Origin: a phage
Strand: one strand, 5' to 3'
Length of the DNA stretch: 64,000 nucleotides
Sequence record: PZ445440.1
Shown here: positions 1 through 64,000 of the stretch, piece after piece
Position numbering within the stretch: the first letter of the stretch is position 1
Layout of the letters: every line of letters starts with the position of its first letter
Position numbers and translations under genes: made by a program
Notes under the pieces: model-generated
The model's database searches: none
Told to the model about the DNA's origin: nothing
Seen by the model: the letters and a program-made list of their open reading frames with translations, nothing else

Positions 1-315
1 TGACCAAAGATACTGAACATAATCCTGAATAGCTTTCTTCTTCCACTCAACTAGTTCTCTTTTTGAACCAGGATTTATCGTGTTGAGTGTATAGTTAAAG
101 CAAATACCTAATTCGTTACAACGTTTAACGTAATCTTCTAACATCTTTTTGTCAACGTCAGGAAGCCTAAAATCAGGTCTGGCTGCTACAAAAGCCATTT
201 CTCTTGTAGAGCCGTATACTTCATTTATCAAGCTATTAGGATAAGTTTTATTGAGCTCTACGATTTTATCAAGAAGAGCTAAATCAAAATTCGTTCCGAT
301 TTTAAAAGTATTCAT
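1..315 (-). CDS. hypothetical protein, N-terminal 105 aa only (gene runs past window start); distal member of the sugar-nucleotide cluster
   Basis: ATG at 315 on minus strand, open to position 1 (MNTFKIGTNFDLALLDKIVELNKTYPNSLINEVYGSTRE...); absent from ORF track because truncated; no family recognised. Confidence 0.4.
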   Translation of the reverse strand, partial: MNTFKIGTNFDLALLDKIVELNKTYPNSLINEVYGSTREMAFVAARPDFRLPDVDKKMLEDYVKRCNELGICFNYTLNTINPGSKRELVEWKKKAIQDYVQYLWS

Positions 316-371
316 TTTTTTGCATCTCGCGTTAATTGATGCGATGGTTTTTGCAGGTCTTACTTAAATTA

Positions 372-758
372 TTATAGATTCGGTTTATATGATTTAAATG
401 TTTCGAATTCGCCTTTATTCATAAGAGCTTTGAATTCGTCAGGACGCATAGCTTTGTCGTCGATAATCCAATCATATACTGGTTTATGTGTTAGCAAATT
501 ATGGTACTTCAATCCAATGTTTGCTAAGTTCTGAATCAGACTTGGGAGAATGTCGATTGCTATACGACCAGGACCTACTGACTTCATACCGCGAGCAGTG
601 TAAAGCGTTATGGTATGCCCTGCATCATACAGGGCATTAATGGCAGACACCATTTCGACGTCTGGTTTGAAGTTCACATAATCACGGTTGTTATTCCACT
701 CTGTTATACAATCATCGACATCAAAACAAAGATTAAGCATGTTTTCTACACGGTGCAT
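372..758 (-). CDS. small HAD-superfamily phosphatase-like protein
   Basis: LNLCFDVDDCITEW (HAD motif I DxD), TLYTARG, HKP..IIDDK; ATG at 758 overlaps upstream stop (TAATG). Confidence 0.5.
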   Translation of the reverse strand: MHRVENMLNLCFDVDDCITEWNNNRDYVNFKPDVEMVSAINALYDAGHTITLYTARGMKSVGPGRIAIDILPSLIQNLANIGLKYHNLLTHKPVYDWIIDDKAMRPDEFKALMNKGEFETFKSYKPNL

Positions 759-2443
759 TAGATTCGTTCCCATTGATGAGTGATATCGCCACCGATTGGA
801 CGATAGGAAACACCAGTTTCTTTATCAGTTAGTACCCATTTACCAGGATTTTTTGTAATAAGAGTAGCCGTTACAGGTTCTGCTACGTCATAACTAATAG
901 AGCCGTCTTGAAGTACACGGCCCATGTTACGTAATTGCTTAGTCAGAAGTTCCATACCTTTATAATATGCGGCTACCGCTTTAAGTGGATTATTCTTGAA
1001 ATAACCACCTAATGCAATCCAGATAATTGCCACCGCCAAATGATGATACTCGTTAAACGAACTCATCTTTCCATATTTGTAAATTAATGGATTGATGTTA
1101 ATAGTCACATTACAAGTTGTTTCATCAATAGTAAACTGTCCCCAGGTCGGATTAGCATTGAATTCATCATAACCTGAAACAGCGTAAAGCACTTTAGCTT
1201 CATCGTACAATTTTGGCCCGTAAATCTTGGTTTCACCAAAATATCCACGAGGGTCGATAAACTTGACTTCGCCATTATCAGTAATCATAGTATTACTGAA
1301 GTTCGGGTCACCATGAATAACAGAGTACTGTCCCTGAGAACGGTTATGATAACGAATAAGGTGTTCTAAAGCTTGTTTCAACATTGGCTTCAGACGTCCA
1401 ATCTTAGTGTAGTTCACATGTGTGATTTTACCAAATGAATCAATCAATGGTTGAATGCTTTCACAACGATCAATAACTTTCGTATAGAATTCTTTAGTGA
1501 AATCACGACGGACAGTTTCAGGACTTACAAAATAAGTGTCTGTGCTGAATTTCAGTGCATCTAAAATTGCATCAACAATTTGTGGACGAGCAAGACTTGA
1601 TTTGGATTTAATATATTCAAATGCCGGCTTACCTTTAATGCGTTCCATTTCAAAGTTATTTTCATTAACAGAAACTAACTGAGGAACTGAATCTGATTTC
1701 ACTTTCAAGTACCACGAAATCTCATCTTTCTGAAGAGCTCGACCCTGTTCGGTTAATGCGAATTTAGTTACAGTTTCTTCACCAATTTCAACTGCATTAA
1801 AACTACGATTAAGTTCACGAACTTCATGAGCTTTTTCAAGTTTAGGCATATCACCTAAATCAATTAGATTCATAAGCTCTGATTTATTGAATGCGCCGCT
1901 GTAAAGGAATTCTACGAAATCACGTCCTTTGCAGTATTCATGAATTTCCTCATCAGTAGAACCCATATAGAATTCCCAGTCTTTGAACTGATAAATTCCT
2001 ACAACATTACCGCCTGTTGCACCTACATTAGTGATATTTTCACCGTCGAAATTATATCGACATTCGTCACCCTTAACATAGATTGCGTTAACATTCCAAG
2101 ACCATGAACCAAAATCAGGAATAATATCACACCAGTTAACAATTACGTTATGGCCGTCTAAATCTTTGTGTAATTTAGCAAGAGCATAAGCAGAACCATA
2201 CGCTTCATCAACTGTACGAATAGTCACATTGAACCCTTCTTGCTCACAATAAGCTCGAACAGTTTCAGCAAATTTTGAATGAACTACTACAATAATTTCA
2301 TCTGCGCCAAGGTCAGAATAAATTGTATACAAATTGCTCAGAATAGTGTCTTGTTTATAGTTAACAAGCACCTTAGGAATATGATGCGTTATTGGATACA
2401 AACGAGTTGCCAGTCCAGCACCAAGAATAACAGCTTTTTTCAT
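758..2443 (-). CDS. bifunctional sugar-1-phosphate nucleotidyltransferase (N-term) / APH-type anomeric sugar kinase (C-term)
   Basis: N-term MKKAVILGAGLATRLYPIT matches GxGxRLxPxT of RmlA/GlmU-type pyrophosphorylases; C-term VIHGDPNFSNTMI..FIDPRG matches HGDxxxxN and DxG of aminoglycoside/choline-kinase fold. Confidence 0.75.
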   Translation of the reverse strand: MKKAVILGAGLATRLYPITHHIPKVLVNYKQDTILSNLYTIYSDLGADEIIVVVHSKFAETVRAYCEQEGFNVTIRTVDEAYGSAYALAKLHKDLDGHNVIVNWCDIIPDFGSWSWNVNAIYVKGDECRYNFDGENITNVGATGGNVVGIYQFKDWEFYMGSTDEEIHEYCKGRDFVEFLYSGAFNKSELMNLIDLGDMPKLEKAHEVRELNRSFNAVEIGEETVTKFALTEQGRALQKDEISWYLKVKSDSVPQLVSVNENNFEMERIKGKPAFEYIKSKSSLARPQIVDAILDALKFSTDTYFVSPETVRRDFTKEFYTKVIDRCESIQPLIDSFGKITHVNYTKIGRLKPMLKQALEHLIRYHNRSQGQYSVIHGDPNFSNTMITDNGEVKFIDPRGYFGETKIYGPKLYDEAKVLYAVSGYDEFNANPTWGQFTIDETTCNVTININPLIYKYGKMSSFNEYHHLAVAIIWIALGGYFKNNPLKAVAAYYKGMELLTKQLRNMGRVLQDGSISYDVAEPVTATLITKNPGKWVLTDKETGVSYRPIGGDITHQWERI

Positions 2444-2484
2444 GTTGTGGTCCTCATTGGTAAGTAGAAGTATTGTACACTATT

Positions 2485-2628
2485 CTAGTTAAAGCATTCA
2501 TACTTCGCTTGTAGTCCAATCATAATCCATCCAATTACAAGTGTTGGAATCATTACTGGAGCCGTTAAGCTCCAGTAGATAGTCATGACAAGCATCAATA
2601 GTAAAAGTCCTATTGTTATTGTTTTCAT
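2485..2628 (-). CDS. small hydrophobic protein (47 aa)
   Basis: hand translation MKTITIGLLLLMLVMTIYWSLTAPVMIPTLVIGWIMIGLQAKYECFN; ATGA overlap with upstream SIS gene stop. Confidence 0.35.
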   Translation of the reverse strand: MKTITIGLLLLMLVMTIYWSLTAPVMIPTLVIGWIMIGLQAKYECFN

Positions 2629-3260
2629 TGTTCGCCTCGTAACATGGCACCTAGTGCGCCGCCTGGATGGAACTTAAGGAAATCATTAGAGGTAAATCCA
2701 CGTTCAGACGAAAGGTTGATAGCGAACGTATCGATAAGCGCTAACAACAATGTAGTAGACATTGTCGGAGCTAAAGAGTTCTCGTCAACTTCTACCGCGA
2801 TACCGGTACAGAACGTATAATCAAAAAGAGCTTCGTATTCTTGTGGAATGTCAGGGTTACAATGTAACAGAATCTGTTTAACCTGAGGACGAATCATACG
2901 AAGATGTTTAGCAACACCTATCATTTCTTCAGTCTTACCAGAACGACTGATGTGAACTAATACATCATTAGGTGCAATAAATCCTGCGTCGCCATGAGAA
3001 TAATGCCCGGTGTTCAAGTACATACTCGGGATACCTAGTGAAGCAAAAGTCTCGGAAGCTTTAGTTGCGATATTAGCATTCTTACCAACACCTGTAATAA
3101 TTACACGACTTTCGTAATTACTCAGTCCAGGGCGACGAAGAGTTTCAAGAATAGCATTATATCGGGCAGGGTTTTGACTAATTATTTTAGCCATAGTGGC
3201 AAGAGATGAAGCTTGTTTTACGATTGCGTCAATAGCGATAGTGATTGGTGTAGTTTTCAT
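2625..3260 (-). CDS. SIS-domain sugar-phosphate isomerase, KdsD/GutQ (arabinose-5-phosphate isomerase)-like, no CBS domains
   Basis: ITGVGKNANIATKASETFASLGIPS...HGDAG...ISRSGKTEE and LAPTMSTT...FHPGGALG align with E. coli KdsD SIS domain from memory. Confidence 0.8.
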   Translation of the reverse strand: MKTTPITIAIDAIVKQASSLATMAKIISQNPARYNAILETLRRPGLSNYESRVIITGVGKNANIATKASETFASLGIPSMYLNTGHYSHGDAGFIAPNDVLVHISRSGKTEEMIGVAKHLRMIRPQVKQILLHCNPDIPQEYEALFDYTFCTGIAVEVDENSLAPTMSTTLLLALIDTFAINLSSERGFTSNDFLKFHPGGALGAMLRGEQ

Positions 3261-3300
3261 ATTTCTCTCATTTAATTAGTTGGCCATCCTTGGCATTATA

Positions 3301-6012
3301 TCAAAAATCAAACATATCGAACAGAGATGCTTTCTTCTCGTAATCGAGTTTCGCTGCTGATGTGAATCCTTCAAGTGGTTTAATAAATGTCTTCTCAAGG
3401 AGAACAGTGTAGTCCATCCAATGAAGTACATCATCTTTGATTAAATCAGTGATTTCCGTACCAGAAGGCCATGCGATACATTTATCACCGAACGGGTTTC
3501 CATCACGTAAAGGCAGAACGTATACCTTTTCGCCTTCTACAACTTGTGGAGCATCAATATTACCTTTGATAGCTCGGTTATATGTCAGAATTCCACGAAT
3601 ATGGAATGGGCATTTAGGTCCTGGATATCCACCTACATCATATTTAGCAATGTTATTCGCAGAAGATACCGACGCGATGCTAATATAATTCAATTGACGG
3701 AATTCTTTTTCAAACTCTTTAAAATATTCTTGTAATGATTCTTCACCTTCTTGAAGCATACGACGAATACATTCTTTAAGAGCTTTCTGTACTGCTTTAG
3801 GGGTCGAAGATTTCTGAGTTTCTAGACCCATGATTTTGAGTTTAGGCTCAGCGTAACGAGTACCTTCCATATCCCACACGTTTAATGCATAACGTTTCTT
3901 ACCAGTCCAGAATCCACCAATACCTTTAGAACCGAGCGGAGGACCAGCGATAGCTTCTCGGTCCATGAACATTAAGTGTTGTTTATTGTTCATGTATTCA
4001 CACATTTCACGGAAACCTCTATCAATAGCAGGTTCCATACGTTCACGTGCAAACTTATCTAAGAAGTCTACCCAATGGTTGGTATCACGGAATTTAGATT
4101 CACCAACCTTATCGATAATTTTATCAGCAGATACGTAAATAGAGTCGGTATCACCATAAAGAACGAAAGCTTCACCTTCTGTACCACAAACTTCATTCAG
4201 ATATTCATTAACTTTACGTTCAATCCACTGTAAAGCCATTTGCCCAAATGTTGTGATTGCAGTAGCATTACGCAAATCATAATAACGGAACCAAACGTTT
4301 CCAAGTGCACCATAAAGTGAGTTGATAAGCAATTTACGGTTAATTTGTGCAGTCATACCTGCAACTTCAGTACGTTGAGCTCTAAACAACATTTCATTAA
4401 GAGATTTAGCAGACAACTTTTTAATCTTTTCTTTAATCTCATCACTGAAGTCGAAACGATAATCAACATCTAATGGTTCGTCAACAGAAAGATTAGGATT
4501 ATGCAATGCCTCTTTAATTATTTCACCATTACGTTGAGCTGCAAGCATGTAACCTTTATGTTCTTTACGTTGATTAAAGACCTTAGTGATTTCAGTTGGA
4601 ACTACACCATCACGGTCTTTATAATACATCATGCCGTTAGGAGAGCAACTGTACACATCTGAAGGACGTTCAGCGATTGCGTTAATATAATCATGCAGTG
4701 GAGCTACTTTAAACGTTCCTGCTATTGTTTCCGGGCTAATATTCACTTGGCGAATAATACTTGGATACAGAGATGTAAGGTCGAAACTCATTACATATTT
4801 GTATCGATTTGGAATAGGTTCCTTAACAAAAGCGCCAGGATAAGGTTGAACCGGATGAGAACGACCTTGTGGAATCACCTTGTTCTGCTCTTTAAGGCTA
4901 TTAAAAATAATAGCATCCCATGTTTTAATTGGGCTAAACACAGATTGAATCTGTATCTTAGCATAATAACCCATGTCCAAACTCAAGTTGATGAACTGAC
5001 GCTTAGCATCAATTTGCAATACACGATACACGTCGATAATGTTATAAGAAATATATCGTTGGTGATTGCTTTCACGAAGCTTAGAAATAGGGCCGTCATA
5101 TTTCAGTTTACCGACGTTCAATTCAAATTCTGAAATGTAATCCAGAGAATACGACGGTTGATTGGTAAAAGAGAATTTTTTGTAAAGGTCAATGTAATCA
5201 AGAACAGAGATACCGAACAATGTAATGATTTCACGAGAACCATACATGTTTTCGATAACTTTAACACGAGTTTTACGATGTGGTGATAAACGTTTCGCAG
5301 TAGATTCGCCAAAAATATTCTTGATTCTGTTATACACATATGGAATATCAAATGACTCAACGTTCCATCCAGTCAAAATGACAGGAGTTTTCTGTTGCCA
5401 GAAGTTGAGATATTCCATCAACAATTCTTTTTCGTTATCGAACGGCATATAAACAATTTTGTCGATAATTTCGGATGGAACTTCATCACCGCCTTGTTCT
5501 TGAAGCTTAGCAGCGATTTCAATAGACCATTCTTCTACATTACCATATGGAGAATTCAATAGATCAAATACGTAGAACCTGTCGTCAATTGAGTCATAAT
5601 GGGTGATAGCATCAATCGGATGTTTTGCTTGTGACGGCTCAGGGAACCCATCCGGAGATGTTACTTCGATGTCGAAGTTAGCCACACGAATTTTTGTATG
5701 GTCGTATTTGATTTCATAGTTATAAGTGTCAGACAAATACGCTAATTTGAAATCGTCCATGCCAAGTGCTTCAAGTCCGATATCTTCCATGCGTTTAATC
5801 CATTGTGAGGCATCACGCATATTAGCGAACAACTTACGAGTACACGGCTTACCGTAGATATCGAAATATTTCGTAGCCTGACTTTCTGGACAATGAGCAA
5901 ACAGTGATGGTTTATATTCTACTTCACGAGTACGTTCACGGCCATTAGAATCGATGTAACGTTCAAAAATTGAATCACCAATCTGTTCAACCGTTAAGTA
6001 AAATTCTTTCAT
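3301..6012 (-). CDS. 43: DNA polymerase (family B), gp43
   Basis: 903 aa; MKEFYLTVEQIGDSIFERYIDSNGRERTREVEYKPSLFAHCPESQATKYF..., DIE exo motif, YGDTDS polymerase motif; matches RB69 gp43 from memory. Confidence 0.98.
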   Translation of the reverse strand: MKEFYLTVEQIGDSIFERYIDSNGRERTREVEYKPSLFAHCPESQATKYFDIYGKPCTRKLFANMRDASQWIKRMEDIGLEALGMDDFKLAYLSDTYNYEIKYDHTKIRVANFDIEVTSPDGFPEPSQAKHPIDAITHYDSIDDRFYVFDLLNSPYGNVEEWSIEIAAKLQEQGGDEVPSEIIDKIVYMPFDNEKELLMEYLNFWQQKTPVILTGWNVESFDIPYVYNRIKNIFGESTAKRLSPHRKTRVKVIENMYGSREIITLFGISVLDYIDLYKKFSFTNQPSYSLDYISEFELNVGKLKYDGPISKLRESNHQRYISYNIIDVYRVLQIDAKRQFINLSLDMGYYAKIQIQSVFSPIKTWDAIIFNSLKEQNKVIPQGRSHPVQPYPGAFVKEPIPNRYKYVMSFDLTSLYPSIIRQVNISPETIAGTFKVAPLHDYINAIAERPSDVYSCSPNGMMYYKDRDGVVPTEITKVFNQRKEHKGYMLAAQRNGEIIKEALHNPNLSVDEPLDVDYRFDFSDEIKEKIKKLSAKSLNEMLFRAQRTEVAGMTAQINRKLLINSLYGALGNVWFRYYDLRNATAITTFGQMALQWIERKVNEYLNEVCGTEGEAFVLYGDTDSIYVSADKIIDKVGESKFRDTNHWVDFLDKFARERMEPAIDRGFREMCEYMNNKQHLMFMDREAIAGPPLGSKGIGGFWTGKKRYALNVWDMEGTRYAEPKLKIMGLETQKSSTPKAVQKALKECIRRMLQEGEESLQEYFKEFEKEFRQLNYISIASVSSANNIAKYDVGGYPGPKCPFHIRGILTYNRAIKGNIDAPQVVEGEKVYVLPLRDGNPFGDKCIAWPSGTEITDLIKDDVLHWMDYTVLLEKTFIKPLEGFTSAAKLDYEKKASLFDMFDF

Positions 6013-6094
6013 TTAATTTCCTTTAGACGAGTTATTGTCTTTTGTTTGTTGGATGAACTTATTATACTCCAAATGGGACCGAAGTCCCATTGCT
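6013..6094 (-). promoter_or_regulatory. gene 43 leader: hairpin 6073-6090 (ATGGGAC-TTCG-GTCCCAT) after regA stop, -10-like TATAAT (6061-6066), SD AAGGAAA before ATG
   Basis: read from sequence; T4 gp43 is autogenously regulated at a leader operator (established). Confidence 0.4.
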
Positions 6095-6463
6095 TTAATT
6101 ACCAATTGTATATTTTGCTTTCAAAGTCCAGTCATCTTTCTGTTTAAAAGAGATAACACGGAAGTTATTAGTCAGGCTAAATAGATCTTCACGAGCAGAG
6201 TCTTCAATAACAATCAATCCCCAGTCTTCAAGCAACTGGGCAATCGAATCACGTCGCTGATAGTCTTCACCATCGATATCAACTTGACGTCCGTCCATAC
6301 GCAACATTTCTTTAAAGTGGACGATGTAGTATTTACCTTGCTTTTGGAGGATATGACAGGACTGATAAAGAACTTTATCCTTGTTATTAGCGATGCCCAT
6401 ACGGGTCAGAGTCTCTTTGACTTTCAGAAAATCTTCTGGGTTCTTCAATTTAATTTCGATCAT
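6095..6463 (-). CDS. regA: translational repressor RegA
   Basis: MIEIKLKNPEDFLKVKETLTRMGIANNKDKVLYQSCHILQ...NNFRVISFKQK matches T4 RegA; ATG at 6463 (track start 6472 is an upstream in-frame ATG). Confidence 0.9.
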   Translation of the reverse strand: MIEIKLKNPEDFLKVKETLTRMGIANNKDKVLYQSCHILQKQGKYYIVHFKEMLRMDGRQVDIDGEDYQRRDSIAQLLEDWGLIVIEDSAREDLFSLTNNFRVISFKQKDDWTLKAKYTIGN

Positions 6464-6465
6464 TT

Positions 6466-7029
6466 TTACCATTCCAATGCTAATTTTTTAAATTGTTTTT
6501 GTTCTTTCACATTTTTTGTAACTTCTTTGAGAAACTCATCAGTGACCATTGCCTTCAGTTCTTTAAGGACTATTGGCAGCTTGTTATTTTTTTCAAGGAG
6601 CCGTTTATACTCGGTGGCATCATTCATGTTGATTGTGTAATGTTTCATCAACAGTTTGATAACTAGTAACTCTGAAGTGTCTTCGACTAGTTTAGCCCAT
6701 TTAGAGAATCGTCGACCACGCGGAATTGCCGCCATCATATAGTTGAAGTGCGCTTCATCACTTAATTCAGAACCGACCAAGTTCATCATGTAAACTGCGG
6801 GCATACATTCTGGAAACTGGGACAATGAGTTCTCAACCATAAATTTTGAGTAGTCGACCTGAGCAATTGACATAGATTTCTTTTCATTAATAGCATTAAT
6901 GATTTTAAAGAATTCGTTCTCAGGTTTTTCTTTAAACATGTCAGCACATTTTTGAATCGCATCAGCGTCATTAGACTTCCATGCGATTTGGTGCTCGTTA
7001 AGTTGGACGTCATCATCAAATAAGTTCAT
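6466..7029 (-). CDS. 62: clamp loader small subunit gp62
   Basis: 187 aa, T4 position between 44 and regA. Confidence 0.8.
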
Positions 7030-7030
7030 A

Positions 7031-7993
7031 TTATTTCCAAGTCAATTCACAAGTCAATTGAAGAAGCATATACATAACATGTAATTCAATATTACTAGCT
7101 AGCCCATGAAACTTATTATTTTCGCCTGCAATTTCGTAAAGCGAAATAATACTTTTACCAGGTGCAACTTTGTCATAACACTCAGAAACTAATTTATCTA
7201 TGAACCATGAATAATCAGCGGCATATTTTGGAGCTAATGCACGAAGCTGTTTGATATCTTTATTTTTCATTGCTTCTATGACATCATCTACCGTGCCACG
7301 ATCATTGGTTACAATCGACAAAATACCTGCATCAAGAACACCTTTAGACGAGTACTGGTCTAATTGTCCAATTGTACGACGAAAGTCCGGGAAGTTCTTT
7401 TTAACAAGAGCTGCAACAACTTTCATATCAGCGATTTCAATATTTTCGTTCTTACAGATTTCAACCATACGATGAATCATTTTCTTCATCATCGAGATTT
7501 TATCTTCTTCGGTTGGACGTCCGAATTCGATAACTCGACAACGACTACGCAATGGTTCAATAATTCCATCGATGTTGTTAGCAGTAATAATAATAGAACA
7601 GTTACTAGAGAATTCTTCCATGAATGTACGAAGGTGTCGTTGTGATTCAGCAAGGCCACTACGGTCAAATTCATCAATAACAATAACTTTAGGCTTGCCT
7701 TCCATTGAGACTGAACGAGCAAATGCAGTTAACGGGCCGCGTACAAAATCAATCTTACAATCGGAACCGTTGACAAACATCATTTCGGCATTGATATCAT
7801 TACATAATGCTTTTGCTACGGTTGTTTTACCTGTGCCAGGAGAAGGAGAGTGCAAAATAATATGAGGAAGTTTTCCTTTAGATACTAAAGACTTGAATGT
7901 TTCATGGTCATACGCAGGCAGAATACATTCGTCAATGGAAGAAGGACGATATTTCTGTTCTAGAATGTGTTCTTTGGAATTGATAGTAATCAT
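7031..7993 (-). CDS. 44: clamp loader ATPase gp44 (AAA+)
   Basis: 320 aa, Walker [11 protein letters not shown], Walker B VIVIDEFD. Confidence 0.9.
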
Positions 7994-8019
7994 GTAATTT
8001 TCCTCATTATCATTAAACT

Positions 8020-8064
8020 GGAGGATTTCTCCTCCATAATCGTATCACAATAAACGTAAAGCTT
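8020..8064 (-). promoter_or_regulatory. gene 44 upstream: MotA-box-like AAGCTTTAC (8056-8064), -10-like (8039-8044), leader hairpin GGAGGA-TTTC-TCCTCC (8020-8035)
   Basis: read from sequence; middle-promoter architecture by analogy to T4. Confidence 0.35.
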
Positions 8065-8068
8065 TGAC

Positions 8069-8755
8069 TTAGAAGTCGTGGGTAGAATCGGCTTCCATCG
8101 CAATAACATAACTTACTTGAGAGCTTTCAAACTTGGCTGCAACTTTATCACCAGCTCCCCACAACATTACTTTATAGTTACCTGGCTGGATTTTCATATT
8201 AGCCATATTGATTACGAAGTTAAAGTTGTTAGAACCATCATAATCGGTAAGAGTCAAAGAATACTTAGGACGAGTTAGTCCAGAATCTTCAACTTTATTA
8301 TAGCCATTGATAACAATTTTACCATCTTTATTTGTAATAGCAATTGTATCAATCTGAAGACCACGTGAAACTCGAAGCAATTGTTGAAGGTCTTCGGCTT
8401 TAATTTCAGTAATCACAGAAGCCACTGGGAATTGAATTGGCTTATTAGGAAAAACAATGGTGCTCTTGTCAGCGGCAGGCCAATAAACTGTGGAACGTGT
8501 ATCTGCAATTTTAATATTGCCATCAGTGTGCATTGAAATTTCAGCATCATCAGACACTAGACTCAAAATGCTTAAGAAGCTATTCAAATCATAAAGTGCT
8601 ACGTCAAAATCAATTTCATCAGAGATATTTGCTTCCGCATAAGTGGTGCCATTAACTGCACGAGTCATAATAAATTTACCTTGACTCAGCAGAATACCGG
8701 AGTTAATAGAGGCAAAGTTTTTCAGAATAGCGATAGTATCTTTAGACAGTTTCAT
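8069..8755 (-). CDS. 45: sliding clamp gp45
   Basis: MKLSKDTIAILKNFASINSGILL... 228 aa from ATG at 8755; matches T4 gp45. Confidence 0.95.
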   Translation of the reverse strand: MKLSKDTIAILKNFASINSGILLSQGKFIMTRAVNGTTYAEANISDEIDFDVALYDLNSFLSILSLVSDDAEISMHTDGNIKIADTRSTVYWPAADKSTIVFPNKPIQFPVASVITEIKAEDLQQLLRVSRGLQIDTIAITNKDGKIVINGYNKVEDSGLTRPKYSLTLTDYDGSNNFNFVINMANMKIQPGNYKVMLWGAGDKVAAKFESSQVSYVIAMEADSTHDF

Positions 8756-8797
8756 TTTATTTCCTTTCAAGACAATTCAAAGTTTATAACAAATTTA

Positions 8798-9214
8798 TTA
8801 TGCAGCAACCATCTGCTTTTTAATAGCTTCAGGCAGCGATTCAATATATTCTGGAATTTTAGAAGCAACAATTTCGCCAGCTGCAATTAGTTGTTCGTCG
8901 GCATCAACACAGTAAAAATCTTCAAGGCGTTCAGAACCGTCTTTATCAAGAACGATTTTAGCACCTGCTTCGATAGAATCTTTATAGTGCTTACGCATCA
9001 AATGAATCCACATATCAGACACATCGTTATCAATAAAACCATAAATCATAAAACGAGTTTCTTGTGGCAAAGATTGGAGTTTTTTAGCACTTGCGTCATC
9101 ACAATGCAGGACCCATGCTTTACGAACACGATTATGGTTATGTGGGTTAGCGTCAGTACGGATAGAAGTAACTTTCAGATCAGCAGCAGTGAAACCTTTA
9201 GCAGTAGTAAACAT
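8798..9214 (-). CDS. rpbA: RNA polymerase-binding protein RpbA-like
   Basis: position between 45 and 45.2/46 as in T4; size 138 aa; no motif check possible. Confidence 0.5.
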   Translation of the reverse strand: MFTTAKGFTAADLKVTSIRTDANPHNHNRVRKAWVLHCDDASAKKLQSLPQETRFMIYGFIDNDVSDMWIHLMRKHYKDSIEAGAKIVLDKDGSERLEDFYCVDADEQLIAAGEIVASKIPEYIESLPEAIKKQMVAA

Positions 9215-9226
9215 ATTATTTCTCTC

Positions 9227-9415
9227 TTATTCGTAGAAGTCGGTAACTGTCCATGCGGAATTGCGATTAGACATTATTTTATTATACTCATCTTTAAAAG
9301 CAGATTTGAGCATTTGTTCAGTAACAATATGTTCTTCACCTGAAAACGTATTGGTCAAAACATATTTTTTAATTTCAGGGACAACGAGAAGATGTTGGCC
9401 GGTTGAATACTCCAT
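9227..9415 (-). CDS. hypothetical protein (45.2-like, 62 aa from MEYSTGQ)
   Basis: track ORF; start chosen at ATG preceded by GGAGAA. Confidence 0.5.
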   Translation of the reverse strand: MEYSTGQHLLVVPEIKKYVLTNTFSGEEHIVTEQMLKSAFKDEYNKIMSNRNSAWTVTDFYE

Positions 9416-9433
9416 GTTGTTCTCCATTTAATT

Positions 9434-9470
9434 TGATGTGGTCATTATAACCACATCATGTTAAAGCGTT
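9434..9470 (-). promoter_or_regulatory. middle-type promoter: MotA-box-like AACGCTTTAAC, -10 TATAAT (9444-9449) inside inverted repeat TGATGTGG/CCACATCA
   Basis: read from sequence. Confidence 0.45.
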
Positions 9471-11158
9471 TATGAAACAGTCATTACAGTAAATCGTCCA
9501 ACTTTGCTCATCTGAAGATGTTGTCCATAAGCTTGTGGGTCATGGTCTCTGTGACTAATTATAAACACGTTTGCATTGGTTAGAGAGTTAAGAATTGTTG
9601 AAATAGCTTTAATACCTTCAGAATCAGTCGCGGAATCCATGACTTCGTCCATAATTAATGTATTGATTCTAACACCAGAAACCTTTTCAGCAATATCTCG
9701 CCATGTAAACAACAACGCGATATCGATACGTGCTTTTTCACCTTGACTAAATGAAGCATAACTGAACTCTTCACGACCACGTGATTTTATAGATTCATTG
9801 AATTCTTCGTCAATAGAAAACACGTAATCGGCTTCCATGATTTTAAGATAATGGTTAATCTGCTTATTGAACAAAGGCACGTATTTTTTAATGATAGCAC
9901 CTTTAATACCAGAATCTTTTAACATATCTGTGATAATACCACGGTGGTATTTTTCAAGAACGATGTCTGATTTTGTTTTAATGATTTTATCAAGTTCTTT
10001 TTGAAGCAAAGCTATCTCATCGGCATGGTCGATAAATTCCGCCGAGGCTTGTTCTATTGCAGCTTTAACTTTCTTAGCTTTATCAATAGTGGCAATCATT
10101 GCTTGTTTCTTGGTACGAATATCAGATGCAAGGTCCTGTTTAGTCTTAACATTAGCTCTGTATTCGTCCACTAGGACACTCAGATTATCTCTGTGACATG
10201 TAAGTTGCTCGAATGAGTGATTACATTCGTGAAGCTTATCGGTAATCTTAGAGACAATAGGATCACCCTGGTGCAACTGTGATGCGCAAGTAGGACACGT
10301 ACCGCCATCATGATACATCTTAATAACTTTGTTATATGAGTCGATTTTAGATTTAATCAAGAATGCTTCTTGTCCTATCTTGTTGAATGCCTCAGTAGGG
10401 TCTTCATCAAGAACGATATTAAGTAGTCGCTCATTAGCTTCTTCGATTTCTGCTTTTAATGAACGAGCTTCTTTGGCTAGGTCGTCATACATATTCTGTA
10501 GACGCGCTACATTATCGCCAGATAATTTCTTTTGACGTTCGATATTCTCGTTATAAATCTTAATTTGTTGGATAACACCATCTTTCTTGGCATCGAGAAC
10601 TTGCCCTTGGGAATTAAGTTCTCGAACTTGAGACTTATTGATTTTATCCATTTCAGCGAGTGTGCCAACTTCTAAAAGGTCTTCGACAAGTTTTCTACGA
10701 GCAGGGGTGCTAAGAGCCATGAAAGGGGTATACCCTGCCGTCCCAAGCACAACGATTTGTTTAAAAGACGCGTATGACATTCCGATGCTACGTTCAAATT
10801 CTTCTTGGAAGTCACGACTGCTGGCAGATTCATCGAGACGAACACCGTCAACGGAGATTTCGAAAATATTGGGCTTTTGGCCACGTCTAATGAAGTATTT
10901 TTTATCATCGAATTCCATCCAAAGCTCAACTAAGAGCTCTTTCTTGTTCGTGCTATTAATGATTTGTCCTTTCTTAACATCACGAAATGGTTTACCGAAA
11001 AGTCCGAAAGTAATGGCTTCTAACATCGTAGATTTACCACCGCCATTTTTACCAGTGATTAATGTCTTTTGGACTTTATCTAATTGGATATCAATAGGAT
11101 TCCCACCTACCGACATGATGTTTTGATAACGAACACGATTTAATTTAAATGATTTCAT
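9470..11158 (-). CDS. 46: recombination endonuclease subunit gp46 (Rad50/SbcC-like ATPase)
   Basis: 562 aa, Walker A GKNGGGKST, long coiled coil, C-terminal ATPase half. Confidence 0.9.
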   Translation of the reverse strand: MKSFKLNRVRYQNIMSVGGNPIDIQLDKVQKTLITGKNGGGKSTMLEAITFGLFGKPFRDVKKGQIINSTNKKELLVELWMEFDDKKYFIRRGQKPNIFEISVDGVRLDESASSRDFQEEFERSIGMSYASFKQIVVLGTAGYTPFMALSTPARRKLVEDLLEVGTLAEMDKINKSQVRELNSQGQVLDAKKDGVIQQIKIYNENIERQKKLSGDNVARLQNMYDDLAKEARSLKAEIEEANERLLNIVLDEDPTEAFNKIGQEAFLIKSKIDSYNKVIKMYHDGGTCPTCASQLHQGDPIVSKITDKLHECNHSFEQLTCHRDNLSVLVDEYRANVKTKQDLASDIRTKKQAMIATIDKAKKVKAAIEQASAEFIDHADEIALLQKELDKIIKTKSDIVLEKYHRGIITDMLKDSGIKGAIIKKYVPLFNKQINHYLKIMEADYVFSIDEEFNESIKSRGREEFSYASFSQGEKARIDIALLFTWRDIAEKVSGVRINTLIMDEVMDSATDSEGIKAISTILNSLTNANVFIISHRDHDPQAYGQHLQMSKVGRFTVMTVS

Positions 11159-11409
11159 ATGTATTCTCTTCGAATGAAGTCCTCTACATATTTTAACATG
11201 TCATCTCTATCAGCAAAATATTCATCTAGTTCTGCATACATAACAACACCTGGTGCGTACTCACAGGTAACATACATTGTTCCAAAGAAACGAGGAGTTG
11301 ATTCCTCGTAATTCTCAGTCCATTCAACGATACCAATATAACCGTCACCAATACTAAATTCATGACGATGGATTTCATAATCAGTCTTCGTCATTATACG
11401 CATCCTCAA
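11155..11409 (-). CDS. hypothetical protein
   Basis: track ORF, translationally coupled between 46 and 47. Confidence 0.5.
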   Translation of the reverse strand: MRMRIMTKTDYEIHRHEFSIGDGYIGIVEWTENYEESTPRFFGTMYVTCEYAPGVVMYAELDEYFADRDDMLKYVEDFIRREYI

Positions 11410-11638
11410 TACACGCTTCAGCCATTTTAAGAATAGAGCCGGGAGTATCGTTGTCCATTATATTAAAGCTAAATTCAATAGCCCAGTCGGTGCAGACATG
11501 AACTGCTTTAACTTCATTGCCTTCAACGCGTAATGGCTCAATCCAATACTTGATAGTGTTCTCGAATCCATCATCATCTTTAACGTCTATTTCAACTTCA
11601 AGCCTGAGTCCAGCATTGTTAAATTCATCTAAAGTCAT
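11381..11638 (-). CDS. hypothetical protein
   Basis: track ORF, acidic small protein. Confidence 0.5.
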   Translation of the reverse strand: MTLDEFNNAGLRLEVEIDVKDDDGFENTIKYWIEPLRVEGNEVKAVHVCTDWAIEFSFNIMDNDTPGSILKMAEACIEDAYNDED

Positions 11639-12654
11639 TGTGTTGCCTCAATATAAAGTTCGTTGGAATATTTGACCAGCGCTTCTCTGTCTTCGTCTGA
11701 GATATCTGGAATCGCGTCAATATATTCTTTAATGATATCTTGAAGTGATTTAATCTCGATTTCCTGGTCGTCATCAGATTCAACACTGTTATCAACTTTA
11801 GAAACCATACGAAGAGAGTGAACTACTTTTTCAAGTTCAGATTCAAACTTAGTCAACTCTGAATCAATTTCTGATACTATAACACGTACGGCTAGATTGG
11901 TATAATCAGAATAATTGATTTTGCCTTTAAACGGATAAGTGATTCGTCGATGCCATGTTGTTTCATTAGGAATAAATTCCATACGTTCAACATCAGTGTC
12001 AAATACCCAGAATCCACGAGGATCATTCTCATCGCCTGCAGTAAGGGTCCATGGTGTCCCAATATATTTGACGTTAGCAGCTTCAGAGATTGTGTGGAAG
12101 TGGCCAGACCAGACTTGTTTATAGGTCTTTAAGAAATCAGGTTCAAGCCCATGAGACTTCATTCCTTTATAGAAATAAAAACCATTCAGTTCCCAGTGCC
12201 CAACACAATACGCTGCAGAAGAAGTCTTGATGTGCTCTAAGATTTCACCTGTATTTTCTTCACACATCCATGGAACGATATCAATCAGACATCCGTCAAA
12301 ATCTACAGTAGTTGGATGCTCGTAAATAGTAAAGTTTTCAAATTGAGTTAACAATTCAGAAACAGTGTTAGGTGTTATGGTATTCTTAAACGCCATGTCA
12401 TGATTTCCTATCGTGACATGAACGTGAATGCCTGCTTTAGAAATCATATCAACGATTTCACGATTGAATTCCATTGTACGATGTGTTATTGCTTTACGGA
12501 CGTCAAACCAATCACCGTACTGAATCCAAGTTTTAATCCCGTGTTTCTTAGAGTATTCAATTGCTTGACGAATACCATCACGTTGAATATCTTGAACCCA
12601 TGGGTCGTCTTGTTTGACTCCGATATGGAAGTCGCCTAAGTGCAAAATTTTCAT
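11635..12654 (-). CDS. 47: recombination endonuclease subunit gp47 (Mre11/SbcD-like phosphoesterase)
   Basis: 339 aa, MKILHLGDFHIG...GNHD calcineurin-like motifs. Confidence 0.9.
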   Translation of the reverse strand: MKILHLGDFHIGVKQDDPWVQDIQRDGIRQAIEYSKKHGIKTWIQYGDWFDVRKAITHRTMEFNREIVDMISKAGIHVHVTIGNHDMAFKNTITPNTVSELLTQFENFTIYEHPTTVDFDGCLIDIVPWMCEENTGEILEHIKTSSAAYCVGHWELNGFYFYKGMKSHGLEPDFLKTYKQVWSGHFHTISEAANVKYIGTPWTLTAGDENDPRGFWVFDTDVERMEFIPNETTWHRRITYPFKGKINYSDYTNLAVRVIVSEIDSELTKFESELEKVVHSLRMVSKVDNSVESDDDQEIEIKSLQDIIKEYIDAIPDISDEDREALVKYSNELYIEATQ

Positions 12655-12677
12655 ATTATTTCCTCATTAGTTAATTC

Positions 12678-12724
12678 ATTCTATCATCCGTTTATAAAGC
12701 AAAAAAGGAACTCCGAAGAGTTCC
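12678..12724 (-). promoter_or_regulatory. terminator hairpin (12707-12724, GGAACTC-TTCG-GAGTTCC + U-tract) overlapping MotA box TTTGCTTTA (12695-12703) and -10 TAGAAT (12678-12683) upstream of gene 47
   Basis: read from sequence; MotA box matches T4 middle-promoter consensus. Confidence 0.5.
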
Positions 12725-12936
12725 TATCCACATAGTACACCGTACAGAGGCTCATTTGAACTTTTAAATCGAATGGGCTTGTATGTAATAGTTCCTTCGG
12801 CTTTAGCTTTATCATAAGACTCTTTAAAACGTCTCATTCTTTCTGCTTTGCCTTTACGGATTTTATCGAAATTTTCAGAAGTCGGGATGTTCGTCATGCA
12901 TAAGCACCTCTCAGAAAATGCCTAAATCAATTTCTC

Positions 12937-13158
12937 TCATCGTTTCCACCATTTCTTAACTTGAAATGAATCGACCCACACGAGTTGTTTTGGGTCTGCC
13001 TTTACAATAGGCGGACAAATTTCTGTAATAGAACCGTCGTGATATTCCTTTTCAGAAATTTTAACACAAAGAGGACCTCCCAATTTAAGGGTGAACCCTG
13101 CGTTCAGCTTCAGACGTTTAAACTTTATTTGAACTAGCGCCATTAATGATGTCCTCAA
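12937..13158 (-). CDS. hypothetical protein
   Basis: track ORF at the position where T4 has alpha-gt; no glycosyltransferase features. Confidence 0.4.
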   Translation of the reverse strand: MRTSLMALVQIKFKRLKLNAGFTLKLGGPLCVKISEKEYHDGSITEICPPIVKADPKQLVWVDSFQVKKWWKR

Positions 13159-13441
13159 TAGCCTGACGAGTAGTAACCCACTGGATTTTAATTAACTTGT
13201 CATTGTATGGTTGTCGTAGAATATCCCGAGATTTCTTAATAGCATATTCGTAAGCTTCGAAGTTGTTTTGAATTGCTGCTTCTTGAGCATGAGCATAAAG
13301 ACGGTTTAGTTCAAAACGATTCTTTTTAAGAATCTTTTCGGATTTTTTACGTGCTTCAGCTTCATTTTTCTTTTGGATTTCTTGTAGCATTTTAGCTACT
13401 GCATCTTCTGCTTCTTTATTTTCAATAATCTCGGTAGTCAT
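13118..13441 (-). CDS. hypothetical coiled-coil protein
   Basis: track ORF. Confidence 0.5.
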   Translation of the reverse strand: MTTEIIENKEAEDAVAKMLQEIQKKNEAEARKKSEKILKKNRFELNRLYAHAQEAAIQNNFEAYEYAIKKSRDILRQPYNDKLIKIQWVTTRQAIEDIINGASSNKV

Positions 13442-13442
13442 A

Positions 13443-13658
13443 TTATCTCATTAAATTAAAATAAAAACGTCCATCCTCTTCAATACAGAACTCGTACTCA
13501 ACTGGAGTTCCATTTATCGAAAATGACACGTCATGTGGGTTCAAAGGGTCGATGTCAAAATTAATTTTAAATTCTCGACCCAACAGTTTTACCAAATAAG
13601 GGATTGCTTCGTCAAAAGGTTCTTCTAAGTAGTTAGAGATGTCAATTGTCATCCTCAT
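13443..13658 (-). CDS. hypothetical protein
   Basis: track ORF trimmed to internal ATG to limit overlap with gene 55. Confidence 0.45.
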
Positions 13659-14199
13659 ATAAAAAATCCAAACTAGGCGAATCGCTAACAACTTCCTTCT
13701 TTTCAGCCCCAGGAGCTTTATAAGCGGATTCTTCATAATGCGTCATTTTATCGTAGATGTCTTGAATAAACGTTTCATCTACCAACGCTACCATATCATC
13801 GTCATGACTGTCGTAGACATTATGAACGAAGTAACTATATTTCTTTGCAACTTCCTTACGTTCTTTTTTGATACGTTGGACAAAAGCATTAAAACAAGCT
13901 CGAGTTATGTATGCATGTGGGTTATTGTACTTAGTTTCGTCGAAATTATGAAGTCCCTTAATAGAGGCTTCAATCCCATCTGCAATCATCTCCTGCTTCC
14001 AAGACTGGGTATATCCTGAAAAGTTGAAACGTTTGGACAGGCCTTCGGCGATAAGCATAATTGCTAAACCGATGGTATCATTCTGACGAATAATTTTGTT
14101 TGGGTCTTTATTATTTAAGAGCTCCTTTTTCCACTCGATTATAGCGGCGAGAAGCTCTTTATTATTCACATAGTTATTTTTAGGTTTTTGTTCAGTCAT
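13642..14199 (-). CDS. 55: late-transcription sigma factor gp55
   Basis: 185 aa; [67 protein letters not shown] matches T4 gp55. Confidence 0.95.
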
Positions 14200-14220
14200 A
14201 AGTACCTCTTAGCTCAATTC

Positions 14221-14265
14221 ATAGGTCTATTATATCATAATATTTAGAGACCTATCTTAAAGCAC
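14221..14265 (-). promoter_or_regulatory. gene 55 promoter region: MotA-box-like TGCTTTAAG, -10 inside inverted repeat ATAGGTCT/AGACCTAT
   Basis: read from sequence. Confidence 0.4.
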
Positions 14266-14274
14266 GAGATACTA

Positions 14275-14541
14275 TCAGAGCAAACAATAAGCCTGAAACA
14301 CTTTTTCCATTAAACGTTTGAACTCATGGATATCGATATAAAGCTCAGTAAGACCGGCATTATAAAGAAAATCTAAAAAGTTCTCATGTGTTTCGTTATA
14401 GACGCCTTCGTTTAATTGAGATACATGAGTTTCCCAAAAACCAACACCTTTAACGAATGGAAAATACGTGACTTTCATGTATTCGTCAACATAAAATTCG
14501 CCCAGCTTTTCTTCAGTTATACTGATTCGAGTTAATTTCAT
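14275..14541 (-). CDS. hypothetical protein
   Basis: track ORF. Confidence 0.5.
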   Translation of the reverse strand: MKLTRISITEEKLGEFYVDEYMKVTYFPFVKGVGFWETHVSQLNEGVYNETHENFLDFLYNAGLTELYIDIHEFKRLMEKVFQAYCLL

Positions 14542-14765
14542 TCTAGTTCCTTTGCTGCTTCAAGAGCAGCATCCAGCGAATCAAATTGGTCAACGAAATC
14601 AATATTCAACGCATCGTCAACCGTAGCATATAACCACCATTGTTTGAATTCGTATTCTAGAATAAATCCAGGACCTTCAATCTGAGGAAGACCTAGGCTA
14701 TTTGTACCAACTTCGTAACCAGCTAGACGCAGGTCATTAATCAAAGTTTCTGTTAATACGCTCAT
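14538..14765 (-). CDS. hypothetical protein
   Basis: track ORF, ATGA-coupled. Confidence 0.5.
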   Translation of the reverse strand: MSVLTETLINDLRLAGYEVGTNSLGLPQIEGPGFILEYEFKQWWLYATVDDALNIDFVDQFDSLDAALEAAKELE

Positions 14766-15142
14766 TTTACCGCCTTAACAATTTTCAGATCAACGAATTT
14801 TTTCTTACGTTGATTTTTCATACGACGGATAGTCTTTTCAGAGATTTCATGTTTCTGATAAGCTTTAGATTCAACACCAAATGCAGCAACGTCAAATTCA
14901 GAAAGAATATATTGTACTAGAATTTCGCGAATAGAATTACGTCCAATTTTCTGGTCGTGTTTTTGCATGATTTCATAAAGACGGAATTCCCACGCGTCAA
15001 GAACTTGAGGAGTAACAATATTGCCGGATTCCAGAAGAGCAACAACTTTATCGAAAGCGAAAGAATTAACTACGTTTTTGATTTTAGTAGACATATTATT
15101 TTCCTCGGTTATTTTATTATCCAACGAGAGAATTATATTCAT
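14762..15142 (-). CDS. hypothetical protein
   Basis: track ORF. Confidence 0.5.
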   Translation of the reverse strand: MNIILSLDNKITEENNMSTKIKNVVNSFAFDKVVALLESGNIVTPQVLDAWEFRLYEIMQKHDQKIGRNSIREILVQYILSEFDVAAFGVESKAYQKHEISEKTIRRMKNQRKKKFVDLKIVKAVK

Positions 15143-15160
15143 CTCTCAAGAGTTTGTATA

Positions 15161-15400
15161 CTATTTTTTAAGCATGAAAAGTAAGTAATTTGTATCACGT
15201 GGAGTAATATCAACACCCATATCAAAGATGCCTTTATAGATTGGGTATTTGTTTTCGGTTGTATCGAAGCTGAAACTATTTCCATCACAACTAACAGTAA
15301 TAGCATCTGTTAAAATGTCATACTCAATCCTAACAATTGAATCCCCAATTTTAACGTCGAGGTGTTTTTTGAATTTGATAAAATCTAATTCTTGGGCCAT
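15161..15400 (-). CDS. hypothetical protein
   Basis: track ORF. Confidence 0.5.
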   Translation of the reverse strand: MAQELDFIKFKKHLDVKIGDSIVRIEYDILTDAITVSCDGNSFSFDTTENKYPIYKGIFDMGVDITPRDTNYLLFMLKK

Positions 15401-15423
15401 GATATTTTCCTCATTTTAAGACG

Positions 15424-15460
15424 ATAGGAAGATAATAACATGTCTTCCTATCGTTGTACA
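15424..15460 (-). promoter_or_regulatory. early-type promoter with -10 TTATTAT flanked by perfect inverted repeat GATAGGAAGA/TCTTCCTATC
   Basis: read from sequence. Confidence 0.45.
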
Positions 15461-15463
15461 TTA

Positions 15464-15664
15464 TTAACCGAACTTTTTAGCGCCTTTCCAGCCTTCGTAC
15501 ATAACTGCACAAGTCAATAGCACAGCATGTTGGCATTCTTTGTATTTGTAAATCCAGAACCAGCGTAAGAAGTCTTCATCCTCAACACCGTTGAGTTTCA
15601 TATTGGCAAAGAATTCGGCACGTTCTTCACGAAGCTTTTGCGATAACATAGTTTCAGGATTCAT
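15464..15664 (-). CDS. hypothetical protein
   Basis: track ORF. Confidence 0.5.
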   Translation of the reverse strand: MNPETMLSQKLREERAEFFANMKLNGVEDEDFLRWFWIYKYKECQHAVLLTCAVMYEGWKGAKKFG

Positions 15665-15889
15665 TTAAATTTCCCAATTGCCATTTTCATCAATAAATTT
15701 AATCCAGTCAGTTACTGACCACTTAGTTGTATCGCCTTTTGGAGTAGCATTTAAAGTGTAGAACCCTTGCTTAAAAAGCCAGCGTTTGATATTCATAATT
15801 TCCTCAACTGTAACGATAACATTCGTTAGCTTTACGTTTGGCTTCAGTATGAGAAGTATTATAATCATAATCTTCTTTACTGTAAACAT
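15665..15889 (-). CDS. hypothetical protein
   Basis: track ORF. Confidence 0.5.
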   Translation of the reverse strand: MFTVKKIMIIILLILKPNVKLTNVIVTVEEIMNIKRWLFKQGFYTLNATPKGDTTKWSVTDWIKFIDENGNWEI

Positions 15890-16125
15890 CTTTTTTTCAA
15901 CTTACGAACTTCTTTGCGGAGTTGTCGATTCATTTCATTCTTGACTTCAGAATCAACGCCTTTCATACGTTTCCATTTATCTGAGCGGAAAATGTTTTCA
16001 ACCATGTCTTTGTGGCTAACACCGTCAGGAGCTTTACGCTTACCAAAATAGTCGTAATCGCGAACTTTCAAATCTTTACGACGATATGTTTTACCCATAA
16101 GTACCTCAGAGGTTGATTGATACAA
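15877..16125 (-). CDS. hypothetical basic protein
   Basis: track ORF; start uncertain. Confidence 0.45.
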   Translation of the reverse strand: MYQSTSEVLMGKTYRRKDLKVRDYDYFGKRKAPDGVSHKDMVENIFRSDKWKRMKGVDSEVKNEMNRQLRKEVRKLKKRCLQ

Positions 16126-16354
16126 TGCGTTTGATAAAATTCACTTCACTTACTGAAAGGTCTTTAAGACCGATTGATTCTAAACGCTGAGTAAGCGTCA
16201 ACATCGGGATATAATCCCAATGAGTTTTATTTGCTTGATAAGTACGAACGCCGTTAGCAATTTCAACATGCAAATCGGAAATGGTAATGAATATCGGACG
16301 TTCGTCATTAACTTTAAGGGTTAGAACAACTTTCTTTGAATCTAAACTAATCAT
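16106..16354 (-). CDS. hypothetical protein
   Basis: track ORF. Confidence 0.5.
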   Translation of the reverse strand: MISLDSKKVVLTLKVNDERPIFITISDLHVEIANGVRTYQANKTHWDYIPMLTLTQRLESIGLKDLSVSEVNFIKRIVSINL

Positions 16355-16533
16355 GGCTTAATTTCCTTCGCAATTGAACAGAAGATACCACGGTCACAAA
16401 GCATTTCACCAATTTCTGGATATTTGATTGAACGGTACCAAACATCCAGGCTTGAAACTCTGGTTATCTGTACTGCGTTACCGTTGACAGAATAGTACTG
16501 GTCAACCTTAATTTCTTTATCTTCAATTGTCAT
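16351..16533 (-). CDS. hypothetical protein
   Basis: track ORF. Confidence 0.45.
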   Translation of the reverse strand: MTIEDKEIKVDQYYSVNGNAVQITRVSSLDVWYRSIKYPEIGEMLCDRGIFCSIAKEIKP

Positions 16534-16681
16534 TTTATTTTCCTCTATAGTAGATGGTTTAATCTTAACACATCTATTGAGGATGTAAACTGTTTTATGA
16601 AAATATTTTCAATTTGAGAGGGGCACAAGGAGATAGTGAAGTGAAGATTCCAATGGATTATATTAGAAACGAGATAAAGAA

Positions 16682-16700
16682 GACCAGGCGGCACCTGGTC
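16682..16700 (-). terminator. hairpin GACCAGG-CGGCA-CCTGGTC overlapping nrdH stop, followed by U-rich tract
   Basis: read from sequence. Confidence 0.45.
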
Positions 16701-16992
16701 AATCTTCTATGATATCAGAGTCATATCCTAATGAAATCAAGGACTTTTTAAACTCTGCAATATTCTTTTGTTTCTTATCATTTAAAAATATGACAGGATA
16801 ACGAATATTAAGTGAAGTGAATCCTGCACGTTTAGCAAGAGATACGATTAAAGGACGGTCATATTCAATCTTACCATTATTAGTGAGGACTTTATAAAAT
16901 GTATAAGGAGCATTGAGCTCCTTTAAAAGTTTTGTAACAGTATAACATCCTGGACAACGTCCAACTTCTTCAGGGATGCCATAAACTTCAAT
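16699..16992 (-). CDS. nrdH: glutaredoxin/NrdH-like redoxin (CPGC); start codon uncertain (no in-frame ATG, possibly GTG/ATT)
   Basis: C-terminal part of track ORF 16699..17196: KIEVYGIPEEVGRCPGCYTVTKLL... thioredoxin-fold CxxC; N-terminal part of the track ORF overlaps a better ORF in another frame. Confidence 0.55.
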   Translation of the reverse strand: MEVYGIPEEVGRCPGCYTVTKLLKELNAPYTFYKVLTNNGKIEYDRPLIVSLAKRAGFTSLNIRYPVIFLNDKKQKNIAEFKKSLISLGYDSDIIED

Positions 16993-16993
16993 T

Positions 16994-17305
16994 TTATTCT
17001 TTGGGTTCGAGTTTTGTTCCACGAGAAATAATTCCTTGATAAGCCCAGTACGGCGGGTTAACAGAATCATCACCAGAATTTTCTTCAGGGAAATAAACCT
17101 GAATAACGAATCCGGATTCGTCAAAGGTAAAATACACTGTAGGCAGTTCACCAAGCAATTCGGAACGAGCGTTAATTTCTTCGAGGTCTTGCTCACGTCC
17201 AGCCCAAAAACTAGGATTTAAACTACATTCGTAAAAATAATAGTCATTACCGAACATATCAAAACCCTTCCAACTCTCTACCACGTACCGCTCAAAACTA
17301 ATCAT
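16994..17305 (-). CDS. hypothetical protein
   Basis: track ORF. Confidence 0.55.
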   Translation of the reverse strand: MISFERYVVESWKGFDMFGNDYYFYECSLNPSFWAGREQDLEEINARSELLGELPTVYFTFDESGFVIQVYFPEENSGDDSVNPPYWAYQGIISRGTKLEPKE

Positions 17306-17307
17306 AA

Positions 17308-17523
17308 TTAAGCCTTTTTATCAAGAACAGAATTCAGTTTATTAGTAATTTTGTCCAAACGTTCATTGAATTCGCTGGAGGATAAACCCTTTTCTGGAGA
17401 AATTAAACTAATCACGAAAAATACACCAGTAAAAGGAATAAGAAAAATAGCTCCAACTGCCATAAACAAAAAGAACGTTACAGTTGTAAGAAAATCAGCT
17501 AAACCTTTACGAAATTTGTACAT
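17308..17523 (-). CDS. small membrane protein
   Basis: track ORF, one long hydrophobic segment. Confidence 0.5.
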   Translation of the reverse strand: MYKFRKGLADFLTTVTFFLFMAVGAIFLIPFTGVFFVISLISPEKGLSSSEFNERLDKITNKLNSVLDKKA

Positions 17524-17633
17524 ATTTACCCTTAATTAACTAAGCATTGATAATCATTAAACTATATTGCGAATAAAATTCTGGACCAAAACGAAAAATC
17601 ATATCATTTATAGTATCCATAATGTAATTCAAT

Positions 17634-18104
17634 TTAATCATGTTTCCACACCCCATCGGTATTTGACCAAAGTCGCTGATTATCTGATCCTCGCCACAGC
17701 TTTTTAGTCGGAAGATTTTTCTCATACTTCCCATCAATAATAACATCAACATATTTAAGCATTTCTAGTTGTTTAATATCTTCAAACTTATATCCTGTCC
17801 ACAACCAAATGCTTTTATTGGGATAAAGATTTTTTACTGTTTGAGCAATGCGATGAATAACATCTCGGTTATCAGGATAGAGAGGGTCACCTCCGGTTAT
17901 AGTTAATCCTTCTATATAATCATTATTCAAACATTCAATTAATTGTTCTAGTGTTTCACCGGTGAATGGAACACCATTTCTAGCATTCCATGTTGATTTA
18001 TTATAACACCCTTCACATTTATGCAAACAACCTGTAACGAAAAGAACGACCCTGCAACCAGGGCCATTCACAAAATCGCAAGGATAAAATCTATCATAAT
18101 TCAT
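17634..18104 (-). CDS. nrdG: anaerobic ribonucleotide reductase activating protein NrdG (radical SAM)
   Basis: CDFVNGPGCRVVLFVTGCLHKCEGCYN cysteine cluster. Confidence 0.9.
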   Translation of the reverse strand: MNYDRFYPCDFVNGPGCRVVLFVTGCLHKCEGCYNKSTWNARNGVPFTGETLEQLIECLNNDYIEGLTITGGDPLYPDNRDVIHRIAQTVKNLYPNKSIWLWTGYKFEDIKQLEMLKYVDVIIDGKYEKNLPTKKLWRGSDNQRLWSNTDGVWKHD

Positions 18105-19918
18105 TGGTGTTTAACCCTATGCATGATTTCTTTATTTTTGCCTAGATTAAATCCGCGTTCGTTTGGATTTCCCAAATAACCGCATGTTCTTCTTATTGTG
18201 TTCATCTTTTTAGGATCAGTTTCTCCGCAAACTGAACAAACAAATCCATTTTCAGTAGGAGTCATTTCATGAGTACTTCCGCATGTAAAACATTTATCTA
18301 CTGGCATATTAACACCAAAATAATCTAAATGTTGTGCAGCATAATCCCAGACAGCCTCAAGTCCTTTTAAGTTATTTTTCATATCAGGAAGTTCAACATA
18401 AGAAATGTGACCACCTGTCGCAATGAAATGATATGGCGCTTCACGAGAAATCTTTTCAAACGGAGTAATATTTTCTTCTACTGAAACATGGAAACTATTA
18501 GTGTACCAGCCTTTATCGGTAACATCTTTTACGCTTCCATATTTTTCTGTATCGAGTTTACAAAAGCGATAACAAAGGTTTTCAGCAGGAGTAGAATATA
18601 AACTAAAAGCAAATCCGGTTCTTTCAGTCCACTGTTTAAGATGAGCATTCATTTTAGTTAAAATTTCTTGTCCAATATCACGACCGACAAGAATATTCAA
18701 TTCGTGAATACCGATGTATCCCAAAGACACTGAACTTCTACCATTTTTAAATAACTCAATTATGTCATCATCAGGTTTAAGACGAACCCCGAATGCACCT
18801 TCTTGGTAAAGAATAGGAGCAACAGTAGCTTTAACTCCTTTTAAGGAACTAATTCTACACATCAAGGCTTCAAAACACAGGTCCATTCGCTCGTCGAACA
18901 ATTCAGTAAATTTCTGTTCATTGAACTGTGTTCCAATATAAGAATCTAATGCGATACGAGGAAGATTCAGTGTTACAACACCGAGATTATTACGTCCATC
19001 AAGAATTTCATTACCAGTCGAATCTTTCCATACGCTCAAGAAACTACGGCAGCCCATTGGAGAAACTGGAACTGAAGAACCGGTAATAGCTTTATTATTC
19101 TTAACCGAAATAATGTCAGGATACATTCTTTTGCTTGCACATTCTAACGCAAGTTGTTTAATATCATAGTTCGGATCATCTTTATAAAGATTAACACCTT
19201 CTTCAACAAACATAACAAGCTTAGGGAAAATAGGAGTTATTCCATCACGACCAAGACCTTTAATGCGGTTTTTAAGAATTGCCTTCTGAATCATTCGTTC
19301 AGTCCAATCGGTTCCCGTACCAAATGTAATTGTTACAAAAGGAGTTTGTCCGTTTGAACTAAAGAGAGTATTTACTTCATATTCATAAGCTTGGAATGCG
19401 TCATAGACATCTTTTTCTGTTTTAGATTGAGCATAATTCAGAATGTCTGGTATTTGCCATTTTTCTGCATCTTCAACATGTTTAGCGTATGTGCGTTTAA
19501 CATAAGGAGAAAGAACTTTATCGACATTCGCAAATGTAGTTCCGCCATACTGGTGTGAAGCAACTTGCGCGGTAATTTGTGCCATAATTGCAGTAGCAAC
19601 GCCAATTGATTTAGGAGTTTCAATCTGTGCATTACCAAGCTTAAATCCGTTCTCAAGCATTCCTTTTAAATCTACTAAACAGCAATTAGTAAATGGAAGA
19701 GCAGGAGAATAATCAATATCATGCATGTGAATGATTCCGCTTTCATGCGCATTCATAATAAAAGACGGGACCATATTTTTGGCAATGTGCTTAGACACAA
19801 TACCAGCCATAAGGTCCCGTTGAGTTGGAAAAACACGAGAATCTTTATTAGCATTCTCGTTCAAAAGATCTTTATTAGTTTTATGAATTAATCCTTCAAT
19901 TTCTTTTTCAATTTTCAT
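18101..19918 (-). CDS. nrdD: anaerobic ribonucleotide reductase NrdD (glycyl radical enzyme), uninterrupted
   Basis: 605 aa, C-terminal RRTCGYLG glycyl-radical motif and CxxC zinc ribbon. Confidence 0.95.
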   Translation of the reverse strand: MKIEKEIEGLIHKTNKDLLNENANKDSRVFPTQRDLMAGIVSKHIAKNMVPSFIMNAHESGIIHMHDIDYSPALPFTNCCLVDLKGMLENGFKLGNAQIETPKSIGVATAIMAQITAQVASHQYGGTTFANVDKVLSPYVKRTYAKHVEDAEKWQIPDILNYAQSKTEKDVYDAFQAYEYEVNTLFSSNGQTPFVTITFGTGTDWTERMIQKAILKNRIKGLGRDGITPIFPKLVMFVEEGVNLYKDDPNYDIKQLALECASKRMYPDIISVKNNKAITGSSVPVSPMGCRSFLSVWKDSTGNEILDGRNNLGVVTLNLPRIALDSYIGTQFNEQKFTELFDERMDLCFEALMCRISSLKGVKATVAPILYQEGAFGVRLKPDDDIIELFKNGRSSVSLGYIGIHELNILVGRDIGQEILTKMNAHLKQWTERTGFAFSLYSTPAENLCYRFCKLDTEKYGSVKDVTDKGWYTNSFHVSVEENITPFEKISREAPYHFIATGGHISYVELPDMKNNLKGLEAVWDYAAQHLDYFGVNMPVDKCFTCGSTHEMTPTENGFVCSVCGETDPKKMNTIRRTCGYLGNPNERGFNLGKNKEIMHRVKHQ

Positions 19919-20388
19919 TTTAAACTCTTTCTAAGCTGCTTTTTGAATGAAGCTATTAATTGTGTTTTAGTATCAGATTCATTATATTCAAATCCTCTTT
20001 GAAGCATCTCGACCATCATTTCCTCTTTACCTAGTCTTGAGAACTCTTTAGTTTTGTCTGGAACAAAATTAGGATGGATATTATTAGCAGAATAATCTTG
20101 TTTCAAATAAGCAAGAAGAGCTTCAAGCCATTCGAGGTAGTCGACATCACGTCCTTTAAGACCAGAACGGTTGAACTTATGCTTCATTTGGCCTTCTGCT
20201 GCGTTGCACAGAGAACAGAGTAACCCACGAACCTTACCAGCTTTTGGCCCGTTTAATTCATGGTCGTGGTCAAGATGGTTACCTTGAACATCAGGGTCTA
20301 ATTCACGGTGGCAAATAGGACACTTACCGTTCTGTGCATCATAAAATTTTTGTTTTTCTTCTTTATATTTTGCGCCTGATAATAACAT
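19915..20388 (-). CDS. 49: endonuclease VII (Holliday junction resolvase) gp49
   Basis: 157 aa, QNGKCPICHREL...HLDHDHELNGPKAGKVRGLLC matches T4 endo VII. Confidence 0.95.
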   Translation of the reverse strand: MLLSGAKYKEEKQKFYDAQNGKCPICHRELDPDVQGNHLDHDHELNGPKAGKVRGLLCSLCNAAEGQMKHKFNRSGLKGRDVDYLEWLEALLAYLKQDYSANNIHPNFVPDKTKEFSRLGKEEMMVEMLQRGFEYNESDTKTQLIASFKKQLRKSLK

Positions 20389-20423
20389 GATAAACCCTTA
20401 CCTTAAATAGATAAGGGTATTTA

Positions 20424-20849
20424 TTAACTTAAACGTCTTTCTAAATATTCAATGTATTCCGCTGCGGCTTGCATCAGATTACCTTCATAACCATCATTAT
20501 TTTCTTGACCGGCTAATTTAGCTAATGCATAAGAAATTCGTTCACCTTCGAATTCGCCAAGTTTACTACCTAGCACATCCGCAATATCAGCCGAATCAAT
20601 TTCTTCGAGTTCATCTATTGAATGAGATTCCCAGAAGCACCAAAGAGAAGTATCACGGTCATAGATGCAAAGTTTCTCACCTGTGTTCAACATCACTTCG
20701 TTAATGCCATGGTCGCCATAACCATCTTCGGTAGTAGTACCAATTACCTTGATGATTGTTCCTTTCTTTAATTCAGGAAACTTGACTTGTAGTTCTTCAT
20801 CTTCTTTAACAATCTTGAACCATTTACCGCGAGTTTCAGAAATATTCAT
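20424..20849 (-). CDS. hypothetical protein
   Basis: track ORF trimmed to internal ATG (MNISETRGKW...). Confidence 0.5.
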   Translation of the reverse strand: MNISETRGKWFKIVKEDEELQVKFPELKKGTIIKVIGTTTEDGYGDHGINEVMLNTGEKLCIYDRDTSLWCFWESHSIDELEEIDSADIADVLGSKLGEFEGERISYALAKLAGQENNDGYEGNLMQAAAEYIEYLERRLS

Positions 20850-20850
20850 A

Positions 20851-21048
20851 TCAATATTCTCTATAAAAGTTACGATGAGAACGTTTAGCTTTGCGAAGCT
20901 GACGTTTAGTAGGACGAACTGTAAATGGTTGTCCAGAGAAAAAATTCGGATCGGTTTTAATAAGCAAATACCAATCATGTTTGCCATTTTTTAATAAACG
21001 GTACAATAATTTAACTTGCATAATAATCTCTTCCCATTTCCATATCAA
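20851..21048 (-). CDS. hypothetical basic protein
   Basis: track ORF. Confidence 0.45.
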   Translation of the reverse strand: MIWKWEEIIMQVKLLYRLLKNGKHDWYLLIKTDPNFFSGQPFTVRPTKRQLRKAKRSHRNFYREY

Positions 21049-21149
21049 TTAATTCATTTATTGAAGGTTCATCATAACATGGTTCTTCGTCGTTGTAAAC
21101 TGTTTCGACGTCTGGCTCGACTGTCTCCCATCGAGCAGAATACCACGGT

Positions 21150-21506
21150 TTAACCCCGGAGTTTATTGAGCTCTTCATAATCAATCCAGGATTCTAGCCC
21201 TGATGGCAGGTCACATTCAATGTTCCACAGAAGCTCTTCAATGGCTTGCAGGCGATTATATTCTTCAACGGTAATGGTAACCATTGGTGCAACCGGTTCT
21301 GCCTTTTTAACCATCATATCGTTCATCAGGACGTAAAGGTCATCACGAACGACAGTGTCGTTCCATCCCCATGATTTGGCTTCGTAAGCTAATGATGAAG
21401 GGAGCACATTTAAAACTTCAATAATAGTTGGAGCATCAGGACCAAGTTCATTGGCACAAACTTCGTATACATCTTGGAAATCTTTAAGATTTAATGAATA
21501 TGTCAT
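21150..21506 (-). CDS. hypothetical protein
   Basis: track ORF. Confidence 0.5.
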   Translation of the reverse strand: MTYSLNLKDFQDVYEVCANELGPDAPTIIEVLNVLPSSLAYEAKSWGWNDTVVRDDLYVLMNDMMVKKAEPVAPMVTITVEEYNRLQAIEELLWNIECDLPSGLESWIDYEELNKLRG

Positions 21507-21524
21507 TTAAAATTTTCTCGCAGG

Positions 21525-21821
21525 TTATTGTTCTACCCATGAACAAGAGACTTCAAAATCAGGACCACCGTATTCCCAGTGATATTCACCAACAGGAATC
21601 CAGTCACCGTGCTCGTTTTCTTCATAGTCCTCAGGCTCAAGGCCAACGAATCGCCATTGGACACCGATGATTCGATTACCCATCATTACTCGAAATTCGC
21701 CCCATGGATTATCGATAGCATACTGAATATCGTTCTTGGCACGAGAGCACATTTCTTGATATAATAAAGCTTCTAATTCACCCTGGTCATAAGGGCCAGG
21801 GAAAGTTAAATCAATACTCAT
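21525..21821 (-). CDS. hypothetical protein
   Basis: track ORF. Confidence 0.5.
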   Translation of the reverse strand: MSIDLTFPGPYDQGELEALLYQEMCSRAKNDIQYAIDNPWGEFRVMMGNRIIGVQWRFVGLEPEDYEENEHGDWIPVGEYHWEYGGPDFEVSCSWVEQ

Positions 21822-22081
21822 TTAAAATATTCTCGTAGTTGGTCAAATCCACCAATGTGACTTCCATCAGGAGCAAACACTTGAGGCATAGTCAATCCGA
21901 CTTGTGATTCACGTCCAAGCTTAACCAGAAGCTCAGCAATTTTCTCATCATCAAAAACACCTTTTTCTGGCATAACATTAATGAATTCGAACGGCTGTTT
22001 CTTAACAGTCAGCAATCGTTTCGCATTATCACAATAAATGCATTTATGAATAGTAGAGTCATACCCGTACACTTTAAACAT
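21818..22081 (-). CDS. nrdC: thioredoxin NrdC
   Basis: MFKVYGYDSTIHKCIYCDNAKRLL...GGFDQLREYFK matches T4 NrdC. Confidence 0.9.
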   Translation of the reverse strand: MFKVYGYDSTIHKCIYCDNAKRLLTVKKQPFEFINVMPEKGVFDDEKIAELLVKLGRESQVGLTMPQVFAPDGSHIGGFDQLREYFK

Positions 22082-22487
22082 TATTTTTCCTTTCATCGAT
22101 TAAATATGCAATGCCAAATACAATACATGTAATAAAACCTGTGATACAGATAGAAACCAACAACACCGTACCAAAGAACCAAATCAAGTTATCTTTAGTA
22201 GTTTGTTTGATATCCATCTCACGAATTTCTATAGCTATCGTATCACCTTTATTCAGAAGCGTATAAAACGACGGTGATACACGCCTGTCAAAAACTCGTC
22301 CTTGTTCATCTTTATAAACTGCAATAAATTCTAATTTAGAATATTTTCCTGTAGATTGGCCTGAGATTAATTCCACTACCTCCACAGGAATTACTTTAGT
22401 TTCCATGTAAGTATTCTGGCTGTTCCAAATGAATGGAATGATGGCAAAAACTAAAGCTGCAATAAAACAACGAAGGCTATATCTCAT
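22074..22487 (-). CDS. membrane protein (N- and C-terminal TM segments)
   Basis: track ORF. Confidence 0.5.
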   Translation of the reverse strand: MRYSLRCFIAALVFAIIPFIWNSQNTYMETKVIPVEVVELISGQSTGKYSKLEFIAVYKDEQGRVFDRRVSPSFYTLLNKGDTIAIEIREMDIKQTTKDNLIWFFGTVLLVSICITGFITCIVFGIAYLIDERKNNV

Positions 22488-22792
22488 TATAATGTTCTCT
22501 CAAATTTGTGGAAGCATTTACGGCATTTCAATTTCAAGTTATCAGTGGTCCAGTTAACCAGTTGGACTTGGATAGTTCCACATTCCGGACATGGATGTTT
22601 TGCTGCCGATTTGGCAGCATTTTCACGTCGTTCAACCATTTTCATGATTTCGTTCCATGCCGGAGGAACGAACTCTTCTTCACTATGAATTTTATCTCGT
22701 TGAACAAATTCAATCTTTGAACTATCGTCAATAAACTTAACCAAGCGGTGATTAGTGTTCATATCAATATCTTCTAAAAGACGTAGTTTCAT
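22487..22792 (-). CDS. zinc-ribbon protein
   Basis: CPECG...CRKC. Confidence 0.5.
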   Translation of the reverse strand: MKLRLLEDIDMNTNHRLVKFIDDSSKIEFVQRDKIHSEEEFVPPAWNEIMKMVERRENAAKSAAKHPCPECGTIQVQLVNWTTDNLKLKCRKCFHKFERTL

Positions 22793-23742
22793 TATAACAC
22801 CTCAATGGCATTTCGTAAACCATCCGCTTTAGCATTCAGAGCTTTTAACGATTTAGTTTGTTCTGCAATCTGGGCTTCGACTTCTTTCAGACGAGATTTG
22901 AGATATTCGCGTTCTTCTCTTAAGTTATCAACTTTTTCTGCTTTAGGCTCTTTAATAGACTTAGGTTTATATGTATTAGGGTTCTTCAACTTAATTTGAA
23001 TGCGAGAACTGAATAACATCGAACCGTTATCTTCGGTTTCACTGTGCATTTCTACCACATCCATGATTCTTAACATCATGCGAAGTTTATAAGACAGCGA
23101 ACGAACGGTTTTATTGTGCTTCTTAATTTCTTCAGCTTTCATGGTGCCGAGATTACGTGAGTAGTAATAAGGAACCTGGATATCAATTGATAATGATGCG
23201 TTACCATTACCAGTTGGTTTGAATACTGCAGTAACCCAATCTTTAACATGAACTTTATTTGTACGATCATCGCCGCCTGTGAATAATTTACAAGAATGTT
23301 TAAAAAGCATATTCACTTGGTTATTGAATTCACAAGCAAATTTATCAGCAAATTTAGTTTCAGGAATGGTAGTTAACCATTCAGCCAAATGAGTCTTTTT
23401 AACATCATTAACAATAGTGAATTCAACCAAATCGGTTTTAGTTGTCACAGATTTAATAAAGCTCGGCTTCATAAAGTTTTTAATGTTATCGCGAGCTACA
23501 GTAGAAGATAATAAACGAGAACGTTTGAACCATTGAAGCAACGTCCCTAACGAATGAGAATACGCATTTTGAGTATCTTTACAGATATGATTTTCTTGGC
23601 CTATGTATGTACCAAAATCGCGAAGAATACCACTTACTACATCTCGGTGTGGAACATCAAATCCTAGTGCACCAGAAGCACGTTGGGCATGAACGTTAGC
23701 GATAAGACCTGCAAAGTATTCAATGTAATGTGAACGTGTCAT
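22792..23742 (-). CDS. hypothetical protein, 316 aa, C-terminal coiled coil
   Basis: track ORF; preceded by promoter cassette 23770-23799. Confidence 0.55.
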   Translation of the reverse strand: MTRSHYIEYFAGLIANVHAQRASGALGFDVPHRDVVSGILRDFGTYIGQENHICKDTQNAYSHSLGTLLQWFKRSRLLSSTVARDNIKNFMKPSFIKSVTTKTDLVEFTIVNDVKKTHLAEWLTTIPETKFADKFACEFNNQVNMLFKHSCKLFTGGDDRTNKVHVKDWVTAVFKPTGNGNASLSIDIQVPYYYSRNLGTMKAEEIKKHNKTVRSLSYKLRMMLRIMDVVEMHSETEDNGSMLFSSRIQIKLKNPNTYKPKSIKEPKAEKVDNLREEREYLKSRLKEVEAQIAEQTKSLKALNAKADGLRNAIEVL

Positions 23743-23769
23743 AATATTTTCCTCTCGTTAAGATAGATT

Positions 23770-23799
23770 CATTATACTCCAACCATCCTTGGTTGTAAA
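23770..23799 (-). promoter_or_regulatory. early promoter GTTTAC-N18-TATAAT with palindrome AACCAAGGATGGTT in the spacer
   Basis: read from sequence; near-identical copy at 24783-24811. Confidence 0.5.
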
Positions 23800-23804
23800 C
23801 TATT

Positions 23805-24764
23805 TTATGATTTTAATGCATTCATTGCGTTAAAAAGTTTAGAATACTGCAACTGGAGATTCGTTACAACACTTTGAGCATCACGAAGCTTAGCTTGTGC
23901 TTTGTCAAGTTCAACAGACAGTTGGTCTACAGTAGCCTTGATTTGGTTGTAATGATAATCTTCGGCTGGAAGAAGGTCATTAGAAACATTTAGTTTTACT
24001 GCAGACAGTTTGCACACATTTGGTAAACCTTTAAACATTGATTTACCTGAAGTAGAATAAGCACTTAGGACTTCAGCCTGTTCAATTGGGGTCCCAGTAA
24101 GCGATGCTTCGAACGTTGCATTTTCCTTTTTAAGATTTTGATAGTATTCAGAGTCTTTGTGCCACCATGGCGCAGGAACCTTTTTACCAATAGATACACG
24201 AGCCTGGATAGCGATATGGCCCTTATTCTTGATAGGGTCGATAATATTAAGCTCACGAGAATAAATTGCTTTAATCTCATGGATATTATCGCCTAACACT
24301 TCTAGCGCTTGGTGGAATACACGAGCAACGTTATCATTCTTAGGTTTATACGTAAGAGTGAACTCGTTCTCACTGATAACCATGATTTCTAACTTATCGT
24401 AAGTGTACTTAAGATGCTTCATGTTAACCGCTTGAGGACGAATACGAGAAGCAATGGCCATCAGATTGTTAAGGTTATTCCGGAACTGCTTAGCGAAATA
24501 TTGTCCTTCACCACCAATACAAAAATTACGAAGTTTCTGTTTGGCTAATAAACGGCTGAACTCACCATTTTTAATGAACTCTTTAACGGGTGTGTTAGTA
24601 ACGCATTCAAATTGAGTAAACTTACGAGAATTAATCCCATAATACGAACAGATTTCCTCAATCTCTTCAGGAGTCTTTACAGGCATACGGATAGGATTAG
24701 GTCCTGGAGTATATGCGTTCGAGGTAAATTCTTTGATAAGTTCTTTACGTGTAATAAAAGCCAT
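23805..24764 (-). CDS. hypothetical protein, 319 aa, C-terminal coiled coil
   Basis: track ORF. Confidence 0.55.
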   Translation of the reverse strand: MAFITRKELIKEFTSNAYTPGPNPIRMPVKTPEEIEEICSYYGINSRKFTQFECVTNTPVKEFIKNGEFSRLLAKQKLRNFCIGGEGQYFAKQFRNNLNNLMAIASRIRPQAVNMKHLKYTYDKLEIMVISENEFTLTYKPKNDNVARVFHQALEVLGDNIHEIKAIYSRELNIIDPIKNKGHIAIQARVSIGKKVPAPWWHKDSEYYQNLKKENATFEASLTGTPIEQAEVLSAYSTSGKSMFKGLPNVCKLSAVKLNVSNDLLPAEDYHYNQIKATVDQLSVELDKAQAKLRDAQSVVTNLQLQYSKLFNAMNALKS

Positions 24765-24782
24765 TTTATATTCCTCATGTTG

Positions 24783-24811
24783 AAAAATTTATTATACTCC
24801 AACCATCCTTG
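24783..24811 (-). promoter_or_regulatory. early-type promoter (TGTACA -35-like, TATAAT) with spacer palindrome AACCAAGGATGGTT
   Basis: read from sequence. Confidence 0.45.
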
Positions 24812-24819
24812 GTTGTACA

Positions 24820-25656
24820 TCATTCCTTAAGAAGTTTTACTACCTGAATAAGATTAGCTCGTTCTGTTTTATTTTTACCGTTTAAGCCTGCTAATCGTGA
24901 GATTTCATCGTCAGTCTGTTGAATAGTTACATTAAGTTCGTTAATCAAAGCTTCAAAGTATTTGATTTGCTCAGCATGTTTTGATTCAAATTTCTGAACC
25001 GGAATAACGTCTTGGTTTAGTTCATCAATAAGGTCTTTAAGAGCATCTTCTTGGTTGATATCATATTCAACTTCTTTTATTTCTTCAACGAGCTCGTCTT
25101 TATATCTAACGTCTTTTAGTCCTGGTGCTGGTCCTGAAATCTCTTCTTTAAGAGTACAAACATATCCAATACGGTATCCAATGCCGGCTCGCTTGATATC
25201 AACTTCGTCGATAAATCCACAATGTTTAAGCCCGGAGCCGATTAGGTCAAAATATCCTTGACGTCGTCCTTCAAACGTTACATGAACTACTAAGACAGTT
25301 TTACCTGCAACCTTTTGAAGCTCACATTTATAAAAGTCAGTTGAACCTGAATAACGTGGATGAGTTTTAAAGTTCATCTGACGATCTAGGCCCATTTGTA
25401 AACGCGCTGTTACGGCCAGAAAACGTGTTTGGTTCTCGTTAAGATGAGCAACAATCCATTTCAAAGGCATTTTACATTGGTCACGACAGAACAAATCAAC
25501 ATATCCAAGATTACGAAGGATATTGTTAGAGTTAATCATCGACAGAACGTTAAGTTTATTCAGCGCGCTGAAGATTCCATCAGCCATTGATTTTCCGTAA
25601 CCTTTACACGCTTTAATAAGTGCTCGCGGCAGATTAGTATAGATTTCAGACGGCAT
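24820..25656 (-). CDS. hypothetical protein, 278 aa, C-terminal coiled coil
   Basis: track ORF. Confidence 0.55.
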   Translation of the reverse strand: MPSEIYTNLPRALIKACKGYGKSMADGIFSALNKLNVLSMINSNNILRNLGYVDLFCRDQCKMPLKWIVAHLNENQTRFLAVTARLQMGLDRQMNFKTHPRYSGSTDFYKCELQKVAGKTVLVVHVTFEGRRQGYFDLIGSGLKHCGFIDEVDIKRAGIGYRIGYVCTLKEEISGPAPGLKDVRYKDELVEEIKEVEYDINQEDALKDLIDELNQDVIPVQKFESKHAEQIKYFEALINELNVTIQQTDDEISRLAGLNGKNKTERANLIQVVKLLKE

Positions 25657-25853
25657 ATGAAAATCAAATTTACTCTAACCAGTAATTGATGAACTTGGAT
25701 AGCAATTTGTTCATAATTAAGTGCTCTGCGATCATTATGGTCTTTAAACCACACTTTAATCTGTGAAGCACATAAACCGTTAATTTCATGTTTTACCGCA
25801 TCAGATGTAATGCTCATAACTATTTCCTCAGATTGAATTGGAACTCAAAACCA

Positions 25854-25880
25854 TTATAACCCGTCCTTGGGTAAAGCGTT
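25854..25880 (-). promoter_or_regulatory. middle-type promoter: MotA-box-like ACGCTTTAC, 13-nt spacer, TATAAT
   Basis: read from sequence. Confidence 0.4.
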
Positions 25881-26407
25881 TATGCGTGAACCGTCTTTAA
25901 ACGTTCTTCAAATTTCCGAAGAGTACTAATACGTTCTGCTTTCTGTTTTGTATAGTTTGCAATACGTTCTGAAGTGAGAGCGTATCGTTCGTTTACTGTT
26001 TCTTTCATGAAGTCAGTGATTTCACGAGAAGCTTTAATTTCATCAAACTTATCGAGTACTGCCTGATCTTCAGCAATTAAATTTTCGTACATCTCGATAT
26101 CTTTCTTGATGAAGTCGATATCTTCCTGGGTTACTTTGGATAAACGAGATGCTTTATCCTTTTTGTATTGCTCGTTAGTTTCACGAGACCAGAATAATGT
26201 ACGGTTTTTGTTGGTGTTTTTGTAGACTTCCACAATTCCAACTGAATCGATGATAACAATCCAATTCCAGCGAGATTTGAAAATCTGACCTCCGTCCACG
26301 GTAATCTCGTTACCATAAGCAACATCATTAAAGAACTTGCTTTGTGCTTCAGATTTAAATTTACCGTCGTTATAATTTACCAGGTTGAAAATATCTTTAG
26401 CGTTCAT
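25880..26407 (-). CDS. hypothetical protein
   Basis: track ORF. Confidence 0.55.
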   Translation of the reverse strand: MNAKDIFNLVNYNDGKFKSEAQSKFFNDVAYGNEITVDGGQIFKSRWNWIVIIDSVGIVEVYKNTNKNRTLFWSRETNEQYKKDKASRLSKVTQEDIDFIKKDIEMYENLIAEDQAVLDKFDEIKASREITDFMKETVNERYALTSERIANYTKQKAERISTLRKFEERLKTVHA

Positions 26408-26426
26408 GTTTTACCTCCAGTAGTTG

Positions 26427-26463
26427 ATAGGTCTATAATAACATAACCATAGACCTTGTAAAC
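26427..26463 (-). promoter_or_regulatory. early promoter GTTTAC/TTATTAT with inverted repeat ATAGGTCTAT/ATAGACCT around -10
   Basis: read from sequence. Confidence 0.5.
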
Positions 26464-26465
26464 AA

Positions 26466-26753
26466 CTAAAAGAAACTTTTTTCGGTATTTTTTCCACTGA
26501 ACCAAACCGACTTCGGGATTTTTTGTAATTTTTCAGATTTAAGTTTCTCTTCCTGTTCTTTCTTATATACACCCTTGTCGTACTGGAGCATCTCTATGGC
26601 ATTCTTTTGCAAACGATCTAAGGTAATTAAGGCTTTAGTTTTTCCTTTCAAGGAAGAGTCCTGGCGAACCTCCTCACTATATTGCATCGTAGAACTAACC
26701 ATACGATGAGCATACAGTTCGACTGCGGCTTTAATTTTTTGCATAAAATCCAT
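26466..26753 (-). CDS. hypothetical protein
   Basis: track ORF. Confidence 0.45.
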   Translation of the reverse strand: MDFMQKIKAAVELYAHRMVSSTMQYSEEVRQDSSLKGKTKALITLDRLQKNAIEMLQYDKGVYKKEQEEKLKSEKLQKIPKSVWFSGKNTEKSFF

Positions 26754-26891
26754 AACATATCCTCTTTGATTTGTACATCATTATTTTTAAATATTTCTAT
26801 GCCCTCAGTAGGTTCCTGGTGTCCTTCTTTGAGGTAAGCCATATGATTATTCATCTTTATGGCTTTTGTTACCTCAGAACTTCCTATAAGC

Positions 26892-27872
26892 TTATTTCAG
26901 TAAAGTTACTTCAGAGATTTCCTCCCAACCATCTTTATCAGTTGAAATAAAATCTGCTACATAAAGAGCCGTACGTAATGATACATTGCGAAGACGAGAT
27001 ACGTTAGCCTTCATCCAAGATAATGCTTTATACGTTTCTGCATCAGTCAGACCACGTTTCTGCATCATGTCAGTAGATAATATTACATCTTCAACTCGAA
27101 CCATAATCTCTTCATTAGAGTGTACTCCAAGGTCAAGATACACTGAACGAGATACTAAAGCTTGAAGGTGTGGAGCAAGTTTAGAACCGCGTTCTAACTC
27201 TTTATCGATATCAACGTTTGTAATGAAAACGATAGTACCTTCAAACTCAAATTCTTTATCGATACCCTTATCATCAAGATAAGATGATGCAGTGCTCCAA
27301 CAAACTTTGCGTTTATCACCGGTATCTAATGCGGCTTTAAGAAGGTTCAAGATGTCCATATCTGAGAATACGTCAACGTCGTCGATTAAGAGAACGCTGT
27401 CTGCATCACGGTTGAGCCAAAGTTGTTCGTAAAGGCCAATACCAGAGATTTTACCATTAATACTTTTGTATTTGATGAAACCATTATCATTAGCATTATT
27501 AAGTGCTTTATCCAGAGAATACGTCTTACCAATACCTGCTGCACCTGAAATAATGAGTGAACGAATTTTGCCATCGATAATGCCATTCGTCATCATGTTC
27601 ATTACTTTAAAGCGTTTGTTGATACGAGTTTTCATATCTTCAGTGCTTTCAATAACTGCAACTGGTGACGTCTCAACTCCTTCCATTACGATGTCTGATT
27701 TGAAGACCCATACTCCACGTTCAGAGCCATCAATCATAACGAAAATTTTACCATCACCTAAGTGGGAACATTCAGGATTAAGCTTTGCCGGGAACCATGT
27801 CTTTGTGGCAACATAAGAACCAGAGATTTCGTTATTACGATAGATACCTTTTTTGATTTGAACGTTGAACAT
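26892..27872 (-). CDS. AAA+/P-loop ATPase of unknown function
   Basis: Walker A SGAAGIGKT, Walker B VLLIDDVD, IVFITN; start at ATG preceded by GGAGAA. Confidence 0.65.
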   Translation of the reverse strand: MFNVQIKKGIYRNNEISGSYVATKTWFPAKLNPECSHLGDGKIFVMIDGSERGVWVFKSDIVMEGVETSPVAVIESTEDMKTRINKRFKVMNMMTNGIIDGKIRSLIISGAAGIGKTYSLDKALNNANDNGFIKYKSINGKISGIGLYEQLWLNRDADSVLLIDDVDVFSDMDILNLLKAALDTGDKRKVCWSTASSYLDDKGIDKEFEFEGTIVFITNVDIDKELERGSKLAPHLQALVSRSVYLDLGVHSNEEIMVRVEDVILSTDMMQKRGLTDAETYKALSWMKANVSRLRNVSLRTALYVADFISTDKDGWEEISEVTLLK

Positions 27873-27903
27873 TTTATTCTCCAAATTTACTCATTTCGTT
27901 TCG

Positions 27904-27939
27904 ATAGGTCTATAATAACATATCCTAAAAGCATGTACA
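27904..27939 (-). promoter_or_regulatory. early-type promoter (TGTACA, TTATTAT) with GATAGGTCTA element
   Basis: read from sequence. Confidence 0.4.
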
Positions 27940-27968
27940 CTACTTTTTAAAAATATTTTGACCCCCTA

Positions 27969-27986
27969 AAGGGCCCGAAGGCCCTT
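27969..27986 (-). terminator. hairpin AAGGGCC-TTCG-GGCCCTT downstream of 27988 gene
   Basis: read from sequence; U-tract not immediately adjacent. Confidence 0.35.
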
Positions 27987-27987
27987 A

Positions 27988-28977
27988 TCATTTATAGTAC
28001 GAATTGTGGTTTTCTAAGTAGACTTGTTCAAGGAAGTCATCCCAGAAACTCATATCTACTTTTTGTTGCATACCATTCTTAGCAGCTTGTTCTGCTGCAT
28101 GTTCAACTTGGTCAACGATATCTTCTAGGAATTCCTGTATGGTTTTAAACGTATGTTTACCAAGCTTAACATCGAGAATAAATGGAGCATCCTGAAGCGG
28201 GTAAACCAGGTCGCCGGTTTTGTAAATTTCTAGGAGCTGAAGTCCACCACGGCATGCATGACTCAATGCTTTCCAATCAATACCTTCATTGGCTTCTGCC
28301 TTACGAGCACGTTCACCGTAGTTCTCTTCAAGTTTAACCAGGATGGCATTGAACTCTTTATTGGTTAACGTGTCTTGGAATTTACGGTCCAACAGACTAT
28401 AGAATGTTTGCTTACCTGTTTTCTCATTTTCGGTTTCAACCCACGAAGCAAATTCACCTACAGGCAGAACATTCTTCATATGTGATAAACGAATTACTGC
28501 ACCATTATCAAAGTATCGTCCCCATTCATTAGAACGTTTAAGGGCTTGACGAAGAACAGCCAGTCGAGAACCCTTGACACCGTATTTAGAAGCTTGCTTA
28601 CGGACATACCCTAAATAAGATTTCATGTTAGTGGTATAGAAACGAGACCTGTTATCTTGAATATACTTCCATACATCAGGCAAATCAGATTTAACTACTA
28701 GACTTTGTGGAGTGTGAAGCATATCTAATGCGACGGTTTCACCATCAGCAGCTAGTTTAAAGAAATATTTGAGACTATACAACTCATGGTCCACGTCGTC
28801 TTTTGTGTTCTTAGAAGATGTGTTATTCGTGTTCTTGCTCATGTGTTCTTTAACGTTACCGGTCAAGATATCACGAGCATGAGGGACATAAATTTCTTTA
28901 AAATCGACGTCAGATTCAGGAGTAGACGTTCCATAAAGGTGGCTACCAAAGTAAGCCTTAACAATCGTTTTCATCAT
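27988..28977 (-). CDS. polymerase-beta-superfamily nucleotidyltransferase-like protein
   Basis: FGSHLYGTSTPESDVDF matches hG[GS]x9-13Dh[DE]h nucleotidyltransferase-fold signature (MNT/OAS/cGAS class); C-terminal helical region. Confidence 0.55.
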   Translation of the reverse strand: MMKTIVKAYFGSHLYGTSTPESDVDFKEIYVPHARDILTGNVKEHMSKNTNNTSSKNTKDDVDHELYSLKYFFKLAADGETVALDMLHTPQSLVVKSDLPDVWKYIQDNRSRFYTTNMKSYLGYVRKQASKYGVKGSRLAVLRQALKRSNEWGRYFDNGAVIRLSHMKNVLPVGEFASWVETENEKTGKQTFYSLLDRKFQDTLTNKEFNAILVKLEENYGERARKAEANEGIDWKALSHACRGGLQLLEIYKTGDLVYPLQDAPFILDVKLGKHTFKTIQEFLEDIVDQVEHAAEQAAKNGMQQKVDMSFWDDFLEQVYLENHNSYYK

Positions 28978-29447
28978 TTAGCCTTATATTCAAGAGTAGG
29001 ACAGACTTTTTCTTTACGAGCTTTAAGGTATCCACCTATTAATGATTTCTTACGTTCAATAGGCTCAAGTCCATTTTTAATTCGTTCTTGGTTTTGCGCA
29101 ATGAGCTCAATTTCTTTATAATATTTTCTGTCGTTATATTTGTCTAACAGCCAAGACGGACCAATTACTAACCCGGTAGCAATAAAAGCCATGACTGCTA
29201 CAATTAAAATGCCTACACCAATTGAGGCTGGAACTAATGTCCATAGACTGCTAAAAACAAAGAATTTAGTTAAAATTTCCTGGCCAATGATTGTGACTGC
29301 TGCTAAAATCGCAAATCCAATAATTGAAGCAGCCAATACCGGGATTAACGTTTTCCAAAAATAAGCACACAACGTTTTCGGACGATTCCATGTACTATTG
29401 AACGCGGCATAAATTTTAAAGTGCCAAGAGTTTTCATTGATAATCAT
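28974..29447 (-). CDS. membrane protein (3-4 TM)
   Basis: track ORF. Confidence 0.55.
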   Translation of the reverse strand: MIINENSWHFKIYAAFNSTWNRPKTLCAYFWKTLIPVLAASIIGFAILAAVTIIGQEILTKFFVFSSLWTLVPASIGVGILIVAVMAFIATGLVIGPSWLLDKYNDRKYYKEIELIAQNQERIKNGLEPIERKKSLIGGYLKARKEKVCPTLEYKAK

Positions 29448-29456
29448 AATAATTCC

Positions 29457-29987
29457 TTATTTCAAAGTTGGGATAATGGAATCGAGATAAGCTTTAAGAG
29501 CTACAGCTTCGTCTTTGGTAAATGTAGTAACATGTGAACGTAAATCATCATTTTGGCGAATAGTTACTACATCACCATCTTCATAAGAATTCATGACAGC
29601 CAAAGTCGTGGTATAGTTTGGAGCTATTGGATTAATAATGTAAGCACCACGACTGATACCCCATTTAAGTTTAGCCTTTTCAGGTGGTTCGGATTCCAAG
29701 AATTCTTTCACCTTAGCAACGAATGTTTTCCAGTTATCGATAGAAAGGCATTTGTCTTCAGTTTCGATATTAGCACCGTTATAAAGCCCATGATAAAAAC
29801 GAGCCTGAAGGTCTCCACCAATATTAATTGCCGATGCATGACCAGGCGGATTGAGTTTCAAAATCTCGTCTAGTTCCATAGGACAAATAGTAATACCATC
29901 ATCTTCCTGAGTCAGAACGTATACATTACCACGTTTTTCGATAGTCAAATCACCGAACAGTTCGGTTGTTTCAATTACAGTTTTCAT
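29457..29987 (-). CDS. hypothetical protein
   Basis: track ORF trimmed to ATG (MKTVIETTELFGD...). Confidence 0.55.
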   Translation of the reverse strand: MKTVIETTELFGDLTIEKRGNVYVLTQEDDGITICPMELDEILKLNPPGHASAINIGGDLQARFYHGLYNGANIETEDKCLSIDNWKTFVAKVKEFLESEPPEKAKLKWGISRGAYIINPIAPNYTTTLAVMNSYEDGDVVTIRQNDDLRSHVTTFTKDEAVALKAYLDSIIPTLK

Positions 29988-29988
29988 A

Positions 29989-30168
29989 TTATTCACCAAT
30001 TAAAGTTTCAACAAAATTCACCAAATCATTCTGACGAGCATCAACTTGTTTTTCATAAAAGTCTCCACAGTCATTTACTGCATGATAAGCTACATCATTT
30101 AAATCTGAATCAGCTTCACGTAAGTCATGGATAAGGTCCATCAATTTATTAGCTTGTTCACGGGTCAT
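29989..30168 (-). CDS. hypothetical small acidic protein (59 aa)
   Basis: hand translation MTREQANKLMDLIHDLREADSDLNDVAYHAVNDCGDFYEKQVDARQNDLVNFVETLIGE, codon-by-codon checked. Confidence 0.4.
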   Translation of the reverse strand: MTREQANKLMDLIHDLREADSDLNDVAYHAVNDCGDFYEKQVDARQNDLVNFVETLIGE

Positions 30169-30275
30169 TTTACCATACTCGTTTCAATAAGATTCACTAT
30201 GCCGTTTACCATGTTATAAGTAAACATCGGATAATTGTATTGTATCACAACGTATACGATAAGCAAAAGTTTCAT
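30165..30275 (-). CDS. hypothetical small hydrophobic protein (36 aa from MKLLLIVY)
   Basis: hand translation; ATGA coupling to downstream ORF; SD GGAGAA. Confidence 0.3.
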   Translation of the reverse strand: MKLLLIVYVVIQYNYPMFTYNMVNGIVNLIETSMVK

Positions 30276-30294
30276 TTTGTTCTCCATTTGTTTT

Positions 30295-30333
30295 GGTAGG
30301 ACTACTATAACATAGTCCTACCAAGATGTAAAC
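30295..30333 (-). promoter_or_regulatory. early promoter GTTTAC-N17-TTATAGT with perfect 10-bp inverted repeat GGTAGGACTA/TAGTCCTACC around -10
   Basis: read from sequence. Confidence 0.5.
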
Positions 30334-30566
30334 TACCGATTGTGTTTTAAATGTTGATAAAGTTCTTCAACTTGTTTAGGGTCCAAAACAATTAGGTCAT
30401 TTTCTTGGCGAAGATAAATCCATCCCTTATCCCCAGGACCATTTTTACAAAACATCACCACCATATCATCATCTTCAGCGCTTTCAGGTAAAAGTTCAAG
30501 TACGCCGTCTTCAGATTTTTCAGTATAATCGTAAAGCATAATATCCTCACATAATCTCGTTAACAT
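30333..30566 (-). CDS. hypothetical acidic protein
   Basis: track ORF. Confidence 0.5.
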   Translation of the reverse strand: MLTRLCEDIMLYDYTEKSEDGVLELLPESAEDDDMVVMFCKNGPGDKGWIYLRQENDLIVLDPKQVEELYQHLKHNR

Positions 30567-30726
30567 ACATTTGCAATTCGGTGTGGGCGTCAGCCATCTT
30601 TTTCATAGCTCTGTTAATGTCGATGTCTCCATCTTCGCAACCATGAGCATTTTCCCAATCAGATACCGCATTAGCGTACTCTTCAATCAAAAACATTAAC
30701 TTAGAAATTTTTTCTTTACGTGACAT
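30547..30726 (-). CDS. hypothetical protein
   Basis: track ORF trimmed to ATG downstream of promoter 30731-30782. Confidence 0.5.
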   Translation of the reverse strand: MSRKEKISKLMFLIEEYANAVSDWENAHGCEDGDIDINRAMKKMADAHTELQMYVNEIM

Positions 30727-30730
30727 AACG

Positions 30731-30782
30731 TTCTCCTCTAGTAAGTAAGGTTTACTATAACACAACCTGAGGAGAAGTAAAC
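30731..30782 (-). promoter_or_regulatory. early promoter GTTTAC/TTATAGT; spacer arm TTCTCCTC complementary to downstream arm GAGGAGAA that is the SD of the 30726 gene
   Basis: read from sequence. Confidence 0.5.
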
Positions 30783-30793
30783 TGATAGATGCC

Positions 30794-30820
30794 AAAAAGC
30801 CCCGACCTTTCGGAAGGGGC
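30794..30820 (-). terminator. rho-independent terminator (GCCCC...GGGGC hairpin + UUUUU) after rI
   Basis: read from sequence; near-identical architecture to 47475-47501. Confidence 0.6.
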
Positions 30821-30827
30821 TAGTAAA

Positions 30828-31130
30828 TTAGATAGATGTAGGCTCTAATTTTATTTTCATGAACTCGGCAAATTGTCTGGCAGTTTTTATGCCTTGTTCA
30901 TGACATTCAAATGCATCATCACAGGGGCTATTTTTGTAATGCTTTGCCATATACTTATAGAATTTTTCAGAATTCTCGACATTTTGAATTTCAAACAAAG
31001 TATATACGTTTTTAATCCCTGATTCCATAAAGTTATCAAAGTATGGGTCAACATATGCAGTGCCAACAATAGGAGTCGTTGCTGCAAAAAACCCCAGCAT
31101 CGCCACAATGACTATCGCTCTTAAGGCCAT
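30828..31130 (-). CDS. rI: lysis-inhibition antiholin RI (signal-anchored periplasmic)
   Basis: MALRAIVIVAMLGFFA...DPYFDNFMESGIKNVYTLFE...CDDAFEC resembles T4 RI. Confidence 0.8.
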   Translation of the reverse strand: MALRAIVIVAMLGFFAATTPIVGTAYVDPYFDNFMESGIKNVYTLFEIQNVENSEKFYKYMAKHYKNSPCDDAFECHEQGIKTARQFAEFMKIKLEPTSI

Positions 31131-31142
31131 ATAGGCCTCCTG

Positions 31143-31355
31143 TTAATTTTGGCCAGTATTTATTTTTCGCCTTTGGACGGCATTAACATCTGCGAGGTAT
31201 TTTTCCAGCTTGCGCTTGCGTGTATAATCAGCTTTAGAACCAGTTTGACGGATATCCTCGTTTAAATGAGAAATAGAATGTCCTAATTCTCTTCGGATTT
31301 CATCCAATTGGGTTACAGTAAGATTACGAAGTTGTCTTTCGTTTAATTGCTGCAT
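31143..31355 (-). CDS. hypothetical protein
   Basis: track ORF. Confidence 0.5.
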
Positions 31356-31382
31356 ATATACCTCTTGGTTAGATATTAGTAT

Positions 31383-31964
31383 TTATAACAACCCTGTCAA
31401 ATCGTTCCAATGCTTCCGGCATAATGACACATATCTATCGGTATCACCAATTTCAATTTGACTGCCATCTGTAATTGGAAGTCCGTCTTCCGTGACTCTA
31501 GCTACCATTGTGGCCTTTTTACCACAATGACAGACACCTTTAAGTTCAACAAGCTTATCGGCAATAGCCATTAATGCTTGAGAACCTTCAAATAGATTAC
31601 CTTTAAAATCTGTTCGTAGTCCGTATGCCATTACCGGCACATTGTATACGTCAACAATACGACTAAGTTGATACACCTTTTCAGTAGTTAAGAACTGAGC
31701 TTCGTCAACAAATACACAGTGAATATCCTTTTGTGCTGCAGCCCATTTATAGAATTCAAAGATATCCATGTCTTTTGTAATTATATTGGCGTCCTGACGA
31801 ATACCAATACGAGAGACTATTTCACCTTTTGAATCACGAGTATCAATAGCCGGTTTAAGAACTAATACACCCATGCCACGTTCTTTATAGTTATGTGCGG
31901 CAGTAAGTAATGAAGCAGACTTACCAGCGTTCATAGCGGCATATGTAAAAATTAAACTAGCCAT
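31383..31964 (-). CDS. tk: thymidine kinase
   Basis: 193 aa, P-loop MNAGKS, VDEAQF, C-terminal CxxC...C...H zinc site. Confidence 0.95.
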   Translation of the reverse strand: MASLIFTYAAMNAGKSASLLTAAHNYKERGMGVLVLKPAIDTRDSKGEIVSRIGIRQDANIITKDMDIFEFYKWAAAQKDIHCVFVDEAQFLTTEKVYQLSRIVDVYNVPVMAYGLRTDFKGNLFEGSQALMAIADKLVELKGVCHCGKKATMVARVTEDGLPITDGSQIEIGDTDRYVSLCRKHWNDLTGLL

Positions 31965-31973
31965 AAGAGTCCC

Positions 31974-32156
31974 TTATAGTGAATTCACGTAGTCAATGAG
32001 TTCTTGTTCTTTCCTGTCAAATGATTCCAACAATGCTTGATATTCTTCATCTGTTAAAGGAGCATATTCATCATACGCATTGGTGGCCGCTTGCTCATCC
32101 AATAGGTCGTGGATAAGTTCGAACAGTTTAGTTTTCTCTTCTTTAGTCAATTTCAT
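31974..32156 (-). CDS. hypothetical acidic protein
   Basis: track ORF. Confidence 0.5.
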   Translation of the reverse strand: MKLTKEEKTKLFELIHDLLDEQAATNAYDEYAPLTDEEYQALLESFDRKEQELIDYVNSL

Positions 32157-32647
32157 TTAGGTTCCCAATCAACAATCACAATTTCTAGTTTAGTGGAATA
32201 CGTATCTAAAATCTCTTCGATGACATCCCAGTTTCCACCACCAATACCTGCACCAATTCTTGGCATATAAATTACAGGCTTTGTTATCTTATTCTTTCCG
32301 AATTCATTTAATTCTATTATACAATTCATTAAAGCATAGTACTCAAAATTAGGTCCAGGCTCAAACTGTGTATAAAGATTAAAGCAATAAGCTTTATGGG
32401 TCTTAAAATATTTTTCATAAACCGAATAAGTCCCGAGTTTAGACTCGTCTCCGAATTCGGTTTGAAGTTTATCGGCTTCCAGAATTTTTGGATAAGCCTT
32501 TGCTAATTGTCCTGCTACACCGGCACCCATTGTATGAAAACAATTACACCCATGAGCAATATTATTACCTTTAGAAAACAGGGCGACAATATCGCCCTTG
32601 ATATAGTTTTTAATCACTTGCTGCAAGTCCTCTAGTATAAGAGTCAA
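32153..32647 (-). CDS. macrodomain protein, TARG1/OARD1/DarG-like
   Basis: KGDIVALFSKGNNIAHGCNCFHTMGAGVAGQ and YMPRIGAGIGGGNW parallel human OARD1 GDLF..SLAHCISEDCRMGAGIA and SMPRIGCGLDRLQW from memory. Confidence 0.6.
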   Translation of the reverse strand: MTLILEDLQQVIKNYIKGDIVALFSKGNNIAHGCNCFHTMGAGVAGQLAKAYPKILEADKLQTEFGDESKLGTYSVYEKYFKTHKAYCFNLYTQFEPGPNFEYYALMNCIIELNEFGKNKITKPVIYMPRIGAGIGGGNWDVIEEILDTYSTKLEIVIVDWEPK

Positions 32648-32957
32648 CTAGACGGTCCACCATAGAATTGCATGCTGCCTTATCTTTAGGTTCCGCCACC
32701 GAGCATTCTAATATTTGCCATTTTTTATGATATCGTTTAATTAAGGTAGACGCCTTGAACCTACTAGACGCCCCATCTTTTTCTCCGTCTTTATATGCGT
32801 ATAACAATTTTTGTGAAAAATCTACTTTACACTCTTGACTTTTACCACAATAATCAGACGCCGTTCTGTTTGTATACTCCGTTACATCAGTATATGTAGT
32901 ATTAGCAAGAGCGTTAAATGAAACCAAGCCAACTATTAAAGCCAACATTTTGGTCAT
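32610..32957 (-). CDS. secreted small protein (signal peptide, 4 Cys)
   Basis: N-terminal hydrophobic leader MTKMLALIVGLVSFNALA; overlaps macro gene 3' end by 38 nt. Confidence 0.5.
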   Translation of the reverse strand: MTKMLALIVGLVSFNALANTTYTDVTEYTNRTASDYCGKSQECKVDFSQKLLYAYKDGEKDGASSRFKASTLIKRYHKKWQILECSVAEPKDKAACNSMVDRLVDSYTRGLAASD

Positions 32958-33496
32958 TCTTTTATTTCCAGTAGTTTATTTGATTTAAGGTAATTAGCCT
33001 TTTCTAGGACTTCAGAAGCATATTTACTTCCAGCACTTGTCTTCCATCCAGCATTATATGAGGATATAGCTTTTCTTATATCCCCGTTATGTATATTTAA
33101 CCAATAAGAAAATTCGATATAAGCCCATCTGGCTGAATTAGACCGCTTAGATAGCATTTTCTTAATTTGGGCATCAGTCATATTATAACCAAGCTGGTTA
33201 ATTCTTGCCCTCATTGTTGGTAGATAATTTTGGAACATTCCATACGCATGGTGACCTTTCTTATCTTTAAGATTAATACCGGCAGATGATTCCTGCCATA
33301 GTATTGCGGCCATTATGTATCCAAGTCCTTTCTTATGCATATTTTCATGCGTTTTAAATTTTCCGTCCTTAGAAAACTGTTCCCCAAACTGATAAGCATA
33401 ATTCAAGTTATCGAGTTGGACATTACTAAAAGTATGCTCGGAGCTATGTGCTGATAATGAAAGAGCAAATAGACCAGCGAGTAGTGCTTTTCTCAT
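32954..33496 (-). CDS. periplasmic lytic-transglycosylase-like protein (signal peptide + SLT-like)
   Basis: signal peptide MRKALLAGLFALSLSAHS; WQESSAG...YGMFQ resembles SLT catalytic E-S and GLMQ motifs. Confidence 0.5.
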   Translation of the reverse strand: MRKALLAGLFALSLSAHSSEHTFSNVQLDNLNYAYQFGEQFSKDGKFKTHENMHKKGLGYIMAAILWQESSAGINLKDKKGHHAYGMFQNYLPTMRARINQLGYNMTDAQIKKMLSKRSNSARWAYIEFSYWLNIHNGDIRKAISSYNAGWKTSAGSKYASEVLEKANYLKSNKLLEIKE

Positions 33497-33504
33497 GTTT
33501 ACCT

Positions 33505-33963
33505 CTAGATTTTAATCACTGCTTTAGAAGCTTTTCCTGGTAGTCGTTTACTGTTAATAATAGCCATTCTGCATTGAAGAGTCTTCATTTTGAATGCTGG
33601 ATTTTCGCGACAAACTGTAAGTCCTAACCAAAGATTTCCATCGGTTATTTCTAAACGGCCTGGACGGTATTCGACGCCTTCGACAAAATCTTCATCAACG
33701 TCCGGACGAGCCGGCATTGATAAAAATTCTGCAACTTCTTTAACATGATTTTTTACTTTATGAAATAATTCAAAAACGTAATTCTCATCTATTTCTCTCT
33801 GGATGGCACGATCTAAGAGATGCTGAGAATACTTGATATGAAAGCCTGGTAGTCCAAGAGACTTTGCAGCATCTTTTATACCGGCATTTATTTTGCGGAA
33901 CTCCGTTTCAAAGATTCGACGGAGTTTATTACGGCGGATAAAAACTTCCGAATTGATAGTCAT
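33505..33963 (-). CDS. regB: endoribonuclease RegB
   Basis: MTINSEVFIRRNKLRR...HLLDRAIQREIDENYVFELFHK...RLPGKASKAVIK matches T4 RegB. Confidence 0.9.
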   Translation of the reverse strand: MTINSEVFIRRNKLRRIFETEFRKINAGIKDAAKSLGLPGFHIKYSQHLLDRAIQREIDENYVFELFHKVKNHVKEVAEFLSMPARPDVDEDFVEGVEYRPGRLEITDGNLWLGLTVCRENPAFKMKTLQCRMAIINSKRLPGKASKAVIKI

Positions 33964-33970
33964 TTTGATT

Positions 33971-34020
33971 TCTCCTCTAGTTGACAAGTCTATAGTAACA
34001 CAACTAGAGGAGAAGTAAAC
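33971..34020 (-). promoter_or_regulatory. early promoter GTTTAC/TTACTAT with 13-bp inverted repeat TCTCCTCTAGTTG/CAACTAGAGGAGA; downstream arm contains regB SD
   Basis: read from sequence. Confidence 0.55.
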
Positions 34021-34024
34021 TACT

Positions 34025-34240
34025 TTATTGATAAAACGGAGTTAAAGCCCAAGATTCTTTAGATACCATATTGGCGAAATGCCTCATCTCTTCGATTTGG
34101 CGACGACGCTGGTCAGCATAGTCTTCTTCGCCTTCTTCCTTACAATCTTCAAGGTCTTCTTCAAGATACTTTAAGTATTCACTACAAATTTTGTTGACCT
34201 TTTCTTGGAAGTCCAATAACCCAGTAATAGTAGAAGCCAT
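34025..34240 (-). CDS. hypothetical acidic protein
   Basis: track ORF. Confidence 0.5.
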   Translation of the reverse strand: MASTITGLLDFQEKVNKICSEYLKYLEEDLEDCKEEGEEDYADQRRRQIEEMRHFANMVSKESWALTPFYQ

Positions 34241-34506
34241 TAGTATTTTTCCTCAGGACGAAATACTGCACGACATGCCCACATGCTGGCTTCTTTTAGA
34301 TGTTGCTTAGCATACTTAAGAGCCTGCACTGCATCCATATCTTCTTTGGTTTGTTGCTCTGTTTCGTTTTCTTTCAAGATATATGCTTCTTCAATCAGAG
34401 CATCAAACAACAATCCAAGACGGACTTCGGCATCTTTAATAGCGTTCACTTTACTGATTTTATCATCGGTATGCGGCTTGTAGCCTTTGATGTCTTCAAT
34501 CGACAT
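34240..34506 (-). CDS. hypothetical protein (88 aa from MSIEDIKGYKPH)
   Basis: track ORF trimmed to internal ATG. Confidence 0.45.
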   Translation of the reverse strand: MSIEDIKGYKPHTDDKISKVNAIKDAEVRLGLLFDALIEEAYILKENETEQQTKEDMDAVQALKYAKQHLKEASMWACRAVFRPEEKY

Positions 34507-34720
34507 AAGGAATTTCCTCATCGGTGGCAAGGTCGTATTCGACCAATTGGATAGGCTCATTAATACCATATCCACGTACAGTGATATCAGTTGTCGGATA
34601 GTTTCCAGTAATATCACCCATTCTAAATGATTCAATGAATGATTGCTCGCCTGAGCAACTAAACCAGGCGGCAAAACATTTTAAAACATCTTCAGACCCT
34701 TCTATAATCAATTTAGCCAT
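34496..34720 (-). CDS. hypothetical protein
   Basis: track ORF. Confidence 0.45.
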   Translation of the reverse strand: MAKLIIEGSEDVLKCFAAWFSCSGEQSFIESFRMGDITGNYPTTDITVRGYGINEPIQLVEYDLATDEEIPYVD

Positions 34721-35082
34721 TATAGACTCTCAGTAAAGGTACGAGCGATAACGTCGCGCTGCTGTTCCGGAGTCAGAGAGTTAAAGCGAACTGCATAACC
34801 TGATACACGGATGGTCAGCTGCGGATATTTTTCTGGATGCTTAACTGCATCTTCCAGAGTTTCGCGACGCAGAACGTTAACGTTCAGGTGTTGACCACCT
34901 TCAATTTTAACTTTAGGTTGATGTTCAATTTCAATTTCACGGGCATTCAAACCGTAGAAAATTTCCGGGTCTACAATAGCGTCTTCTTTAAAAGTCTTAG
35001 AGACGATAATCCTGGCTTGAGTACCGTCTTCAAAATAAATAGTGCCTTTATGTGCACCTTCAAGAATTTGATATGCTTTCAT
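34720..35082 (-). CDS. autonomous glycyl-radical cofactor (GrcA/YfiD-like)
   Basis: C-terminal [55 protein letters not shown] matches E. coli YfiD C-terminus. Confidence 0.85.
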
Positions 35083-35088
35083 ATAACC

Positions 35089-35397
35089 TCAATTAGAAAA
35101 TAAATTTATCCAAGTTTTTTCTTTAATCAAAAATGGGTCGGAATTAAACGCCATTAAACTTTGAGTGATTAATCCCTTAAATGGCCCATCAATAAATTCC
35201 ATTTTGAAATGCGGAATACTAGTCATCAACCGTGCATTAGGAGCAGTACAAAGAACCTGCTGCCCTGCGAACGGACCTTTAGTCAAACGGTATCGTTTAG
35301 GTTTAAAATGGTAAATCTCGTAATTTTCTACAAGGGCCCTTTTATTGCATACTGGGCTGTTATAACAATATTCAAAAACTTCAATAGTGGTCATCAT
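35089..35397 (-). CDS. hypothetical protein
   Basis: track ORF. Confidence 0.5.
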   Translation of the reverse strand: MMTTIEVFEYCYNSPVCNKRALVENYEIYHFKPKRYRLTKGPFAGQQVLCTAPNARLMTSIPHFKMEFIDGPFKGLITQSLMAFNSDPFLIKEKTWINLFSN

Positions 35398-35936
35398 TGC
35401 ATTCCAATCACAAAAAATTGAGGACGAACCGTTTCACCTGTGTCCGCGTTATGGCTTCGACAACAGTGTTGTATTGTTTTGATATGGATGTCGTAAATCT
35501 TATCCATATCAGGAGCTTTAATAGGTTCATCAATTATATACAAGATACGAGAAAGCGATAATCCACGGAATTTATGACCTTCATTACCGATAAAGCTACG
35601 TAACGAATCGTGCCACAGACGGAATCGGATATCTTCGTCACTAAAACGAATAAAATCATTTTTGATAGAATCGGCTGAAATTCTCGCATACGCCGAGGTA
35701 TTAGACAGGACAATTACTGTACCACCGTCATAAAGCCAATTAGCCGCAAAATTAATTACTGCGGTAGATTTGCCTGATTGACGTCCACCGTCTATACGAA
35801 GCGTACAGTACTGCTTGAGCAAGTCTTCAATCGGTGGGACATAACCGTTCTTACAAATTTCTTCTACTCTAGCATCAGAATGGTGTGTAAAAGCATTCAT
35901 CAGGGATAGATAAGGCCCAGTTAAAAATGTTCTCAT
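35394..35936 (-). CDS. P-loop NTPase of unknown function
   Basis: Walker A GGRQSGKST, Walker B LYIIDE. Confidence 0.55.
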   Translation of the reverse strand: MRTFLTGPYLSLMNAFTHHSDARVEEICKNGYVPPIEDLLKQYCTLRIDGGRQSGKSTAVINFAANWLYDGGTVIVLSNTSAYARISADSIKNDFIRFSDEDIRFRLWHDSLRSFIGNEGHKFRGLSLSRILYIIDEPIKAPDMDKIYDIHIKTIQHCCRSHNADTGETVRPQFFVIGMQ

Positions 35937-36114
35937 ATTATTTCTCTTAAGGTTTGGGCCATTCCGTGGCACATGAATTGTCCATTTCTGTATTTACCCA
36001 TTACCGCACTTGGGCTCGACCTTATTACAGGTTGGCGGGAATCCCTCATAGAATCATGAGGTCCAGGTTGTTCCCATTTTATTTGAAGGTAAATAGGCCT
36101 AAGTATAGGCCTAT

Positions 36115-36693
36115 TTAATTACCACGGGCTGCATTAGCAACGGCGTAAGCGTACTGAACATTAGCGTCTTTAAACGTACCTTTAGAGGTATCTATTTCCG
36201 CCTTAAAGCCACCTTTAGCCATAACATCGGCAAATTCTTTACGGAAAGCCATTGCATCAAGACCTTTCCATGATGATTTATGCTTGGCAAATTCAAGACC
36301 GGCGTAGTTGACAGCCTTAGCTAATTTATTATCAATAACCCATTTACCTGCTTTAGGCACAAACTTCGGGCCTTTTTGTTTAGAGAACAGTTTTAAATTC
36401 CAGCGACGAAGGTCACTGTCGGCTTTAACAAAAGCTGCGTCTAAGTTACTAGCAACAACATCTTCAATATGAGCAAATTTAAGTCCGTCAACTTCAATAT
36501 TTAGATCGTTACGCCAGCGTAGTCCTTCCCAAGCGAAGGCTTTAAAATCAGAAGCTTTTGTGGCTAGATATCGTTCAAGTGGAGCAGTTTTAGGGTCAAA
36601 GCCGTTTCCGCCACGATAATTCCACTCGTCCTTATTAATGCCTTGAGCTTTTCCTGCAAAGGCCTCGGCGATAAATTCTTTATATGTTTTCAT
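36115..36693 (-). CDS. internal-protein-like capsid-targeted protein (CTS MKTYKEFIAEA)
   Basis: N-terminus matches T4 internal protein capsid targeting sequence. Confidence 0.65.
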   Translation of the reverse strand: MKTYKEFIAEAFAGKAQGINKDEWNYRGGNGFDPKTAPLERYLATKASDFKAFAWEGLRWRNDLNIEVDGLKFAHIEDVVASNLDAAFVKADSDLRRWNLKLFSKQKGPKFVPKAGKWVIDNKLAKAVNYAGLEFAKHKSSWKGLDAMAFRKEFADVMAKGGFKAEIDTSKGTFKDANVQYAYAVANAARGN

Positions 36694-36718
36694 TTTGTTC
36701 CTATTGATTTAATTTATG

Positions 36719-37033
36719 TTATTCTTTAGGGAAGTTTTTAGAGTATGCATCATAAAGTTTATTACCAATACGGCGGAAGACTTTAGCTGCAAAACGGTTT
36801 TCAGGGTTTTTAATCATGATTTGCATCATGTAAGTTCCTGCATCCGAAAGAGCTTCTTCGTAGTACCCATTAATTTCTTTAAGAGTCCTACGTTTACCGC
36901 CAGGACCATCAACAGTAATTTTCCATTTACCAGTAGAAGTGCGGCTCGGTGGTTCAACTTGTTCAATCCAAATATAACCACCTTCAACGCGTTGGTTGGC
37001 GGATTCTGCAATAAATTCTTTATACGTTTTCAT
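36719..37033 (-). CDS. internal-protein-like capsid-targeted protein (CTS MKTYKEFIAES)
   Basis: CTS N-terminus. Confidence 0.65.
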   Translation of the reverse strand: MKTYKEFIAESANQRVEGGYIWIEQVEPPSRTSTGKWKITVDGPGGKRRTLKEINGYYEEALSDAGTYMMQIMIKNPENRFAAKVFRRIGNKLYDAYSKNFPKE

Positions 37034-37096
37034 TTTTGTTTCCTTGTTTGTTTTGATAGAGTAATTATACCATATTAATACTTAAGCGTAAACAAT

Positions 37097-37357
37097 TTAA
37101 GCTTGACCGCCAGAAATAATTCCGAAGTTGTTAAAATCATGTCCAATATCGTCAACATCTACTTTAGGACTTGCTACAACATAAGCAATTTCACTACGTT
37201 TTGCATAGGTGTTGATTTCTTTACCATCGCCACCTAAAAAAGAATACCCATTACGTTTTAATGAGCCAAAGTCTTCGGCATCACCAACGAAAGCTTTAAC
37301 TTTAAATTTAGGACCTTTGGCAACTGCTTCAGCGATAAATTCTTGATACATTTTCAT
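37097..37357 (-). CDS. internal-protein-like capsid-targeted protein (CTS MKMYQEFIAEA)
   Basis: CTS at internal ATG with SD AAGGGAAAA; track start is upstream extension. Confidence 0.6.
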   Translation of the reverse strand: MKMYQEFIAEAVAKGPKFKVKAFVGDAEDFGSLKRNGYSFLGGDGKEINTYAKRSEIAYVVASPKVDVDDIGHDFNNFGIISGGQA

Positions 37358-37364
37358 TTTTCCC

Positions 37365-37778
37365 TTAGTAAATTGATTTACCATAGTATTTGTACCAAGT
37401 CGGACGTTGAGCAATTTTTTCATCTAAGCGTGCTTGACTTATCGCGATGGATGCTTCGGACGGGACGTAATTATTACGAAATTCTACAGGGATGTCGGAA
37501 ATATCCTGGACTGTCGTGTCCTTGATTTTGAAACCACGTTTCAAACATTCAGCGATTAGCTCGATTTGACGTAAACGTAAAAATTCGAGTTTGTCGTAAA
37601 AGAATGTTACGTGACCTGTGCCTAAGATAAATGTTGGAGAGATTTTAAAATCCTTTACACGTTTACCGTTTTGAACATGTTTACGGACTGCACCAAATAT
37701 GCGTGGTAATTCACGATACTCAGCCATAAGATGTTGGTCGGTCAGTTCAGAAACAAGTGTTAAATTGATACGGGTCAT
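37365..37778 (-). CDS. denV: endonuclease V (pyrimidine dimer DNA glycosylase) DenV
   Basis: [35 protein letters not shown]... matches T4 DenV. Confidence 0.95.
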
Positions 37779-37781
37779 AAT

Positions 37782-37835
37782 TTCCTCCAAGTAGTTGATG
37801 AATGTATAGTATCAAAACCCTTGGAGGAAGTAAAC
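37782..37835 (-). promoter_or_regulatory. early promoter GTTTAC/TACTAT; spacer arm TTCCTCCAAG complementary to downstream arm CTTGGAGGAA that contains denV SD
   Basis: read from sequence. Confidence 0.5.
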
Positions 37836-37836
37836 A

Positions 37837-38118
37837 CTATTTTTCTGAAGCGCCTGAAATATATTTTTCAAGACGTTGTTTCATCAACGAGCCGTTCTTA
37901 GCGATTTCTTCCGGTTTATCGCACATACGCAACAATGCTTCAAGCTTAGCGATATCGCTGGTACGTTCAAATTTGCGAGTATCTATCTTACTAGCAAGTT
38001 CAGAAATACGTGCTAGTAGACTTTCGGCTTCAACCAAAGCTGCACCTAGCTTAGTTGCAAATGTGTCAGTAGCTTCGTTAAGAATAGATTCTGATAAAAA
38101 TTCACTATATGTTTTCAT
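37837..38118 (-). CDS. internal-protein-like capsid-targeted protein ([14 protein letters not shown])
   Basis: CTS N-terminus; position denV-e as T4 ipII/ipIII. Confidence 0.6.
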
Positions 38119-38603
38119 ATATACGCTTTCCAAGTTCCTGTTTTAAATGTTGAGATTACGCGTTTCGCGCGATTAGGTGTCTGACGATACCATTTAGATT
38201 GGGCTAGATTTACTGCCGCTTCATCCCAACGTTTCTGTTGAAGCATACGAAGAGAATTAGTAAAACCAGCGACGCCTGCTACACCCATTTGGAAGACCAT
38301 ATTGACCAATGCACATCGACGAACCGCATCTAAAGAATCATATACCGGTTTAAGTTTAGCATTACCCAAGATTCCGCGAACGGCTTTATCAACGTCTTCA
38401 TTAAATAGCTTTTCAGCCTCATCAAGGGTAATTGTACCGTTGCATTTACGTCCGATCATTCTGTCAAGTTCAGCTTTAGCTACGGCTAAAGACGGGTTCT
38501 TTGTTACTAAATGGCCTATGCCAATCGTCCAAAAGCCTTCGGTGTCTTTGTATAAAGTCAGTCTAAGACCTTCGTCATTACGAAGCATTTCAAATATATT
38601 CAT
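38115..38603 (-). CDS. e: lysozyme (endolysin) e
   Basis: [35 protein letters not shown]... matches T4 lysozyme; catalytic E11, D20, T26 present. Confidence 0.97.
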
Positions 38604-38606
38604 AAT

Positions 38607-38628
38607 ACCTCCCACGTTTATAGGAGGT
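38607..38628 (-). promoter_or_regulatory. lysozyme leader hairpin (ACCTCC-TATAAACGT-GGGAGGT) sequestering the e SD; late-promoter-like TATAAA in loop
   Basis: read from sequence; same arrangement as described for T4 gene e. Confidence 0.6.
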
Positions 38629-38637
38629 ATTTATTAC

Positions 38638-39096
38638 TTATAGGAGGGTAGTGAGCACCTTATATAATGATTTACCCATTACATATTCCCATTGAGAAGG
38701 TTTAATTAAAGCGAATGCATCAAATTCAGGAATCTGTCGTCCGTCCGGGAATGTATGATAGGAATTACAAACACTGTTTCTGAATTGCTCGTGCTCTACA
38801 GGAATGGTATATTGGAACAGATGAATATTCTTATTGTCTGAGTAATGATGTTCGCCTAGGTCTTTCAGGAAGGCAGGGTCATATTGTGTAAACCCAGTTT
38901 CTTCTTCGCATTCACGAATAGCGGCTTCAATAGGAGATTCGCCGGGTTCGACACGACCTTTAGGAATATCCCACCGATGAGCTAATGCACCTTTAGGACG
39001 AGAACCAGTTACACGCCCCATGAATAATTCTTTATCTTCGGTAAGGAAAATAATACCGGCTGATAGTTCTTTCACTTTATTTTTCTTACTCATCAT
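38638..39096 (-). CDS. nudE: Nudix hydrolase NudE
   Basis: Nudix box GRVEPGESPIEAAIRECEEETGF. Confidence 0.9.
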   Translation of the reverse strand: MMSKKNKVKELSAGIIFLTEDKELFMGRVTGSRPKGALAHRWDIPKGRVEPGESPIEAAIRECEEETGFTQYDPAFLKDLGEHHYSDNKNIHLFQYTIPVEHEQFRNSVCNSYHTFPDGRQIPEFDAFALIKPSQWEYVMGKSLYKVLTTLL

Positions 39097-39337
39097 CTCG
39101 GTCCCATGATTTGGCCATTAATTCGGACATAAATTCTTCAATGCGCGTTTCTTTAGATGGACTTTCACTATTAGAGACCGCAAGTTTGTAATCTGCAATA
39201 GGACAAAACATATCAAGGTCCATATTAAGATCGTCTTTGATTTTTTCTTCTGACACATCTTTATCGTATGTGTACAGATAACTATCACATGATTCTGATT
39301 TAATGTAAATTGCTATACTCATCTCAAATTCCTGCAT
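39086..39337 (-). CDS. hypothetical protein
   Basis: track ORF. Confidence 0.5.
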   Translation of the reverse strand: MQEFEMSIAIYIKSESCDSYLYTYDKDVSEEKIKDDLNMDLDMFCPIADYKLAVSNSESPSKETRIEEFMSELMAKSWDRDDE

Positions 39338-39810
39338 TCGGTAATAAAACGTTCAACTTCATTATTCTTGGCCTTTATCTTGTCTTTACGTTCCTGTAAA
39401 CTACTTTTAACAAGATTAATAATGATGCCTACAGTACCTCCACCAATGATGCCACCAACAACACTTATGATACTAGATGCTAATAAGATAGCAATAATAT
39501 CAACAAAACCGAAAGAACTCACCTTAGTACTAAAAAACCACACTGACGGTACAAATATAATCCATCCTGTTATCCATTGGCACTTATTGAAAAACTTTTC
39601 AAGCTCAGCTTGAGTTGTTCGTATTACTTCATCGATAGGTTGATATCCATTAATGTATCTGTTCACGATAATACCTGCTGGCTGGTTGATTTTAAATTCT
39701 TGGCAAATATGTTTCACTAAGTAGGACGGACATCCTGTCCAATCTACTGAATAATACGAAATACCTTCGTTGCCATCGTCTATATTAGACCAATATGTTT
39801 TGTTAATCAT
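39319..39810 (-). CDS. membrane protein with C-terminal ERFITECR tail
   Basis: track ORF; two TM segments; shared C-terminal motif family. Confidence 0.55.
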   Translation of the reverse strand: MINKTYWSNIDDGNEGISYYSVDWTGCPSYLVKHICQEFKINQPAGIIVNRYINGYQPIDEVIRTTQAELEKFFNKCQWITGWIIFVPSVWFFSTKVSSFGFVDIIAILLASSIISVVGGIIGGGTVGIIINLVKSSLQERKDKIKAKNNEVERFITECRNLR

Positions 39811-40496
39811 TACCAGCCTTCCATAGGGAATTCCAGATAAACTTGGGCATTGACACGAATTTCATTGGTAATCTTTTTAACTCGGTCTGTATTACGAGAT
39901 ACACGTCCGAACCAACGCCATCCGTTACTAATTGCACGAGAACCAGTGTGCCATGTTTGCCAATCAAACTGAAGAAGAGTACGGTCTGGAGCTTCCCATT
40001 TCTCTAGTTCACCTTTTTCGATTTTTTCGAGGACTTCTTTGTGCCACTGGCGATAGATAAGTTCGCCATCAGGAATCTGACTGAACTCTGCAGTTCCTGT
40101 TGCAAAATGAGTAGGACACACATCAGAGTTAACAAGACCAAGAATATGTTCAGAATGGTAACGAGGGTTGTCATAGTCAGGTTGTCCTGCAGTAATAAAG
40201 TGTTGACCAACTGGAATATCCGGGCGTGGTACATCGTCATGGTGATAACCTGGGATAGCAGGGTACCAACCAGGCATCAGCATGTGGACTCGTGAATCAA
40301 ATACAACCTGGTCGGTGTTCCAATCATCCGGCAAGTTCATGATGAAGCTGCGAGTAATAGGACCGCCGTTATTATAAGCAAATTCTAAACTACAGTTAAA
40401 GAACATCGGTTCGTTCTTGATTTTATCATTAGAAATGCTACCGGCAAAACCACCTACTGCACGAGCTTGGCTATTAAACACTTTAGAACTATTCAT
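39810..40496 (-). CDS. hypothetical protein (228 aa)
   Basis: track ORF. Confidence 0.55.
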   Translation of the reverse strand: MNSSKVFNSQARAVGGFAGSISNDKIKNEPMFFNCSLEFAYNNGGPITRSFIMNLPDDWNTDQVVFDSRVHMLMPGWYPAIPGYHHDDVPRPDIPVGQHFITAGQPDYDNPRYHSEHILGLVNSDVCPTHFATGTAEFSQIPDGELIYRQWHKEVLEKIEKGELEKWEAPDRTLLQFDWQTWHTGSRAISNGWRWFGRVSRNTDRVKKITNEIRVNAQVYLEFPMEGW

Positions 40497-40497
40497 A

Positions 40498-40803
40498 TTA
40501 TTTTCCTCGACATTCTTTAATGAAATTTTCTAGATTGGTAGATTCAATAGCTTTTTTACGAGCTTCTGCGTGTTCTTCTTCGGACAATTTACGTTTATAA
40601 TTGACCCAGACATTATGGTCTAAACCGGTCGTGGCATATAATATCAAAGCTCCGACGAATAATAAAAACGGTGATAAAAATATACAACCAGGAACACCAT
40701 CCATACTGTAAGCCTTTTGTAATACTGCAACAGAAAGAGCTGCGTAAAAAAGCGATGCAAATATTGTAAAAAGACCGATTCGGTTGGTTTCGCCTAATTT
40801 CAT
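40498..40803 (-). CDS. membrane protein with C-terminal ENFIKECRGK tail
   Basis: track ORF. Confidence 0.55.
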   Translation of the reverse strand: MKLGETNRIGLFTIFASLFYAALSVAVLQKAYSMDGVPGCIFLSPFLLFVGALILYATTGLDHNVWVNYKRKLSEEEHAEARKKAIESTNLENFIKECRGK

Positions 40804-40823
40804 AATATTCTCCTCATGTTTTA

Positions 40824-40861
40824 ATAGGACTACTATAACATAGCCCTATAATTGTGTAAAC
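40824..40861 (-). promoter_or_regulatory. early promoter GTTTAC/TTATAGT with inverted repeat ATAGGACTA/TAGCCCTAT
   Basis: read from sequence. Confidence 0.5.
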
Positions 40862-40873
40862 AGTTTTGTGAAG

Positions 40874-41830
40874 TTATTTGAAAGGTTTTACCATATGGAA
40901 ATTTTGTTTGAAACGTTTGACGTAATCGTCGTGTCCTAAGCTTTGGTACATACTTACTACTTTGCTGTAGTTTTCCCAGGCATACTCACGGAACCAACCA
41001 GAGGTGATGCTTGTACAGACCTTTTCCAATGCCATCATGAAACTGGCTTCAGGGTTAATTTTAAAGTCATTAGGAATTTGAGAACGTTCTAATGCTAGTA
41101 CACATGATTCTTCGTATACACCGGCCAGTTTAATCATTTCTGGTAACGATTCGAACTTCTCGCGTGAGGTCATGACTTCAGAACCGTCTTTCATGTAAAA
41201 CGTATAAGCCGGACGGTCTGTTAGTGCAATGGCTTCATGAATAGTATCATGGTCATATGTATAGATGTCATCTTTAAAGAACGCACTTTTAGAAGTGTCA
41301 AGAACCGGGTGAGCATAGTTCAAAGTTTCTTTCTGGCGTTTCAGCATAATTTCAGTAAGTTCATCGTTCAGTGTAACACCTTTACCACGAAGATACTGAA
41401 TATGGTTCATAGTCTTTAAAAAGAATGGATTATTTTTCTTGAAACGGTGAGACATCTTAATTGCAAGACATATCTCAGGAGTTGCCCAGTAAAACCCGGT
41501 CAAACGGTCTTTAGTCAAATTTTTCTTGGCGTATTTTAAAAGGTCATAAGAAGACGTGAAATCTTCAGGAGTGAGTTCACCGACTAGTTCACGGACATTA
41601 GTGATTGCCGGAACAATATACGCTTCAAAATGAGTTTCGCGTCCATTATGGAAGCATTTGAAAACTTGGACATCAGGGTTATCTTGGTGGACATATACAC
41701 CCATCATTTGATTTTTGAATGCATTCCAAGAACATTGGTCCGCAATAAAGTCCCAATCACTATTTTTGATAGCGCTAGAATCAATAAGACCGTGATAGTG
41801 AAGTGCACGAGAACCAATAACTAACAACAT
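40874..41830 (-). CDS. hypothetical protein, possible nucleotidyltransferase fold (weak)
   Basis: N-terminal VIGSRALHYHG...SDWDF loosely fits GSx..Dx[DE] pattern; uncertain. Confidence 0.45.
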   Translation of the reverse strand: MLLVIGSRALHYHGLIDSSAIKNSDWDFIADQCSWNAFKNQMMGVYVHQDNPDVQVFKCFHNGRETHFEAYIVPAITNVRELVGELTPEDFTSSYDLLKYAKKNLTKDRLTGFYWATPEICLAIKMSHRFKKNNPFFLKTMNHIQYLRGKGVTLNDELTEIMLKRQKETLNYAHPVLDTSKSAFFKDDIYTYDHDTIHEAIALTDRPAYTFYMKDGSEVMTSREKFESLPEMIKLAGVYEESCVLALERSQIPNDFKINPEASFMMALEKVCTSITSGWFREYAWENYSKVVSMYQSLGHDDYVKRFKQNFHMVKPFK

Positions 41831-41858
41831 AATATTTTCCTCGGATTAATTCATTAAC

Positions 41859-42110
41859 TTAAATTTCACGACATGCGATATCATATTCATCCCAGAGGTC
41901 ATCATGTGAAGCCTCTACCAATGGAACGATTGTACCATTTATGTCTTCATTATAAGGGCAAATTGTACAGTGCGCATCTTCGAATCGGATGCCTTTGTGT
42001 TCAGATTTTTTATAACGCATATCGAATATCTTTGCAAACTTTTCACGAGTAATGGTTTTACCAACCACTTTGGTTCCGATACTTTCGTAATAAATCATTT
42101 TGTTCTCCAT
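41859..42110 (-). CDS. hypothetical protein
   Basis: track ORF. Confidence 0.5.
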   Translation of the reverse strand: MENKMIYYESIGTKVVGKTITREKFAKIFDMRYKKSEHKGIRFEDAHCTICPYNEDINGTIVPLVEASHDDLWDEYDIACREI

Positions 42111-42117
42111 TTGTTTT

Positions 42118-42156
42118 GATAGGACTACTATAACATAGCCCTATCTTGTTGTAAAC
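42118..42156 (-). promoter_or_regulatory. early promoter GTTTAC/TTATAGT with inverted repeat GATAGGACTA/TAGCCCTATC
   Basis: read from sequence. Confidence 0.5.
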
Positions 42157-42160
42157 TGTT

Positions 42161-42358
42161 TTAGCAAGAATAACTAGATGATACCCAGCCTTGAACAGTG
42201 ATACTATTGTGGGATAATGAGATCGCGTCCTGGAGATTCAGACCTGCGTTATCTTCAATCCATAATGTAACTTCTTCGCGTTCTTCTGTTGCAATTTGGA
42301 ACAGGTTTTCTAGAGCAGCTACTGCGGTACGTACAGCACAATCTAATTCACGAGACAT
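42161..42358 (-). CDS. small protein, paralogue family ending GWVSSSYSC
   Basis: track ORF; C-terminal motif shared with next two ORFs. Confidence 0.5.
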   Translation of the reverse strand: MSRELDCAVRTAVAALENLFQIATEEREEVTLWIEDNAGLNLQDAISLSHNSITVQGWVSSSYSC

Positions 42359-42367
42359 ATGGTTTCC

Positions 42368-42640
42368 TTAGCAAGTGTGAGAAGATGCAACCCAACCGCC
42401 ATCTTCAAGGCTCAGGTTGTAGTCGTATTGGTAAACGTCAGCCCATTCAGCATAGCCGTTTTTTGTACAACGTTCAAGATCGGCTTTAAGATGTCCGGGT
42501 GAATGATAGGTTCCACCCATACCATAAGCTGGATACAAGTCGAATGTTGTGTTTTGTTTATCAGCAATTTCTTTGGCAGCCTCAATAGCTGCATAGATTT
42601 TTGCTACAGCTTCGGCCAGTTCGGTTTGTTCTTTAGACAT
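42368..42640 (-). CDS. small protein, paralogue family ending GGWVASSHTC
   Basis: track ORF; YGMGGTYHSPG and C-terminus shared with 42650..42955. Confidence 0.55.
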   Translation of the reverse strand: MSKEQTELAEAVAKIYAAIEAAKEIADKQNTTFDLYPAYGMGGTYHSPGHLKADLERCTKNGYAEWADVYQYDYNLSLEDGGWVASSHTC

Positions 42641-42649
42641 AATGATTCC

Positions 42650-42955
42650 TTAGCACAACGCAGAAGACGAAACCCAAGCACCTTCAGTAATAACGTAACC
42701 ATTACCTTCACGCTTAACATCACCACCATTATTTTCAATTTCATCTTTCATCCACTGGGATACGATTTCACCCTTAGGATAATAAGTACGTCCGCTACCA
42801 TAATCACCTACAGAAAATGATACGGCATATTGGTCTGCGATCTTTGTTGCTTCTTCTTCGATACGTTCAGCTTGATTCAGAAGTTTATAAATTGCATCTG
42901 AAGCGGATTTGGCATCATTAAACTCTGGTACTTTAATTTCAATAATCTTACTCAT
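42650..42955 (-). CDS. small protein, paralogue family ending GAWVSSSALC
   Basis: track ORF; YGSGRTYYPKG. Confidence 0.55.
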   Translation of the reverse strand: MSKIIEIKVPEFNDAKSASDAIYKLLNQAERIEEEATKIADQYAVSFSVGDYGSGRTYYPKGEIVSQWMKDEIENNGGDVKREGNGYVITEGAWVSSSALC

Positions 42956-43311
42956 TTTCTACATTCCTTAATAAAGTTTTCGATTGTTTCATTTTCACGT
43001 TTAGCTAGAAGTTCATTATAACTAATCATTTGAGAAGCGTAAACCTTTTTATTTTTCTTGTTATGGTTTATAAAATCGTAGTAAAAATAGACTACAGTAC
43101 AAAATGATGCGATGGATGCAAAGGCTTGGGTATACCGTAAGTCCTGCCATTGGTCTGTGAATCCACCGGTATTCCCTATAAATCCTAACACAACTCCGTC
43201 AATAAGAAATCCAACTAATCCAAAGGCAAATCCCATGCCAATACTCATAATAAAAATTAAAATATTCTCACCAAGAGAAGGCCATACGGTTAAGAGTTGA
43301 GGCTTTTGCAT
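42952..43311 (-). CDS. membrane protein with C-terminal ENFIKECRK tail
   Basis: track ORF. Confidence 0.55.
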   Translation of the reverse strand: MQKPQLLTVWPSLGENILIFIMSIGMGFAFGLVGFLIDGVVLGFIGNTGGFTDQWQDLRYTQAFASIASFCTVVYFYYDFINHNKKNKKVYASQMISYNELLAKRENETIENFIKECRK

Positions 43312-43664
43312 CTTATTTCCTTAACGAATTCCATAGCTTCTTCATATTCATACTTTTTAACAGCTTCATCATACTGAGCTTGGGCTTTTGCGCACTGAAC
43401 TTTCCACTCGCGAACTCGAGCTCTGTGATGACGGCCTTGGTGCCAATATCCTGCCCAATTAATAGGCATTAATAAAAACGGTACAATAAGTGGTGCGACG
43501 AACATTAATGAAAACGCTGCATCAGACGATATAACTTTATTGGAATCTAAAATAGCTCCTATAATCATAAAGATTAAAAATGCTAAAGCTAAAATAGGGC
43601 CAAATAGTACTTCGTTTGGGATTAATTTACGTTTGTATTCGTATGCCCAGGGCTTAATTGGCAT
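43290..43664 (-). CDS. membrane protein (C-terminus EFVKEIRCKSLNS)
   Basis: track ORF trimmed to internal ATG. Confidence 0.5.
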   Translation of the reverse strand: MPIKPWAYEYKRKLIPNEVLFGPILALAFLIFMIIGAILDSNKVISSDAAFSLMFVAPLIVPFLLMPINWAGYWHQGRHHRARVREWKVQCAKAQAQYDEAVKKYEYEEAMEFVKEIRCKSLNS

Positions 43665-44277
43665 GTACAGGGTTGGCTTTGACATATTCTCTACATTCCA
43701 TAATAAATTGCTCAAGGATTAAATTGTTAGTGAAATTAGGACTAACAACCATAGTTTCATAAAGCGCATCAATAGCACTTAAAGCATCAACTCTTTTAAG
43801 CAAAGGCTTGCCTTCATACATAGTTTCAGAATCGACGATTAACGTAAAGTAATATTTTTTATTATCGACTAGAACTTCTGTGTCGATATAAAACATATTA
43901 GACCTCAGAAGCTTATCTCTAAAACCATAATAATCTTCTGAACGTTCGCTGATATATTCCCATTCAGTGTTTAAACAACAAACAGACCACGTAGGAGCAA
44001 CGAAATCAGTGAATCTAATATCATGGTCTGCAACTAGTTTAGCAATAGCTCCGATATCATGAATCATAATACCTGGGGCTAATAAAGATTTTCTGCTATG
44101 GCTAGCCGTTTTCTCAGTGGTCTCATAAGAAGCCGACCAGTACCATTTACGTCCGGTTGCAACATATCGTAATGAATCAACTAAAGACGTAGGTGGATTT
44201 ACCTTATCTCGGAACTCTTCGAACATTGAGTCAATATCATTATTTTGGTTTCGCATGTTAACTCCTTTATCATCCAA
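43654..44277 (-). CDS. hypothetical protein (207 aa) with EQFIMECREY near C-terminus
   Basis: track ORF. Confidence 0.55.
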   Translation of the reverse strand: MDDKGVNMRNQNNDIDSMFEEFRDKVNPPTSLVDSLRYVATGRKWYWSASYETTEKTASHSRKSLLAPGIMIHDIGAIAKLVADHDIRFTDFVAPTWSVCCLNTEWEYISERSEDYYGFRDKLLRSNMFYIDTEVLVDNKKYYFTLIVDSETMYEGKPLLKRVDALSAIDALYETMVVSPNFTNNLILEQFIMECREYVKANPVHAN

Positions 44278-44305
44278 AAGGAGGACCGGAGTCCTCCGTA
44301 TTATT

Positions 44306-44899
44306 TTATTTCAAAGAGTTAATATATTCTTGTACATCAGCAGAAGTGGTTTCGACACCGGCTGGAGTGCCATTGAACGTTTCAACACGAGTCAGAGTGT
44401 CTTCGATATCAACCTTAGTCAGTGCAGCGATTTCAATTACATCATCGGCCGTAGAGATACCAAGGGCATTGGCTGCTCGAGTTTCACGAATGTATTCGAG
44501 TTTGATTGCCAGGTTCTGACGAGCATCATCAAGTTCAACCACCTTACGAGCAATTTCAATTCGCATAGCGGCATACCCGTCAGCTTTTGTATTAAGTTGT
44601 TCTGCAGTTCGACGATACAGAAGACCAAGCTTAGCATGCATGGTAACATCTTGTCCTTCAGCCAAGAGCTTACGAATTTCACGTTCCTTAGAAGCGGCTT
44701 GCTTATTCTTTTCAATAACAAGTTCGCGAATACGTTTTTCTTCATTAATAGATTTAACAGAAGCCGTTTTTAGTTCTTTGATTTGGGTAATCAACTTATC
44801 TGCAGCTGCGTTATACTGTTCTTCGACAGTCAGATTTTTAGCCATAGCAGTACCCAGTTTAGTGCGGATGAATTCAACAAGTTTCTTCAGTGTGTTCAT
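44306..44899 (-). CDS. hypothetical coiled-coil protein
   Basis: track ORF trimmed to MNTLKKLV. Confidence 0.55.
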
Positions 44900-44969
44900 A
44901 TTATTACCTTTCAATTGGTGGTTTATTATCCAATGAGAGCATTATACTCTGCTCTCAAGAGTTTGTAAA

Positions 44970-45197
44970 TTATTTTTTAATCAAATTGACATAAAACTTG
45001 GCGTCTTCCGGGTGCATGCCTTCACAGTATTCTTCAACCATGAACTTCTTAACAGCTTCATAAGGACCACTCAGATTAAGCTCAGTTGTCCAGAACTTGG
45101 AATCTTGGACTGAATCGATACGAACTTCAGGGTGACGGTTGCGAATAACTTCTTCGGTATATTCATAATCAACGACATCAATACTAACTTTAGCCAT
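44970..45197 (-). CDS. hypothetical protein
   Basis: track ORF. Confidence 0.5.
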   Translation of the reverse strand: MAKVSIDVVDYEYTEEVIRNRHPEVRIDSVQDSKFWTTELNLSGPYEAVKKFMVEEYCEGMHPEDAKFYVNLIKK

Positions 45198-45243
45198 TTT
45201 GTTTTCCTCTTGATTTGATGTGATTACTATAACATAAACTTAC

Positions 45244-45408
45244 TTAGATGTAAATTATTTCAACGTCACCTTTAGCGGCTTTATAACCTTCAGCCCAAGA
45301 TACAACAGAGTTTTTATCTGAGGATTCAAATTCAGGCATTGGACTTTCACCAATATTCACACAGTATGTTTCTTCATTTTCATCGAACCAAATAATTAAA
45401 GTAGTCAT
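45244..45408 (-). CDS. hypothetical small acidic protein (54 aa)
   Basis: hand translation MTTLIIWFDENEETYCVNIGESPMPEFESSDKNLVVSWAEGYKAAKGDVEIIYI. Confidence 0.3.
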   Translation of the reverse strand: MTTLIIWFDENEETYCVNIGESPMPEFESSDKNSVVSWAEGYKAAKGDVEIIYI

Positions 45409-45437
45409 TTTGTTTACTCCTCTGTAGTTAATAAGTC

Positions 45438-45466
45438 TATAGTATCACCATCCTTGGTGCTTGTAC
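45438..45466 (-). promoter_or_regulatory. early-type promoter (TGTACA, TACTAT) with spacer palindrome CACCAAGGATGGTG
   Basis: read from sequence; related to 23770-23799 cassette. Confidence 0.4.
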
Positions 45467-45476
45467 ATCATTATTT

Positions 45477-45782
45477 TTAATTTTTCCAACTTAACAACTT
45501 GTAGTGTCCTTCATTCATACGTGGTTTATCCCAAGAAATACTAATATATGATTCACCACCAATAGAAGTCGCCGGGTTTTTCTCTACCGTAAGACCTTCA
45601 CTTTCCAGCCATTCAATAGTATTTGCGCATAAATCAGAAGAACACCTCATCGGGAACCGGCAAGATTTTTCACCTTTATCTGCAGTGTTATACATCTTTT
45701 CTAAAATGCGCTTTTGCACATTTTTAAAAATAGTTTCAGCAGATTCTTCAGATTTTTTATTCAGTTCAGTATAAAGATTCAT
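45477..45782 (-). CDS. hypothetical protein
   Basis: track ORF. Confidence 0.5.
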   Translation of the reverse strand: MNLYTELNKKSEESAETIFKNVQKRILEKMYNTADKGEKSCRFPMRCSSDLCANTIEWLESEGLTVEKNPATSIGGESYISISWDKPRMNEGHYKLLSWKN

Positions 45783-45839
45783 AATATTCTTCTCATTAAT
45801 AGGGCTCGTAATATCTCAATCATAAGCCCATGTACGCGT

Positions 45840-46115
45840 TTATTTCATATTATCGAAATATTCTTCAGCGATTTCGTCATTATCATGGTAAACTTTAGAA
45901 GACAGTTTAACATAACCTTCTGCCGTGAACATATTAATCACAACCTTTATAGTATACCACTGTCCGTCTTCATTACCCATTACTGCGTAAGTTTCAAACA
46001 TCGGATGCTCAGGTCCAATAACTTTAATATCATTCACCGTACGACTGAAATCTTCTGGAACGCATTTCATAAAGAAGTTGAACAGTTCACCGTAATTATC
46101 CATTTCATTCTCCAA
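45840..46115 (-). CDS. hypothetical acidic protein
   Basis: track ORF. Confidence 0.5.
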   Translation of the reverse strand: MENEMDNYGELFNFFMKCVPEDFSRTVNDIKVIGPEHPMFETYAVMGNEDGQWYTIKVVINMFTAEGYVKLSSKVYHDNDEIAEEYFDNMK

Positions 46116-46143
46116 GTTTTTTCTGTATCGGTAGTTGATAGTT

Positions 46144-46175
46144 GTATAGTACCACGGAAGAACAGGGATGTAAAC
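46144..46175 (-). promoter_or_regulatory. early promoter GTTTAC-N17-ACTATAC
   Basis: read from sequence. Confidence 0.4.
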
Positions 46176-46246
46176 AGTTTTGTGAAAAAAAAATTTTAAA
46201 AAAGTTTTGTGGAATTCTAGGGCAGGGAGAGGAAAGGCCTAGATAC

Positions 46247-46274
46247 CAAAAAGCCCTATCTAAATGATAGGGCT
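46247..46274 (-). terminator. rho-independent terminator (AGCCCTATC-ATTTA-GATAGGGCT + UUUUU)
   Basis: read from sequence. Confidence 0.6.
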
Positions 46275-46281
46275 TAAAAAA

Positions 46282-46845
46282 TTATTTACCTAGTTTAGTT
46301 ATTATAGCTTCGGCAGCAGCTTTTAGCTTAGATGCAGTGTTAATACGATTTTTAATTTCAGTATACGCATCGCCAAGAACATCAAGGCTATCAGAATAAA
46401 CACTTACACTATTGCGTTCGCTATTTGAAATAGAACCTTTAGTTTTACGATCAAAATCAGTGTACACGTCTTGAAGATCACGGGCTGCCTTCTTTGCATC
46501 ATCCAATGCATCAAGAGCTTTATTCAAAGCATTGACATATTTTTTAGTGTCAAACATATTCTTAGAAATTTTAACAGGTGCACGTTCAGGAGTAGCTAAG
46601 GCGGATTTAGGAACCTGCGCGCCAGATGCCAGTTTCTTAGAAATTTTGAAAAACGCTTTATTGAAACTATTTTCTTGACTCATCGTAAAAGAACTAGTAT
46701 CGATGTTATACATTTCAATAGCTTTGGCTTTCCACTTAAGAAAATCGCTACGGTCTTTTGGGTCTAAGTGGAAGAATACTTTAGTAAGATCTGCTTCAGA
46801 TGGTAATTTTGCTGCTTCGGTTAAAAATTCGGCGTAGGTTTTCAT
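46282..46845 (-). CDS. internal-protein-like capsid-targeted protein (CTS MKTYAEFLTEA)
   Basis: CTS N-terminus. Confidence 0.6.
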   Translation of the reverse strand: MKTYAEFLTEAAKLPSEADLTKVFFHLDPKDRSDFLKWKAKAIEMYNIDTSSFTMSQENSFNKAFFKISKKLASGAQVPKSALATPERAPVKISKNMFDTKKYVNALNKALDALDDAKKAARDLQDVYTDFDRKTKGSISNSERNSVSVYSDSLDVLGDAYTEIKNRINTASKLKAAAEAIITKLGK

Positions 46846-46931
46846 TTAAAATCCTTGAAATAATTTATCGGTTGGTTATTAATTATTTATCACATTGTTA
46901 TATGTAACAGCATTCTCTGAGCGATTCAAAC

Positions 46932-46959
46932 TAAAAAGCCCCAACAGAAAGGTTTGGGC
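46932..46959 (-). terminator. rho-independent terminator (hairpin + UUUUU)
   Basis: read from sequence. Confidence 0.55.
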
Positions 46960-46967
46960 TAAGAATG

Positions 46968-47432
46968 TTATTTGATTTGTTTAGCAGACCAAATGCGGTC
47001 TTTAATAAGTTTTTGGATATCTTCAACATACTCAAGGCTATGAGCGTGAGGATTATCTTTGAAACTATGTGCTCGTGCCAGTTTCTGGCCTTCTGTTTTG
47101 ATTACTAAAAGCTCTTTAAGAATTGCTTCATACTTAGAAATAATTCCTTTGGCGATATTTTTTTCTTGAGCTGTTTTATGGTCCGCTTTTGGCACAGGTG
47201 CTTTACCTGTAGCTTTCTGGAACAATTCACCTGATGCAGCTAGGCTTTTAAAAACTCGGCTAACAGTATTAGCATTAGTAAAACCTTCGGCTTTAAAATC
47301 TCTAATAAAACGGAAACGTTCTTCATCGGAGGCGTCTTTGTAAGAATATTTACCTGCTTGAATTGCTGCAATCGCAGCGGCTTTTACATCTGAACTAGAT
47401 TGTTCAGTCAAAAATTCAGCGTATGATTTCAT
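46968..47432 (-). CDS. internal-protein-like capsid-targeted protein (CTS MKSYAEFLTEQ)
   Basis: CTS N-terminus. Confidence 0.6.
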   Translation of the reverse strand: MKSYAEFLTEQSSSDVKAAAIAAIQAGKYSYKDASDEERFRFIRDFKAEGFTNANTVSRVFKSLAASGELFQKATGKAPVPKADHKTAQEKNIAKGIISKYEAILKELLVIKTEGQKLARAHSFKDNPHAHSLEYVEDIQKLIKDRIWSAKQIK

Positions 47433-47474
47433 GTTGCTTTTCCTAAGTTAATTAACTTATCTATTTATTATGCC

Positions 47475-47501
47475 AAAAAGCCCCAACCGTAAGGAAGGGG
47501 C
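47475..47501 (-). terminator. rho-independent terminator (GCCCC...GGGGC hairpin + UUUUU) ending the tRNA/small-RNA unit
   Basis: read from sequence. Confidence 0.6.
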
Positions 47502-47504
47502 TAA

Positions 47505-47813
47505 GCCTTGCGGCAACCTTGTCGGGGTTCCACCTGCTAAGGCAAGTGTTTGTACGAAACGCCGGGATTTGAACCCGGTTATCAAGCAGTTGACGCTACT
47601 CAATATTTTTAAAAGGCCATATCTCGACCATATCCGAACGTTCCGTCAAAAACGCTACTCGGCTTACGGCAAAGATATTTCCTCGAATCGATAATTCTGT
47701 GCGCCGTTTCTGCTGTGATGTAAGGGGATATTAACAAATCATAAAGATTTATTAAGACCAGTCCTTACTCAGGGAACATCAGTCCGACGACTTGCCGGTA
47801 GCGACCCGGCTTC
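47505..47813 (-). ncRNA. non-coding structured region downstream of the tRNAs; possible stable small RNA(s) analogous to T4 species 1/2 RNAs; contains a tRNA-like T-arm (47561-47580)
   Basis: no ORF; CCGGGTTCAAATCCCGG T-arm-like element and several stems; between tRNAs and terminator. Confidence 0.3.
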
Positions 47814-48158
47814 TTATTTTGACATATCATCAATTTGTTCTCTACGTCTACGCCATAGATTAATTACTTCATCAACACATTCGGCGTTTGATATATGACG
47901 GCAATAATATAATGATTCGCGTTTCTGGAACCGATGTTGCAATGGGATTTCGTTTAAAAGGTCTTTACGGTCAAAGTATTCAAAACTAGTTAACCCGGAA
48001 CGGTTTTTAATGAACTTCCAATGTCCAAATTCATTTTGAACATAGATGTAATCGGCATGCTGATACAGCGAATTAATCAATCGATGAGAAATAACTGTAT
48101 CATATTCGTTAAAATAAAACGTTAAATCATGAACTACTAGATAAATATTGCCTTTCAT
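47814..48158 (-). CDS. hypothetical protein (115 aa)
   Basis: track ORF trimmed to ATG with SD GAGGAAAA; track start would overlap tRNA-Arg. Confidence 0.55.
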   Translation of the reverse strand: MKGNIYLVVHDLTFYFNEYDTVISHRLINSLYQHADYIYVQNEFGHWKFIKNRSGLTSFEYFDRKDLLNEIPLQHRFQKRESLYYCRHISNAECVDEVINLWRRRREQIDDMSK

Positions 48159-48176
48159 ATTTTCCTCACTTAAAGT

Positions 48177-48253
<77 letters not shown>

Positions 48254-48259
48254 AATATA

Positions 48260-48333
48260 TGACCCAGACCAGATTCGAACTGGTAACCTTTCCCTTATGA
48301 GGGGACTGCTGCTAACCATTGAGCTACAGGGCC
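48260..48333 (-). tRNA. tRNA with CAU anticodon (Met or lysidine-modified Ile)
   Basis: T-arm ACCAG-TTCGAAT-CTGGT, anticodon loop CTCATAA; acceptor has one mismatch, D-arm pairing weak. Confidence 0.55.
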
Positions 48334-48412
48334 TAAATAACTTTCTATTATGAAAGGCACTTTAGAGCACCTTTGGTAATAGAGGGTATGAATTAATAAT
48401 AACACATAATTC

Positions 48413-48928
48413 TTAAAGCAAATCAATCATTTTAACAGTTGGCAAAACGATTTCTTCTTCAATATAAGCAAATTCAACACATTCAACTACACGCAAGAAA
48501 TCATAATCATAATATTCAGAAGCATGGCCAAGAATACCAACGAGACCTTCTGATACTAAATATCCATTCTCACGGAACAGGTCGAATACACGCGATTCGT
48601 CTTCTTCAGATTTATTACCAAGGTCGACTTCAATATCAAAGACCTTTTTAATGAATTCTGGATAAAGCTGGTCTGAGAACAGTCCTTCAACCAAGTATTC
48701 ATAAATTAAAAGCGAGCAATCACTGAATGGTGTATTACCACAGTAACGTTCAGCTTTAGTGCTAGAATGACTGCTCTTAAATTTCTTCAAGAGATATTTA
48801 AACTGTTGGAGCTCATGCTCTTCCACTTCAAACAATGTTTTGGTTTTATAGTTGTCACCATCATTTTCATAGGTAGTGACATCAATTACGTAGCCCTTAG
48901 GAATTGTACTGCCTAAACAAATATTCAT
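48413..48928 (-). CDS. hypothetical protein
   Basis: track ORF. Confidence 0.55.
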   Translation of the reverse strand: MNICLGSTIPKGYVIDVTTYENDGDNYKTKTLFEVEEHELQQFKYLLKKFKSSHSSTKAERYCGNTPFSDCSLLIYEYLVEGLFSDQLYPEFIKKVFDIEVDLGNKSEEDESRVFDLFRENGYLVSEGLVGILGHASEYYDYDFLRVVECVEFAYIEEEIVLPTVKMIDLL

Positions 48929-48932
48929 TTAC

Positions 48933-49223
48933 TCACCGTACCATATTAATGTAATTATATTCAATGCAACGTAATTTCAAAGGATTCTTGAAAATATCAT
49001 ATTCAAGAGGGCCTTTTTCTGTTTCAATAAAGAAATCAAAGTTAACTGTGTTAAATTTATCGTCTTCACAGAGTAATTTAACTTGCGAAGATGAACGGTC
49101 GATGTAAACCTTTTCAACTTCAAAATTAGTTAGAATACCGTAGTCATTAACTAGTGCTTTAGCTGCACGTTGATCGCTTTCATATCCATTCTCGACAGAT
49201 TTTACTTTAGCATAAAGAATCAT
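48933..49223 (-). CDS. hypothetical protein
   Basis: track ORF. Confidence 0.5.
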   Translation of the reverse strand: MILYAKVKSVENGYESDQRAAKALVNDYGILTNFEVEKVYIDRSSSQVKLLCEDDKFNTVNFDFFIETEKGPLEYDIFKNPLKLRCIEYNYINMVR

Positions 49224-49600
49224 GAGTGTTCCACCACTTCAAAGGTATGAGCATCAACAATATGATACCAGTCAAAATTTTCTTCCGCGTTTTTATAAAT
49301 TTCGCGAAGAGCTTCAACAGTTTTTCCTGTAGCAACAAGATCATCAATACCACCAAGAGGATAACAGTCATAACCAGCAAACAGAAGGAAATTAATAGTT
49401 TCTGTAGGGGCCGGATGCAGTGTACCATTGTCATCGACTACTTCAAAGAACATATAACCAGGCGATTTAGATTTAATCCAAGCCCATGCTTGAGCTGCTG
49501 AATCAAATGGTCTGCGTATCAAACGACAATCAGGGTCTTTAGAAGGATTTGCTTCAAAATCCGCGTATACGTGATATTTCATTTTACTCACCTTTTGCAA
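49220..49600 (-). CDS. hypothetical protein
   Basis: track ORF. Confidence 0.55.
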   Translation of the reverse strand: MQKVSKMKYHVYADFEANPSKDPDCRLIRRPFDSAAQAWAWIKSKSPGYMFFEVVDDNGTLHPAPTETINFLLFAGYDCYPLGGIDDLVATGKTVEALREIYKNAEENFDWYHIVDAHTFEVVEHS

Positions 49601-49790
49601 TTTTATCCATAACGATAGCGATTAAGCCGATTAGAAATGCTACTACCAATGAGATAGAGTTTTCAGTTGTTGTCAGTAGTCCGCAAATGAATCCTACAAA
49701 CATCGAAAAACTAAAAGCCATTGAAGCAATTACTACAGCAACATTACGAATCAGTTCAGCGCGTTTCATTTTATTTCTCCATTTACTCAT
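49584..49790 (-). CDS. small membrane protein
   Basis: track ORF. Confidence 0.5.
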   Translation of the reverse strand: MSKWRNKMKRAELIRNVAVVIASMAFSFSMFVGFICGLLTTTENSISLVVAFLIGLIAIVMDKIAKGE

Positions 49791-49798
49791 TTTGTTCT

Positions 49799-49837
49799 GA
49801 TAGGACTACTATAACATAGTCCTATCAGCATGTAAAC
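49799..49837 (-). promoter_or_regulatory. early promoter GTTTAC/TTATAGT with perfect inverted repeat GATAGGACTA/TAGTCCTATC
   Basis: read from sequence. Confidence 0.5.
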
Positions 49838-49840
49838 TAC

Positions 49841-50128
49841 TTACAGAAGAGTTTTTGCAATAATTTTAAGCTGAGCTACAGAAATATGCTTAGCTTTAAA
49901 CAGTGCAGTCTCTTCAGCGGGAGAGATAACAATAGTAGCGCCATCTTTCTTAGCGGACCACCCGTCTCCTAAGTAAACAGTACCTTTTACTTCTTCGCCG
50001 TCAACCAGACTAATCATTGGTTTACCCTCACGTCCTTTATTTGCTTTAATAACTTCGGAAGTAAGGGTTGCTTCGGTCAGAGTAGAAACGTTAGCAACAG
50101 GTGATATAAATTCTTTATAGGTTTTCAT
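49841..50128 (-). CDS. internal protein I-like capsid-targeted protein (CTS MKTYKEFISP), 95 aa
   Basis: CTS N-terminus; position between tRNAs and 57B as T4 ipI; same length as T4 IPI precursor (from memory). Confidence 0.6.
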   Translation of the reverse strand: MKTYKEFISPVANVSTLTEATLTSEVIKANKGREGKPMISLVDGEEVKGTVYLGDGWSAKKDGATIVISPAEETALFKAKHISVAQLKIIAKTLL

Positions 50129-50156
50129 TTTATTTCCTTGAGGTTGTTTATTTGAT

Positions 50157-50192
50157 AGGATGATAGTATCACACCATCATCCTTATGTAAAC
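50157..50192 (-). promoter_or_regulatory. early promoter GTTTAC/TACTAT with inverted repeat AGGATGAT/ATCATCCT
   Basis: read from sequence. Confidence 0.45.
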
Positions 50193-50205
50193 TGTTTTGT
50201 GAAAA

Positions 50206-50891
<686 letters not shown>

Positions 50892-50895
50892 TTTA

Positions 50896-51630
50896 TTACC
50901 TTAAGATTTTTTCAATTTTAGAATAAAGCTCTTCTAAAGAGCCGTCGTTTGTAATAACTAAATCGCCTTCTTCAATAGGCAACCCAGCTTCTGTAATATG
51001 TTTATCAGTGGATTCCGTACCAGAGCGAACCACATGAATAACTGTAGCACCCATCGCTCTAGCGGTTTCCATTTCATGGACTTGGCGTGTATCGGTCACA
51101 ACGTAGTAATCGAAATCACTTCCAATATAATCCATATAGTTTAATGCAAAAAGCTTAACCCAATACATACGGTCAAATAAATTAACGACAACATCCGTAC
51201 CGAGGGCTTGCATAAGACGGCGGATTGACCACGTGTCGTTGTTATTATTTATAGCTTCACGCAGGGCTTCGTACGGTTTAATATCTAGATATGAGTATCC
51301 ACCTTCTAACGATGATAATACTTTAACATTATTAATTGGTAAATATTGACTTTGTAAATAAATTAGCGCTTCTTCCATTAATTCAATAACATCCAACTTA
51401 TTGAGATTTAATGGTGTTTCACGGTCGTATCCAATGCCTTCAAAGTATTCGTATTTCAACTCAGTGAATACATCCGGGTTTTCGGCATGTTTACGCTCCC
51501 AAGCTATTGCTAGAGCGTCTTTAATTGGATATGCTAATTGGTATTTTACGGATTTAAAGTTTGAATTAATGTAATCAGCAGTAGTGTCTTTACCACTACG
51601 TTTGATGCCGCTTAAAAAGATTAGCTCCAT
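50896..51630 (-). CDS. 1: deoxynucleoside monophosphate kinase gp1
   Basis: FLSGIKRSGKDTTADYI, DRMYWVKLFALNYMDY, ARAMGATVIHVVR match T4 gp1. Confidence 0.9.
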   Translation of the reverse strand: MELIFLSGIKRSGKDTTADYINSNFKSVKYQLAYPIKDALAIAWERKHAENPDVFTELKYEYFEGIGYDRETPLNLNKLDVIELMEEALIYLQSQYLPINNVKVLSSLEGGYSYLDIKPYEALREAINNNNDTWSIRRLMQALGTDVVVNLFDRMYWVKLFALNYMDYIGSDFDYYVVTDTRQVHEMETARAMGATVIHVVRSGTESTDKHITEAGLPIEEGDLVITNDGSLEELYSKIEKILR

Positions 51631-51684
51631 AGGTTTTTCCTCATATAATTTATGAACGATTATAACATATGGAGCTAGAAGCGA

Positions 51685-52269
51685 TTAGCGCAAGGAAGGG
51701 TGTCTAGAAATGGATTTAGATTCGGCAGCCTGACGTGGTTGTTGAGATACAATGACTTCGCCATCCTTTTCTATCGTCATATACGCGTAGTGAATAGTTG
51801 CTACGCAAGTAACGGCAGGGTCAGAGTCTTCAGTGTAACTAAATTCAATTTCGCTCAAATCGGAAATCCATGGTTTATAGAAATTTGCTGTCAAAACTAC
51901 TTCTGTCTTATTGTTGTTTAAAATGTGCAAAGTAACAAACTCAGGACCATCGGCATGGGCTGTATTATGACCAGTTATATAGTTATTAGTGCTGAGCATC
52001 CATTTATACATGTTCATCCAGGACGTCATGTCTTCATCAACTATAAATCGTACAACAAAAGGGTCATATTCAAATGTGGTGCCTGCACGCATTGCACGCC
52101 CTAGCCCCATTGTGCCAGTCACAGTTTCAACAACAGGAATTCTCACACCTGGCAATGGAGCCGTTTGGGCATTGAGCACAAAACCTGAAGTTCGTGTACT
52201 ATCCGGGATATCCACAACAAAGTTTGTTATATTTGTTTGGTTAAAAATCTGTCTCGTTGGACGAGTCAT
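51685..52269 (-). CDS. 3: tail completion / sheath stabiliser gp3
   Basis: position between 1 and 2 as in T4; start at ATG. Confidence 0.6.
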   Translation of the reverse strand: MTRPTRQIFNQTNITNFVVDIPDSTRTSGFVLNAQTAPLPGVRIPVVETVTGTMGLGRAMRAGTTFEYDPFVVRFIVDEDMTSWMNMYKWMLSTNNYITGHNTAHADGPEFVTLHILNNNKTEVVLTANFYKPWISDLSEIEFSYTEDSDPAVTCVATIHYAYMTIEKDGEVIVSQQPRQAAESKSISRHPSLR

Positions 52270-52371
52270 AAGCACCTCAAAAACGCTTTAATAAAAATGC
52301 AGTATAATGGTTTTAGGTCTCTTCCATTAATCTGGTTCAACAGAATATCAGAAGAACGGAAGAGAATAGAA

Positions 52372-53193
52372 TTAAGATTTCCAAACAGTATTCGCAGAGA
52401 AACGTTTTCCTTTTGACATAAACTGCTGAGTAGGTAACATGATTATGTTAGCCCAGTCTTTAGGAGCTATTTCTGTTATTGTTCCTCTAATGTGGCCTGG
52501 CAGGTATGCTTTAATCATTTTGTCAGCACCTTGAAATCCTTTCACCTTGCTCCAGTCTATCTTCAACTTTGTGTTATTAGTAATAGTAGTTGTGCTAGCA
52601 TATTGCTTCAGCAATTCTTCAAGAAACTGTTGACGTGCTTTAGGCGGGATATAGTGCAAGTTTAACCCATACATCAAATTATGTTTACCTAATCCTAAAT
52701 AAATAATCAAAGGATATCGGTCCCAATATGGCAGAGTATCTTTATGTTTAGCATCATACATGTAAGTATAAATTTTGCCTGGCGTAGGCTTGACTACTTT
52801 ATGACCTTTTACACTTTTCTTAATTGTTTCAACAAACCACTTAGATGATTTGTTGTTTACTGCTGCGCCTTCATTTCTAATCTTTTCTCGTATTGAACTG
52901 CGAAACGAGTTTATCATCAGAAGTTGACGTTCTTGCTTATTGAGTTTATTTTTAGGTTTAGATTCAAGCGTTTCAATTTTCTGTGCAGTCTTAATAGATG
53001 ATGCATATCTAGACATTGCAGATGTAAACGACGAGTATTTTATTCCTTTTGATTCTGCAAATGCTTTTGCAGTGATTCCTTTCTCTTTAGCTTTCTTGTA
53101 TTCTAATCCTATCTCAATCCATTTTCTTTCATTCATAGACTGAGCAATCTTAGGGGCTTGTACGCCTTCAGATATAATTTGGAATATGCTCAT
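52372..53193 (-). CDS. 2: DNA end protector protein gp2
   Basis: 273 aa basic protein at T4 gene 2 position. Confidence 0.65.
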
Positions 53194-53840
53194 TCAACTT
53201 TCCTCATTTTACAATTATCACCATGCCAACGTTTATAAGGCGCAGGTTTACATTCTATACCGCAGTATTGGCATATCTTATTAGGAGTATTTAAGTATCC
53301 TAATCTCATGTTTTCCTTTTCTTCAGGAGTTCTATTTCGTCCCGTAAGAGTATTTTTTATTTTGTCTCTAATCTCTTTAGGCATTATCCTGCCTCGGCCT
53401 GCTTTACCTATTTTAGCTTTATGCTCTTCGGATAATTTCTTACCCTTCTTAGCTAAACTCATTTTCTTTTTAGATTCTTCGGAAATAGGACCTAATTTTC
53501 TACCTCTGGATGAATCGCCTATTCTTTTTCGCACATCGATAGAACGGCCTCGTCCTCCCTTTCCTCCTAGGTCTATATTATATGTATCTTCTCTATCCAC
53601 AAAAGATTGATCAACTAATTCTGCTTCCTTTTGGAAAGCCATTTCTTCATTTAGTAATTCGTCACCGGTATCATACACATATAATACTTCTTTTACAAAA
53701 TTATCTAATCCGTATTTAGCATGGGCTTTTAAGATAATTTTACCTGTTCCTTTATAAGAATCATCCGGGTTATTAGTTTTATGAACACCTATATAAATTT
53801 TATTATTTACGATGTTAGTTATTTTATATACAGTATACAT
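53190..53840 (-). mobile_element. free-standing GIY-YIG homing endonuclease (Seg/I-TevI-like) with NUMOD3 repeats, inserted between genes 2 and 4
   Basis: MYTVYKITNIVNNKIYIGVHKTNN...YKGTGKII (GIY-YIG), repeated G+xxSEE.K.K motifs. Confidence 0.8.
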
Positions 53841-53841
53841 A

Positions 53842-54291
53842 TCATCCCTTATATCCTAAACGACGTAAACCGTCTTCTGTGAGAATTCTGAATTTAATAT
53901 TTCTTTTAGCCGCTAATGCTGACGCAGCTTTCCATTTGTCGCAGTTCACAGACCACACGTAGATCTCGTTCATATAACGTTTCTTTGCTGCAGTCGTAAG
54001 ATTTGCAGGCTTAATAGGTGGTTGAGTTTCTTTCTTTGGTTTTATTTCTACAAAGAACTCTTGACCTGATGCATCTTTCATCCATATATCCATAAAGTAT
54101 CTACGTTTTTTACCTTCTGCGTTACAGAAATATGGAATTACTGCTGTTTCGCTGCCCCATGCAATAATTTCTGGATTTTTATCTAACCATTCGAAAAAGA
54201 ATTTTTCCCAGTTTGAACGATACGTTATTTTGGTATGGTCTCCACGGTATTTTTTTAAATTTTTTGGGACCCATTTACCAGAGTAGGCCAT
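53842..54291 (-). CDS. 4: head completion protein gp4
   Basis: MAYSGKWVPKNLKKYRGD...YRSNWEKFFFEWLDKNPEIIAWGSE matches T4 gp4. Confidence 0.9.
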   Translation of the reverse strand: MAYSGKWVPKNLKKYRGDHTKITYRSNWEKFFFEWLDKNPEIIAWGSETAVIPYFCNAEGKKRRYFMDIWMKDASGQEFFVEIKPKKETQPPIKPANLTTAAKKRYMNEIYVWSVNCDKWKAASALAAKRNIKFRILTEDGLRRLGYKG

Positions 54292-54302
54292 GTTGTCCTC
54301 CT

Positions 54303-54325
54303 TATAAATAGTATTATTATTTATA
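54303..54325. promoter_or_regulatory. divergent late promoter pair: TATAAATA on plus (54303-54310, gene 53) and on minus (54318-54325, gene 4)
   Basis: exact T4 late-promoter consensus on both strands. Confidence 0.7.
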
Positions 54326-54352
54326 CCAATTTCATATTGGAAGGAGACTATC

Positions 54353-54928
54353 TTGTTATTTACATTCTTCGACCCAATAGGATATAGTGCTAAAACCATT
54401 AATAAGAATGCACCTACTATTCCTATGACAGACATATTTCGTAACTATAAAGAGTACTTTAAGCGTGTTGCTGCCAATTATAGATTACGTTCTTATTATA
54501 TTAAAGGCTCTCCGCGTCCTGAAGAACTAGCAAACATAATTTATGGCAACCCTCAATTATACTGGGTCCTTTTGATGTGCAACGATAACTACGACCCGTA
54601 TTATGGTTGGATTACATCTCAGGAAGCAGCGTATCAAGCTTCTATTCAGAAATATGCAAATGCAGGTGGAGACCAAATTCTTTATCATATTAACGAAAAA
54701 CGCGAGAAATTTTATAACTTAGTTTCATATCCAGATGAGCCATTAGTATGGTATGATAAAGGCGATAAAGCTCGTAAGTATCCACAATATAAAGGACCTT
54801 TAGCTGCAGTAGATACTTATGAAGCGGCAGTATTAGATAATGAAAAACTTCGTAAAATAAAAATTGTTGCAAAAGAAGATATAAACTCGTTTATCACAGA
54901 TTTGATTCGTGAGATGGAGATTGCATAA
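54353..54928 (+). CDS. 53: baseplate wedge protein gp53
   Basis: MLFTFFDPIGYSAKTINKNAPTIPMTDIF matches T4 gp53; apparent TTG start 6 nt after SD AAGGAG. Confidence 0.9.
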   Translation: MLFTFFDPIGYSAKTINKNAPTIPMTDIFRNYKEYFKRVAANYRLRSYYIKGSPRPEELANIIYGNPQLYWVLLMCNDNYDPYYGWITSQEAAYQASIQKYANAGGDQILYHINEKREKFYNLVSYPDEPLVWYDKGDKARKYPQYKGPLAAVDTYEAAVLDNEKLRKIKIVAKEDINSFITDLIREMEIA

Positions 54929-56661
54929 TGGAAATGATTAGCAGTAGCCTTAATTGGTTCGTGGGTGTTGTCGAGGACAGAATGGACCCATTAAAACAAG
55001 GGCGAGTTCGAGTGCGAGTAGTTGGTCTTCATCCGGCACAGAGAGCACAAGGTGATGTACAAGGTATTCCTACAGAAAAACTTCCATGGATGACTGTTAT
55101 TCAACCTATTACGTCTGCATCAATGTCAGGTATTGGTGGTTCTGTTACAGGTCCTGTTGAAGGAACTCGAGTATATGGTCATTTCTTAGACAAATGGAAA
55201 ACAAACGGGATTGTACTTGGTACATACGGCGGAATCGTACGTGAAAAGCCTAATAGACTTGAAGGTTTTTCAGACCCGACAGGCCAGTACCCGCGACGTT
55301 TAGGTAATGATACGAACGTATTAAACCAAGGTGGTGAAGCTGGTTATTATTCAAACTCTAATGTAATTCAAGATAACAACTTGGATTATGGTATAAACCC
55401 AGATGATACAGATTTAGCAAATATTCCAGAAGATGATGACCCTAATTTTACAATAACAGAAATGTTACGTCGTGACGAAGGTCTTCGTGATAAAGTGTAT
55501 TGGGACCATCTCGGGTATCCTACAGTAGGTATTGGACACCTTATCGTAATGGAAAAGACCCGAGATATGTCTCGAATTAATAAATTGTTATCCGATCAAG
55601 TAGGGCGTGAAGTAACAGGAAATCCGGGAACTATTACATTAGAAGAAGCAACAGCGTTATTTGAGAAGGACCTTGCTAAGATGCAGAAAGACATTCGTTC
55701 TAATTCTAAAGTAGGTCCTGTTTATGCTAAAATGAACAGATCTCGCCAAATGGCATTAGAAAACATGTGCTTCCAAATGGGCGTTGGTGGTGTAGCAAAA
55801 TTCAATACTATGCTTAAAGCAATGGCCACAGGTGATTGGAAAACCGCATACAAATCTGGACGCGATTCGTTATGGTTCCAGCAGACTAAAGGGCGTGCTT
55901 CACGTGTAACAACAATTATTTTAACCGGTAACATGGAATCATACGGTGTTCCTGTTAAAACACCACCTTCACCAGGAGTTGGTGCTGATTTAGTTACTAG
56001 AAATACCGATCCAGAAGACCCGGCTGGTCCTCCTGTTCCATTAGATTCACGCATCCTTTTTAAAGAACCGGAATCAAGTTATCGTGGTGAGTACCCATAT
56101 GTTCATGCTATGGAAACAGAAAGTGGTCATATCCAAGAATTTGACGATACTCCAGGTAATGAACGTTATCGCTTAGTTCATCCAACAGGGTCATATGAGG
56201 AAGTTTCTCCATCTGGGCGTCGTACTCGTAAAACTGTAGAAGACCTTTTTGACATCACTAATGGTGATGGGAACTTCTTGATTTCCGGTGATAAGCTTGT
56301 TAACGTTGGTGCTAATGAAATATATTATAACATGGCGGACCGCCTCCATCAAATAGACGGCAATGACACAATCTTTATTCGTGGCAACCAAGTTAAAACT
56401 GTTGAAGGTGATGGAACTCTTTACGTTAAGGGCAATATCAAAATAGTCGTTGACGGGAATGCAGATATTCTTGTTAAAGGTGATGCTAAGACTCAAGTTG
56501 AAGGGAATCATGACTACACTGTCAATGGTAATGTTAAATGGACTGTCAATGGTAATGTTGATATGACTGTTGCTGGCAATTGGTCGGAGACAATGACTAC
56601 AATGAGCTCAATAGCTTCAGGACAATACACTGTTGACGGATCTCGTATTGATATTGGGTAA
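54928..56661 (+). CDS. 5: baseplate hub spike protein gp5 with lysozyme domain
   Basis: 577 aa; N-terminal OB domain, central T4-lysozyme-like domain, C-terminal VxGxxxxx beta-helix repeats. Confidence 0.97.
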   Translation: MEMISSSLNWFVGVVEDRMDPLKQGRVRVRVVGLHPAQRAQGDVQGIPTEKLPWMTVIQPITSASMSGIGGSVTGPVEGTRVYGHFLDKWKTNGIVLGTYGGIVREKPNRLEGFSDPTGQYPRRLGNDTNVLNQGGEAGYYSNSNVIQDNNLDYGINPDDTDLANIPEDDDPNFTITEMLRRDEGLRDKVYWDHLGYPTVGIGHLIVMEKTRDMSRINKLLSDQVGREVTGNPGTITLEEATALFEKDLAKMQKDIRSNSKVGPVYAKMNRSRQMALENMCFQMGVGGVAKFNTMLKAMATGDWKTAYKSGRDSLWFQQTKGRASRVTTIILTGNMESYGVPVKTPPSPGVGADLVTRNTDPEDPAGPPVPLDSRILFKEPESSYRGEYPYVHAMETESGHIQEFDDTPGNERYRLVHPTGSYEEVSPSGRRTRKTVEDLFDITNGDGNFLISGDKLVNVGANEIYYNMADRLHQIDGNDTIFIRGNQVKTVEGDGTLYVKGNIKIVVDGNADILVKGDAKTQVEGNHDYTVNGNVKWTVNGNVDMTVAGNWSETMTTMSSIASGQYTVDGSRIDIG

Positions 56662-56664
56662 TAT

Positions 56665-57180
56665 ATGGCACAAATACTTCCTTTAAATACCGACTTAGGA
56701 GAAGACATGGAAGGGGCGTCTATTGACGTCCTTTTTACTCCACAGTTAGAAACAACCGAAACTTTAGTGTCAATAAATATAACAGATTATGAGCCGACAC
56801 AAGGCATTACGGTAGATGGTAATCGTTTATATGGAACATATGAAAGTGTGTTTAGCTTTTCTTCGGATGCATTGAAATACCGATTAAATGATGATTTTGA
56901 AACCGCATCTTCATGGGATGATTTACCAAAAGATGAGTCCACACAGTTATATTTGTGGAGAGCTCCTCAGAATCTTCGTAAAGTGTTTAGTTATACGGTT
57001 GAAATGATTTATAACTACCAAGAAGAAAGTTCATCAGGCGGTTCTAGAAGTGACTCTGGTACAGAACCTCCGCCAGCTCCGATACAAAAAACTCTTACTA
57101 AGGTTTATACAAAAACTATAGTAGGAAATTGGAGCAAATGGGCTCAACAATTACGAAACTATGTTTATGCGAGGCCGTGA
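56665..57180 (+). CDS. 5.1: gp5.1-like protein
   Basis: position after gene 5. Confidence 0.6.
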
Positions 57181-57182
57181 AA

Positions 57183-57476
57183 ATGTCTGGCTTAAGTTAC
57201 GACAAGTGCGTTACAGCAGGTCATGAAGCATGGCCTCCTACTGTAATAAATGCTTCCCAATCTAAAGTGTTCACCGGCGGTATTCCTGTTCTTGTGGCAG
57301 GAGACCAAATAACACCTCATACAGAAATTAAAAAACCATACGAGACTCATGGAGGTGTTACTGAACCTCGTACATCTAAAGTATACGTCACCGGTAAAAA
57401 GGCCGTTCAAATGGCTGACCCAATTTCATGCGGGGATACTGTTTCTCAGGCCTCGTCAAAAGTCTTTATAAAATAG
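57183..57476 (+). CDS. 5.4: PAAR-repeat spike-tip protein gp5.4
   Basis: 97 aa from MSGLSYDKC; length and position as T4 gp5.4. Confidence 0.7.
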
Positions 57477-57484
57477 GAATTAAA

Positions 57485-59455
57485 ATGGCAAACACTCCTG
57501 TAAATTATCAGTTAGTCAGAACAGCGAATGCTATTCCCGAGATTTTTATCGGGGGCACATTTGCCGAAATCAAACAAAACATTATCGAATGGCTCAATGG
57601 GCAGAATGAATTTCTTGATTATGATTTTGAAGGTTCACGCTTAAATGTATTGTGCGACCTTTTAGCATATAACACTCTTTACATCCAACAGTTCAGTAAT
57701 AGTGCGGTGTATGAAAGCTTTATGCGTACTGCTAACTTGCGCAGTTCCGTTGTACAAGCGGCTCAGGATAATGGATATCTGCCTGCATCTAAATCGGCAG
57801 CACAAACAGAAATTATGCTCACATGTACGGATGCATTAAATAGAAACTATATCACTATTCCACGTGGTACTCGTTTCCTGGCGTATGCTAAAGGTACTTC
57901 TGTAAATCCATATAACTTTGTTTCCACCGAAGACGTCATTGTAGTTAAAGACAAAAATAATCAATATTTCCCACGTCTTAGGTTAGCTCAGGGACGTATT
58001 GTTCGCACTGAATTAACATTTGATAAATTAAAACCTATCATTATTCGTGATAAGAACATCGACCGTAATTTGGTTAAATTGTATGTTGACGGAGCAGAAT
58101 GGATTAACTGGACTCGCAAATCGATGGTTCATGCTGGTTCTACTTCAACCATTTATTATATGCGAGAAACTGTTGACGGGAACACTGAATTTTATTTTGG
58201 TGAAGGTGAAATCTCTATTAGCACATCAGAAGGTGCTTTAACATCCAACTACATTGGTGGCCTTAAACCTGTCCAGGGTTCTAAAATCGTAATTGAATAC
58301 ATTTCTACTAATGGTGCTGAAGCAAATGGTGCAGTAGGATTCTCTTATGCTGATACATTAGCTAATATCACAGTTATTGGAATTAATGAAAACCCAAGTA
58401 ATAACCCTGACTTCGTTGGTGCGGATGGTGGTGGCGACCCTGAAGATATTGAACGTATCCGTGAATTAGGTACAATTAAACGCGAAACTCAACAACGATG
58501 TGTGACTGCGACTGATTACGACACATTCGTCTCTGAACGATTTGGTTCTATTATTCAAGCGGTTCAGACATTTACAGATTCATCTAAGCCTGGATACGCA
58601 TTTATTGCTGCTAAACCTAAGTCTGGGTTATATTTGACTTCCGTCCAACGAGATGATATTAAAAATTATCTTAATGAGTATAACTTAGGGACGATAACTC
58701 CTGTTGTTATTTCTCCTGATTATTTGTTTATTAAAATGAATATTCGCGTTACGTATGCATTGAACAAATTACAGGAATCTGAACAATGGTTAGAAGGCCA
58801 AATTATTAATAAAATCGACCGGTATTATATTGAAGACGTGGAAATTTTTAACTCGTCATTCGCAAAATCTAAAATGCTAACGTATGTCGATGACGCAGAT
58901 ATTTCTATCATTGGTTCGTCTGCGACTATTCAAATGGTTCGCGAGGTACAGAACTTCTACAAAACACCTGAAACAGGTATTAAATACAATAACCAGATTA
59001 AAGATAGAACATTAGAATCTAACGTGTTTTCATTTGATAGTTTACGCGTTGACCCTGAAACGGAAGCTACTATTAAATACGACGTTCGCATTGTAGGTTC
59101 AGATAGAAATGACCGCGGCATTGGACAAGTTATTATTGGTCCGTTTGCAGATGGCGACGTTATAGAAAACGCTTATATTCAACCATATACTGGTGACGAT
59201 TTTAATAAACTTCATGTTACGGACGGAAGAAACAAATATTACTCTATAGGTGAAGTAAATTATCCGGCTGATTCAATTTATTGGAATATAGCTAAAATTG
59301 ATTTAACTTCTGATAGGTTTGAAGTTCAAACTATTGAACTCTATTCAGACCCAGCTGATGATGTTATCTTTACTAAAGACGGGTCATTAATTGTATTTGA
59401 AAATGACTTACGTCCACAATATTTAACCATAGATTTGGAGCCTATTTCACAATGA
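57485..59455 (+). CDS. 6: baseplate wedge protein gp6
   Basis: MANTPVNYQLVRTANAIPEIFIGGTFAEIKQNIIEWLNGQNEFLDYDFEG matches T4 gp6. Confidence 0.95.
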   Translation: MANTPVNYQLVRTANAIPEIFIGGTFAEIKQNIIEWLNGQNEFLDYDFEGSRLNVLCDLLAYNTLYIQQFSNSAVYESFMRTANLRSSVVQAAQDNGYLPASKSAAQTEIMLTCTDALNRNYITIPRGTRFLAYAKGTSVNPYNFVSTEDVIVVKDKNNQYFPRLRLAQGRIVRTELTFDKLKPIIIRDKNIDRNLVKLYVDGAEWINWTRKSMVHAGSTSTIYYMRETVDGNTEFYFGEGEISISTSEGALTSNYIGGLKPVQGSKIVIEYISTNGAEANGAVGFSYADTLANITVIGINENPSNNPDFVGADGGGDPEDIERIRELGTIKRETQQRCVTATDYDTFVSERFGSIIQAVQTFTDSSKPGYAFIAAKPKSGLYLTSVQRDDIKNYLNEYNLGTITPVVISPDYLFIKMNIRVTYALNKLQESEQWLEGQIINKIDRYYIEDVEIFNSSFAKSKMLTYVDDADISIIGSSATIQMVREVQNFYKTPETGIKYNNQIKDRTLESNVFSFDSLRVDPETEATIKYDVRIVGSDRNDRGIGQVIIGPFADGDVIENAYIQPYTGDDFNKLHVTDGRNKYYSIGEVNYPADSIYWNIAKIDLTSDRFEVQTIELYSDPADDVIFTKDGSLIVFENDLRPQYLTIDLEPISQ

Positions 59456-62400
59456 CAGTAAAAGCGCCAGCAGTCACGAGTCTCAGATTATCTAAATTGT
59501 CCGCAAACCAAGTTCAAATTCGCTGGGATGAGGTTGGCGCTAATTTCTACTATTTTGTGGAAATAGCTGAGACCAAAACAGCTAATGGGGAAGCAATTCC
59601 CCGTAATAGCTATAGATGGACTAATTTAGGATATACCGCTGATAACAATTTCTTTGAGTCTGGTTTAAATTCATTAACAACATATATGATGCGTGTGGCT
59701 ACAGCAGCGGAGGGATTTGAGCAGTCTGATTGGAGATATACCGAAGAGTTTGAAACATTTGAAATAAACGCTTATACATTCCAACATATGATTGAAATGC
59801 AATTAGCTAACGAGTTTATTTCTGAAAAATTTACAAAAAATAATACCAACTACGTTGATTTTAATAATGACACGATCATGGCAGCACTGATGAGCGAGTC
59901 GTTCCAATTTAGTCCTGCATACACCGATGTGTCATCGATTAGAAATTTTATAATTGGCGAAAATCAGTATCATGAAATCCAGGGGCATATCCAGGACGTA
60001 TGTAAAGATATAAATCGAGTATATCTAATGGAATCTGAAGGAATTCTTTACCTTTTTGAAAGATTCCAACCTATTGTAAAAGTGTCTAATGATAAAGGCC
60101 AAACATGGAAAGCGGTTAAATTGCTTAATGACCGTGTAGGATATCCACTTTCACGAACCGTATATTACCAATCAGAATATACGACGTATTTGCTCGGCTA
60201 TGATAAGATTTTTTACGGGCGTAAATCATCCGATATTCGTTGGTCTGCTAATGATGTTCGTTTCAGTTCACAAGATGTAACATTTGCTAAAATCGGGGAC
60301 CATTTAAATTTAGGTTTTGATGTAGAGATTTTCGGTACATACGCGTCATTACCAGGAAACGTATCACGTATTGCAGAAGCTATTACTTGTAATGATGACT
60401 ATGTTTATATTGCGGCCAGAGATAAAGTTCGCTTCGTTAAAACCAGTAACGCTCCTATTGATTCAAATCCATTATCTCCGACCTATTCCGAACGGTTGTT
60501 TGAACCTGAGACGTTTACAATAACAGGCAACCCTAAAGCAGTTTGTTATAAAATGGATTCTGTTGGTGGAAGAATATTCGCTCTTATTATTGGTGAAGTC
60601 GAAAACGTTAATGACGACCCAAGAACAAAGCCTATTTTGGATTCCGTTGATAAAGGTGTATACGTTTTAGACCATGACGCTGGAACATTTAAAAGGATAT
60701 TTGGTAACACAGAAGAAGAACGCCATCGTATAGAACCGGCTTTCACCAATATGTCTACTGATGGTGTTGAGCTTTATATCTCTTCTAGTAATTTTAAATT
60801 TTTAGAATCTGATATTGTTGACGACCCAGAAACGCAATCTAAGTATGGACTTTTAGGAGCAGTTAAGTATGAATATCCTAGAGAATGGCTCGCAGATAAA
60901 CATTACCATATGATGATTTTCGCATCAAACGAAGAAAGTAATTGGGAAACTTTTTCACCAACTCCTATGCAGTATTATGCAGAACCTTTCTTTAGTTATT
61001 CTAGAAAATCAGGCACACGTTCTTGGATTAATAACTCTGATAGAGCGGTAGTGATTTATTCTGATTTGCTTTACACAAAGGTAGTGGAAGGCCACCCTAG
61101 CACTTCACCTGATCGTAAAGTTCATGAATACTGGAATGATGGTGATTGTAAGATTGTTATGCCGAATATAGAATTCACCGGATTTAAAAAATACGCATCT
61201 GGTATGTTGTTTTATAAATCATCAGGTGAAATAATTTCATATTACGATTTTAGTTATCGTGTTAGAGATAACGTTTCTATAATTTGGAAGCCCACTAACG
61301 TATTCTTGACCGCCTCATTACAAAACCAAGAAAAAGAAACTTCTTGGGTTCCTGTTGAAGAGACAGGTCTAGCTGACCCGGATTTACGCCCATTACTCAC
61401 TACAATGATGCCAGAGTCTTATCTGTTGGATAATACAAACTTTGAAGCATTTTGTGAAGCGTATATTCAATATCTTTCTGATGGATACGGGACTCATTAT
61501 AATAACTTATTGAATTTGATTAAAAATAAATACCCACGAGAAGAACACGCATGGGAATATCTTTGGTCCGAAATTTATAAACGGAACATTTATTTGAATG
61601 CTGAGAAACGTGATTTAGTTTCTAGGTTCTTTGAGTCCAGAAGTTATGATTTTTATTCTACTAAAGGAACTGAAGCGTCGTATAAGTTTTTGTTTAAAGT
61701 TCTTTATAACGAAGACGTTGAAGTGGAAATTGAGTCATCTGCTGGAACAGAGTACGATATCATAATTCAATCTGATTCTATAAGTGAAGATTTGGTTGGG
61801 CAAACTATATACACCGCTACAGGTAGATGTAATGTTACATATTTAGAAAGAAGCTATTCTAAAGGTAAATTACAATGGACTGTGACTATTCATAACCTTT
61901 TAGGTAGGCTTTTAGTCGGTCAAGAAGTAAAAGCCGAAAGACTAGCAGATTTTGAAGGTGAAATAGTTCGCGGTATTAAAGGTAAAGAACTTGCCCAAAA
62001 CACTATCGATTATTTTAATCGTGGTAGAGCTTATTACGTCATGAAAATAAAGTCAAATCTTCCGTCCTCTCGTTGGAAATCTGACGTACTACGTTTTGTA
62101 CATCCGGTAGGATTTGGATTTATTGCAATAACCTTATTAACAATGTTTATTAATACAGGATTAACGCTTAAACATGTTGAAACTATTATTAATAAATATA
62201 AAAATTATAAGTGGGATTCCGGACTGCCTACGGAATATGCAGACCGCGTCGCTCGTTTAGACCCTCAAGGTAATGTAGAATTCAATCCTGTTACAGGTGA
62301 AGTAATTTATGATGCTGGTCCTTATGCTGGTATCGAATACCCTTTACCTGCAAATTATAACGAAGAAAATGATAACTCTATTTTCCAAGGACAATTACCG

Positions 62401-62550
62401 TCTGAACGACGCAAGCCAATGAGCCCATTATTTGATGCATCAGGTACAACGTTCTCTAGATTTAGAGAGCTTGTTAATGAAAGATTGTTAGATAACGTGG
62501 GAAATCCTAGAGACCCGATTAATCCACCACAGGTTAAATTAGATGAATGA
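59452..62550 (+). CDS. 7: baseplate wedge protein gp7
   Basis: 1032 aa, same length and position as T4 gp7. Confidence 0.9.
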   Translation: MTVKAPAVTSLRLSKLSANQVQIRWDEVGANFYYFVEIAETKTANGEAIPRNSYRWTNLGYTADNNFFESGLNSLTTYMMRVATAAEGFEQSDWRYTEEFETFEINAYTFQHMIEMQLANEFISEKFTKNNTNYVDFNNDTIMAALMSESFQFSPAYTDVSSIRNFIIGENQYHEIQGHIQDVCKDINRVYLMESEGILYLFERFQPIVKVSNDKGQTWKAVKLLNDRVGYPLSRTVYYQSEYTTYLLGYDKIFYGRKSSDIRWSANDVRFSSQDVTFAKIGDHLNLGFDVEIFGTYASLPGNVSRIAEAITCNDDYVYIAARDKVRFVKTSNAPIDSNPLSPTYSERLFEPETFTITGNPKAVCYKMDSVGGRIFALIIGEVENVNDDPRTKPILDSVDKGVYVLDHDAGTFKRIFGNTEEERHRIEPAFTNMSTDGVELYISSSNFKFLESDIVDDPETQSKYGLLGAVKYEYPREWLADKHYHMMIFASNEESNWETFSPTPMQYYAEPFFSYSRKSGTRSWINNSDRAVVIYSDLLYTKVVEGHPSTSPDRKVHEYWNDGDCKIVMPNIEFTGFKKYASGMLFYKSSGEIISYYDFSYRVRDNVSIIWKPTNVFLTASLQNQEKETSWVPVEETGLADPDLRPLLTTMMPESYLLDNTNFEAFCEAYIQYLSDGYGTHYNNLLNLIKNKYPREEHAWEYLWSEIYKRNIYLNAEKRDLVSRFFESRSYDFYSTKGTEASYKFLFKVLYNEDVEVEIESSAGTEYDIIIQSDSISEDLVGQTIYTATGRCNVTYLERSYSKGKLQWTVTIHNLLGRLLVGQEVKAERLADFEGEIVRGIKGKELAQNTIDYFNRGRAYYVMKIKSNLPSSRWKSDVLRFVHPVGFGFIAITLLTMFINTGLTLKHVETIINKYKNYKWDSGLPTEYADRVARLDPQGNVEFNPVTGEVIYDAGPYAGIEYPLPANYNEENDNSIFQGQLPSERRKPMSPLFDASGTTFSRFRELVNERLLDNVGNPRDPINPPQVKLDE

Positions 62551-63547
62551 TTCAAGTGTTGTCTATCGTTCGATAGTTACTTCAAAATTTAGAACTGAAA
62601 AAATGTTGAATTTCTACAATTCAATAGGTGATGGTGATAATAAAAACACCATCTTTATAACGTTTGGTCGGTCTGAACCATGGGCTGCTAATGAAAATGA
62701 GGTGGGCTTCGCCCCGCCGTATCCAACAGACTCGGTTTTAGGCGTAACAGATATGTGGACTAACATGATGGGTTTAGTTAAAGTTATCCCATCTATGTTA
62801 GACTCGGTTATTCCTAGACGTGACTGGGGAGATATTCGTTATCCGGACCCTTATACATTCAAAATAAATGATATAGTCGTATGTAATACAGCCCCTTATA
62901 ATGCTACTGAAGTCGGGGCTGGATGGTTAGTATATCGTTGCGTAGATGTTCCTGATGTTGGGATGTGTTCTATTGAGTCTCTCGACAACAAAGAAGAATG
63001 TCTTAAATTAGGTGGTAAATGGACTCCATCTGTTAGGTCTTTAACCCCTCCTGAAGGCCGTGGAGATGCTGAAGGGATTATCGAAGTTGGTGATGGATAT
63101 ATATGGGAGTATCTTTATGAGATTCCACCTGATGTGTCTATAAACCGATGTACTAATGAATATATAGTCGTTCCATGGCCGGAAGAAGTTAAAGAAGACC
63201 CTGCTCGTTGGGGATATGAAAACAATCTAACCTGGCAACAAGATGATTTTGGCCTTGTGTATAGAGTTAAAGCAAACATAATTCGTTTTAAAGCCTATTT
63301 AGACTCAGTTTATTTCCCTAATGCAGCACTGCCTGGTAATAAAGGATTTAGACAAATTTCTATTATCACAAACCCGTTGGAAGCTAAACTCCGTCCTAAT
63401 GACCCTAATATAAAAGCTGAAAAGGATTATTATGACCCTAGAGATTTACAGCGTCATTCTGGTGAAATGATTTATATGGAAAACCGTCCACCTATTATTA
63501 TGGCAATGGACCAAACCGAAGAGATCAATATTTTGTTTATGTTCTAA
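62543..63547 (+). CDS. 8: baseplate wedge protein gp8
   Basis: 334 aa, same length and position as T4 gp8. Confidence 0.9.
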   Translation: MNDSSVVYRSIVTSKFRTEKMLNFYNSIGDGDNKNTIFITFGRSEPWAANENEVGFAPPYPTDSVLGVTDMWTNMMGLVKVIPSMLDSVIPRRDWGDIRYPDPYTFKINDIVVCNTAPYNATEVGAGWLVYRCVDVPDVGMCSIESLDNKEECLKLGGKWTPSVRSLTPPEGRGDAEGIIEVGDGYIWEYLYEIPPDVSINRCTNEYIVVPWPEEVKEDPARWGYENNLTWQQDDFGLVYRVKANIIRFKAYLDSVYFPNAALPGNKGFRQISIITNPLEAKLRPNDPNIKAEKDYYDPRDLQRHSGEMIYMENRPPIIMAMDQTEEINILFMF

Positions 63548-63551
63548 TTTA

Positions 63552-63574
63552 GGGAGACTTCGGTCTCCCTTTCG
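63552..63574 (+). terminator. hairpin GGGAGAC-TTCG-GTCTCCC + UUU after gene 8
   Basis: read from sequence. Confidence 0.55.
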
Positions 63575-63576
63575 TG

Positions 63577-63584
63577 TATAAATA
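63577..63584 (+). promoter_or_regulatory. late promoter TATAAATA for gene 9
   Basis: exact consensus 26 nt upstream of gene 9 ATG. Confidence 0.7.
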
Positions 63585-63609
63585 GTATAAACTATTAAGG
63601 ATTAGCCAC

Positions 63610-64000
63610 ATGTATATTCAAACTCCAAAACAATTGATTGACGTTGGCGAAATTGGTAACGCTTCTACAGGCGATATCCTTTTTGACGGCGGTGTTAAAA
63701 TAAACAATGATATAAATGCTATTTACAATGCGTTTGGTGACCAACGAAAAATGGCAACTGCTAATGGGACAGGACCAAATGGACAAATAATCCATGCCAC
63801 TGGATACTACCAAAAAGGAGGCCCTACTGATTATTTCACCCCTGTTCCAGTAGGAAGTAGACACGACATAGATGCTTCTACCGGTGGTGTTATTGTTACT
63901 GTTGCTAGAGGTGAACTCGGCGATTCCGTGGAATTTATAAATTCAAACGGGTCAATTTCTGTAAACAACCCATTAAGTATCCAAGCATTAGATTCTATTA
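63610..64000 (+). CDS. 9: baseplate wedge / long-tail-fibre attachment protein gp9, N-terminal 130 aa (continues past window end)
   Basis: hand translation MYIQTPKQLIDVGEIGNASTGDILFDGGVKINNDINAIYNAFGDQRKMATANG matches T4 gp9 N-terminus. Confidence 0.9.
   Translation, partial: MYIQTPKQLIDVGEIGNASTGDILFDGGVKINNDINAIYNAFGDQRKMATANGTGPNGQIIHATGYYQKGGPTDYFTPVPVGSRHDIDASTGGVIVTVARGELGDSVEFINSNGSISVNNPLSIQALDSI

Follow-up and report, generated by a model that had tools for sequence, protein, structure and literature searches.

A stand-alone macrodomain protein of 154 amino acids is encoded on the minus strand of the window, a 64,000-nucleotide stretch of phage DNA (sequence record PZ445440.1). Its gene is the Mosigvirus orthologue of T4 tk.4, now called adfM (anti-DarT factor Macrodomain). 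By alignment, its active site is of the Gln type found in SCO6735 and BT1257, whereas TARG1 and DarG have a Lys-type site. We consider it highly probable that Tk.4-type AdfM acts as an orphan enzymatic antitoxin that erases DarT2 marks from phage DNA. The anti-DarT role of tk.4 has already been published for T4, and the hypothesis from which this analysis started, that the protein could reverse host DarT-type toxins, is thus supported but no longer new. Beyond the literature that we found, the analysis contributes a corrected translation start and a lysine-less Gln-type site as opposed to the Lys-type site of PhiKZ AdfM. The accompanying literature search turned up no biochemical work on proteins of the Tk.4 type.

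The locus and its translation start

Escherichia phage ChristianSchoenbein, a Mosigvirus, is Bas46 of the BASEL collection. The window was 100% identical to its genome (MZ501056.1) over the 5 kb tested. An uninterrupted frame occupies positions 32153..32647 of the minus strand and encodes the motifs GDIV...IAHGCNCFHTMGAGVAGQ and MPRIGAGIGGGNW. The features of the locus are as follows.

32153..32617, minus strand: tk.4/adfM orthologue, 154-aa stand-alone macrodomain; GTG start 32617-32615, TGA stop 32155-32153; GenBank CDS bas46_0206
32618..32647, minus strand: ten additional codons of the 164-aa TTG ORF, within the 3' end of vs; probably untranslated as part of the Tk.4-type protein
32628..32633, minus strand: Shine-Dalgarno-like AGAGGA, recognised from the sequence, 10-11 nt upstream of the GTG start
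32580..32598, minus strand: GC-rich hairpin with an 8-bp stem and a 3-nt loop, followed by GTTTTCT; terminator-like site inside tk.4 codons 7-13
32510..32560, minus strand: putative first ADP-ribose-binding loop, residues 20-36, IAHGCNCFHTMGAGVAG, with G23, N25 (codon 32543-32545), H22 and a glycine-rich GAG
32366..32380, minus strand: NLYTQ family signature, residues 80-84; Q84 codon 32366-32368
32225..32272, minus strand: putative second (diphosphate-binding) loop, residues 116-131, IYMPRIGAGIGGGNWD, including G126 at the position of TARG1 D125
32610..32957, minus strand: vs, upstream neighbour (orthologue of the valyl-tRNA synthetase modifier gene); its TAA stop (32612-32610) overlaps the tk.4 GTG start by 8 nt
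31974..32156, minus strand: 60-aa DUF7438 protein, downstream neighbour at the place of tk.1-tk.3; overlap of 4 nt between its start and the tk.4 stop
31383-31964: tk, assigned by a Pfam TK match (E=7e-57)

The earlier note had described the product as a 164-aa protein. There is indeed such a frame, on the minus strand, but initiation at TTG 32647 is probably ten codons too early. GenBank annotates 154 aa from GTG 32617, T4 tk.4 has an ATG at exactly the equivalent codon, and a GAGGA-type ribosome-binding site precedes the tk.4 start in both T4 and Bas46. With orthologues of less than about 90% identity, tblastn matches begin only at residues 8-11 of the 164-aa ORF. Since the GenBank annotation, the ribosome-binding site and the starts of the orthologues all speak against TTG, that start was discarded, and the true start of tk.4 is most likely GTG 32617.

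The ORF itself stands far beyond chance, as judged from four results. The Pfam Macro profile (PF01661) matched residues 32-146 of the 164-aa ORF with 27.4 bits, above the gathering cutoff of 22, and was covered over positions 2-117 of 118. PHROG 335 was matched with E=3e-66, tblastn searches with the Tk.4-type protein returned matches in 2793 of 50,697 phage records, and an alignment-based AlphaFold2 model was obtained with a pLDDT of 95.2 and a pTM of 0.90. The Tk.4 protein has also been detected in the proteome of T2 infection (bioRxiv 10.64898/2026.06.19.733364).

The neighbourhood needed some revision. Three neighbours had been proposed: tk, a secreted Cys-containing protein and a periplasmic SLT-like protein. 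The tk gene is indeed nearby, but the 60-aa ORF, which matches Pfam DUF7438 with E=8e-16, stands between it and the macrodomain gene. The presumed secreted protein is the upstream gene product, which at 67% identity is an orthologue of T4 Vs, and the SLT-like protein is the product of vs.1, which reaches the Pfam SLT profile only below threshold (18.8 vs 21.3 bits).

Promoter signals around tk.4 were not in excess, with 7 sites compared to 10.1 ± 3.8 in shuffled sequence. The hairpin at 32598-32580 has an RNAfold energy of −13.0 kcal/mol and recurs in 5 of 8 diverged orthologues; in one of these a G:C pair has become A:U by a compensatory change, and in one the hairpin persists although the peptide differs. 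Since stem-loops that end in a U-tail are the typical modules for Hfq binding, the tk.4 hairpin may, as a speculation, be connected with the capture of this transcript on Hfq. Such a capture was described for T2, whose tk.4 transcript was recovered together with the host sRNA ArcZ (2026 preprint).

Orthology with T4 tk.4

Comparison of the 154-aa protein with T4 Tk.4 (NP_049723, 155 aa) revealed identity at 128 of 153 positions (84%), with no gaps and E=2e-102. The gene order tk / small ORF / tk.4 / vs / vs.1 / regB is common to T4 and Bas46. The vs-tk.4-tk synteny extends to other Tevenvirinae genera, and tk.4 likewise lies between tk and vs in F13076, EcS1 and CC31. The assignment of the Bas46 gene as a tk.4 orthologue follows from the full-length identity together with the conserved gene order.

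Predicted fold and macrodomain class

The 154-aa protein was modelled as a three-layer alpha/beta macro fold. Structure prediction had been proposed as a check that could expose a non-macro fold; the AlphaFold2 model, with its pLDDT of 95.2, is a macro fold. To place the protein among macrodomains, it was compared with the ALC1/TARG1-like class, defined here as TARG1, DarG, SCO6735/BT1257 and Poa1p. The highest figure in the fold and class comparison was 18.3, for BT1257 (30% identity), followed by yeast Poa1p (17.9), Mycobacterium tuberculosis DarG (17.5), T. africanus DarG (17.0) and TARG1 (16.9), while the best macrodomain of any other class had 13.7. The identical set of BT1257, Poa1p, DarG and TARG1 was recovered by Foldseek as well as by a profile-based search of PDB sequences. 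In both structure and sequence, domains of the MacroD, macroH2A, PARG or viral Mac1 type lie further from the protein than ALC1/TARG1-like members do. The TARG1/DarG-like (ALC1-like) class to which it had been assigned from its sequence motifs is therefore borne out by the structure comparison, Foldseek and the PDB profile search.

Composition of the active site

To map active-site positions, the Bas46 protein was aligned using MAFFT with T4 Tk.4, TARG1, two DarG macrodomains, PhiKZ gp104, BT1257 and SCO6735. The TARG1 sequence had been checked against PDB 2LGR, and the alignment agrees with the equivalence of SCO6735 Q85, TARG1 K84 and DarG K80 that has been published from structures. An ungapped HMMER pairwise alignment to BT1257 displaced NLYTQ by several residues through the difference in loop length; the multi-reference MAFFT alignment was used in its place.

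This analysis revealed that the position of TARG1 K84, DarG K80 and the PhiKZ AdfM lysine (in an FPTK motif) is occupied by a glutamine, Q84 of the NLYTQ motif, and that TARG1 D125 corresponds to G126. The Lys84/Asp125 dyad of TARG1 is thus missing, being replaced by Q84 and G126, and a TARG1-type Lys/Asp mechanism was rejected on the strength of the alignment. The motif parallel drawn in the earlier note holds for the phosphate-binding motifs but not for the catalytic residues of TARG1 (K84, D125) and DarG (K80), in whose places Q84 and G126 stand.

The residues of the Gln-type site are strongly conserved. Q84, N25, N80, Y82, G23 and G33 show no variation across the 121 family sequences, which were retrieved down to about 39% identity. 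In the first loop (residues 20-36), G23 and N25 are invariant and H22 is nearly so, these residues being conserved in 120-121 of the 121 aligned members; in the second loop, P119, I121, G122, G124 and W130 vary little or not at all in the same set. N25 aligns with SCO6735 N27, DarG N22 and PhiKZ AdfM N23, all of which are required for activity (PMC9411070; PMC13309987), and Q84 aligns with SCO6735 Q85. Two features mark SCO6735 and BT1257. A glutamine at the catalytic-lysine position together with an asparagine that locks it was found in the Bas46 protein (Q84 and N25). A mobile loop that exceeds the loop of DarG and TARG1 by about 5 residues was not, and the alignment has a gap of 5-6 residues there. 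The short form of the loop, in which 8 residues separate positions 84 and 93, is present in 95 of the 121 family members.

As aligned, then, the Tk.4-type protein combines a Gln-type active site with a short-loop scaffold. It fully fits neither characterised active-site architecture, since it is without the catalytic lysine of DarG and TARG1, the aspartate of TARG1 and the long mobile loop of SCO6735 and BT1257.

SCO6735 rescues Escherichia coli from DarT and cleaves dT-ADPr DNA faster than DarG or TARG1, with no action on dG-ADPr (PMC9411070). Its Q85A mutant is inactive, and N27S, which removes the asparagine that locks the glutamine, is nearly inactive (PMC9411070). The mechanism proposed for it, on the basis of molecular dynamics and mutagenesis, is water-mediated and lysine-independent (PMC9411070).

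Proposed role on DarTG2 hosts

In a saturated T4 transposon library grown on a DarTG2 host, tk.4 was the single significant hit, a clean T4 tk.4 knockout was sensitised to DarTG2, and the gene was renamed adfM (bioRxiv 10.1101/2025.11.20.689424, a November 2025 preprint). Among rexAB, rnlAB, CBASS, DarTG1 and DarTG2, tk.4 was a hit with DarTG2 only, and it was dispensable on plain K-12 (bioRxiv 10.1101/2025.11.20.689424). This result filled a gap left by the earlier observation that T4 without adfA and adfN is still DarTG2-resistant, from which a further factor had been predicted (PMC11825919). The authors proposed, from structural similarity to DarG, that T4 AdfM removes ADP-ribose from DNA (bioRxiv 10.1101/2025.11.20.689424). 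The name AdfM was given independently to PhiKZ gp104 (Cell Reports 2026; PMC13309987), which strips DarT2-installed ADP-ribose from an oligonucleotide in vitro with an activity that is lowered by the N23A substitution (PMC13309987).

The reversal of thymidine ADP-ribosylation by DarT, suggested for the window gene from its sequence, thereby gains genetic support through the 84%-identical T4 orthologue (bioRxiv 10.1101/2025.11.20.689424). The plaque assay on DarTG-positive hosts with the gene deleted, suggested at the same time, had already been carried out for that orthologue, with sensitisation of the knockout as the outcome (bioRxiv 10.1101/2025.11.20.689424).

The following scheme would account for these data. 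On a DarTG2 host, DarT2 would ADP-ribosylate thymidines in TNTC motifs of single-stranded phage DNA and so block replication. The ADP-ribose would be gripped by both glycine-rich loops (residues 20-36 and 116-131). Q84, held by N25, would orient the distal ribose, and water would do the chemistry independently of lysine, as for SCO6735. Hydrolysis of the N-glycosidic ribose-thymine bond would then restore unmodified DNA. Orthology, fold and residue composition come from the present analysis, the genetic need comes from the T4 literature and the chemistry from that on SCO6735; the T4 evidence is genetic and published as a preprint. On this combined basis we infer enzymatic T-ADPr removal by the Bas46 protein, and its catalysis is most likely of the Gln-type, lysine-independent kind of SCO6735, unlike that of DarG, TARG1 and PhiKZ AdfM. 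T-even AdfM would then work without the catalytic lysine usually cited for DarG-like enzymes.

As anti-phage defences, DarTG systems are widespread; an enzymatic eraser counters them whatever the structure of the toxin. An intact adfM in Bas46 and other Mosigviruses is a guide to the host range to be expected on DarTG2-positive E. coli, for instance when therapeutic phages are chosen.

A wider reading is doubtful. Tk.4-type AdfM might represent a third active-site architecture in the TARG1-like class, combining the glutamine with a short loop, that gained its anti-DarT2 function independently of PhiKZ AdfM and also erases thymine- and uracil-ADPr on DNA and RNA, possibly along with Glu/Asp-linked protein marks. 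Such broad erasing is conceivable because the protein would not rely on toxin recognition. If this is true, a broad eraser would give T-even phages cover against several ADP-ribosyltransferase defences beyond DarTG2.

Alternative functions

Other activities have been described for macrodomains of this kind or for anti-DarT factors, and each was weighed against removal of DarT2 marks from DNA. A small-molecule hydrolase, that is, a Poa1p-like Appr1p phosphatase or an O-acetyl-ADP-ribose deacetylase clearing by-products of RNA repair or sirtuins and not acting on DNA, seems improbable. The orthologue has a single reported phenotype, and that one is DarTG2-specific. The position of Poa1p F152 is Gly or Ala in the Tk.4 family, and Poa1p has a serine in place of the family's invariant glutamine. 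Moreover, T4 RNA repair by Pnk and Rnl1 proceeds without a 2'-phosphate junction and hence yields no Appr>p, while weak in vitro Appr1p phosphatase activity is widespread among macrodomains and physiologically meaningless. The older annotation of the protein as a phosphatase stems from this Poa1p-like or OAADPr-deacetylase reading. Alt and Mod enzymes modify arginine, and cleavage of that linkage by ALC1-like macrodomains is shown in no work cited here, which speaks against an eraser of protein ADP-ribosylation that would act on the phage's own Alt, ModA and ModB marks as a timing switch. Such an eraser could also act on marks placed on phage proteins by host ADP-ribosyltransferase defences. 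T-even phages do encode several ADP-ribosyltransferases (PMC9503650), and TARG1 and SCO6735, of the same class, cleave Glu/Asp-linked protein ADP-ribose besides DNA (PMC9411070). In competition, however, SCO6735 strongly favours DNA over protein substrates (PMC9411070), and T4 tk.4 was a hit with DarTG2 only and dispensable on plain K-12, so that we regard a protein eraser as very unlikely.

RNA as the substrate, besides or instead of DNA, was given the same low standing as protein. The enzyme would remove ADP-ribose from RNA bases (uracil-ADPr) or RNA ends and counter RNA-targeting ADP-ribosyltransferase defences. TARG1, DarG and SCO6735 all cleave U-ADPr on ssRNA, SCO6735 efficiently (PMC13036486), which makes such an activity plausible in vitro, and RNA-targeting defences of this type against T-even phages exist, CmdTAC being one (PMC11618068). 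T-even phages carry tk.4 and are nevertheless reported to be robustly restricted by CmdTAC, so that tk.4 would not neutralise this defence (PMC11618068). A bacterial defence that writes U-ADPr was not found in the literature examined. Non-catalytic protection, in which the protein would bind and block DarT2, in the manner of the antitoxin mimic AdfB and of the DarG C-terminal domain, or would sequester ADP-ribosylated DNA or NAD-derived ligands, appears extremely improbable. The canonical catalytic lysine is indeed absent, and AdfA and AdfB appear to act by direct binding (PMC10760071; PMC11825919). Yet the protein is just 154 aa long and its match to the DarG model of 338 positions is confined to positions 4-148, so that nothing in it corresponds to the DarT-binding C-terminal domain; N25 and Q84, whose equivalents are needed for SCO6735 catalysis, are strictly invariant; and SCO6735, of the same Gln type, is a very active hydrolase (PMC9411070). 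All four alternatives are weakened by the DarTG2-specific T4 phenotype and by the invariant SCO6735-type catalytic residues, although each may be a side activity of an enzyme that erases DarT2 marks from DNA.

Comparison with known systems

The closest known system is T4 Tk.4 itself, which has nearly the same length (155 vs 154 aa), an equivalent start position, matching neighbours and all of the family-invariant residues. The two proteins come from different genera, Tequatrovirus and Mosigvirus. The start codon is GTG in Bas46 and ATG in T4, the overlap with vs is 8 nt in Bas46 and 4 nt in T4, and residue 127 is glycine in Bas46, as in the family consensus, compared to lysine in T4.

Streptomyces coelicolor SCO6735 (PDB 5E3B) and Bacteroides BT1257 (PDB 2FG1/2AFC), the models for the active site, are 22-30% identical to the Bas46 protein. 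The mobile loop after the glutamine is 5-6 residues shorter in the Bas46 protein, where it resembles that of TARG1 and DarG in length, and is without the lysines implicated in DNA binding (PMC9411070). SCO6735 and BT1257 are cellular proteins, SOS-regulated in Streptomyces, and do not serve phage counter-defence.

DarG and DarG2 (PDB 5M3I, 5M31, 7OMU) carry their catalytic lysine in FPTK, where the Bas46 protein has LYTQ. They also have a C-terminal DarT-binding domain and an adjoining darT gene, and the Bas46 protein has neither, its gene being flanked by the DUF7438 gene and vs. The NCBIfam DarG equivalog NF048014 scored 31 bits (E=1.5e-7), far from its 250-bit cutoff, over profile positions 4-148 of 338, which is the macro half, and Q84 aligns with the catalytic lysine (K80) of T. 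aquaticus and M. tuberculosis DarG. A DarG antitoxin proper was excluded on these grounds: the score, the absent C-terminal domain, the lack of a darT neighbour and the lack of the catalytic lysine.

Human TARG1/OARD1 (PDB 4J5S) differs by its K84/D125 dyad, compared to Q84/G126 in the Bas46 protein, and by a serine where the Tk.4 family has an invariant asparagine. Yeast Poa1p, an ADP-ribose-1''-phosphate phosphatase (PDB 6LFQ), has a serine where the Bas46 protein has Q84 and Phe152 in place of G126, and its substrate is a soluble metabolite. Of the residues probed in Poa1p structures, H23 corresponds to H22 and is conserved, S30 corresponds to T29 and F152 to G126.

PhiKZ gp104 (AdfM of chimalliviruses) is likewise a stand-alone phage macrodomain that counters DarTG2, with a conserved asparagine (N23) and glycine-rich loops (PMC13309987). 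According to hhalign it is 19% identical to the Bas46 protein, and the BLASTP alignment of the two covers just 23 residues. It is of the Lys type (FPTK) and far closer to DarG, with E=9e-25 to M. tuberculosis DarG. PhiKZ AdfM is imported into the phage nucleus, and its activity on DarT2-modified DNA was demonstrated in vitro (PMC13309987). The name AdfM now covers two unrelated phage lineages, of which the Lys type alone has been characterised biochemically. Judged from these alignments, T-even AdfM and PhiKZ AdfM are separate lineages with one function.

Labels and relatives of tk.4

The gene at 32153-32617 (tk.4, the orthologue of T4 tk.4/adfM, encoding a macrodomain protein) is labelled differently among near-identical phage records. 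It is a 'hypothetical protein' in the Bas46 record (bas46_0206); elsewhere it is a 'phosphatase', a 'macro domain protein' or a 'T4-like phage protein with Macro domain, Poa1p_like family'. The name adfM or anti-DarT2 appears in none of the near-identical phage records listed for this gene.

A tblastn search of the phage collection with the window protein revealed discontinuous identity bands: 225 records matched at 80–90% identity, only 9 at 60–80% and 2403 at less than 60%. T4 Tk.4 and the window protein share 84% identity. The phages SHFML-11, EC121 and F13076 have the vs-tk.4 arrangement of T4, and F13076 also shares with T4 the sequence upstream of tk.4, while Tk.4 of these three phages is only ~58% identical. 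Compared at the sequence level, close relatives of T4 thus appear to carry two tk.4 allele classes.

A hairpin inside tk.4

The 5′ part of the gene contains the following element:

32580-32598, minus strand: GC-rich hairpin AGGGCGAT-ATT-GTCGCCCT, followed by GTTTTCT, in codons 7-13 of tk.4/adfM

The hairpin (-13 kcal/mol) requires four particular wobble bases and is kept in T4, F13076, EcS1 and Krischvirus G37-3. The stem is retained in EcS1 through a compensatory AAG/CTG to AAA/TTG change, and in G37-3 despite a different peptide; the CC31, Mineola and AB-Navy4 orthologues lack the hairpin. Its role may lie in attenuation, in mRNA stability or in Hfq binding. ArcZ sRNA has been captured on Hfq together with T2 tk.4 mRNA (bioRxiv 10.64898/2026.06.19.733364).

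Genes upstream of tk.4

32610-32957, minus strand: orthologue of T4 vs (67% protein identity), annotated valyl-tRNA synthetase modifier
32954-33496, minus strand: vs.1 orthologue, 180 aa, with a sub-threshold Pfam SLT match

Both proteins have signal-peptide-like N-termini (MTKMLALIVGLVSFNALA in the vs product). The vs orthologue also contains four Cys, and no Pfam domain was found in it, a combination that is odd for a reputed modifier of a cytoplasmic synthetase. In T4, vs showed the strongest depletion in minimal glucose medium in a HIDEN-SEQ preprint (bioRxiv 10.1101/2025.11.20.689424). The vs.1 product had been described as SLT-like in the earlier note; its Pfam SLT match (18.8 bits, E=1.3e-3) lies below the 21.3-bit threshold, and the label stands as a hint rather than a finding.

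DNA modification and the DarT2 target

RB69-type phages carry arabinosyl-hydroxymethylcytosine DNA, and the GenBank record has the following annotation in the window:

1-3260, minus strand: putative UDP-arabinose biosynthesis genes

With such DNA in Bas46, the C of TNTC, the motif at which the DarTG2 toxin DarT2 modifies thymidine, would be hypermodified.

Two lineages named AdfM

The single name AdfM covers two unrelated macrodomain lineages, T4 Tk.4 and PhiKZ gp104 (~19% identity), and carrying results over from one to the other calls for a test first. T4 Tk.4 is Gln-type, with Gln at the catalytic-Lys position, and is known from genetics only, whereas PhiKZ gp104 is Lys-type, DarG-like and biochemically characterised.

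Follow-up and report, generated by a model that had tools for sequence, protein, structure and literature searches.

Vs.1 and Vs of a T4-type phage: a predicted exported lytic transglycosylase and its predicted exported companion

What is the role of a putative early, soluble, periplasmic murein-cutting enzyme in a phage that already possesses a tail lysozyme and an endolysin, and what is the small protein encoded directly next to it? This question is raised by two adjacent ORFs (Table 1) in the window, the 64,000-nucleotide stretch of phage DNA analyzed here (sequence record PZ445440.1). A first-pass annotation, made from the letters alone, had described two secreted proteins, the larger one with a lytic-transglycosylase-like motif, and had proposed a periplasmic muramidase, made early and separate from endolysin e, which could remodel peptidoglycan or act in superinfection exclusion.

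Both ORFs are real genes with known counterparts. From position 32100 to 34000, the window is 100% identical to Escherichia phage ChristianSchoenbein (Bas46, Mosigvirus, MZ501056), whose GenBank record annotates both as CDS: the larger is bas46_0208 (hypothetical protein) and the smaller is bas46_0207 (tRNA-synthetase modifier). The larger protein is 84% identical to T4 Vs.1 at equal length and matches PHROG 600 (E 3.7e-67), while the smaller protein is 67% identical to T4 Vs, at equal length and position, and matches PHROG 1256 (E 1.8e-35); PF26829 is precomputed on all Vs homologs. Based on these T4 identities and PHROG matches, the two ORFs are therefore the Bas46 orthologs of the known T4-type pair vs.1 and vs. 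The pair had gone unrecognized as these known genes in the first pass, which also left the minus strand of both ORFs unstated. In MZ501056, regB precedes the pair and a macrodomain gene follows it; tk and rI lie farther downstream. The gene order in T4, regB–vs.1–vs–tk.4, is identical. For T4 tk.4, an anti-DarT2 factor, the name AdfM has been given (10.1101/2025.11.20.689424).

The enzymatic reading of Vs.1 appears to be correct but is already known. Two publications, from 2003 and 2006, describe the SLT similarity of vs.1; Nolan et al cite earlier PSI-BLAST results (2003 T4 genome review) for the match. Further, this exact Vs.1 sequence is named “lytic transglycosylase domain-containing protein” at NCBI, and its UniRef relatives are named “Transglycosylase SLT domain-containing protein”.

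Table 1. Features of the vs.1–vs locus, in window coordinates.
Feature	Position	Strand	Properties and basis
Early-type promoter, upstream of regB	33992..34020	minus	GTTTAC, 17 nt spacer, TACTAT; read by eye and by T4 comparison
regB (endoribonuclease)	33505..33963	minus	precedes vs.1 in one transcription unit; Pfam REGB_T4 E 4.9e-69; annotation
vs.1 ortholog	32954..33496	minus	180-aa precursor; predicted exported single-domain SLT/GH23 lytic transglycosylase
Vs.1 signal peptide (predicted)	33443..33496	minus	aa 1-18 (MRKALLAGLFALSLSAHS, then SEHTF); heuristic n/h/c-region analysis; pLDDT 65-69; 35/38 homologs pass
Vs.1 motif I, WQESSAG	33278..33298	minus	aa 67-73; E69 (33290-33292) putative catalytic acid
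Vs.1 motif II, YGMFQ	33230..33244	minus	aa 85-89; equivalent to GLMQ; aligned with GLMQ of Slt70 and MltE
Vs.1 motif III, SYNAG	33047..33061	minus	aa 146-150; equivalent to AYNxG; aligned with AAYNTG of g-type lysozyme
ATGA overlap of vs.1 stop and vs start	32954..32957	minus	4 nt; translational coupling
vs ortholog (“valyl-tRNA synthetase modifier”)	32610..32957	minus	115-aa precursor; predicted small exported four-helix protein
Vs signal peptide (predicted)	32904..32957	minus	aa 1-18 (MTKMLALIVGLVSFNALA, then NTTYT); heuristic n/h/c-region analysis; AlphaFold; homologs
Four invariant cysteines of Vs (C37, C43, C85, C96)	32670..32849	minus	37 aligned sequences; kept in divergent homologs
tk.4 / AdfM macrodomain gene	32153..32617	minus	overlaps vs stop; Pfam Macro

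That Vs.1 and Vs both carry Sec-type signal peptides, and hence leave the cytoplasm, is a strong prediction from their N-termini. Export was judged heuristically by three features: a basic n-region residue (position 2-3), an h-region that is hydrophobic and free of charge, and small side chains at -3 and -1. Vs.1 starts with MRK, followed by the hydrophobic core ALLAGLFAL and a cleavage site between AHS and SE; analogously, Vs starts with MTK, followed by the core MLALIVGLV and a cleavage site between ALA and NT. Only five of 107 ORFs in the window pass this crude filter, the adjacent vs.1 and vs among them. The export features are kept in 35 of 38 Vs.1 homologs and 35 of 37 Vs homologs, the failing ones being truncated or mis-started gene calls. 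In both families, the N-terminal 18 residues retain their hydrophobicity, while their sequence conservation lies below that of the mature parts, and low AlphaFold confidence coincides exactly with these segments. Signal peptides are also found on the Vs.1-like proteins of Aeromonas phages, Ackermannviridae, and Felixounavirus. The signal peptides proposed in the first pass are thus borne out for both ORFs, and both products look periplasmic.

The regB–vs.1–vs transcript likely starts at the early-type promoter upstream of regB; in T4, the corresponding position reads GTTTAC-17-TATAAT. A generic sigma-70 scan gave no promoter immediately before vs.1 or vs, and none between regB and vs. The vs.1 start lies at most 8 nt after regB and has a GAGG Shine-Dalgarno sequence, whereas the vs start has no good Shine-Dalgarno sequence and only the ATGA overlap with the vs.1 stop. 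In T4, vs and vs.1 belong to the early RNA and middle protein class, and both proteins were detected by mass spectrometry during infection, in agreement with the earlier suggestion that the enzyme is made early.

Published HIDEN-SEQ transposon data for T4 and Bas37 speak to the importance of the pair. Both genes are non-essential, yet insertions in them are depleted, while insertions in the flanking genes are not. In T4 grown in liquid LB, mean counts are 26.6 for vs and 22.6 for vs.1, compared to 289.6 for tk.4, 178.6 for regB, and 652 for vs.3. The independent Bas37 library yields 23.5 for vs and 73.8 for vs.1, with the flanking genes at about 325. In M9 glucose, vs shows a log2FC of -2.19 in T4, according to the authors the strongest genome-wide, which by these new data makes vs the gene on which T4 depends most in minimal medium; the log2FC of vs.1 is -0.87 (p 0.0055, adjusted 0.16). 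The main text of the preprint reporting this minimal-medium screen does not mention vs.1. The absence of depletion for regB insertions makes strong transcriptional polarity unlikely, and the effect of vs.1 insertions could come in part from lost translational coupling to vs. Given these fitness data, the role of Vs.1 is not negligible. With a mean count of 2.5 for T4 e, the endolysin is still required; Vs.1 therefore cannot replace it and is no spare. As the first-pass annotation had it, Vs.1 is separate from endolysin e, the two being encoded by distinct genes.

The properties of Vs are those expected of an exported protein. Removal of the predicted signal peptide would convert the 12.8-kDa precursor into a mature protein of 97 residues and 11.0 kDa. 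The C-terminal stretch CxSMVDRLVDSYNRGL is kept in all 37 aligned homologs. The AlphaFold model (pLDDT 87) comprises four helices and places each pair of the invariant cysteines at a helix-turn-helix junction. This arrangement suggests that the cysteines form two disulfides, which would in turn imply folding in the periplasm. Moreover, a signal-peptide-like start is present in 32 of 32 representative loci encoding divergent Vs homologs, and one clade carries the lipobox LSGC. The Vs sequence has no match among PDB chains, and a fold search yielded no recognizable relative. A Vs profile run against 1.84 billion representative proteins gave eight matches, all to short phage proteins, with neither SLT fusions nor cellular relatives among them, and NCBIfam holds no model for either Vs or Vs.1. 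In a full-text literature search, no mention of a Vs signal peptide turned up.

These features sit uneasily with access to valyl-tRNA synthetase (ValRS) in the cytoplasm, which the gene name would require. The alternative, which we consider possible but doubtful, is that Vs is a cytoplasmic polypeptide, tau, that binds host ValRS, that its adjacency to vs.1 is mere inherited synteny, and that only Vs.1 acts in the envelope. Binding or modification of ValRS by Vs was reportedly claimed in papers of the 1970s, and classical genetics suggested effects of Vs on ValRS in vivo, which are incompatible with an exclusively periplasmic Vs. The tau peptide of the old literature is about 10 kDa in size, a value that the mature Vs fits better than the precursor does. 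The ValRS-modifier annotation of vs is found in all records, and a literature summary describes Vs as binding host ValRS. In addition, deletion of vs impairs T4 plaques specifically in minimal medium, as would suit a role in translation or amino acid supply. The predicted export signals and the lipobox of one clade stand against this reading, as do the invariant cysteines, whose positions are typical of periplasmic disulfides. Full-length His-tagged T4 Vs is, further, insoluble when made in the cytoplasm.

The genomic neighborhood bears on the same issue. Homologs of Vs.1 occur in more than 2000 phage records, comprising T4-like phages, Ackermannviridae, and Felixounavirus. We surveyed 70 IMG/VR loci encoding a Vs.1 relative. 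In 55 of them, a Vs homolog starts between -8 and +7 nt from the vs.1 stop; eight further loci encode a weakly Vs-like secreted ORF with four cysteines 0.5-1.2 kb downstream of vs.1, and a Vs-like ORF is absent from six. The adjacency of regB and vs.1 is conserved almost as well (51 of 70 loci). The vs.1–vs adjacency is therefore not decisive and may partly reflect general synteny, as the cytoplasmic reading of Vs would have it. However, the pairing persists where all other neighbors have changed: close vs.1–vs spacing is also seen in Acinetobacter-type phages, in which Vs.1 is 42-49% identical, regB, tk.4, and tk are not nearby, and the stretch from vs to rI, downstream of vs.1, holds two further ORFs whose N-termini are hydrophobic. 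Aeromonas phages, Ackermannviridae, and Felixounavirus also carry genes similar to vs.1, but with no vs; in Felixounavirus, the gene sits between rIIB and a spanin gene.

A mirror-tree test on 31 non-redundant loci, controlled for RegB and Tk, gave a partial r of 0.05 for Vs.1 and Vs, i.e. no specific co-evolution, which again sides with mere synteny. Vs is the more divergent protein (mean distance 0.61 versus 0.35), and the test may therefore be saturated. With the coupled gene pair and the similar fitness profiles in favor, and the co-evolution result, the lack of fusion proteins, and the lack of fold similarity to known inhibitors against, a physical partnership of Vs and Vs.1 may be called plausible.

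Taken together, we regard it as probable, and as the best explanation overall, that an exported Vs.1 transglycosylase and an exported Vs constitute one envelope module. The more specific proposal that the vs product is an exported, disulfide-stapled four-helix protein serving as periplasmic partner of Vs.1, as a regulator or targeting factor, and is not, or not only, a ValRS modifier, is put forward tentatively, and we would give it less than even chances. If it is true, the classical association of the ~10-kDa tau with ValRS arises after cell breakage or belongs to another ORF, and the minimal-medium phenotype of vs mutants reflects a cell-wall rather than a translation function.

Within this proposed module, the description that suits Vs.1 best is that of a family-1 lytic transglycosylase with a single domain, early and exported, as predicted from its motifs and modeled fold. 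The mature protein would have about 162 residues, 18.7 kDa, and a pI of 9.6, and would consist of a bare domain without cysteine or lipid anchor. The WQESSAG and YGMFQ stretches singled out in the first pass are present, and their resemblance to SLT motifs is upheld by profile alignments. E69 aligns to residue 505 of the Slt70 precursor, corresponding to mature Glu478, with GMFQ placed on GLMQ, in a comparison with the C-terminal domain of E. coli Slt70; E69 likewise aligns to Glu64 of MltE, again with GMFQ on GLMQ. The statistics of both alignments are weak because the templates are single sequences, but the two are consistent, both mutually and with the fold match. The first pass had missed SYNAG, a third SLT motif. 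Across an alignment of 38 Vs.1 sequences with identities down to 40%, E69, S71, G86, Q89, N90, Y147, N148, G150, and Y159 are invariant.

Profile searches, in which the first-pass annotation had expected an SLT fold to appear, do recover one at the level of the family: the Pfam SLT model (PF01464) matches 35 of 38 Vs.1 homologs (E < 0.01, best E 1.3e-7), while the window protein itself, at 18.8 bits (E 0.0013), stays below the gathering score of 21.3. PF01464 is also precomputed on many Vs.1 homologs. The AF2 model of Vs.1 (pLDDT 90.5) has the lysozyme-like alpha-helical SLT fold, and its best fold matches are lytic transglycosylases. Searched against PDB chains, the Vs.1 sequence gave no match; the family profile gave chance matches only (metacaspase-9, E 0.07) in addition to a weak match to g-type lysozyme, in which E69 aligns to the Glu of the RES motif.

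Vs.1 might instead be a hydrolase, a muramidase akin to goose-type lysozyme and not a lytic transglycosylase, which we consider unlikely. In g-type lysozymes, a second catalytic Asp follows the conserved Gln (GLMQVD), whereas Vs.1 has an invariant QN followed by Y or L and, as we read the sequence, lacks an acidic residue two positions past the conserved Gln. A lytic transglycosylase is therefore likelier than a hydrolase, and both the best fold matches and the placement of the family in SLT by Pfam point the same way. The word “muramidase” in the first-pass annotation was imprecise, as the motifs follow the lytic transglycosylase pattern and not that of a hydrolase.

For Vs.1 as a lytic transglycosylase working in one module with Vs, we envision the following course. 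vs.1 would be transcribed together with regB from the early-type promoter, and its product would enter the periplasm, be cleaved after about residue 18, and act as a free 18.7-kDa enzyme. There, Glu69 would protonate the MurNAc-GlcNAc bond and the MurNAc C6 hydroxyl would close a 1,6-anhydro ring, such that Vs.1 would nick or trim the host sacculus before lysis, a putative remodeling of the kind suggested in the first pass. Vs, presumably exported as well and forming an ~11-kDa four-helix fold stapled by two disulfides, would most likely restrain or target Vs.1 or the same cell-wall process. Such a module would be dispensable for plaques and no substitute for the endolysin, but would confer a measurable growth advantage that is larger in minimal medium.

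Superinfection exclusion, suggested in the first pass, or resistance to lysis from without would be another use for the pair, and we judge either to be quite improbable. Both proteins are predicted to be periplasmic and made early, as would befit such a role, and the T4 exclusion protein Spackle is likewise small and exported. However, Vs showed no similarity to Spackle in the fold search, and an extra murein-cutting enzyme is expected to weaken the wall and not to protect it. Moreover, the fitness defect was seen in pooled liquid culture and is greater in minimal medium, a pattern that is not exclusion-specific, and nothing that we found points to exclusion. That Vs.1 is a catalytically dead murein-binding protein, as its score under the Pfam gathering threshold might hint, is highly improbable, as neither the catalytic Glu nor any of the three motifs varies across 38 sequences only 40% identical and the Glu is kept even in the distant homologs of Felixounavirus, Ackermannviridae, and Aeromonas phages.

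Compared to known systems, the predicted enzyme shows no substantive difference from T4 Vs.1 (UniProt P13311, Y06E_BPT4), with which it shares its position between regB and vs, the signal peptide, and the motifs. In contrast to the cellular family-1 lytic transglycosylases (E. coli Slt70, MltE/EmtA, MltC, MltD, and MltF; GH23, PF01464), Vs.1 represents a bare catalytic domain of ~160 residues without lipid anchor, superhelical, LysM, or substrate-binding modules; it is encoded by a phage and expressed early, and its similarity is too low for the Pfam threshold. Specialized exported SLT enzymes of secretion systems and mobile elements, such as EtgA of the type III system, open the wall for an envelope-spanning machine, a component of which often activates them; VirB1 and P19 are further small enzymes of this kind. 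To our knowledge, a T4-type phage builds no envelope-spanning machine early in infection. Goose-type lysozyme, a GH23 hydrolase, differs by extra catalytic Asp residues that are absent from Vs.1, according to our own sequence reading. Pairs of an enzyme and a small periplasmic partner are represented by gp5 lysozyme and Spackle, g-type lysozyme and PliG, and Tse3 and Tsi3, and Vs has neither sequence nor fold similarity to these partners. Finally, in T4 Vs/tau (UniProt P13310; PHROG 1256; PF26829) and the window protein alike, the predicted exported, disulfide-bonded topology misfits the name. For specialists, the surprise may lie in Vs: the constant companion of Vs.1 appears to be built like a periplasmic protein, in conflict with a label that is fifty years old.

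In Acinetobacter phage Bhz15 (L007), five of five consecutive genes, namely vs.1, vs, ORFs of 136 and 99 aa, and the lysis inhibition gene rI, encode a hydrophobic, signal-like N-terminus, and judged by sequence this run looks like an envelope-directed gene block. In the Felixounavirus CRP22 (L010), a predicted secreted Vs.1-like SLT protein is encoded immediately 3' of rIIA-rIIB and two genes ahead of an i-spanin gene, with no vs homolog at this locus. In the clade formed by the IMG/VR loci L041, L042, L043, and L066, the N-terminus of Vs reads MKKLFVLLVVFALSGCK, a lipobox, so that Vs would there be anchored as a lipoprotein and not be soluble in the periplasm.

Coordinates of the features discussed, in the window or in the respective locus
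Feature	Location	Position (strand)
Five-gene run with signal-like N-termini	L007	1438-3305
Vs.1-like SLT gene	L010	1408-1956
Vs homolog with lipobox	L041	3549-3875
Macrodomain gene (tk.4 ortholog)	Window	32153-32617 (-)
MotA-box-like pattern	Window	32311-32336 (-)
Terminator-like hairpin	Window	32580-32598 (-)
Region upstream of regB with hairpin	Window	33970-34020 (-); arms 34014-34001 and 33983-33970

Misannotation is spread among public vs.1 and vs homologs (e.g., MN850621 dhabil_170, OR757454, and UniRef cluster A0A6B9WQL4). For several vs.1 homologs the record gives “endoribonuclease” or “RegB”, a name that seems to have been carried over from the neighboring gene, while several vs homologs are called “valyl-tRNA synthetase”, without “modifier”. 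T4 tk.4, recently named AdfM, an anti-DarT2 factor (2025 preprint, 10.1101/2025.11.20.689424), has its ortholog here in the macrodomain gene that overlaps the vs stop; the Bas46 GenBank record still labels this gene a hypothetical protein. Just within its start, 12 nt past the vs stop codon, lies a terminator-like hairpin of 8 bp with five G-C pairs, followed by GTTTTCT, which could mark a partial end of the regB-vs.1-vs transcript or have arisen by chance. Further inside tk.4, TGCTTTA and TAGAAT, spaced by 13 nt, resemble a MotA-box middle promoter, a pattern found 17 times in the window against 6.3 expected by chance.

In published transposon-insertion data (HIDEN-SEQ, 10.1101/2025.11.20.689424, Extended Data Tables 6 and 7), counts fall from the solid-medium library to liquid LB for rIII (139.8 to 5.7-12.9) and, in the same direction, for vs (103 to about 27-34) and vs.1 (76 to about 15-23). 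This shared fall may hint at a connection with lysis timing or be an effect of normalization.

Upstream of regB, a 14-bp hairpin (-21.7 kcal/mol, z -4.0) sequesters the regB Shine-Dalgarno GGAG, and its loop contains the early-type promoter's -10 element. Consequently, read-through RNA from upstream would mask the regB start, while RNA started at this promoter would leave it unmasked. Both hairpin arms are retained in T4, with compensatory changes.

Follow-up and report, generated by a model that had tools for sequence, protein, structure and literature searches.

Seven probable internal-protein genes at three variable loci of the T4-like coliphage Bas46

In this work, we have used computational approaches to decipher the nature of seven small genes that share the N-terminal capsid-targeting sequence (CTS) of the T4 internal proteins. 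They lie in a window (the whole stretch of DNA analysed, 64 kb) that matches Escherichia phage ChristianSchoenbein (Bas46), a T4-like coliphage of the RB69-like genus Mosigvirus, at 100% identity. Our results make it likely that all seven, here called ipA to ipG, are internal-protein (ip) genes whose products are packaged by means of the CTS, cleaved by gp21, injected and directed against type IV restriction, and which are turned over by cassette exchange. The literature already covers the diversity of the internal proteins (IPs) and their likely anti-restriction role, and it is an established, mainstream view that the CTS-tagged IPs, diverse as they are, act as injected factors against restriction.

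Results

The original prediction had listed seven ORFs of 85–190 aa opening with the CTS consensus and unrelated downstream of it. All seven are present at the predicted coordinates, on the minus strand (Table 1), and carry the motif, save that ipG lacks Glu10; their actual range is 86–192 aa. The bodies are indeed unrelated at the sequence level, since no pair of mature parts gave a BLASTP match with E<0.1. A six-frame scan of the 64 kb with the pattern M[KR].[YF].[ED][FYW] returned these seven and nothing else. With a position-specific scoring matrix (PSSM) built only from CTSs outside the window (T4 IPI/II/III, RB69 and PTK cassettes), the seven scored 17.0–36.9 bits, the runner-up among 1085 candidate starts 10.1 bits and the background -15.5 +/- 6.4 bits. 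Among 25 distinct 30-nt CTS coding sequences, synonymous variation was found at Thr3, Tyr4, Glu6, Ile/Leu8 and Glu10, which argues that the constraint on the CTS acts at the protein level. The same genome codes for a gp21-type prohead protease (Peptidase_S77, 2.8e-107), a T4-type scaffold and gp67. Homology and motif searches thus establish, as far as sequence can, the CTS on all seven proteins, the cleavage motifs, two orthologies, three family memberships and the presence of protease and scaffold.

Table 1. Predicted ip genes and associated repeat and hairpin elements, in coordinates of the window
Feature	Position	Strand	Length	Propeptide	Predicted mature form	Remarks
ipA	36115..36693	-	192 aa	MKTYKEFIAE	182 aa, pI 9.6	IPIII orthologue
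ipB	36719..37033	-	104 aa	MKTYKEFIAE	94 aa, pI 9.6	Ip10 family
Early-promoter repeat (GTTTAC..TG.TATAAT)	37052..37099	-				Upstream of ipB; repeat family D2; promoter-like site 37092-37064
ipC	37097..37357	-	86 aa	MKMYQEFIAE	76 aa, pI 6.8	
ipD	37837..38118	-	93 aa		pI 8.1	Between denV and e
Terminator-like hairpin	46248..46278	-				3' of ipE; terminator scan and repeat family D6; cassette boundary
ipE	46282..46845	-	187 aa	MKTYAEFLTE	177 aa, pI 9.5	
Hairpin	46933..46963	-				Between ipF and ipE; repeat family D6; cassette boundary
ipF	46968..47432	-	154 aa	MKSYAEFLTE	144 aa, pI 9.6	
Hairpin	47475..47505	-				5' of ipF; repeat family D6; 84% identical to the 46933 copy; cassette boundary
Early-promoter repeat, second copy	49796..49843	-				Abuts ipG 3' end; repeat family D2
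ipG	49841..50128	-	95 aa	MKTYKEFISPVANVSTLTE	IPI*, 76 aa	IPI orthologue
Early-promoter repeat	50151..50198	-				Upstream of ipG; repeat family D2; promoter-like site 50191-50163

The genes occupy three variable loci: vs.8/denV/e (ipA to ipD), e.8/tRNA (ipE and ipF) and a site beside 57B (ipG). By sequence comparison, ipA and ipG are the orthologues of T4 IPIII and IPI, and for these two the original reading as injected anti-defence proteins is supported by orthology. The ipA product, labelled internal head protein in GenBank, shows 93% identity to T4 IPIII where the mature part aligns (91% over the full length) and matches phrog_5341 'internal virion protein' (E 3.8e-117). The ipG product shows 94% identity to T4 IPI where BLASTP aligns the mature part. 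Its N-terminus, MKTYKEFISP, is without Glu10, as is that of T4 IPI (MKTFKEFTST), and its cleavage motif, LTE, corresponds to residues 17-19. Residues 20-95 are covered by both Pfam IPI_T4 (1.3e-50) and PDB 2JUB (5.8e-42), as expected if the mature protein begins at residue 20.

The next three genes, ipB, ipC and ipD, are placed by sequence matches in families for which the name internal head protein is already in use in some phage records. The ipB product falls in phrog_3966, of unknown function, and is a 'hypothetical protein' in Bas46; it shares 96% identity with PP01 'ip10: Ip10 internal head protein' and 72% with 'Ip10 [Shigella phage SP18]'; its AlphaFold model (pLDDT 47) is too poor to inform on function. 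The ipC product matches phrog_2667 'internal head protein' (E 9.4e-21) and is labelled as such in phiC120, SP18 and LF82-9. The longest ipC ORF begins upstream, at 37423, with the CTS methionine inside it, and this is the start given in GenBank for bas46_0218, overlapping denV; in the RB69 orthologue, RB69ORF125c, the annotated start is the CTS methionine, and 37357 is probably the true start. In ipD too the CTS methionine is internal to the longest ORF, which begins at 38133. The ipD ATG overlaps the end of the endolysin gene e, whose stop codon shares the sequence ATGA with it; the ipD N-terminus has (L/I)xE sites at both residue 10 and residue 15. The ipD product matches phrog_3499 'internal head protein' (E 2.1e-46) and bears that label in G4498, JoYop, ACG-C40 and moha.

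The remaining pair, ipE and ipF, lies at a site that is empty in T4. Previous work describes IP genes as confined to two loci and absent elsewhere (PMC2839356), or speaks of 'two Ip loci' (PMC12373910); the ipE/ipF site is a third locus beyond these, the older surveys of IP variants being known to us indirectly. The products are found in 165 (ipE) and 512 (ipF) phage records and, among the matches listed, are called 'hypothetical protein' throughout, and the ipE family is a near-orphan among 1.84 billion representatives. The ipE protein is predicted, with low confidence, to be all-helical, its AlphaFold model (pLDDT 57) being too poor to inform on function. For ipF, dN/dS against the Tequatrovirus ECML-134 is 0.10. 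Both ipE and ipF match phrog_2280, yet no similarity between them is left once the CTS is trimmed.

Could the motif in ipE and ipF be a relic of recombination or translation initiation, both genes coding for ordinary cytoplasmic early proteins that are never packaged? We regard this as very improbable. Their position outside the two published loci (PMC2839356), the indel junctions at hairpins rather than at the CTS, and the lack of an internal-protein label among the matches listed would agree with such an origin. However, the four functional CTS positions (Y4, F7, L8 and E10) are all kept in both proteins, and their PSSM scores (23.9 bits for ipE, 17.0 for ipF) stand far above background. Moreover, the motif is conserved, with synonymous codon changes, in ipF homologues only 72-77% identical (MKSYAQFLNE.., MKTYNEFLNE..), which indicates selection on the peptide, and the T4 CTS alone suffices for the packaging of foreign proteins (PMC9026906). 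Packaging of both proteins is therefore the reading that we retain.

The shared 5' ends had also been proposed as recombination sites for cassette exchange. This is supported by comparison with relatives at the vs.8/denV/e and ipI loci, where junctions fall at the ATG/CTS; at the third locus they fall at hairpins instead. At the first locus, homology breaks with RB69, PTK and ST2 at 36668-36670, with moha and phiC120 at 36696|37005 (the relative showing a 32-nt overlap) and with CCU7 at 37004, always within 3 nt of a CTS; as BLAST alignments continue through any shared CTS, these positions place the crossover only to the ATG, the first ~8-23 nt and a similar ribosome-binding stretch. Across relatives, the IPIII body follows three different leaders, the fam7 and IPII bodies follow two each, and the leaders of ipA, ipB and ipG each precede two to three different bodies: the ipB-type leader also stands before IPIII (moha and phiC120) and before an IPII-like gene (CCU7), and the ipG-type leader precedes the extra cassette ORF156c in RB69. 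In that phage, a 55-nt duplication (CTS plus leader) flanks this extra ipI-locus cassette, and in Bas46 the second promoter-repeat copy places ipG between direct repeats with a spacing of 355 nt. At the third locus, junctions with T4, RB69, CCU7, phiC120 and ECML-134 map to 46231-46235, at the ipE 3' hairpin; those with PTK and moha (46930) and with RB69 (46945) map to the hairpin between ipF and ipE, and those with RB69 (47475) and T4 (47470) to the hairpin 5' of ipF. We propose that at the vs.8/denV/e and ipI loci the ORF body is swapped behind a position-specific leader by crossover at the ATG and first CTS bases, and that the e.8/tRNA locus gains or loses whole cassettes bounded by terminator hairpins.

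In sequence comparisons, the ip genes diverge less from one genus to another than do most of the genes around them. Thus, ipA is 90% identical to T4 in nucleotides, against 63-78% for vs.8 and denV, and ipE is 96.6% identical to ECML-134, while nearby e.5, e.6 and tRNA.2 show 63-80% and e.8 92%.

Discussion

Judging from the T4 work, the seven proteins would be packaged, cleaved and injected. In the mechanism that we propose, the N-terminal CTS of about 10 residues would bring the precursor into the prohead core formed by the gp22 scaffold, targeting depending on Tyr4 and Phe7, and the gp21 protease would cleave after the Glu of (L/I)xE, this Glu being residue 10 in six of the proteins and residue 19 in IPI; published work assigns CTS residues 4 and 7 to targeting and 8 and 10 to processing (PMC9026906). 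The mature, mostly basic proteins would remain with the packaged DNA, be co-injected, and block the type IV (modification-dependent) enzymes, which form the first line of restriction and would otherwise attack the sugar-modified cytosine DNA of the phage. A perfect T4 late promoter (TATAAATA) is found near none of the seven genes, and matches with one mismatch lie only upstream of ipB, ipC, ipE and ipF, so we assume that the genes are expressed when proheads assemble. Our literature search returned no virion proteomics or N-terminal data for Bas46 or its close relatives.

The anti-restriction role proposed for ipB to ipF rests on analogy. In T4, Ip1, Ip2 and Ip3 (IPI, IPII and IPIII) are injected, and each has been shown experimentally to inhibit a distinct GmrSD type IV enzyme (PMC12373910, 2025); RB69 IPI gives protection from GmrSD (PMC6024577). 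The BASEL Tequatrovirus CTS protein Bas37_0260 inhibits McrBC (HIDEN-SEQ preprint, bioRxiv 10.1101/2025.11.20.689424); compared by description, it is CTS-tagged, sits at an IP locus, lacks similarity to IPI-III and acts against a type IV enzyme, and the same logic may apply to ipB to ipF. In contrast, ip4-10 gave no reproducible inhibition across eight active GmrSD systems (PMC12373910 supplement), so the anti-type-IV role is unproven for most families.

This last result would also suit a different explanation, in which some of the seven, especially ipB to ipF, are generic DNA-associated basic filler or counter-ions, or scaffold accessories, with no defence target. Of the mature forms, all but those of ipC and ipD, which are not strongly basic, have a pI of 9.0-9.6, and about 1000 IP molecules are embedded in T4 DNA (PMC3012670). 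We consider such a role unlikely, since the three T4 IPs and the Bas37 CTS protein all have specific restriction-enzyme targets, fast cassette turnover and exchange between genera resemble arms-race genes rather than structural filler, and ten unrelated folds would be needless for a generic function.

Somewhat less doubtful is that some of the proteins, while being injected effectors, act on a target other than a type IV enzyme, either another defence system or a host process on which the first minute of infection depends. Published work reports glucosyl-hmC in Tequatrovirus, T4 included, and arabinosylated cytosine in Mosigvirus, to which Bas46 belongs; as near-identical ipE is common to both genera, its target need not be modification-dependent. 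Furthermore, the ipE and ipF products are larger, have two parts, are predicted to be helical and bear no similarity to IPI-III, and their genes lie outside the classical IP loci. Nevertheless, IPI too is common to both genera and DNA with either modification is cut by GmrSD (PMC6024577), and a type IV enzyme is the target of every CTS protein whose target is known. Type IV restriction is thus the target that we favour.

How does this gene set compare with known ones? Bas46 and T4 share the functional CTS residues, the (L/I)xE processing motif, the small size of the proteins and the vs.8/denV/e and 57B neighbourhoods. T4 differs in having three ip genes instead of seven, and its IPII has no orthologue in Bas46; in Bas46 the first locus holds ip genes in two intervals, three in vs.8–denV and a single one in denV–e, whereas in T4 ipII and ipIII lie between denV and e.

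Repoila et al. in 1994 and Comeau et al. in 2007 are said to have described polymorphic T-even IP cassettes, ip4-ip10, with more than 30 variants by 2007. As here, mature domains in these cassettes are unrelated after a conserved leader peptide, and the loci are hypervariable and carry promoter and stem-loop elements; ipB is itself an Ip10-family member. The T-even cassettes are described as occupying two loci, whereas ipE and ipF of Bas46 stand at a third one, with terminator hairpins at its boundaries. By name, the ip4-10 set includes ip10, the family matched by ipB.

The arrangement also recalls the promoter-early stem-loop (PeSL) cassettes, mobile regulatory elements of T4-type phages (Arbiol et al. 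2010), in which small accessory ORFs are likewise bounded by repeated promoter/stem-loop elements at indel junctions. At the third-locus hairpins, the likeness is one of arrangement; at the vs.8/denV and ipI sites, Bas46 differs in having its junctions at the ATG/CTS and not only at regulatory repeats.

Seven genes with a capsid-targeting sequence

Our results place the region (36000-50200 of the window) at 100% identity to Escherichia phage ChristianSchoenbein (Bas46, MZ501056.1), a Mosigvirus (RB69-like, Tevenvirinae) of the BASEL collection, with all its genes on the minus strand and in the T4 order: vs.8, denV, e, nudE, e.2-e.8, tRNAs, ipI, 57B, 57A and gene 1. The original prediction held that seven ORFs here start with the capsid-targeting sequence (CTS) of the T4 internal proteins (IPs), the N-terminal tag that directs proteins into the prohead. 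A relaxed motif scan of all six frames of the whole window recovered exactly these seven genes, ipA to ipG, and no others, their lengths running from 86 to 192 aa and not from 85 to 190 aa as first given. With a position matrix trained on CTSs from other phages only, the seven starts scored 17-37 bits, against 10.1 for the next best of 1085 candidate starts and a background of -15.5 +/- 6.4 bits, and their origin by chance is therefore excluded.

Genes with a CTS and hairpins of the e.8/tRNA region
Feature	Position	Strand	N-terminus	Length	Remarks
ipA	36115-36693	minus	MKTYKEFIAE	192 aa
ipB	36719-37033	minus	MKTYKEFIAE	104 aa
ipC	37097-37357	minus	MKMYQEFIAE	86 aa
ipD	37837-38118	minus	CTS	93 aa
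ipE	46282-46845	minus	MKTYAEFLTE	187 aa
ipF	46968-47432	minus	MKSYAEFLTE	154 aa
ipG	49841-50128	minus	MKTYKEFISP	95 aa
Terminator-like hairpin	46248-46278				one repeat family; each cassette (ipE, ipF) is bracketed by its hairpins
Terminator-like hairpin	46933-46963				same repeat family; 84% identity to the 47475-47505 copy
Terminator-like hairpin	47475-47505				same repeat family; 84% identity to the 46933-46963 copy

In T4, targeting depends on residues 4 and 7 of the CTS and processing on residues 8 and 10 (PMC9026906), and the ten CTS residues alone are enough for foreign proteins to be packaged (PMC9026906; PMC3012670). M1, K2, Y4, E6 and F7, which include both targeting determinants, are present in all seven proteins. 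Cleavage after Glu10, as first proposed, fits the six proteins that have [IL]8 and E10 in an (L/I)xE processing motif at residues 8-10 (IAE, LSE or LTE). It does not fit ipG, in which position 10 is Pro, not Glu, and LTE occurs at residues 17-19; T4 IPI likewise has no Glu at this position and carries ITE at 17-19 (MKTFKEFTST...ITE). In a set of 25 distinct CTS coding sequences, collected from ten phages, the codons of the conserved residues vary synonymously (four for Thr3, three for Ile8, and both for Tyr4, Glu6, Leu8 and Glu10), which argues that the constraint acts on the peptide and not on the DNA alone. The phage also encodes a gp21-type prohead protease (bas46_0008; Peptidase_S77 match, 2.8e-107), a T4-type scaffold (bas46_0009; T4_CASP match, 1.5e-89) and gp67. 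We infer that the products of ipA to ipG are packaged and cleaved; our search of the literature on virion proteomics, ip proteins and RB69 ORF names returned no data. The predicted pI of the mature proteins is 9.0-9.6 for ipA, ipB, ipE, ipF and ipG, 8.1 for ipD and near neutral (6.8) for ipC.

The longest ORFs of ipC and of ipD contain the CTS Met internally. GenBank starts ipC (bas46_0218; window 37097-37423) at 37423 (MKKLLNV...), which gives an overlap of about 59 nt with the denV 3' end, and the RB69 record annotates the orthologue from the CTS Met; a start at the CTS Met (37357) is more plausible. The ATG of ipD overlaps the stop codon of the endolysin gene e.

Family assignment

Two of the genes are orthologues of T4 genes. 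The ipA product shares 93% identity with T4 IPIII over 178 aligned residues of the mature part (E 4e-125) and matches phrog_5341 over 1-192/192, and that of ipG shares 94% identity with the aligned mature part of T4 IPI. Residues 20-95 of ipG match Pfam PF11634 (IPI_T4) over profile positions 1-76/76 (1.3e-50) and PDB 2JUB (5.8e-42), and this 76-residue IPI* domain was matched by none of ipA-ipF. The ipB product belongs to the Ip10 family (72% identity to "Ip10" of Shigella phage SP18, 96% to "ip10" of PP01), and ipC and ipD belong to phrog_2667 and phrog_3499, respectively, both annotated "internal head protein", which is also the label of the two proteins in several GenBank and RefSeq records. 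Pfam, NCBIfam and PDB sequence searches with ipA-ipF gave weak sub-threshold matches only, and no solved structure or curated family matching them was found in these databases.

Both ipE and ipF match phrog_2280, whose function is not annotated. Their families occur in 165 and 512 T-even-type phage records, respectively, under the label "hypothetical protein" in every one of the matches listed. The RefSeq record of phiC120 names four CTS genes as internal proteins and leaves its ipE and ipF copies hypothetical; the Bas46 record names just ipA and ipG. The common match to phrog_2280 raised the idea that ipE and ipF are paralogues, which we reject by sequence comparison: with the CTS trimmed, BLASTP between them gave nothing at E<=100 and hhalign a probability of 0.4%, and a remote structural homology is possible. 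The parts downstream of the tag were expected to be unrelated, and this is borne out at the sequence level.

Searches with ipE, ipF and ipB recovered shallow families of near-identical members only, and a complete HMMER scan with ipE, over 1.84 billion representatives, added one remote relative (30% identity). AlphaFold2 models of ipE (5-sequence alignment, pLDDT 57, all-helical) and ipB (3 sequences, pLDDT 47) are too unreliable for fold searches. The ipF gene is under purifying selection, with a dN/dS of 0.10 between Bas46 and Tequatrovirus ECML-134.

Probable exchange of cassettes at the ATG/CTS

The region was compared with those of RB69, PTK, CCU7, moha, ST2, phiC120, T4, ECML-134 and PP01. 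Ten CTS families were found in nine of the compared genomes, in combinations and orders that differ. Between vs.8 and denV the cassettes are IPIII-Ip10-ipC in Bas46, fam7-Ip10-ipC in RB69, PTK and ST2, fam7-IPIII-ipC in phiC120, IPIII-ipC in moha and IPII-like-ipC in CCU7. The upstream homology junctions at this locus all lie <=3 nt from a CTS, and they represent perhaps four independent events, not eight, with BLAST naturally extending through common CTS bases. They map to 36668 and 36670 with RB69, PTK and ST2, to 37004 with CCU7, and to 36696|37005 with moha and phiC120, where the relative has the two Bas46 segments with an overlap of 32 nt, the trace expected of an unequal crossover between the CTSs of ipA and ipB.

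In an alignment of leaders, CTSs and bodies, three different leaders are seen in front of the IPIII body and two in front of each of the fam7 and IPII bodies. Read from the other side, the leader of the ipA position precedes IPIII or fam7, that of the ipB position, with its early promoter, stands before Ip10, IPIII or the IPII-like gene, and that of the ipG position before IPI or ORF156c, the extra cassette of RB69, on whose flanks 55 nt of CTS plus leader are duplicated. Leader gives way to body at the ATG and over the initial ~8-23 nt of the CTS. With junctions at the ATG/CTS and bodies swapped between leaders, there is good support, short of statistical proof, for the proposal that the shared 5' ends serve as recombination sites, so that the leader peptide would have a double use. 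The proposal is old, and what we add is concrete support at the level of the sequence: in the passages of PMC2839356 and PMC3012670 that treat Repoila et al. 1994, IP polymorphism is tied to conserved promoter/stem-loop elements and a conserved leader.

The ip cassettes mostly look to have been exchanged between genera more recently than their surroundings, because their nucleotide identity between genera is mostly above that of their neighbours: the identity to T4 is 90% for IPIII versus 63-78% for vs.8 and denV, and 83% for IPI versus 65-75% for 57B, 57A and gene 1.

Sigma-70-like early promoters stand upstream of ipB (37092-37064) and ipG (50191-50163) and belong to a six-copy repeat family; another copy adjoins the 3' end of ipG, which is thus bracketed by direct repeats. 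The six intergenic copies (~48-66 nt; 37052-37099, 40820-40867, 42115-42162, 45214-45261, 49796-49843 and 50151-50198) read GTTTAC, ~17 nt, TATAGT/TATAAT on the coding strand, contain an internal inverted repeat and match several RB69 intergenic sites too; the element is similar to early-promoter/stem-loop elements of T4 for which a role in modular shuffling has been proposed. No perfect late promoter TATAAATA was found near any ip gene, and the one-mismatch matches that occur there are uninformative.

Three genes of the RB69 reference record (L002) deviate from their Bas46 homologues. The ipE homologue (17315-17877) is split by a frameshift into ORF149c and ORF148c, the Ip10 homologue ORF124c (7734-8006; 90 aa) has a different, shorter C-terminus, and the tag of the ipD homologue ORF127c (8809-9090) is degenerate (MKTYMNFYQN). 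Either real decay or errors in sequencing may account for these deviations.

A possible third locus

The published view restricts IP genes to two loci (PMC2839356; PMC12373910). While ipA-ipD and ipG lie in these hypervariable loci, by denV/e or next to 57B, ipE and ipF do not: they stand between e.8 and the rnaC/tRNA region, in a stretch (46233-47469) for which T4 has only 76 nt, from e.8 to the rnaC/rnaD-like region. The indel junctions here coincide with the terminator-like hairpins and not with the CTS: they map to 46945|47475 with RB69, which lacks ipF, to 46930 (one junction) with PTK and moha, which lack ipE, and to 46232|47470 with T4, which lacks both. A second route of exchange, based on hairpins, thus appears to operate at this locus, which seems to have gone unrecognised so far; Comeau et al. 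2007 may list the ipE and ipF families.

Between Bas46 and ECML-134 the nucleotide identity of ipE is 96.6%; nearby it is 63-80% for e.5, e.6 and tRNA.2, 74.5% for the adjacent ipF and 92% for e.8. As ipE is nearly unchanged across genera with different DNA modifications, the defence that it targets may not be modification-dependent. We tentatively suggest, as a reading that we consider possible rather than probable, that against the two-loci view ipE and ipF form a third, hairpin-bounded IP locus, and that ipE may be an injected effector acting on such a defence.

The segment 47470-47819, unannotated in Bas46, shares 91% identity with the segment of T4 that contains the small stable RNAs rnaC and rnaD, and ORFs called over it (e.g. 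47457-47603) are probably spurious. Rfam reported two tRNAs only in 46000-48500 and did not match this segment. PP01_137 (564 nt) was considered as an unannotated ipE homologue in an IP-aware genome and was rejected, its translation being an unrelated ORF; it looks like a similar call over the same rnaC/rnaD region.

Roles of the internal proteins

What are the roles of these proteins in infection? A phage first answers host defences with its injected internal proteins, and those with known targets all block type IV restriction enzymes, each with high specificity; the ip repertoire therefore helps to set the host range of a phage, a matter of relevance to phage therapy cocktails. T4 Ip1, Ip2 and Ip3 are specific inhibitors, each of a different GmrSD-family type IV restriction enzyme (PMC12373910). 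Infection of ECOR17 requires IPIII, and IPIII without its CTS works when supplied in the cell (PMC9391042). RB69 IPI protects against GmrSD (PMC6024577), and a CTS protein of Bas37 (Bas37_0260) with no similarity to IPI-III inhibits McrBC (bioRxiv 10.1101/2025.11.20.689424). The cytosine modification reported for Mosigviruses, including Bas46, is arabinosylated and not glucosylated, and GmrSD-family systems such as TgvAB are reported to restrict these phages.

The products of the seven genes had been put forward as candidate co-injected anti-defence proteins. For ipG and ipA this is supported by their orthology to T4 IPI and IPIII, which makes them very likely GmrSD inhibitors. For ipB-ipF an inhibitory role against GmrSD or other type IV enzymes is suggested by analogy. 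In the case of ipB, which matches the Ip10 family, ip10 is by name one of the ip4-10 set that had no reproducible effect against a panel of GmrSD variants (PMC12373910). That IPs are specific injected anti-restriction factors is already the consensus, and the relevant passage of PMC2839356 counts more than 30 IP variants known by 2007; the seven-gene reading restates this established biology. New and local are the evidence for exchange at the ATG/CTS, two CTS families at the hairpin-bounded locus, one corrected start codon and five unlabelled ip genes, which take the annotated internal proteins of Bas46 from two to seven. The two at that locus, ipE and ipF, are widespread, unannotated candidate effectors that can be tested directly.

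Other features of the region

Three tandem small ORFs (42161-42358, 42368-42640 and 42650-42955; 65, 90 and 101 aa) in the RB69ORF136c-139c region have a common C-terminal motif, G-W-V-(S/A)-S-S-x-x-C, and look like a local paralogue family. A similar motif, F-(I/V)-x-E-(C/I)-R (FITECR, FIKECR, FVKEIR or FIMECR), lies at or near the C-terminus of five neighbouring ORFs (39319-39810, 40498-40803, 42952-43311, 43290-43715 and 43654-44277), several of which have been annotated as predicted membrane proteins (e.2-e.5 region). In most of the five it sits where the gene meets the next one, or nearby, and may represent a common protein motif or a conserved translational-coupling sequence. The second tRNA (48260-48333) is given as tRNA-Ile (ATA) in Bas46 and its counterpart as tRNA-Met (CAU) in RB69, PTK and moha, which fits the usual annotation ambiguity of CAU-anticodon tRNAs, possibly lysidine-modified.

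Follow-up and report, generated by a model that had tools for sequence, protein, structure and literature searches.

The window analyzed here is a 64,000-nucleotide stretch of Escherichia phage ChristianSchoenbein (Bas46, Mosigvirus), whose full genome comprises 169,031 bp. It contains a cluster of five tail-bearing genes, all on the minus strand, that comprises orthologues of T4 e.2, e.3, e.4, and e.5 as well as g101, which is absent from T4. The e.2 orthologue g163 (phrog_2203; 39319 to 39810) encodes an N-terminal soluble domain, two hydrophobic segments, and a C-terminal tail, ...VERFITECRNLR, with the motif V-E-R-F-I-T-E-C-R at 39331 to 39357. The gene without a T4 orthologue, g101 (phrog_9798; 40498 to 40803), encodes a protein with a hairpin of two transmembrane (TM) segments that ends in ...LENFIKECRGK (motif L-E-N-F-I-K-E-C-R, 40507 to 40533). 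The e.3 orthologue g119 (phrog_2330; 42952 to 43311) encodes a membrane protein ending in ...IENFIKECRK (motif I-E-N-F-I-K-E-C-R, 42958 to 42984), and its T4 counterpart ends in ...KEFVIDCRKIK.

The e.4 orthologue g131 (phrog_2604; 43290 to 43685), also a two-TM hairpin protein, has the tail ...AMEFVKEIRCKSLNS with a Cys-less motif variant, A-M-E-F-V-K-E-I-R, at 43311 to 43337; T4 e.4 ends in ...MKFVKESRCKSQS, and the Cys position is V, I, or S throughout the e.4 family in all genera examined. The first-pass annotation had included this gene on the basis of EFVKEIRC. It does belong by virtue of F-V-K-E-I-R, but the "RC" is not part of the motif, as the Cys codon that follows arises from the overlap with the g119 start codon (AAGGAAATAAGATGC). 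Translation of g131 likely starts at ATG 43685, in agreement with the GenBank call and with the T4 e.4 N terminus (MSKP...). The e.5 orthologue g200 (phrog_2607; 43654 to 44256) encodes a soluble protein with the tail ...LEQFIMECREYVKANPVHAN, in which an 11-residue extension with a 32-nt overlap of the g131 start follows L-E-Q-F-I-M-E-C-R (43690 to 43716). Its likely start is ATG 44256, which has AAGGAG 6 nt upstream, while the alternative TTG at 44277 falls in a terminator T-tract.

Between g200 and the e.6 orthologue lies a terminator-like or attenuator-like hairpin with a T-run (44280 to 44297, minus strand); an analogous GC hairpin follows e.6 in T4. The e.6 orthologue itself (phrog_1203; 44306 to 44899, minus strand) encodes a helical-hairpin protein with modest PspA/Vipp1-like similarity, and a sigma-70-type promoter-like site (44941 to 44969, minus strand; 11/12 matches) is located upstream of it.

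A shared C-terminal tail

The nine-residue tail consensus reads hydrophobic, E/D/N, any residue, F, I/V, K, E or any residue, C, R. Several early T4-like phage proteins carry it in their last 20 residues, where the surrounding stretch is highly charged and contains little Pro or Gly. The distance from motif to C terminus is 0 to 15 residues, with 0 to 6 codons before the stop in most members and 5 to 15 more codons after the motif in e.5-like proteins. That five genes of the cluster end in a related tail was borne out: the pattern E.F[IV].ECR has four six-frame matches in the 169,031-bp genome, all within the cluster, and none in each of 30 shuffled genomes, and across 271 open reading frames (53,974 amino acids) all four copies of the core F[IV]..C[RK] fall in the last 20 residues of cluster genes. 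The shared tail is real and stronger than first reported. The description of these genes as mostly encoding membrane proteins applies to four of the five (g163, g101, g119, and g131), for which TM segments were predicted; g200 has none.

Across T4-like phages, the motif is present in 32 instances from eight genera (Mosigvirus, Tequatrovirus, Gaprivervirus, Dhakavirus, a Klebsiella T4-like phage, Kanagawavirus, Karamvirus, and Muldoonvirus), at two to six genes per genome. T4 itself carries it in e.3, e.4, and e.5. T4 e.2 (102 amino acids) is truncated and lacks the tail, so that one lineage can do without it on at least one member; the e.2 tail is retained in SP18, dhabil, and CIP9 (FIEECR, FVKGCR). 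Motif-bearing e.5-like proteins were also found in Aeromonas phage phiAS4 (EMFVDYCRR) and Citrobacter phage Margaery (EKFIHSCKK), and both e.5-like proteins of Serratia phage WSPA carry a degenerate version (IIHQAR, AIHEAR). In an alignment of e.5-like proteins from nine genera (13 to 46% identity), no column is invariant except M1, C188, and R189. A homologous tail was looked for outside the T4-like phages and was not found. Overall, the motif is kept in homologues and positional analogues from at least 10 T4-like genera, and the comparison of the locus that had been suggested showed gene content to be genus specific, with the motif recurring in each genome of the eight genera. The region is hyperplastic, and every genus has a different set of genes between e.6 and nudE.

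Codon usage and the level of selection

Conserved residues of the tails are encoded by mixed synonymous codons, including TTT (20) and TTC (9) for Phe, TGC (14) and TGT (11) for Cys, and CGT (10), AGA (9), CGA (4), AGG (4), and CGC (1) for Arg. Nucleotide information amounts to 1 to 2 bits at codon positions 1 and 2 versus 0.4 to 0.8 at position 3, which confirms the earlier remark that third positions vary between copies and supports conservation at the protein level. The mixing of synonymous codons, such as CGT, AGA, CGA, and AGG for Arg, indicates selection on the peptide and argues against a Shine-Dalgarno or recombination sequence as the selected feature. The tail is very probably a functional motif at the peptide level.

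Two explanations at the level of nucleic acid were weighed against these data. The sequence might be conserved because the overlapping downstream gene needs it for translation initiation or coupling (Shine-Dalgarno plus spacer), with the peptide incidental: the next start codon lies 0 to 14 nt past the motif Arg codon at most junctions, the e.3 ATG creates the e.4 Cys, and AAGGAA, encoding K-E, is a plausible and well-placed Shine-Dalgarno sequence for g119 and g131. However, Shine-Dalgarno-like runs shift relative to the motif and come after it at g101 and g163, e.5-like proteins continue for 5 to 15 codons beyond it, ATGA overlaps and tight packing also occur at neighboring junctions of the cluster without the motif, an Rfam search found no element, and the conserved residues draw on both Arg codon families with little information in third positions. 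The earlier remark that the motif DNA supplies a Shine-Dalgarno-like sequence holds at some junctions only and accounts at most for their K-E codons, and the RNA-level reading, largely refuted by the codon data, is very improbable. Also at odds with peptide-level conservation is the proposal that tail DNA provides short homology for shuffling of gene cassettes at a common 3' junction, which could draw on the genus-to-genus turnover between e.6 and nudE and on 16 identical nucleotides common to the T4 e.5/e.4 and e.4/e.3 junctions. This proposal was not supported: identical stretches between paralogous tails within one genome reach only about 10 nt (by eye), and the documented shuffling elements are intergenic promoter-early stem-loop (PeSL) cassettes of about 100 bp (Arbiol et al. 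2010; PMC2839356), which are conserved at the DNA level and combine a promoter with a hairpin and a Shine-Dalgarno sequence. We consider the proposal extremely improbable. Like PeSLs, the tails are short sequences that recur where genes meet in this type of region (PMC2839356), but their 27 nt are coding and it is the peptide that is conserved. Elsewhere in the cluster, two PeSL-like copies share an identical core of 24 nt (40825 to 40861 and 42120 to 42156).

Tail topology, protein bodies, and the e.6 neighbor

Columns -3, 0, +1, and +4 of the motif are hydrophobic in 28 to 33 of 33 tails and the flanking columns are charged, a spacing consistent with one face of a helix. Pro and Gly together account for 12 of 528 tail residues, and residues 179 to 194 of g200 are helical in its AlphaFold2 (AF2) model. 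Loops between TM segments contain 0 to 2 K/R residues, while the N- and C-terminal regions are K/R rich, from which we infer an N-in/C-in topology for the two-TM members. By the positive-inside rule, this topology would place the tail in the cytoplasm, as the first-pass annotation had anticipated. The last TM segment is separated from the tail by 26 to 47 residues, with a mode near 37 to 38.

Once the tails are removed, BLAST sorts the protein bodies into at least six groups and leaves 13 singletons, and the genes that follow vary from junction to junction. About a third of tail-bearing proteins, among them the ancestral-looking e.5-like protein, are soluble. The tail is the best-conserved, or the sole conserved, part of proteins otherwise without detectable similarity. 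Of the readings first offered, that of membrane proteins of one family sharing a cytoplasmic tail, for example for a common partner, agrees best with the data and is partly supported. The tail is conserved and predicted to be cytoplasmic, but the bodies do not form a single detectable family, some members are soluble, and the partner or targeting function is putative.

The e.6 gene lies directly upstream of an e.5-like gene in 11 of 11 phages examined, and the pair is intact in a second genomic context beside nrdD/nrdG (phiAS4, Margaery). When the e.6 profile was compared with PDB sequences, the best four matches were to Vipp1 (E = 0.002 to 0.011), colinear over residues 7 to 145 versus 7 to 147; e.6 falls below the Pfam PspA_IM30 threshold. 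In the AF2 model of e.6 (pLDDT 75.7), an N-terminal helix precedes a long hairpin, and the best nine Foldseek matches were Vipp1, CdvB2, or PspA-Vipp1 structures. Small TM proteins are characteristic partners of PspA homologues (PMC11237479). We consider e.6 the leading candidate for a partner of the tails, although on balance it is more likely not to be the partner, and a host protein is equally possible in this role. Two points weigh against e.6: the terminator-like hairpin separates it from e.5, and adjacency alone names no binding partner.

A proposed docking model, its rivals, and known systems

We estimate a probability of about one-half that the tail is a helix through which these proteins dock to a shared partner or assemble with one another, and about the same for the full explanation in which e.6 is the leading candidate partner. 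In this model, a short docking helix would be shared by variable small inner-membrane hairpin proteins (e.2, e.3, e.4, g101, and analogues) and the soluble e.5-like protein, and the tails would bind one common partner or bundle together. The membrane proteins could then be interchangeable in anchoring or nucleating e.6 on the inner membrane of the infected cell, analogous to the action of PspB/PspC or LiaI on PspA/LiaH. Against docking are the tailless T4 e.2, the absence of the Cys everywhere in the e.4 family, and the degenerate motif in WSPA e.5-like proteins.

Other readings at the peptide level were judged against the same observations. Common ancestry of tandem paralogues, with the tail kept for the folding, stability, or homo-oligomerization of each protein and with no shared partner, is unlikely but has several points in its favor: e.3 and e.4 have in common the N terminus M-[QS]-K-P-x-L and a two-TM layout, the match of g101 to the e.2 family profile, though weak (E = 2.8e-4), spans both TM segments and tail, and two to six copies per genome would be expected if duplication expands the family. 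Yet the same tail occurs on soluble, unrelated bodies (e.5-like proteins and proteins of 99 amino acids in CIP9, 113 in Pet-CM3-4, and 102 in KpShark), nine residues stayed fixed while bodies diverged past BLAST detection, and the motif Cys and Arg are the sole residues besides M1 to be invariant in e.5-like proteins of nine genera, a pattern that suits a common constraint from outside better than the needs of each protein's own fold. We regard as quite unlikely that the tail is read by the host for sorting, turnover, or modification, for example as an FtsH/ClpXP degron, an FtsZ-tail mimic, or a site of Cys modification. The strictly C-terminal position and near-invariant Cys-Arg pair would suit such a signal, as would a superficial likeness to the FtsZ tail, I-P-A-F-L-R-K, with its pattern hydrophobic-x-x-F-L-R-K; however, the conserved Pro of FtsZ is missing, 0 to 15 residues between motif and C terminus is unusual for end-recognized degrons, the e.4 family lacks the Cys, and the search beyond T4-like phages returned no homologous tail. 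Finally, a MifM/SecM-like arrest peptide could stall the ribosome near the stop codon until relieved by insertion of the TM hairpin and so tune the overlapping downstream gene. As in those systems, a conserved C-terminal peptide of a small membrane or secreted protein lies directly upstream of another gene, here 0 to 6 codons before the stop in most cases and with the next start codon overlapping or abutting it, and the TM-to-motif linker of 26 to 47 residues has the length at which arrest peptides respond to insertion force. Unlike MifM/SecM, the motif is also found on soluble proteins, with long extensions beyond it, and the downstream genes are variable and mutually unrelated, making this reading highly improbable.

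The docking reading has its closest parallel in PspA and its small membrane partners (PspB/PspC in E. coli, LiaH with LiaI/LiaF in B. subtilis, and M. tuberculosis PspA with PspM), as e.6 likewise adjoins small integral membrane proteins with cytoplasmic tails. It departs from these systems in that several adaptors per genome, plus a soluble protein, carry one tail, the tail genes are phage encoded and early, and binding to e.6 is putative; Pfam assigns none of the tail-bearing proteins to a PspB, PspC, or LiaI family. Like the FtsZ C-terminal peptide and ESCRT-III MIM motifs, the phage tail consists of 8 to 10 residues near the C terminus, preceded by a charged linker (unstructured or helical), and combines a few invariant hydrophobic residues with a basic residue, but it matches none of these motifs in sequence, and its Cys-Arg pair sets it apart.

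A further parallel is the capsid targeting sequence of T4 internal proteins, an N-terminal MKTYQEFIAE that is cleaved by the gp21 protease and acts as an address tag; it too is a short terminal peptide on unrelated, fast-evolving, multicopy proteins of the same hyperplastic part of the genome. That sequence directs soluble proteins into the prohead, whereas the tail is C-terminal and mostly on membrane proteins, and the Glu before the tail Cys, which would agree with the gp21 consensus (I-x-E), is not conserved in other genera (FIKYCR, FVDQCR, FINDCR). The window holds examples of the targeting sequence: three genes start with MKTY(K/S/A)EF(I/L).. (36719 to 37033, 37837 to 38118, and 46282 to 46845), and the gene at 46968 to 47432 starts with MKSYAEFLTE.

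Tail-bearing genes of the Bas46 cluster

Nucleotides 39000-44400 of the window matched the genome of Escherichia phage ChristianSchoenbein (Bas46, MZ501056.1; Straboviridae, Tevenvirinae, Mosigvirus) at 100% by megablast, with position 1 of the window corresponding to 96479 in that record. The genes of the cluster are all encoded on the minus strand, bounded by the homologue of T4 e.6 and by nudE/e (lysozyme), and all carry the GenBank label hypothetical. The first-pass annotation, made from sequence alone, had reported five open reading frames here with a common ENFIKECR-type C-terminal tail, and each was found on the minus strand with its tail as described. With C-terminal ends given up to the stop codon, these are g163 (39319-39810, ...VERFITECRNLR), g101 (40498-40803, ...LENFIKECRGK), g119 (42952-43311, ...IENFIKECRK), g131 (43290-43685, ...AMEFVKEIRCKSLNS), and g200 (43654-44256, ...LEQFIMECREYVKANPVHAN). 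The pattern E.F[IV].ECR gave four six-frame matches in the 169,031-bp genome, all within this cluster, whereas 30 shuffled genomes gave no match. In 271 non-nested ORFs (53,974 amino acids), the core F[IV]..C[RK] occurred four times, each time no more than 20 residues from the C terminus of one of these genes.

Some details of the earlier description were revised. The characterization of the products as mostly membrane proteins holds for four of the five, which have strong hydrophobic segments, but not for g200, which has none. The TTG at 44277 proposed as the g200 start sits in the T-run of a hairpin, and the ATG at 44256, with AAGGAG 6 nt upstream, is preferred; for g131, the proposed start was replaced by the ATG at 43685, which is the GenBank call and matches the annotated MSKP... 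N terminus of T4 e.4. The terminal RC that had been read as part of the g131 motif is just the overlapping ATG of the next gene. As now delimited, g200 and g131 have 32 nt in common, read in different frames (43654-43685, minus strand); because the EYVKA... extension of the former and the MSKP(T/S)LY N terminus of the latter are both kept between Bas46 and T4, this overlap is dual-coding.

Each of the five genes has a PHROG family of its own (phrog_2203, 9798, 2330, 2604, and 2607), all of unknown function, and a Pfam scan of their products returned no significant match. Comparison by tblastn and with the T4 record identified g163 as e.2, g119 as e.3, g131 as e.4, and g200 as e.5, while no T4 counterpart was found for g101. 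Of the T4 proteins, e.5 ends in ...EKFVKECREYVKAITIPSK, e.4 in ...MKFVKESRCKSQS, and e.3 in ...KEFVIDCRKIK. T4 e.2 (102 aa; L016, 7653-7961) ends within the first hydrophobic segment, the second segment and the tail being gone. It is a truncated form of e.2, which in Mosigvirus, Gaprivervirus, Dhakavirus, and Kanagawavirus is 163 to 195 aa long. Ever since T4 was sequenced, genes e.2 to e.6 have remained hypothetical.

Conservation of the tail at the peptide level

Loci were compared in the region upstream of nudE, or around e.6 where e.6 and nudE lie apart. The motif was present in homologues from other phages, with two to six motif-ending genes between e.6 and nudE in every Tevenvirinae-type genome examined. 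Tail cores were FIAECR, FIKEVR, FIKECK, and FIEECR in SP18; FIAECR, FIKECK, and FIEECR in dhabil; FIKYCR, FVKEVR, WIRSCR, and WIKEMK in Klebsiella phage Shark_ER15, with FIAKCR directly after nudE; FVDQCR, FIKNVR, FIKQCR, and FVKGCR in Enterobacter phage CIP9; FINYCR, FIRMCR, FINDCR, FIMECR, FISRCR, and FIQGIR in Cronobacter phage Pet-CM3-4; and YIDQCR and FIKYCK in Serratia phage Muldoon. In Aeromonas phage phiAS4 and Citrobacter phage Margaery, e.6 occupies another genomic site beside nrdD/nrdG, and directly after it, as in the other genomes, lies a gene for a soluble e.5-like protein; the phiAS4 protein ends in ...EMFVDYCRRTAPKRD, and that of Margaery has the terminal stretch ...EKFIHSCKKNVLEKYDP.... 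The motif is degenerate (IIHQAR and AIHEAR) in both e.5-like copies of Serratia phage WSPA, and motif-ending genes were not found around nudE in a Slopekvirus and in Pectobacterium phage POP12.

In IMG/VR, the exact ENFIKECR coding pattern occurred only in close Mosigvirus relatives and in two unrelated places, one where it closes a short ORF fragment (...PYQRENFIKECRRSF) on a 299-kb contig (L006 6650-6673 / L009 830-853) and one internal to a protein of ~110 aa (ALENFIKECRGLD...; L013-L015). These two are compatible with chance, since by our own estimate ~0.7 chance matches are expected. Among 1.84 billion representative proteins, a profile built from the four membrane paralogues had nine matches, all Mosigvirus-like or T4-like, and at the sensitivity of HMMER no tail-gene module was detected in that set outside T4-like phages.

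When 34 carrier proteins were compared by BLASTP with their tails removed, they fell into six small groups (e.2, e.3, e.4, two e.5-like groups, and one pair) and 13 singletons. Alignment of the two e.5-like groups without tails by hhalign (probability 21%, E = 0.001) weakly suggests orthology between them, with F..WSVC.LN / F..YSVY.LN as a common stretch. In an alignment of e.5-like proteins from nine genera (13-46% identity), the invariant columns are Met1 and the Cys and Arg of the motif alone. The tail is thus the most conserved feature of carriers that are otherwise unrelated or have diverged beyond recognition.

Codon usage was tabulated for 32 tail instances. The motif Phe is encoded by TTT (20) and TTC (9), the Cys by TGC (14) and TGT (11), and the Arg by CGT (10), AGA (9), CGA (4), AGG (4), and CGC (1), so that both Arg families are present. 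Conserved codons hold 1-2 bits at positions 1 and 2 and 0.4-0.8 at position 3, in line with the earlier statement that third positions vary and that conservation is at the protein level. The motif lies 0 to 15 residues from the stop and 0 to >20 nt from the next ATG, the genes downstream differ at each junction, and no Rfam element was found in window positions 38000-46000. Together, the mixed codons, variable distances, differing downstream genes, and lack of an Rfam element show that selection acts on the peptide, and we put the probability that the tail is a peptide-level functional motif at roughly 0.85.

The same data bear on explanations at the level of DNA or RNA. Motif DNA had been proposed to supply Shine-Dalgarno-like sequence for the downstream start; AAGGAA, from the K-E codons, is usable in this way at the g131/g119 junction and at that of g119 with its next gene, but at g101 and g163 the purine run comes after the motif. 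As a Shine-Dalgarno by-product or translational-coupling element the tail was rejected on its mixed synonymous codons and variable spacing to the next ATG, and we regard this origin as largely excluded. The companion proposal, cassette shuffling at a common 3' junction, was rejected for too little DNA identity between paralogous tails; the shortness of that identity and the codon data largely exclude the tail as a recombination junction. Shuffling elements are known from T4-type hyperplastic regions in the form of promoter-early stem-loop (PeSL) cassettes (PMC2839356). These are intergenic, ~100 bp long, built of an early promoter, stem-loop, and Shine-Dalgarno sequence, and conserved at the DNA level, unlike the tail motif, which is coding, 27 nt long, varied at third positions, and without promoter or hairpin overlap; the tail was therefore rejected as a PeSL cassette. 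Also rejected was a gp21 prohead-protease site, (L/I)-x-E, or capsid targeting sequence, as the Glu three residues after the motif Phe is not conserved (17/32 tails; at this position others have Y, Q, D, G, N, S, M, R, or K).

A putative docking helix and its candidate partner

The tail motif is a nine-residue C-terminal peptide, L-E-x-F-I-K-x-C-R, numbered here from the Phe as column 0. Among 33 aligned tails, hydrophobic residues occupy columns -3 (28 tails), 0 (33), +1 (33), and +4 (32), chiefly as L/I/V, F, I/V, and C, respectively. Column +5 is R or K in 33/33, while E/D/N prevail at -2, K at +2, and E at +3; the stretch of ten residues before the motif is highly charged, and Pro and Gly together account for 12 of 528 residues. 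The spacing of the hydrophobic columns fits a single face of a helix some two turns long, and an AF2 model of g200, of low overall confidence (pLDDT 62.7), has residues 179-194 helical. In members with two transmembrane (TM) segments, the inter-TM loop has 0-2 K/R and the N- and C-terminal regions are rich in them, a distribution that under the positive-inside rule would place both ends, and with them the tail, in the cytoplasm. The motif Phe follows the end of the last TM segment by 26-47 residues.

The best-supported reading is that the tail would be a cytoplasmic C-terminal docking helix, common to a soluble protein and a varying assortment of small hairpin membrane proteins, whose copies may bind one partner or bundle mutually. 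We give a docking or assembly role about even odds. Rival readings at the peptide level are that the tail is a purely inherited structural helix, that it is a degron or mimic read by the host, or that it is an arrest peptide of the MifM/SecM type. A conserved C-terminal peptide with a TM-to-motif linker of 26-47 residues fits the last of these, against which stand the differing downstream genes and the existence of soluble carriers.

For a docking helix, the leading candidate partner, tentatively, is e.6 (44306-44899, minus strand, directly upstream of g200), on the grounds that the gene pair is conserved and that PspA homologues are known to pair with small TM proteins (PMC11237479). The order e.6 followed by a motif-bearing e.5-like gene is kept in 11/11 phages examined. 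Here e.6 is preceded by a strong promoter-like site (44969-44941, minus strand) and followed by a hairpin with a T-run (44297-44280, minus strand), and no comparable promoter-like site was seen in front of g200, g131, or g119; attenuated read-through to the genes with tails would be in keeping with this layout. A profile of eight e.6 orthologues searched against all PDB sequences had Vipp1 as its top four matches (E = 0.002-0.011), colinear over residues 7-145 versus 7-147, and none of the eight matched Pfam PspA_IM30 at E ≤ 1. The AF2 model of e.6, a predicted helical-hairpin protein (26 sequences, pLDDT 75.7), shows an N-terminal helix and a long hairpin, and the top nine Foldseek matches to it were Vipp1, archaeal CdvB2, and PspA/Vipp1 entries. 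Partners of the PspB, PspC, and LiaI type are small TM proteins coded beside a PspA homologue, which they bind through a cytoplasmic region; the tail-bearing genes lie beside e.6, and their products, with a predicted cytoplasmic tail, might bind it in this way. In the Pfam scan the five tail-bearing proteins had no homology to PspB, PspC, or LiaI-LiaF-TM domains.

A more doubtful extension is that T4-like phages bring along a Psp/ESCRT-III-like module of their own for membrane maintenance, in which a PspA/Vipp1-like e.6 polymer would be recruited or regulated at the host inner membrane by the soluble e.5-like protein and an expandable, fast-evolving set of small N-in/C-in hairpin membrane proteins, all through the C-terminal L-E-x-F-I-K-x-C-R helix. 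A host target in place of e.6 is equally possible. If the partner is e.6, the phage would encode a membrane-stabilizing system with interchangeable membrane adaptors, with a bearing on the means by which T4-like phages maintain an energized inner membrane during infection and lysis inhibition; if it is a host protein, the tail would be a host-takeover motif. With either partner, the result shows that short terminal motifs can expose functional relationships between phage ORFans which escape homology searches with whole proteins.

One peptide, conserved from coliphages to Aeromonas phages, joins four or more hypothetical genes into a single testable unit: a single tail peptide could fish out the partner, and one point mutation, at F, I, C, or R, could put all of them out of action. 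Short docking motifs at a terminus, common to several proteins, are a familiar kind of feature, and the T4 capsid targeting sequence, also a terminal peptide common to several proteins, is a close analogy. The literature consulted yielded no description of the tail motif, of e.2-e.5 function, or of e.6 as a PspA homologue, and neither this motif nor its possible link to a PspA-like protein seems to have been described before.

Other elements of the cluster and the window

Searches with e.5 alone or with the nine-genus alignment recovered Mosigvirus-type, T4-type, and Muldoon-type sequences only, leaving the AF2 alignment for e.5 too shallow. Foldseek against the PDB with the resulting low-confidence model had as its top matches the small alarmone synthetases RelP and SAS1/2, along with further nucleotidyltransferases (NTases), at TM ~0.18 and a probability below 0.5, a weak lead toward a possible NTase-like fold.

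Two PeSL-like elements (40825-40861 and 42120-42156, minus strand) lie just upstream of g101 and of an 83-aa gene (41859-42110). They have an identical 24-nt core, GTTTACA...TAGGGCTATGTTATAGTAGTCCTA, comprising a -35 box, stem-loop, and extended -10 box, and match the promoter-early stem-loop cassettes of T4-type hyperplastic regions (PMC2839356).

Interleaved in the cluster is a second family with a C-terminal motif, WVSSSxxC, represented by three tandem paralogues (42161-42955, minus strand) that each have Cys as the final residue: a 101-aa protein matching phrog_899 (42650-42955, ...GAWVSSSALC), one of 90 aa (42368-42640, ...GGWVASSHTC), and one of 65 aa (42161-42358, ...QGWVSSSYSC). Absent from T4, this family has three to six copies in SP18, dhabil, CIP9, Pet-CM3-4, and WSPA (e.g., FWFNSSMSC, IWYPSSC, and WQSSSYQC). 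It co-occurs with a 228-aa protein (39810-40496, phrog_1843) and a 318-aa protein (40874-41830, minus strand) with Pfam domains DUF7277 (E = 7e-27) and DUF7275 (E = 4e-79); the latter is found at the same place in those five phages and is likewise absent from T4.

Five further minus-strand genes (36719-37033, 37097-37423, 37837-38118, 46282-46845, and 46968-47432) have MK(T/M/S)Y(K/Q/S/A)EF(I/L)(A/S/T)E at or near their start, which we take to be the signature of the capsid targeting sequence that T4 internal head proteins carry. They are a second case in the window of unrelated proteins with a common terminal peptide.
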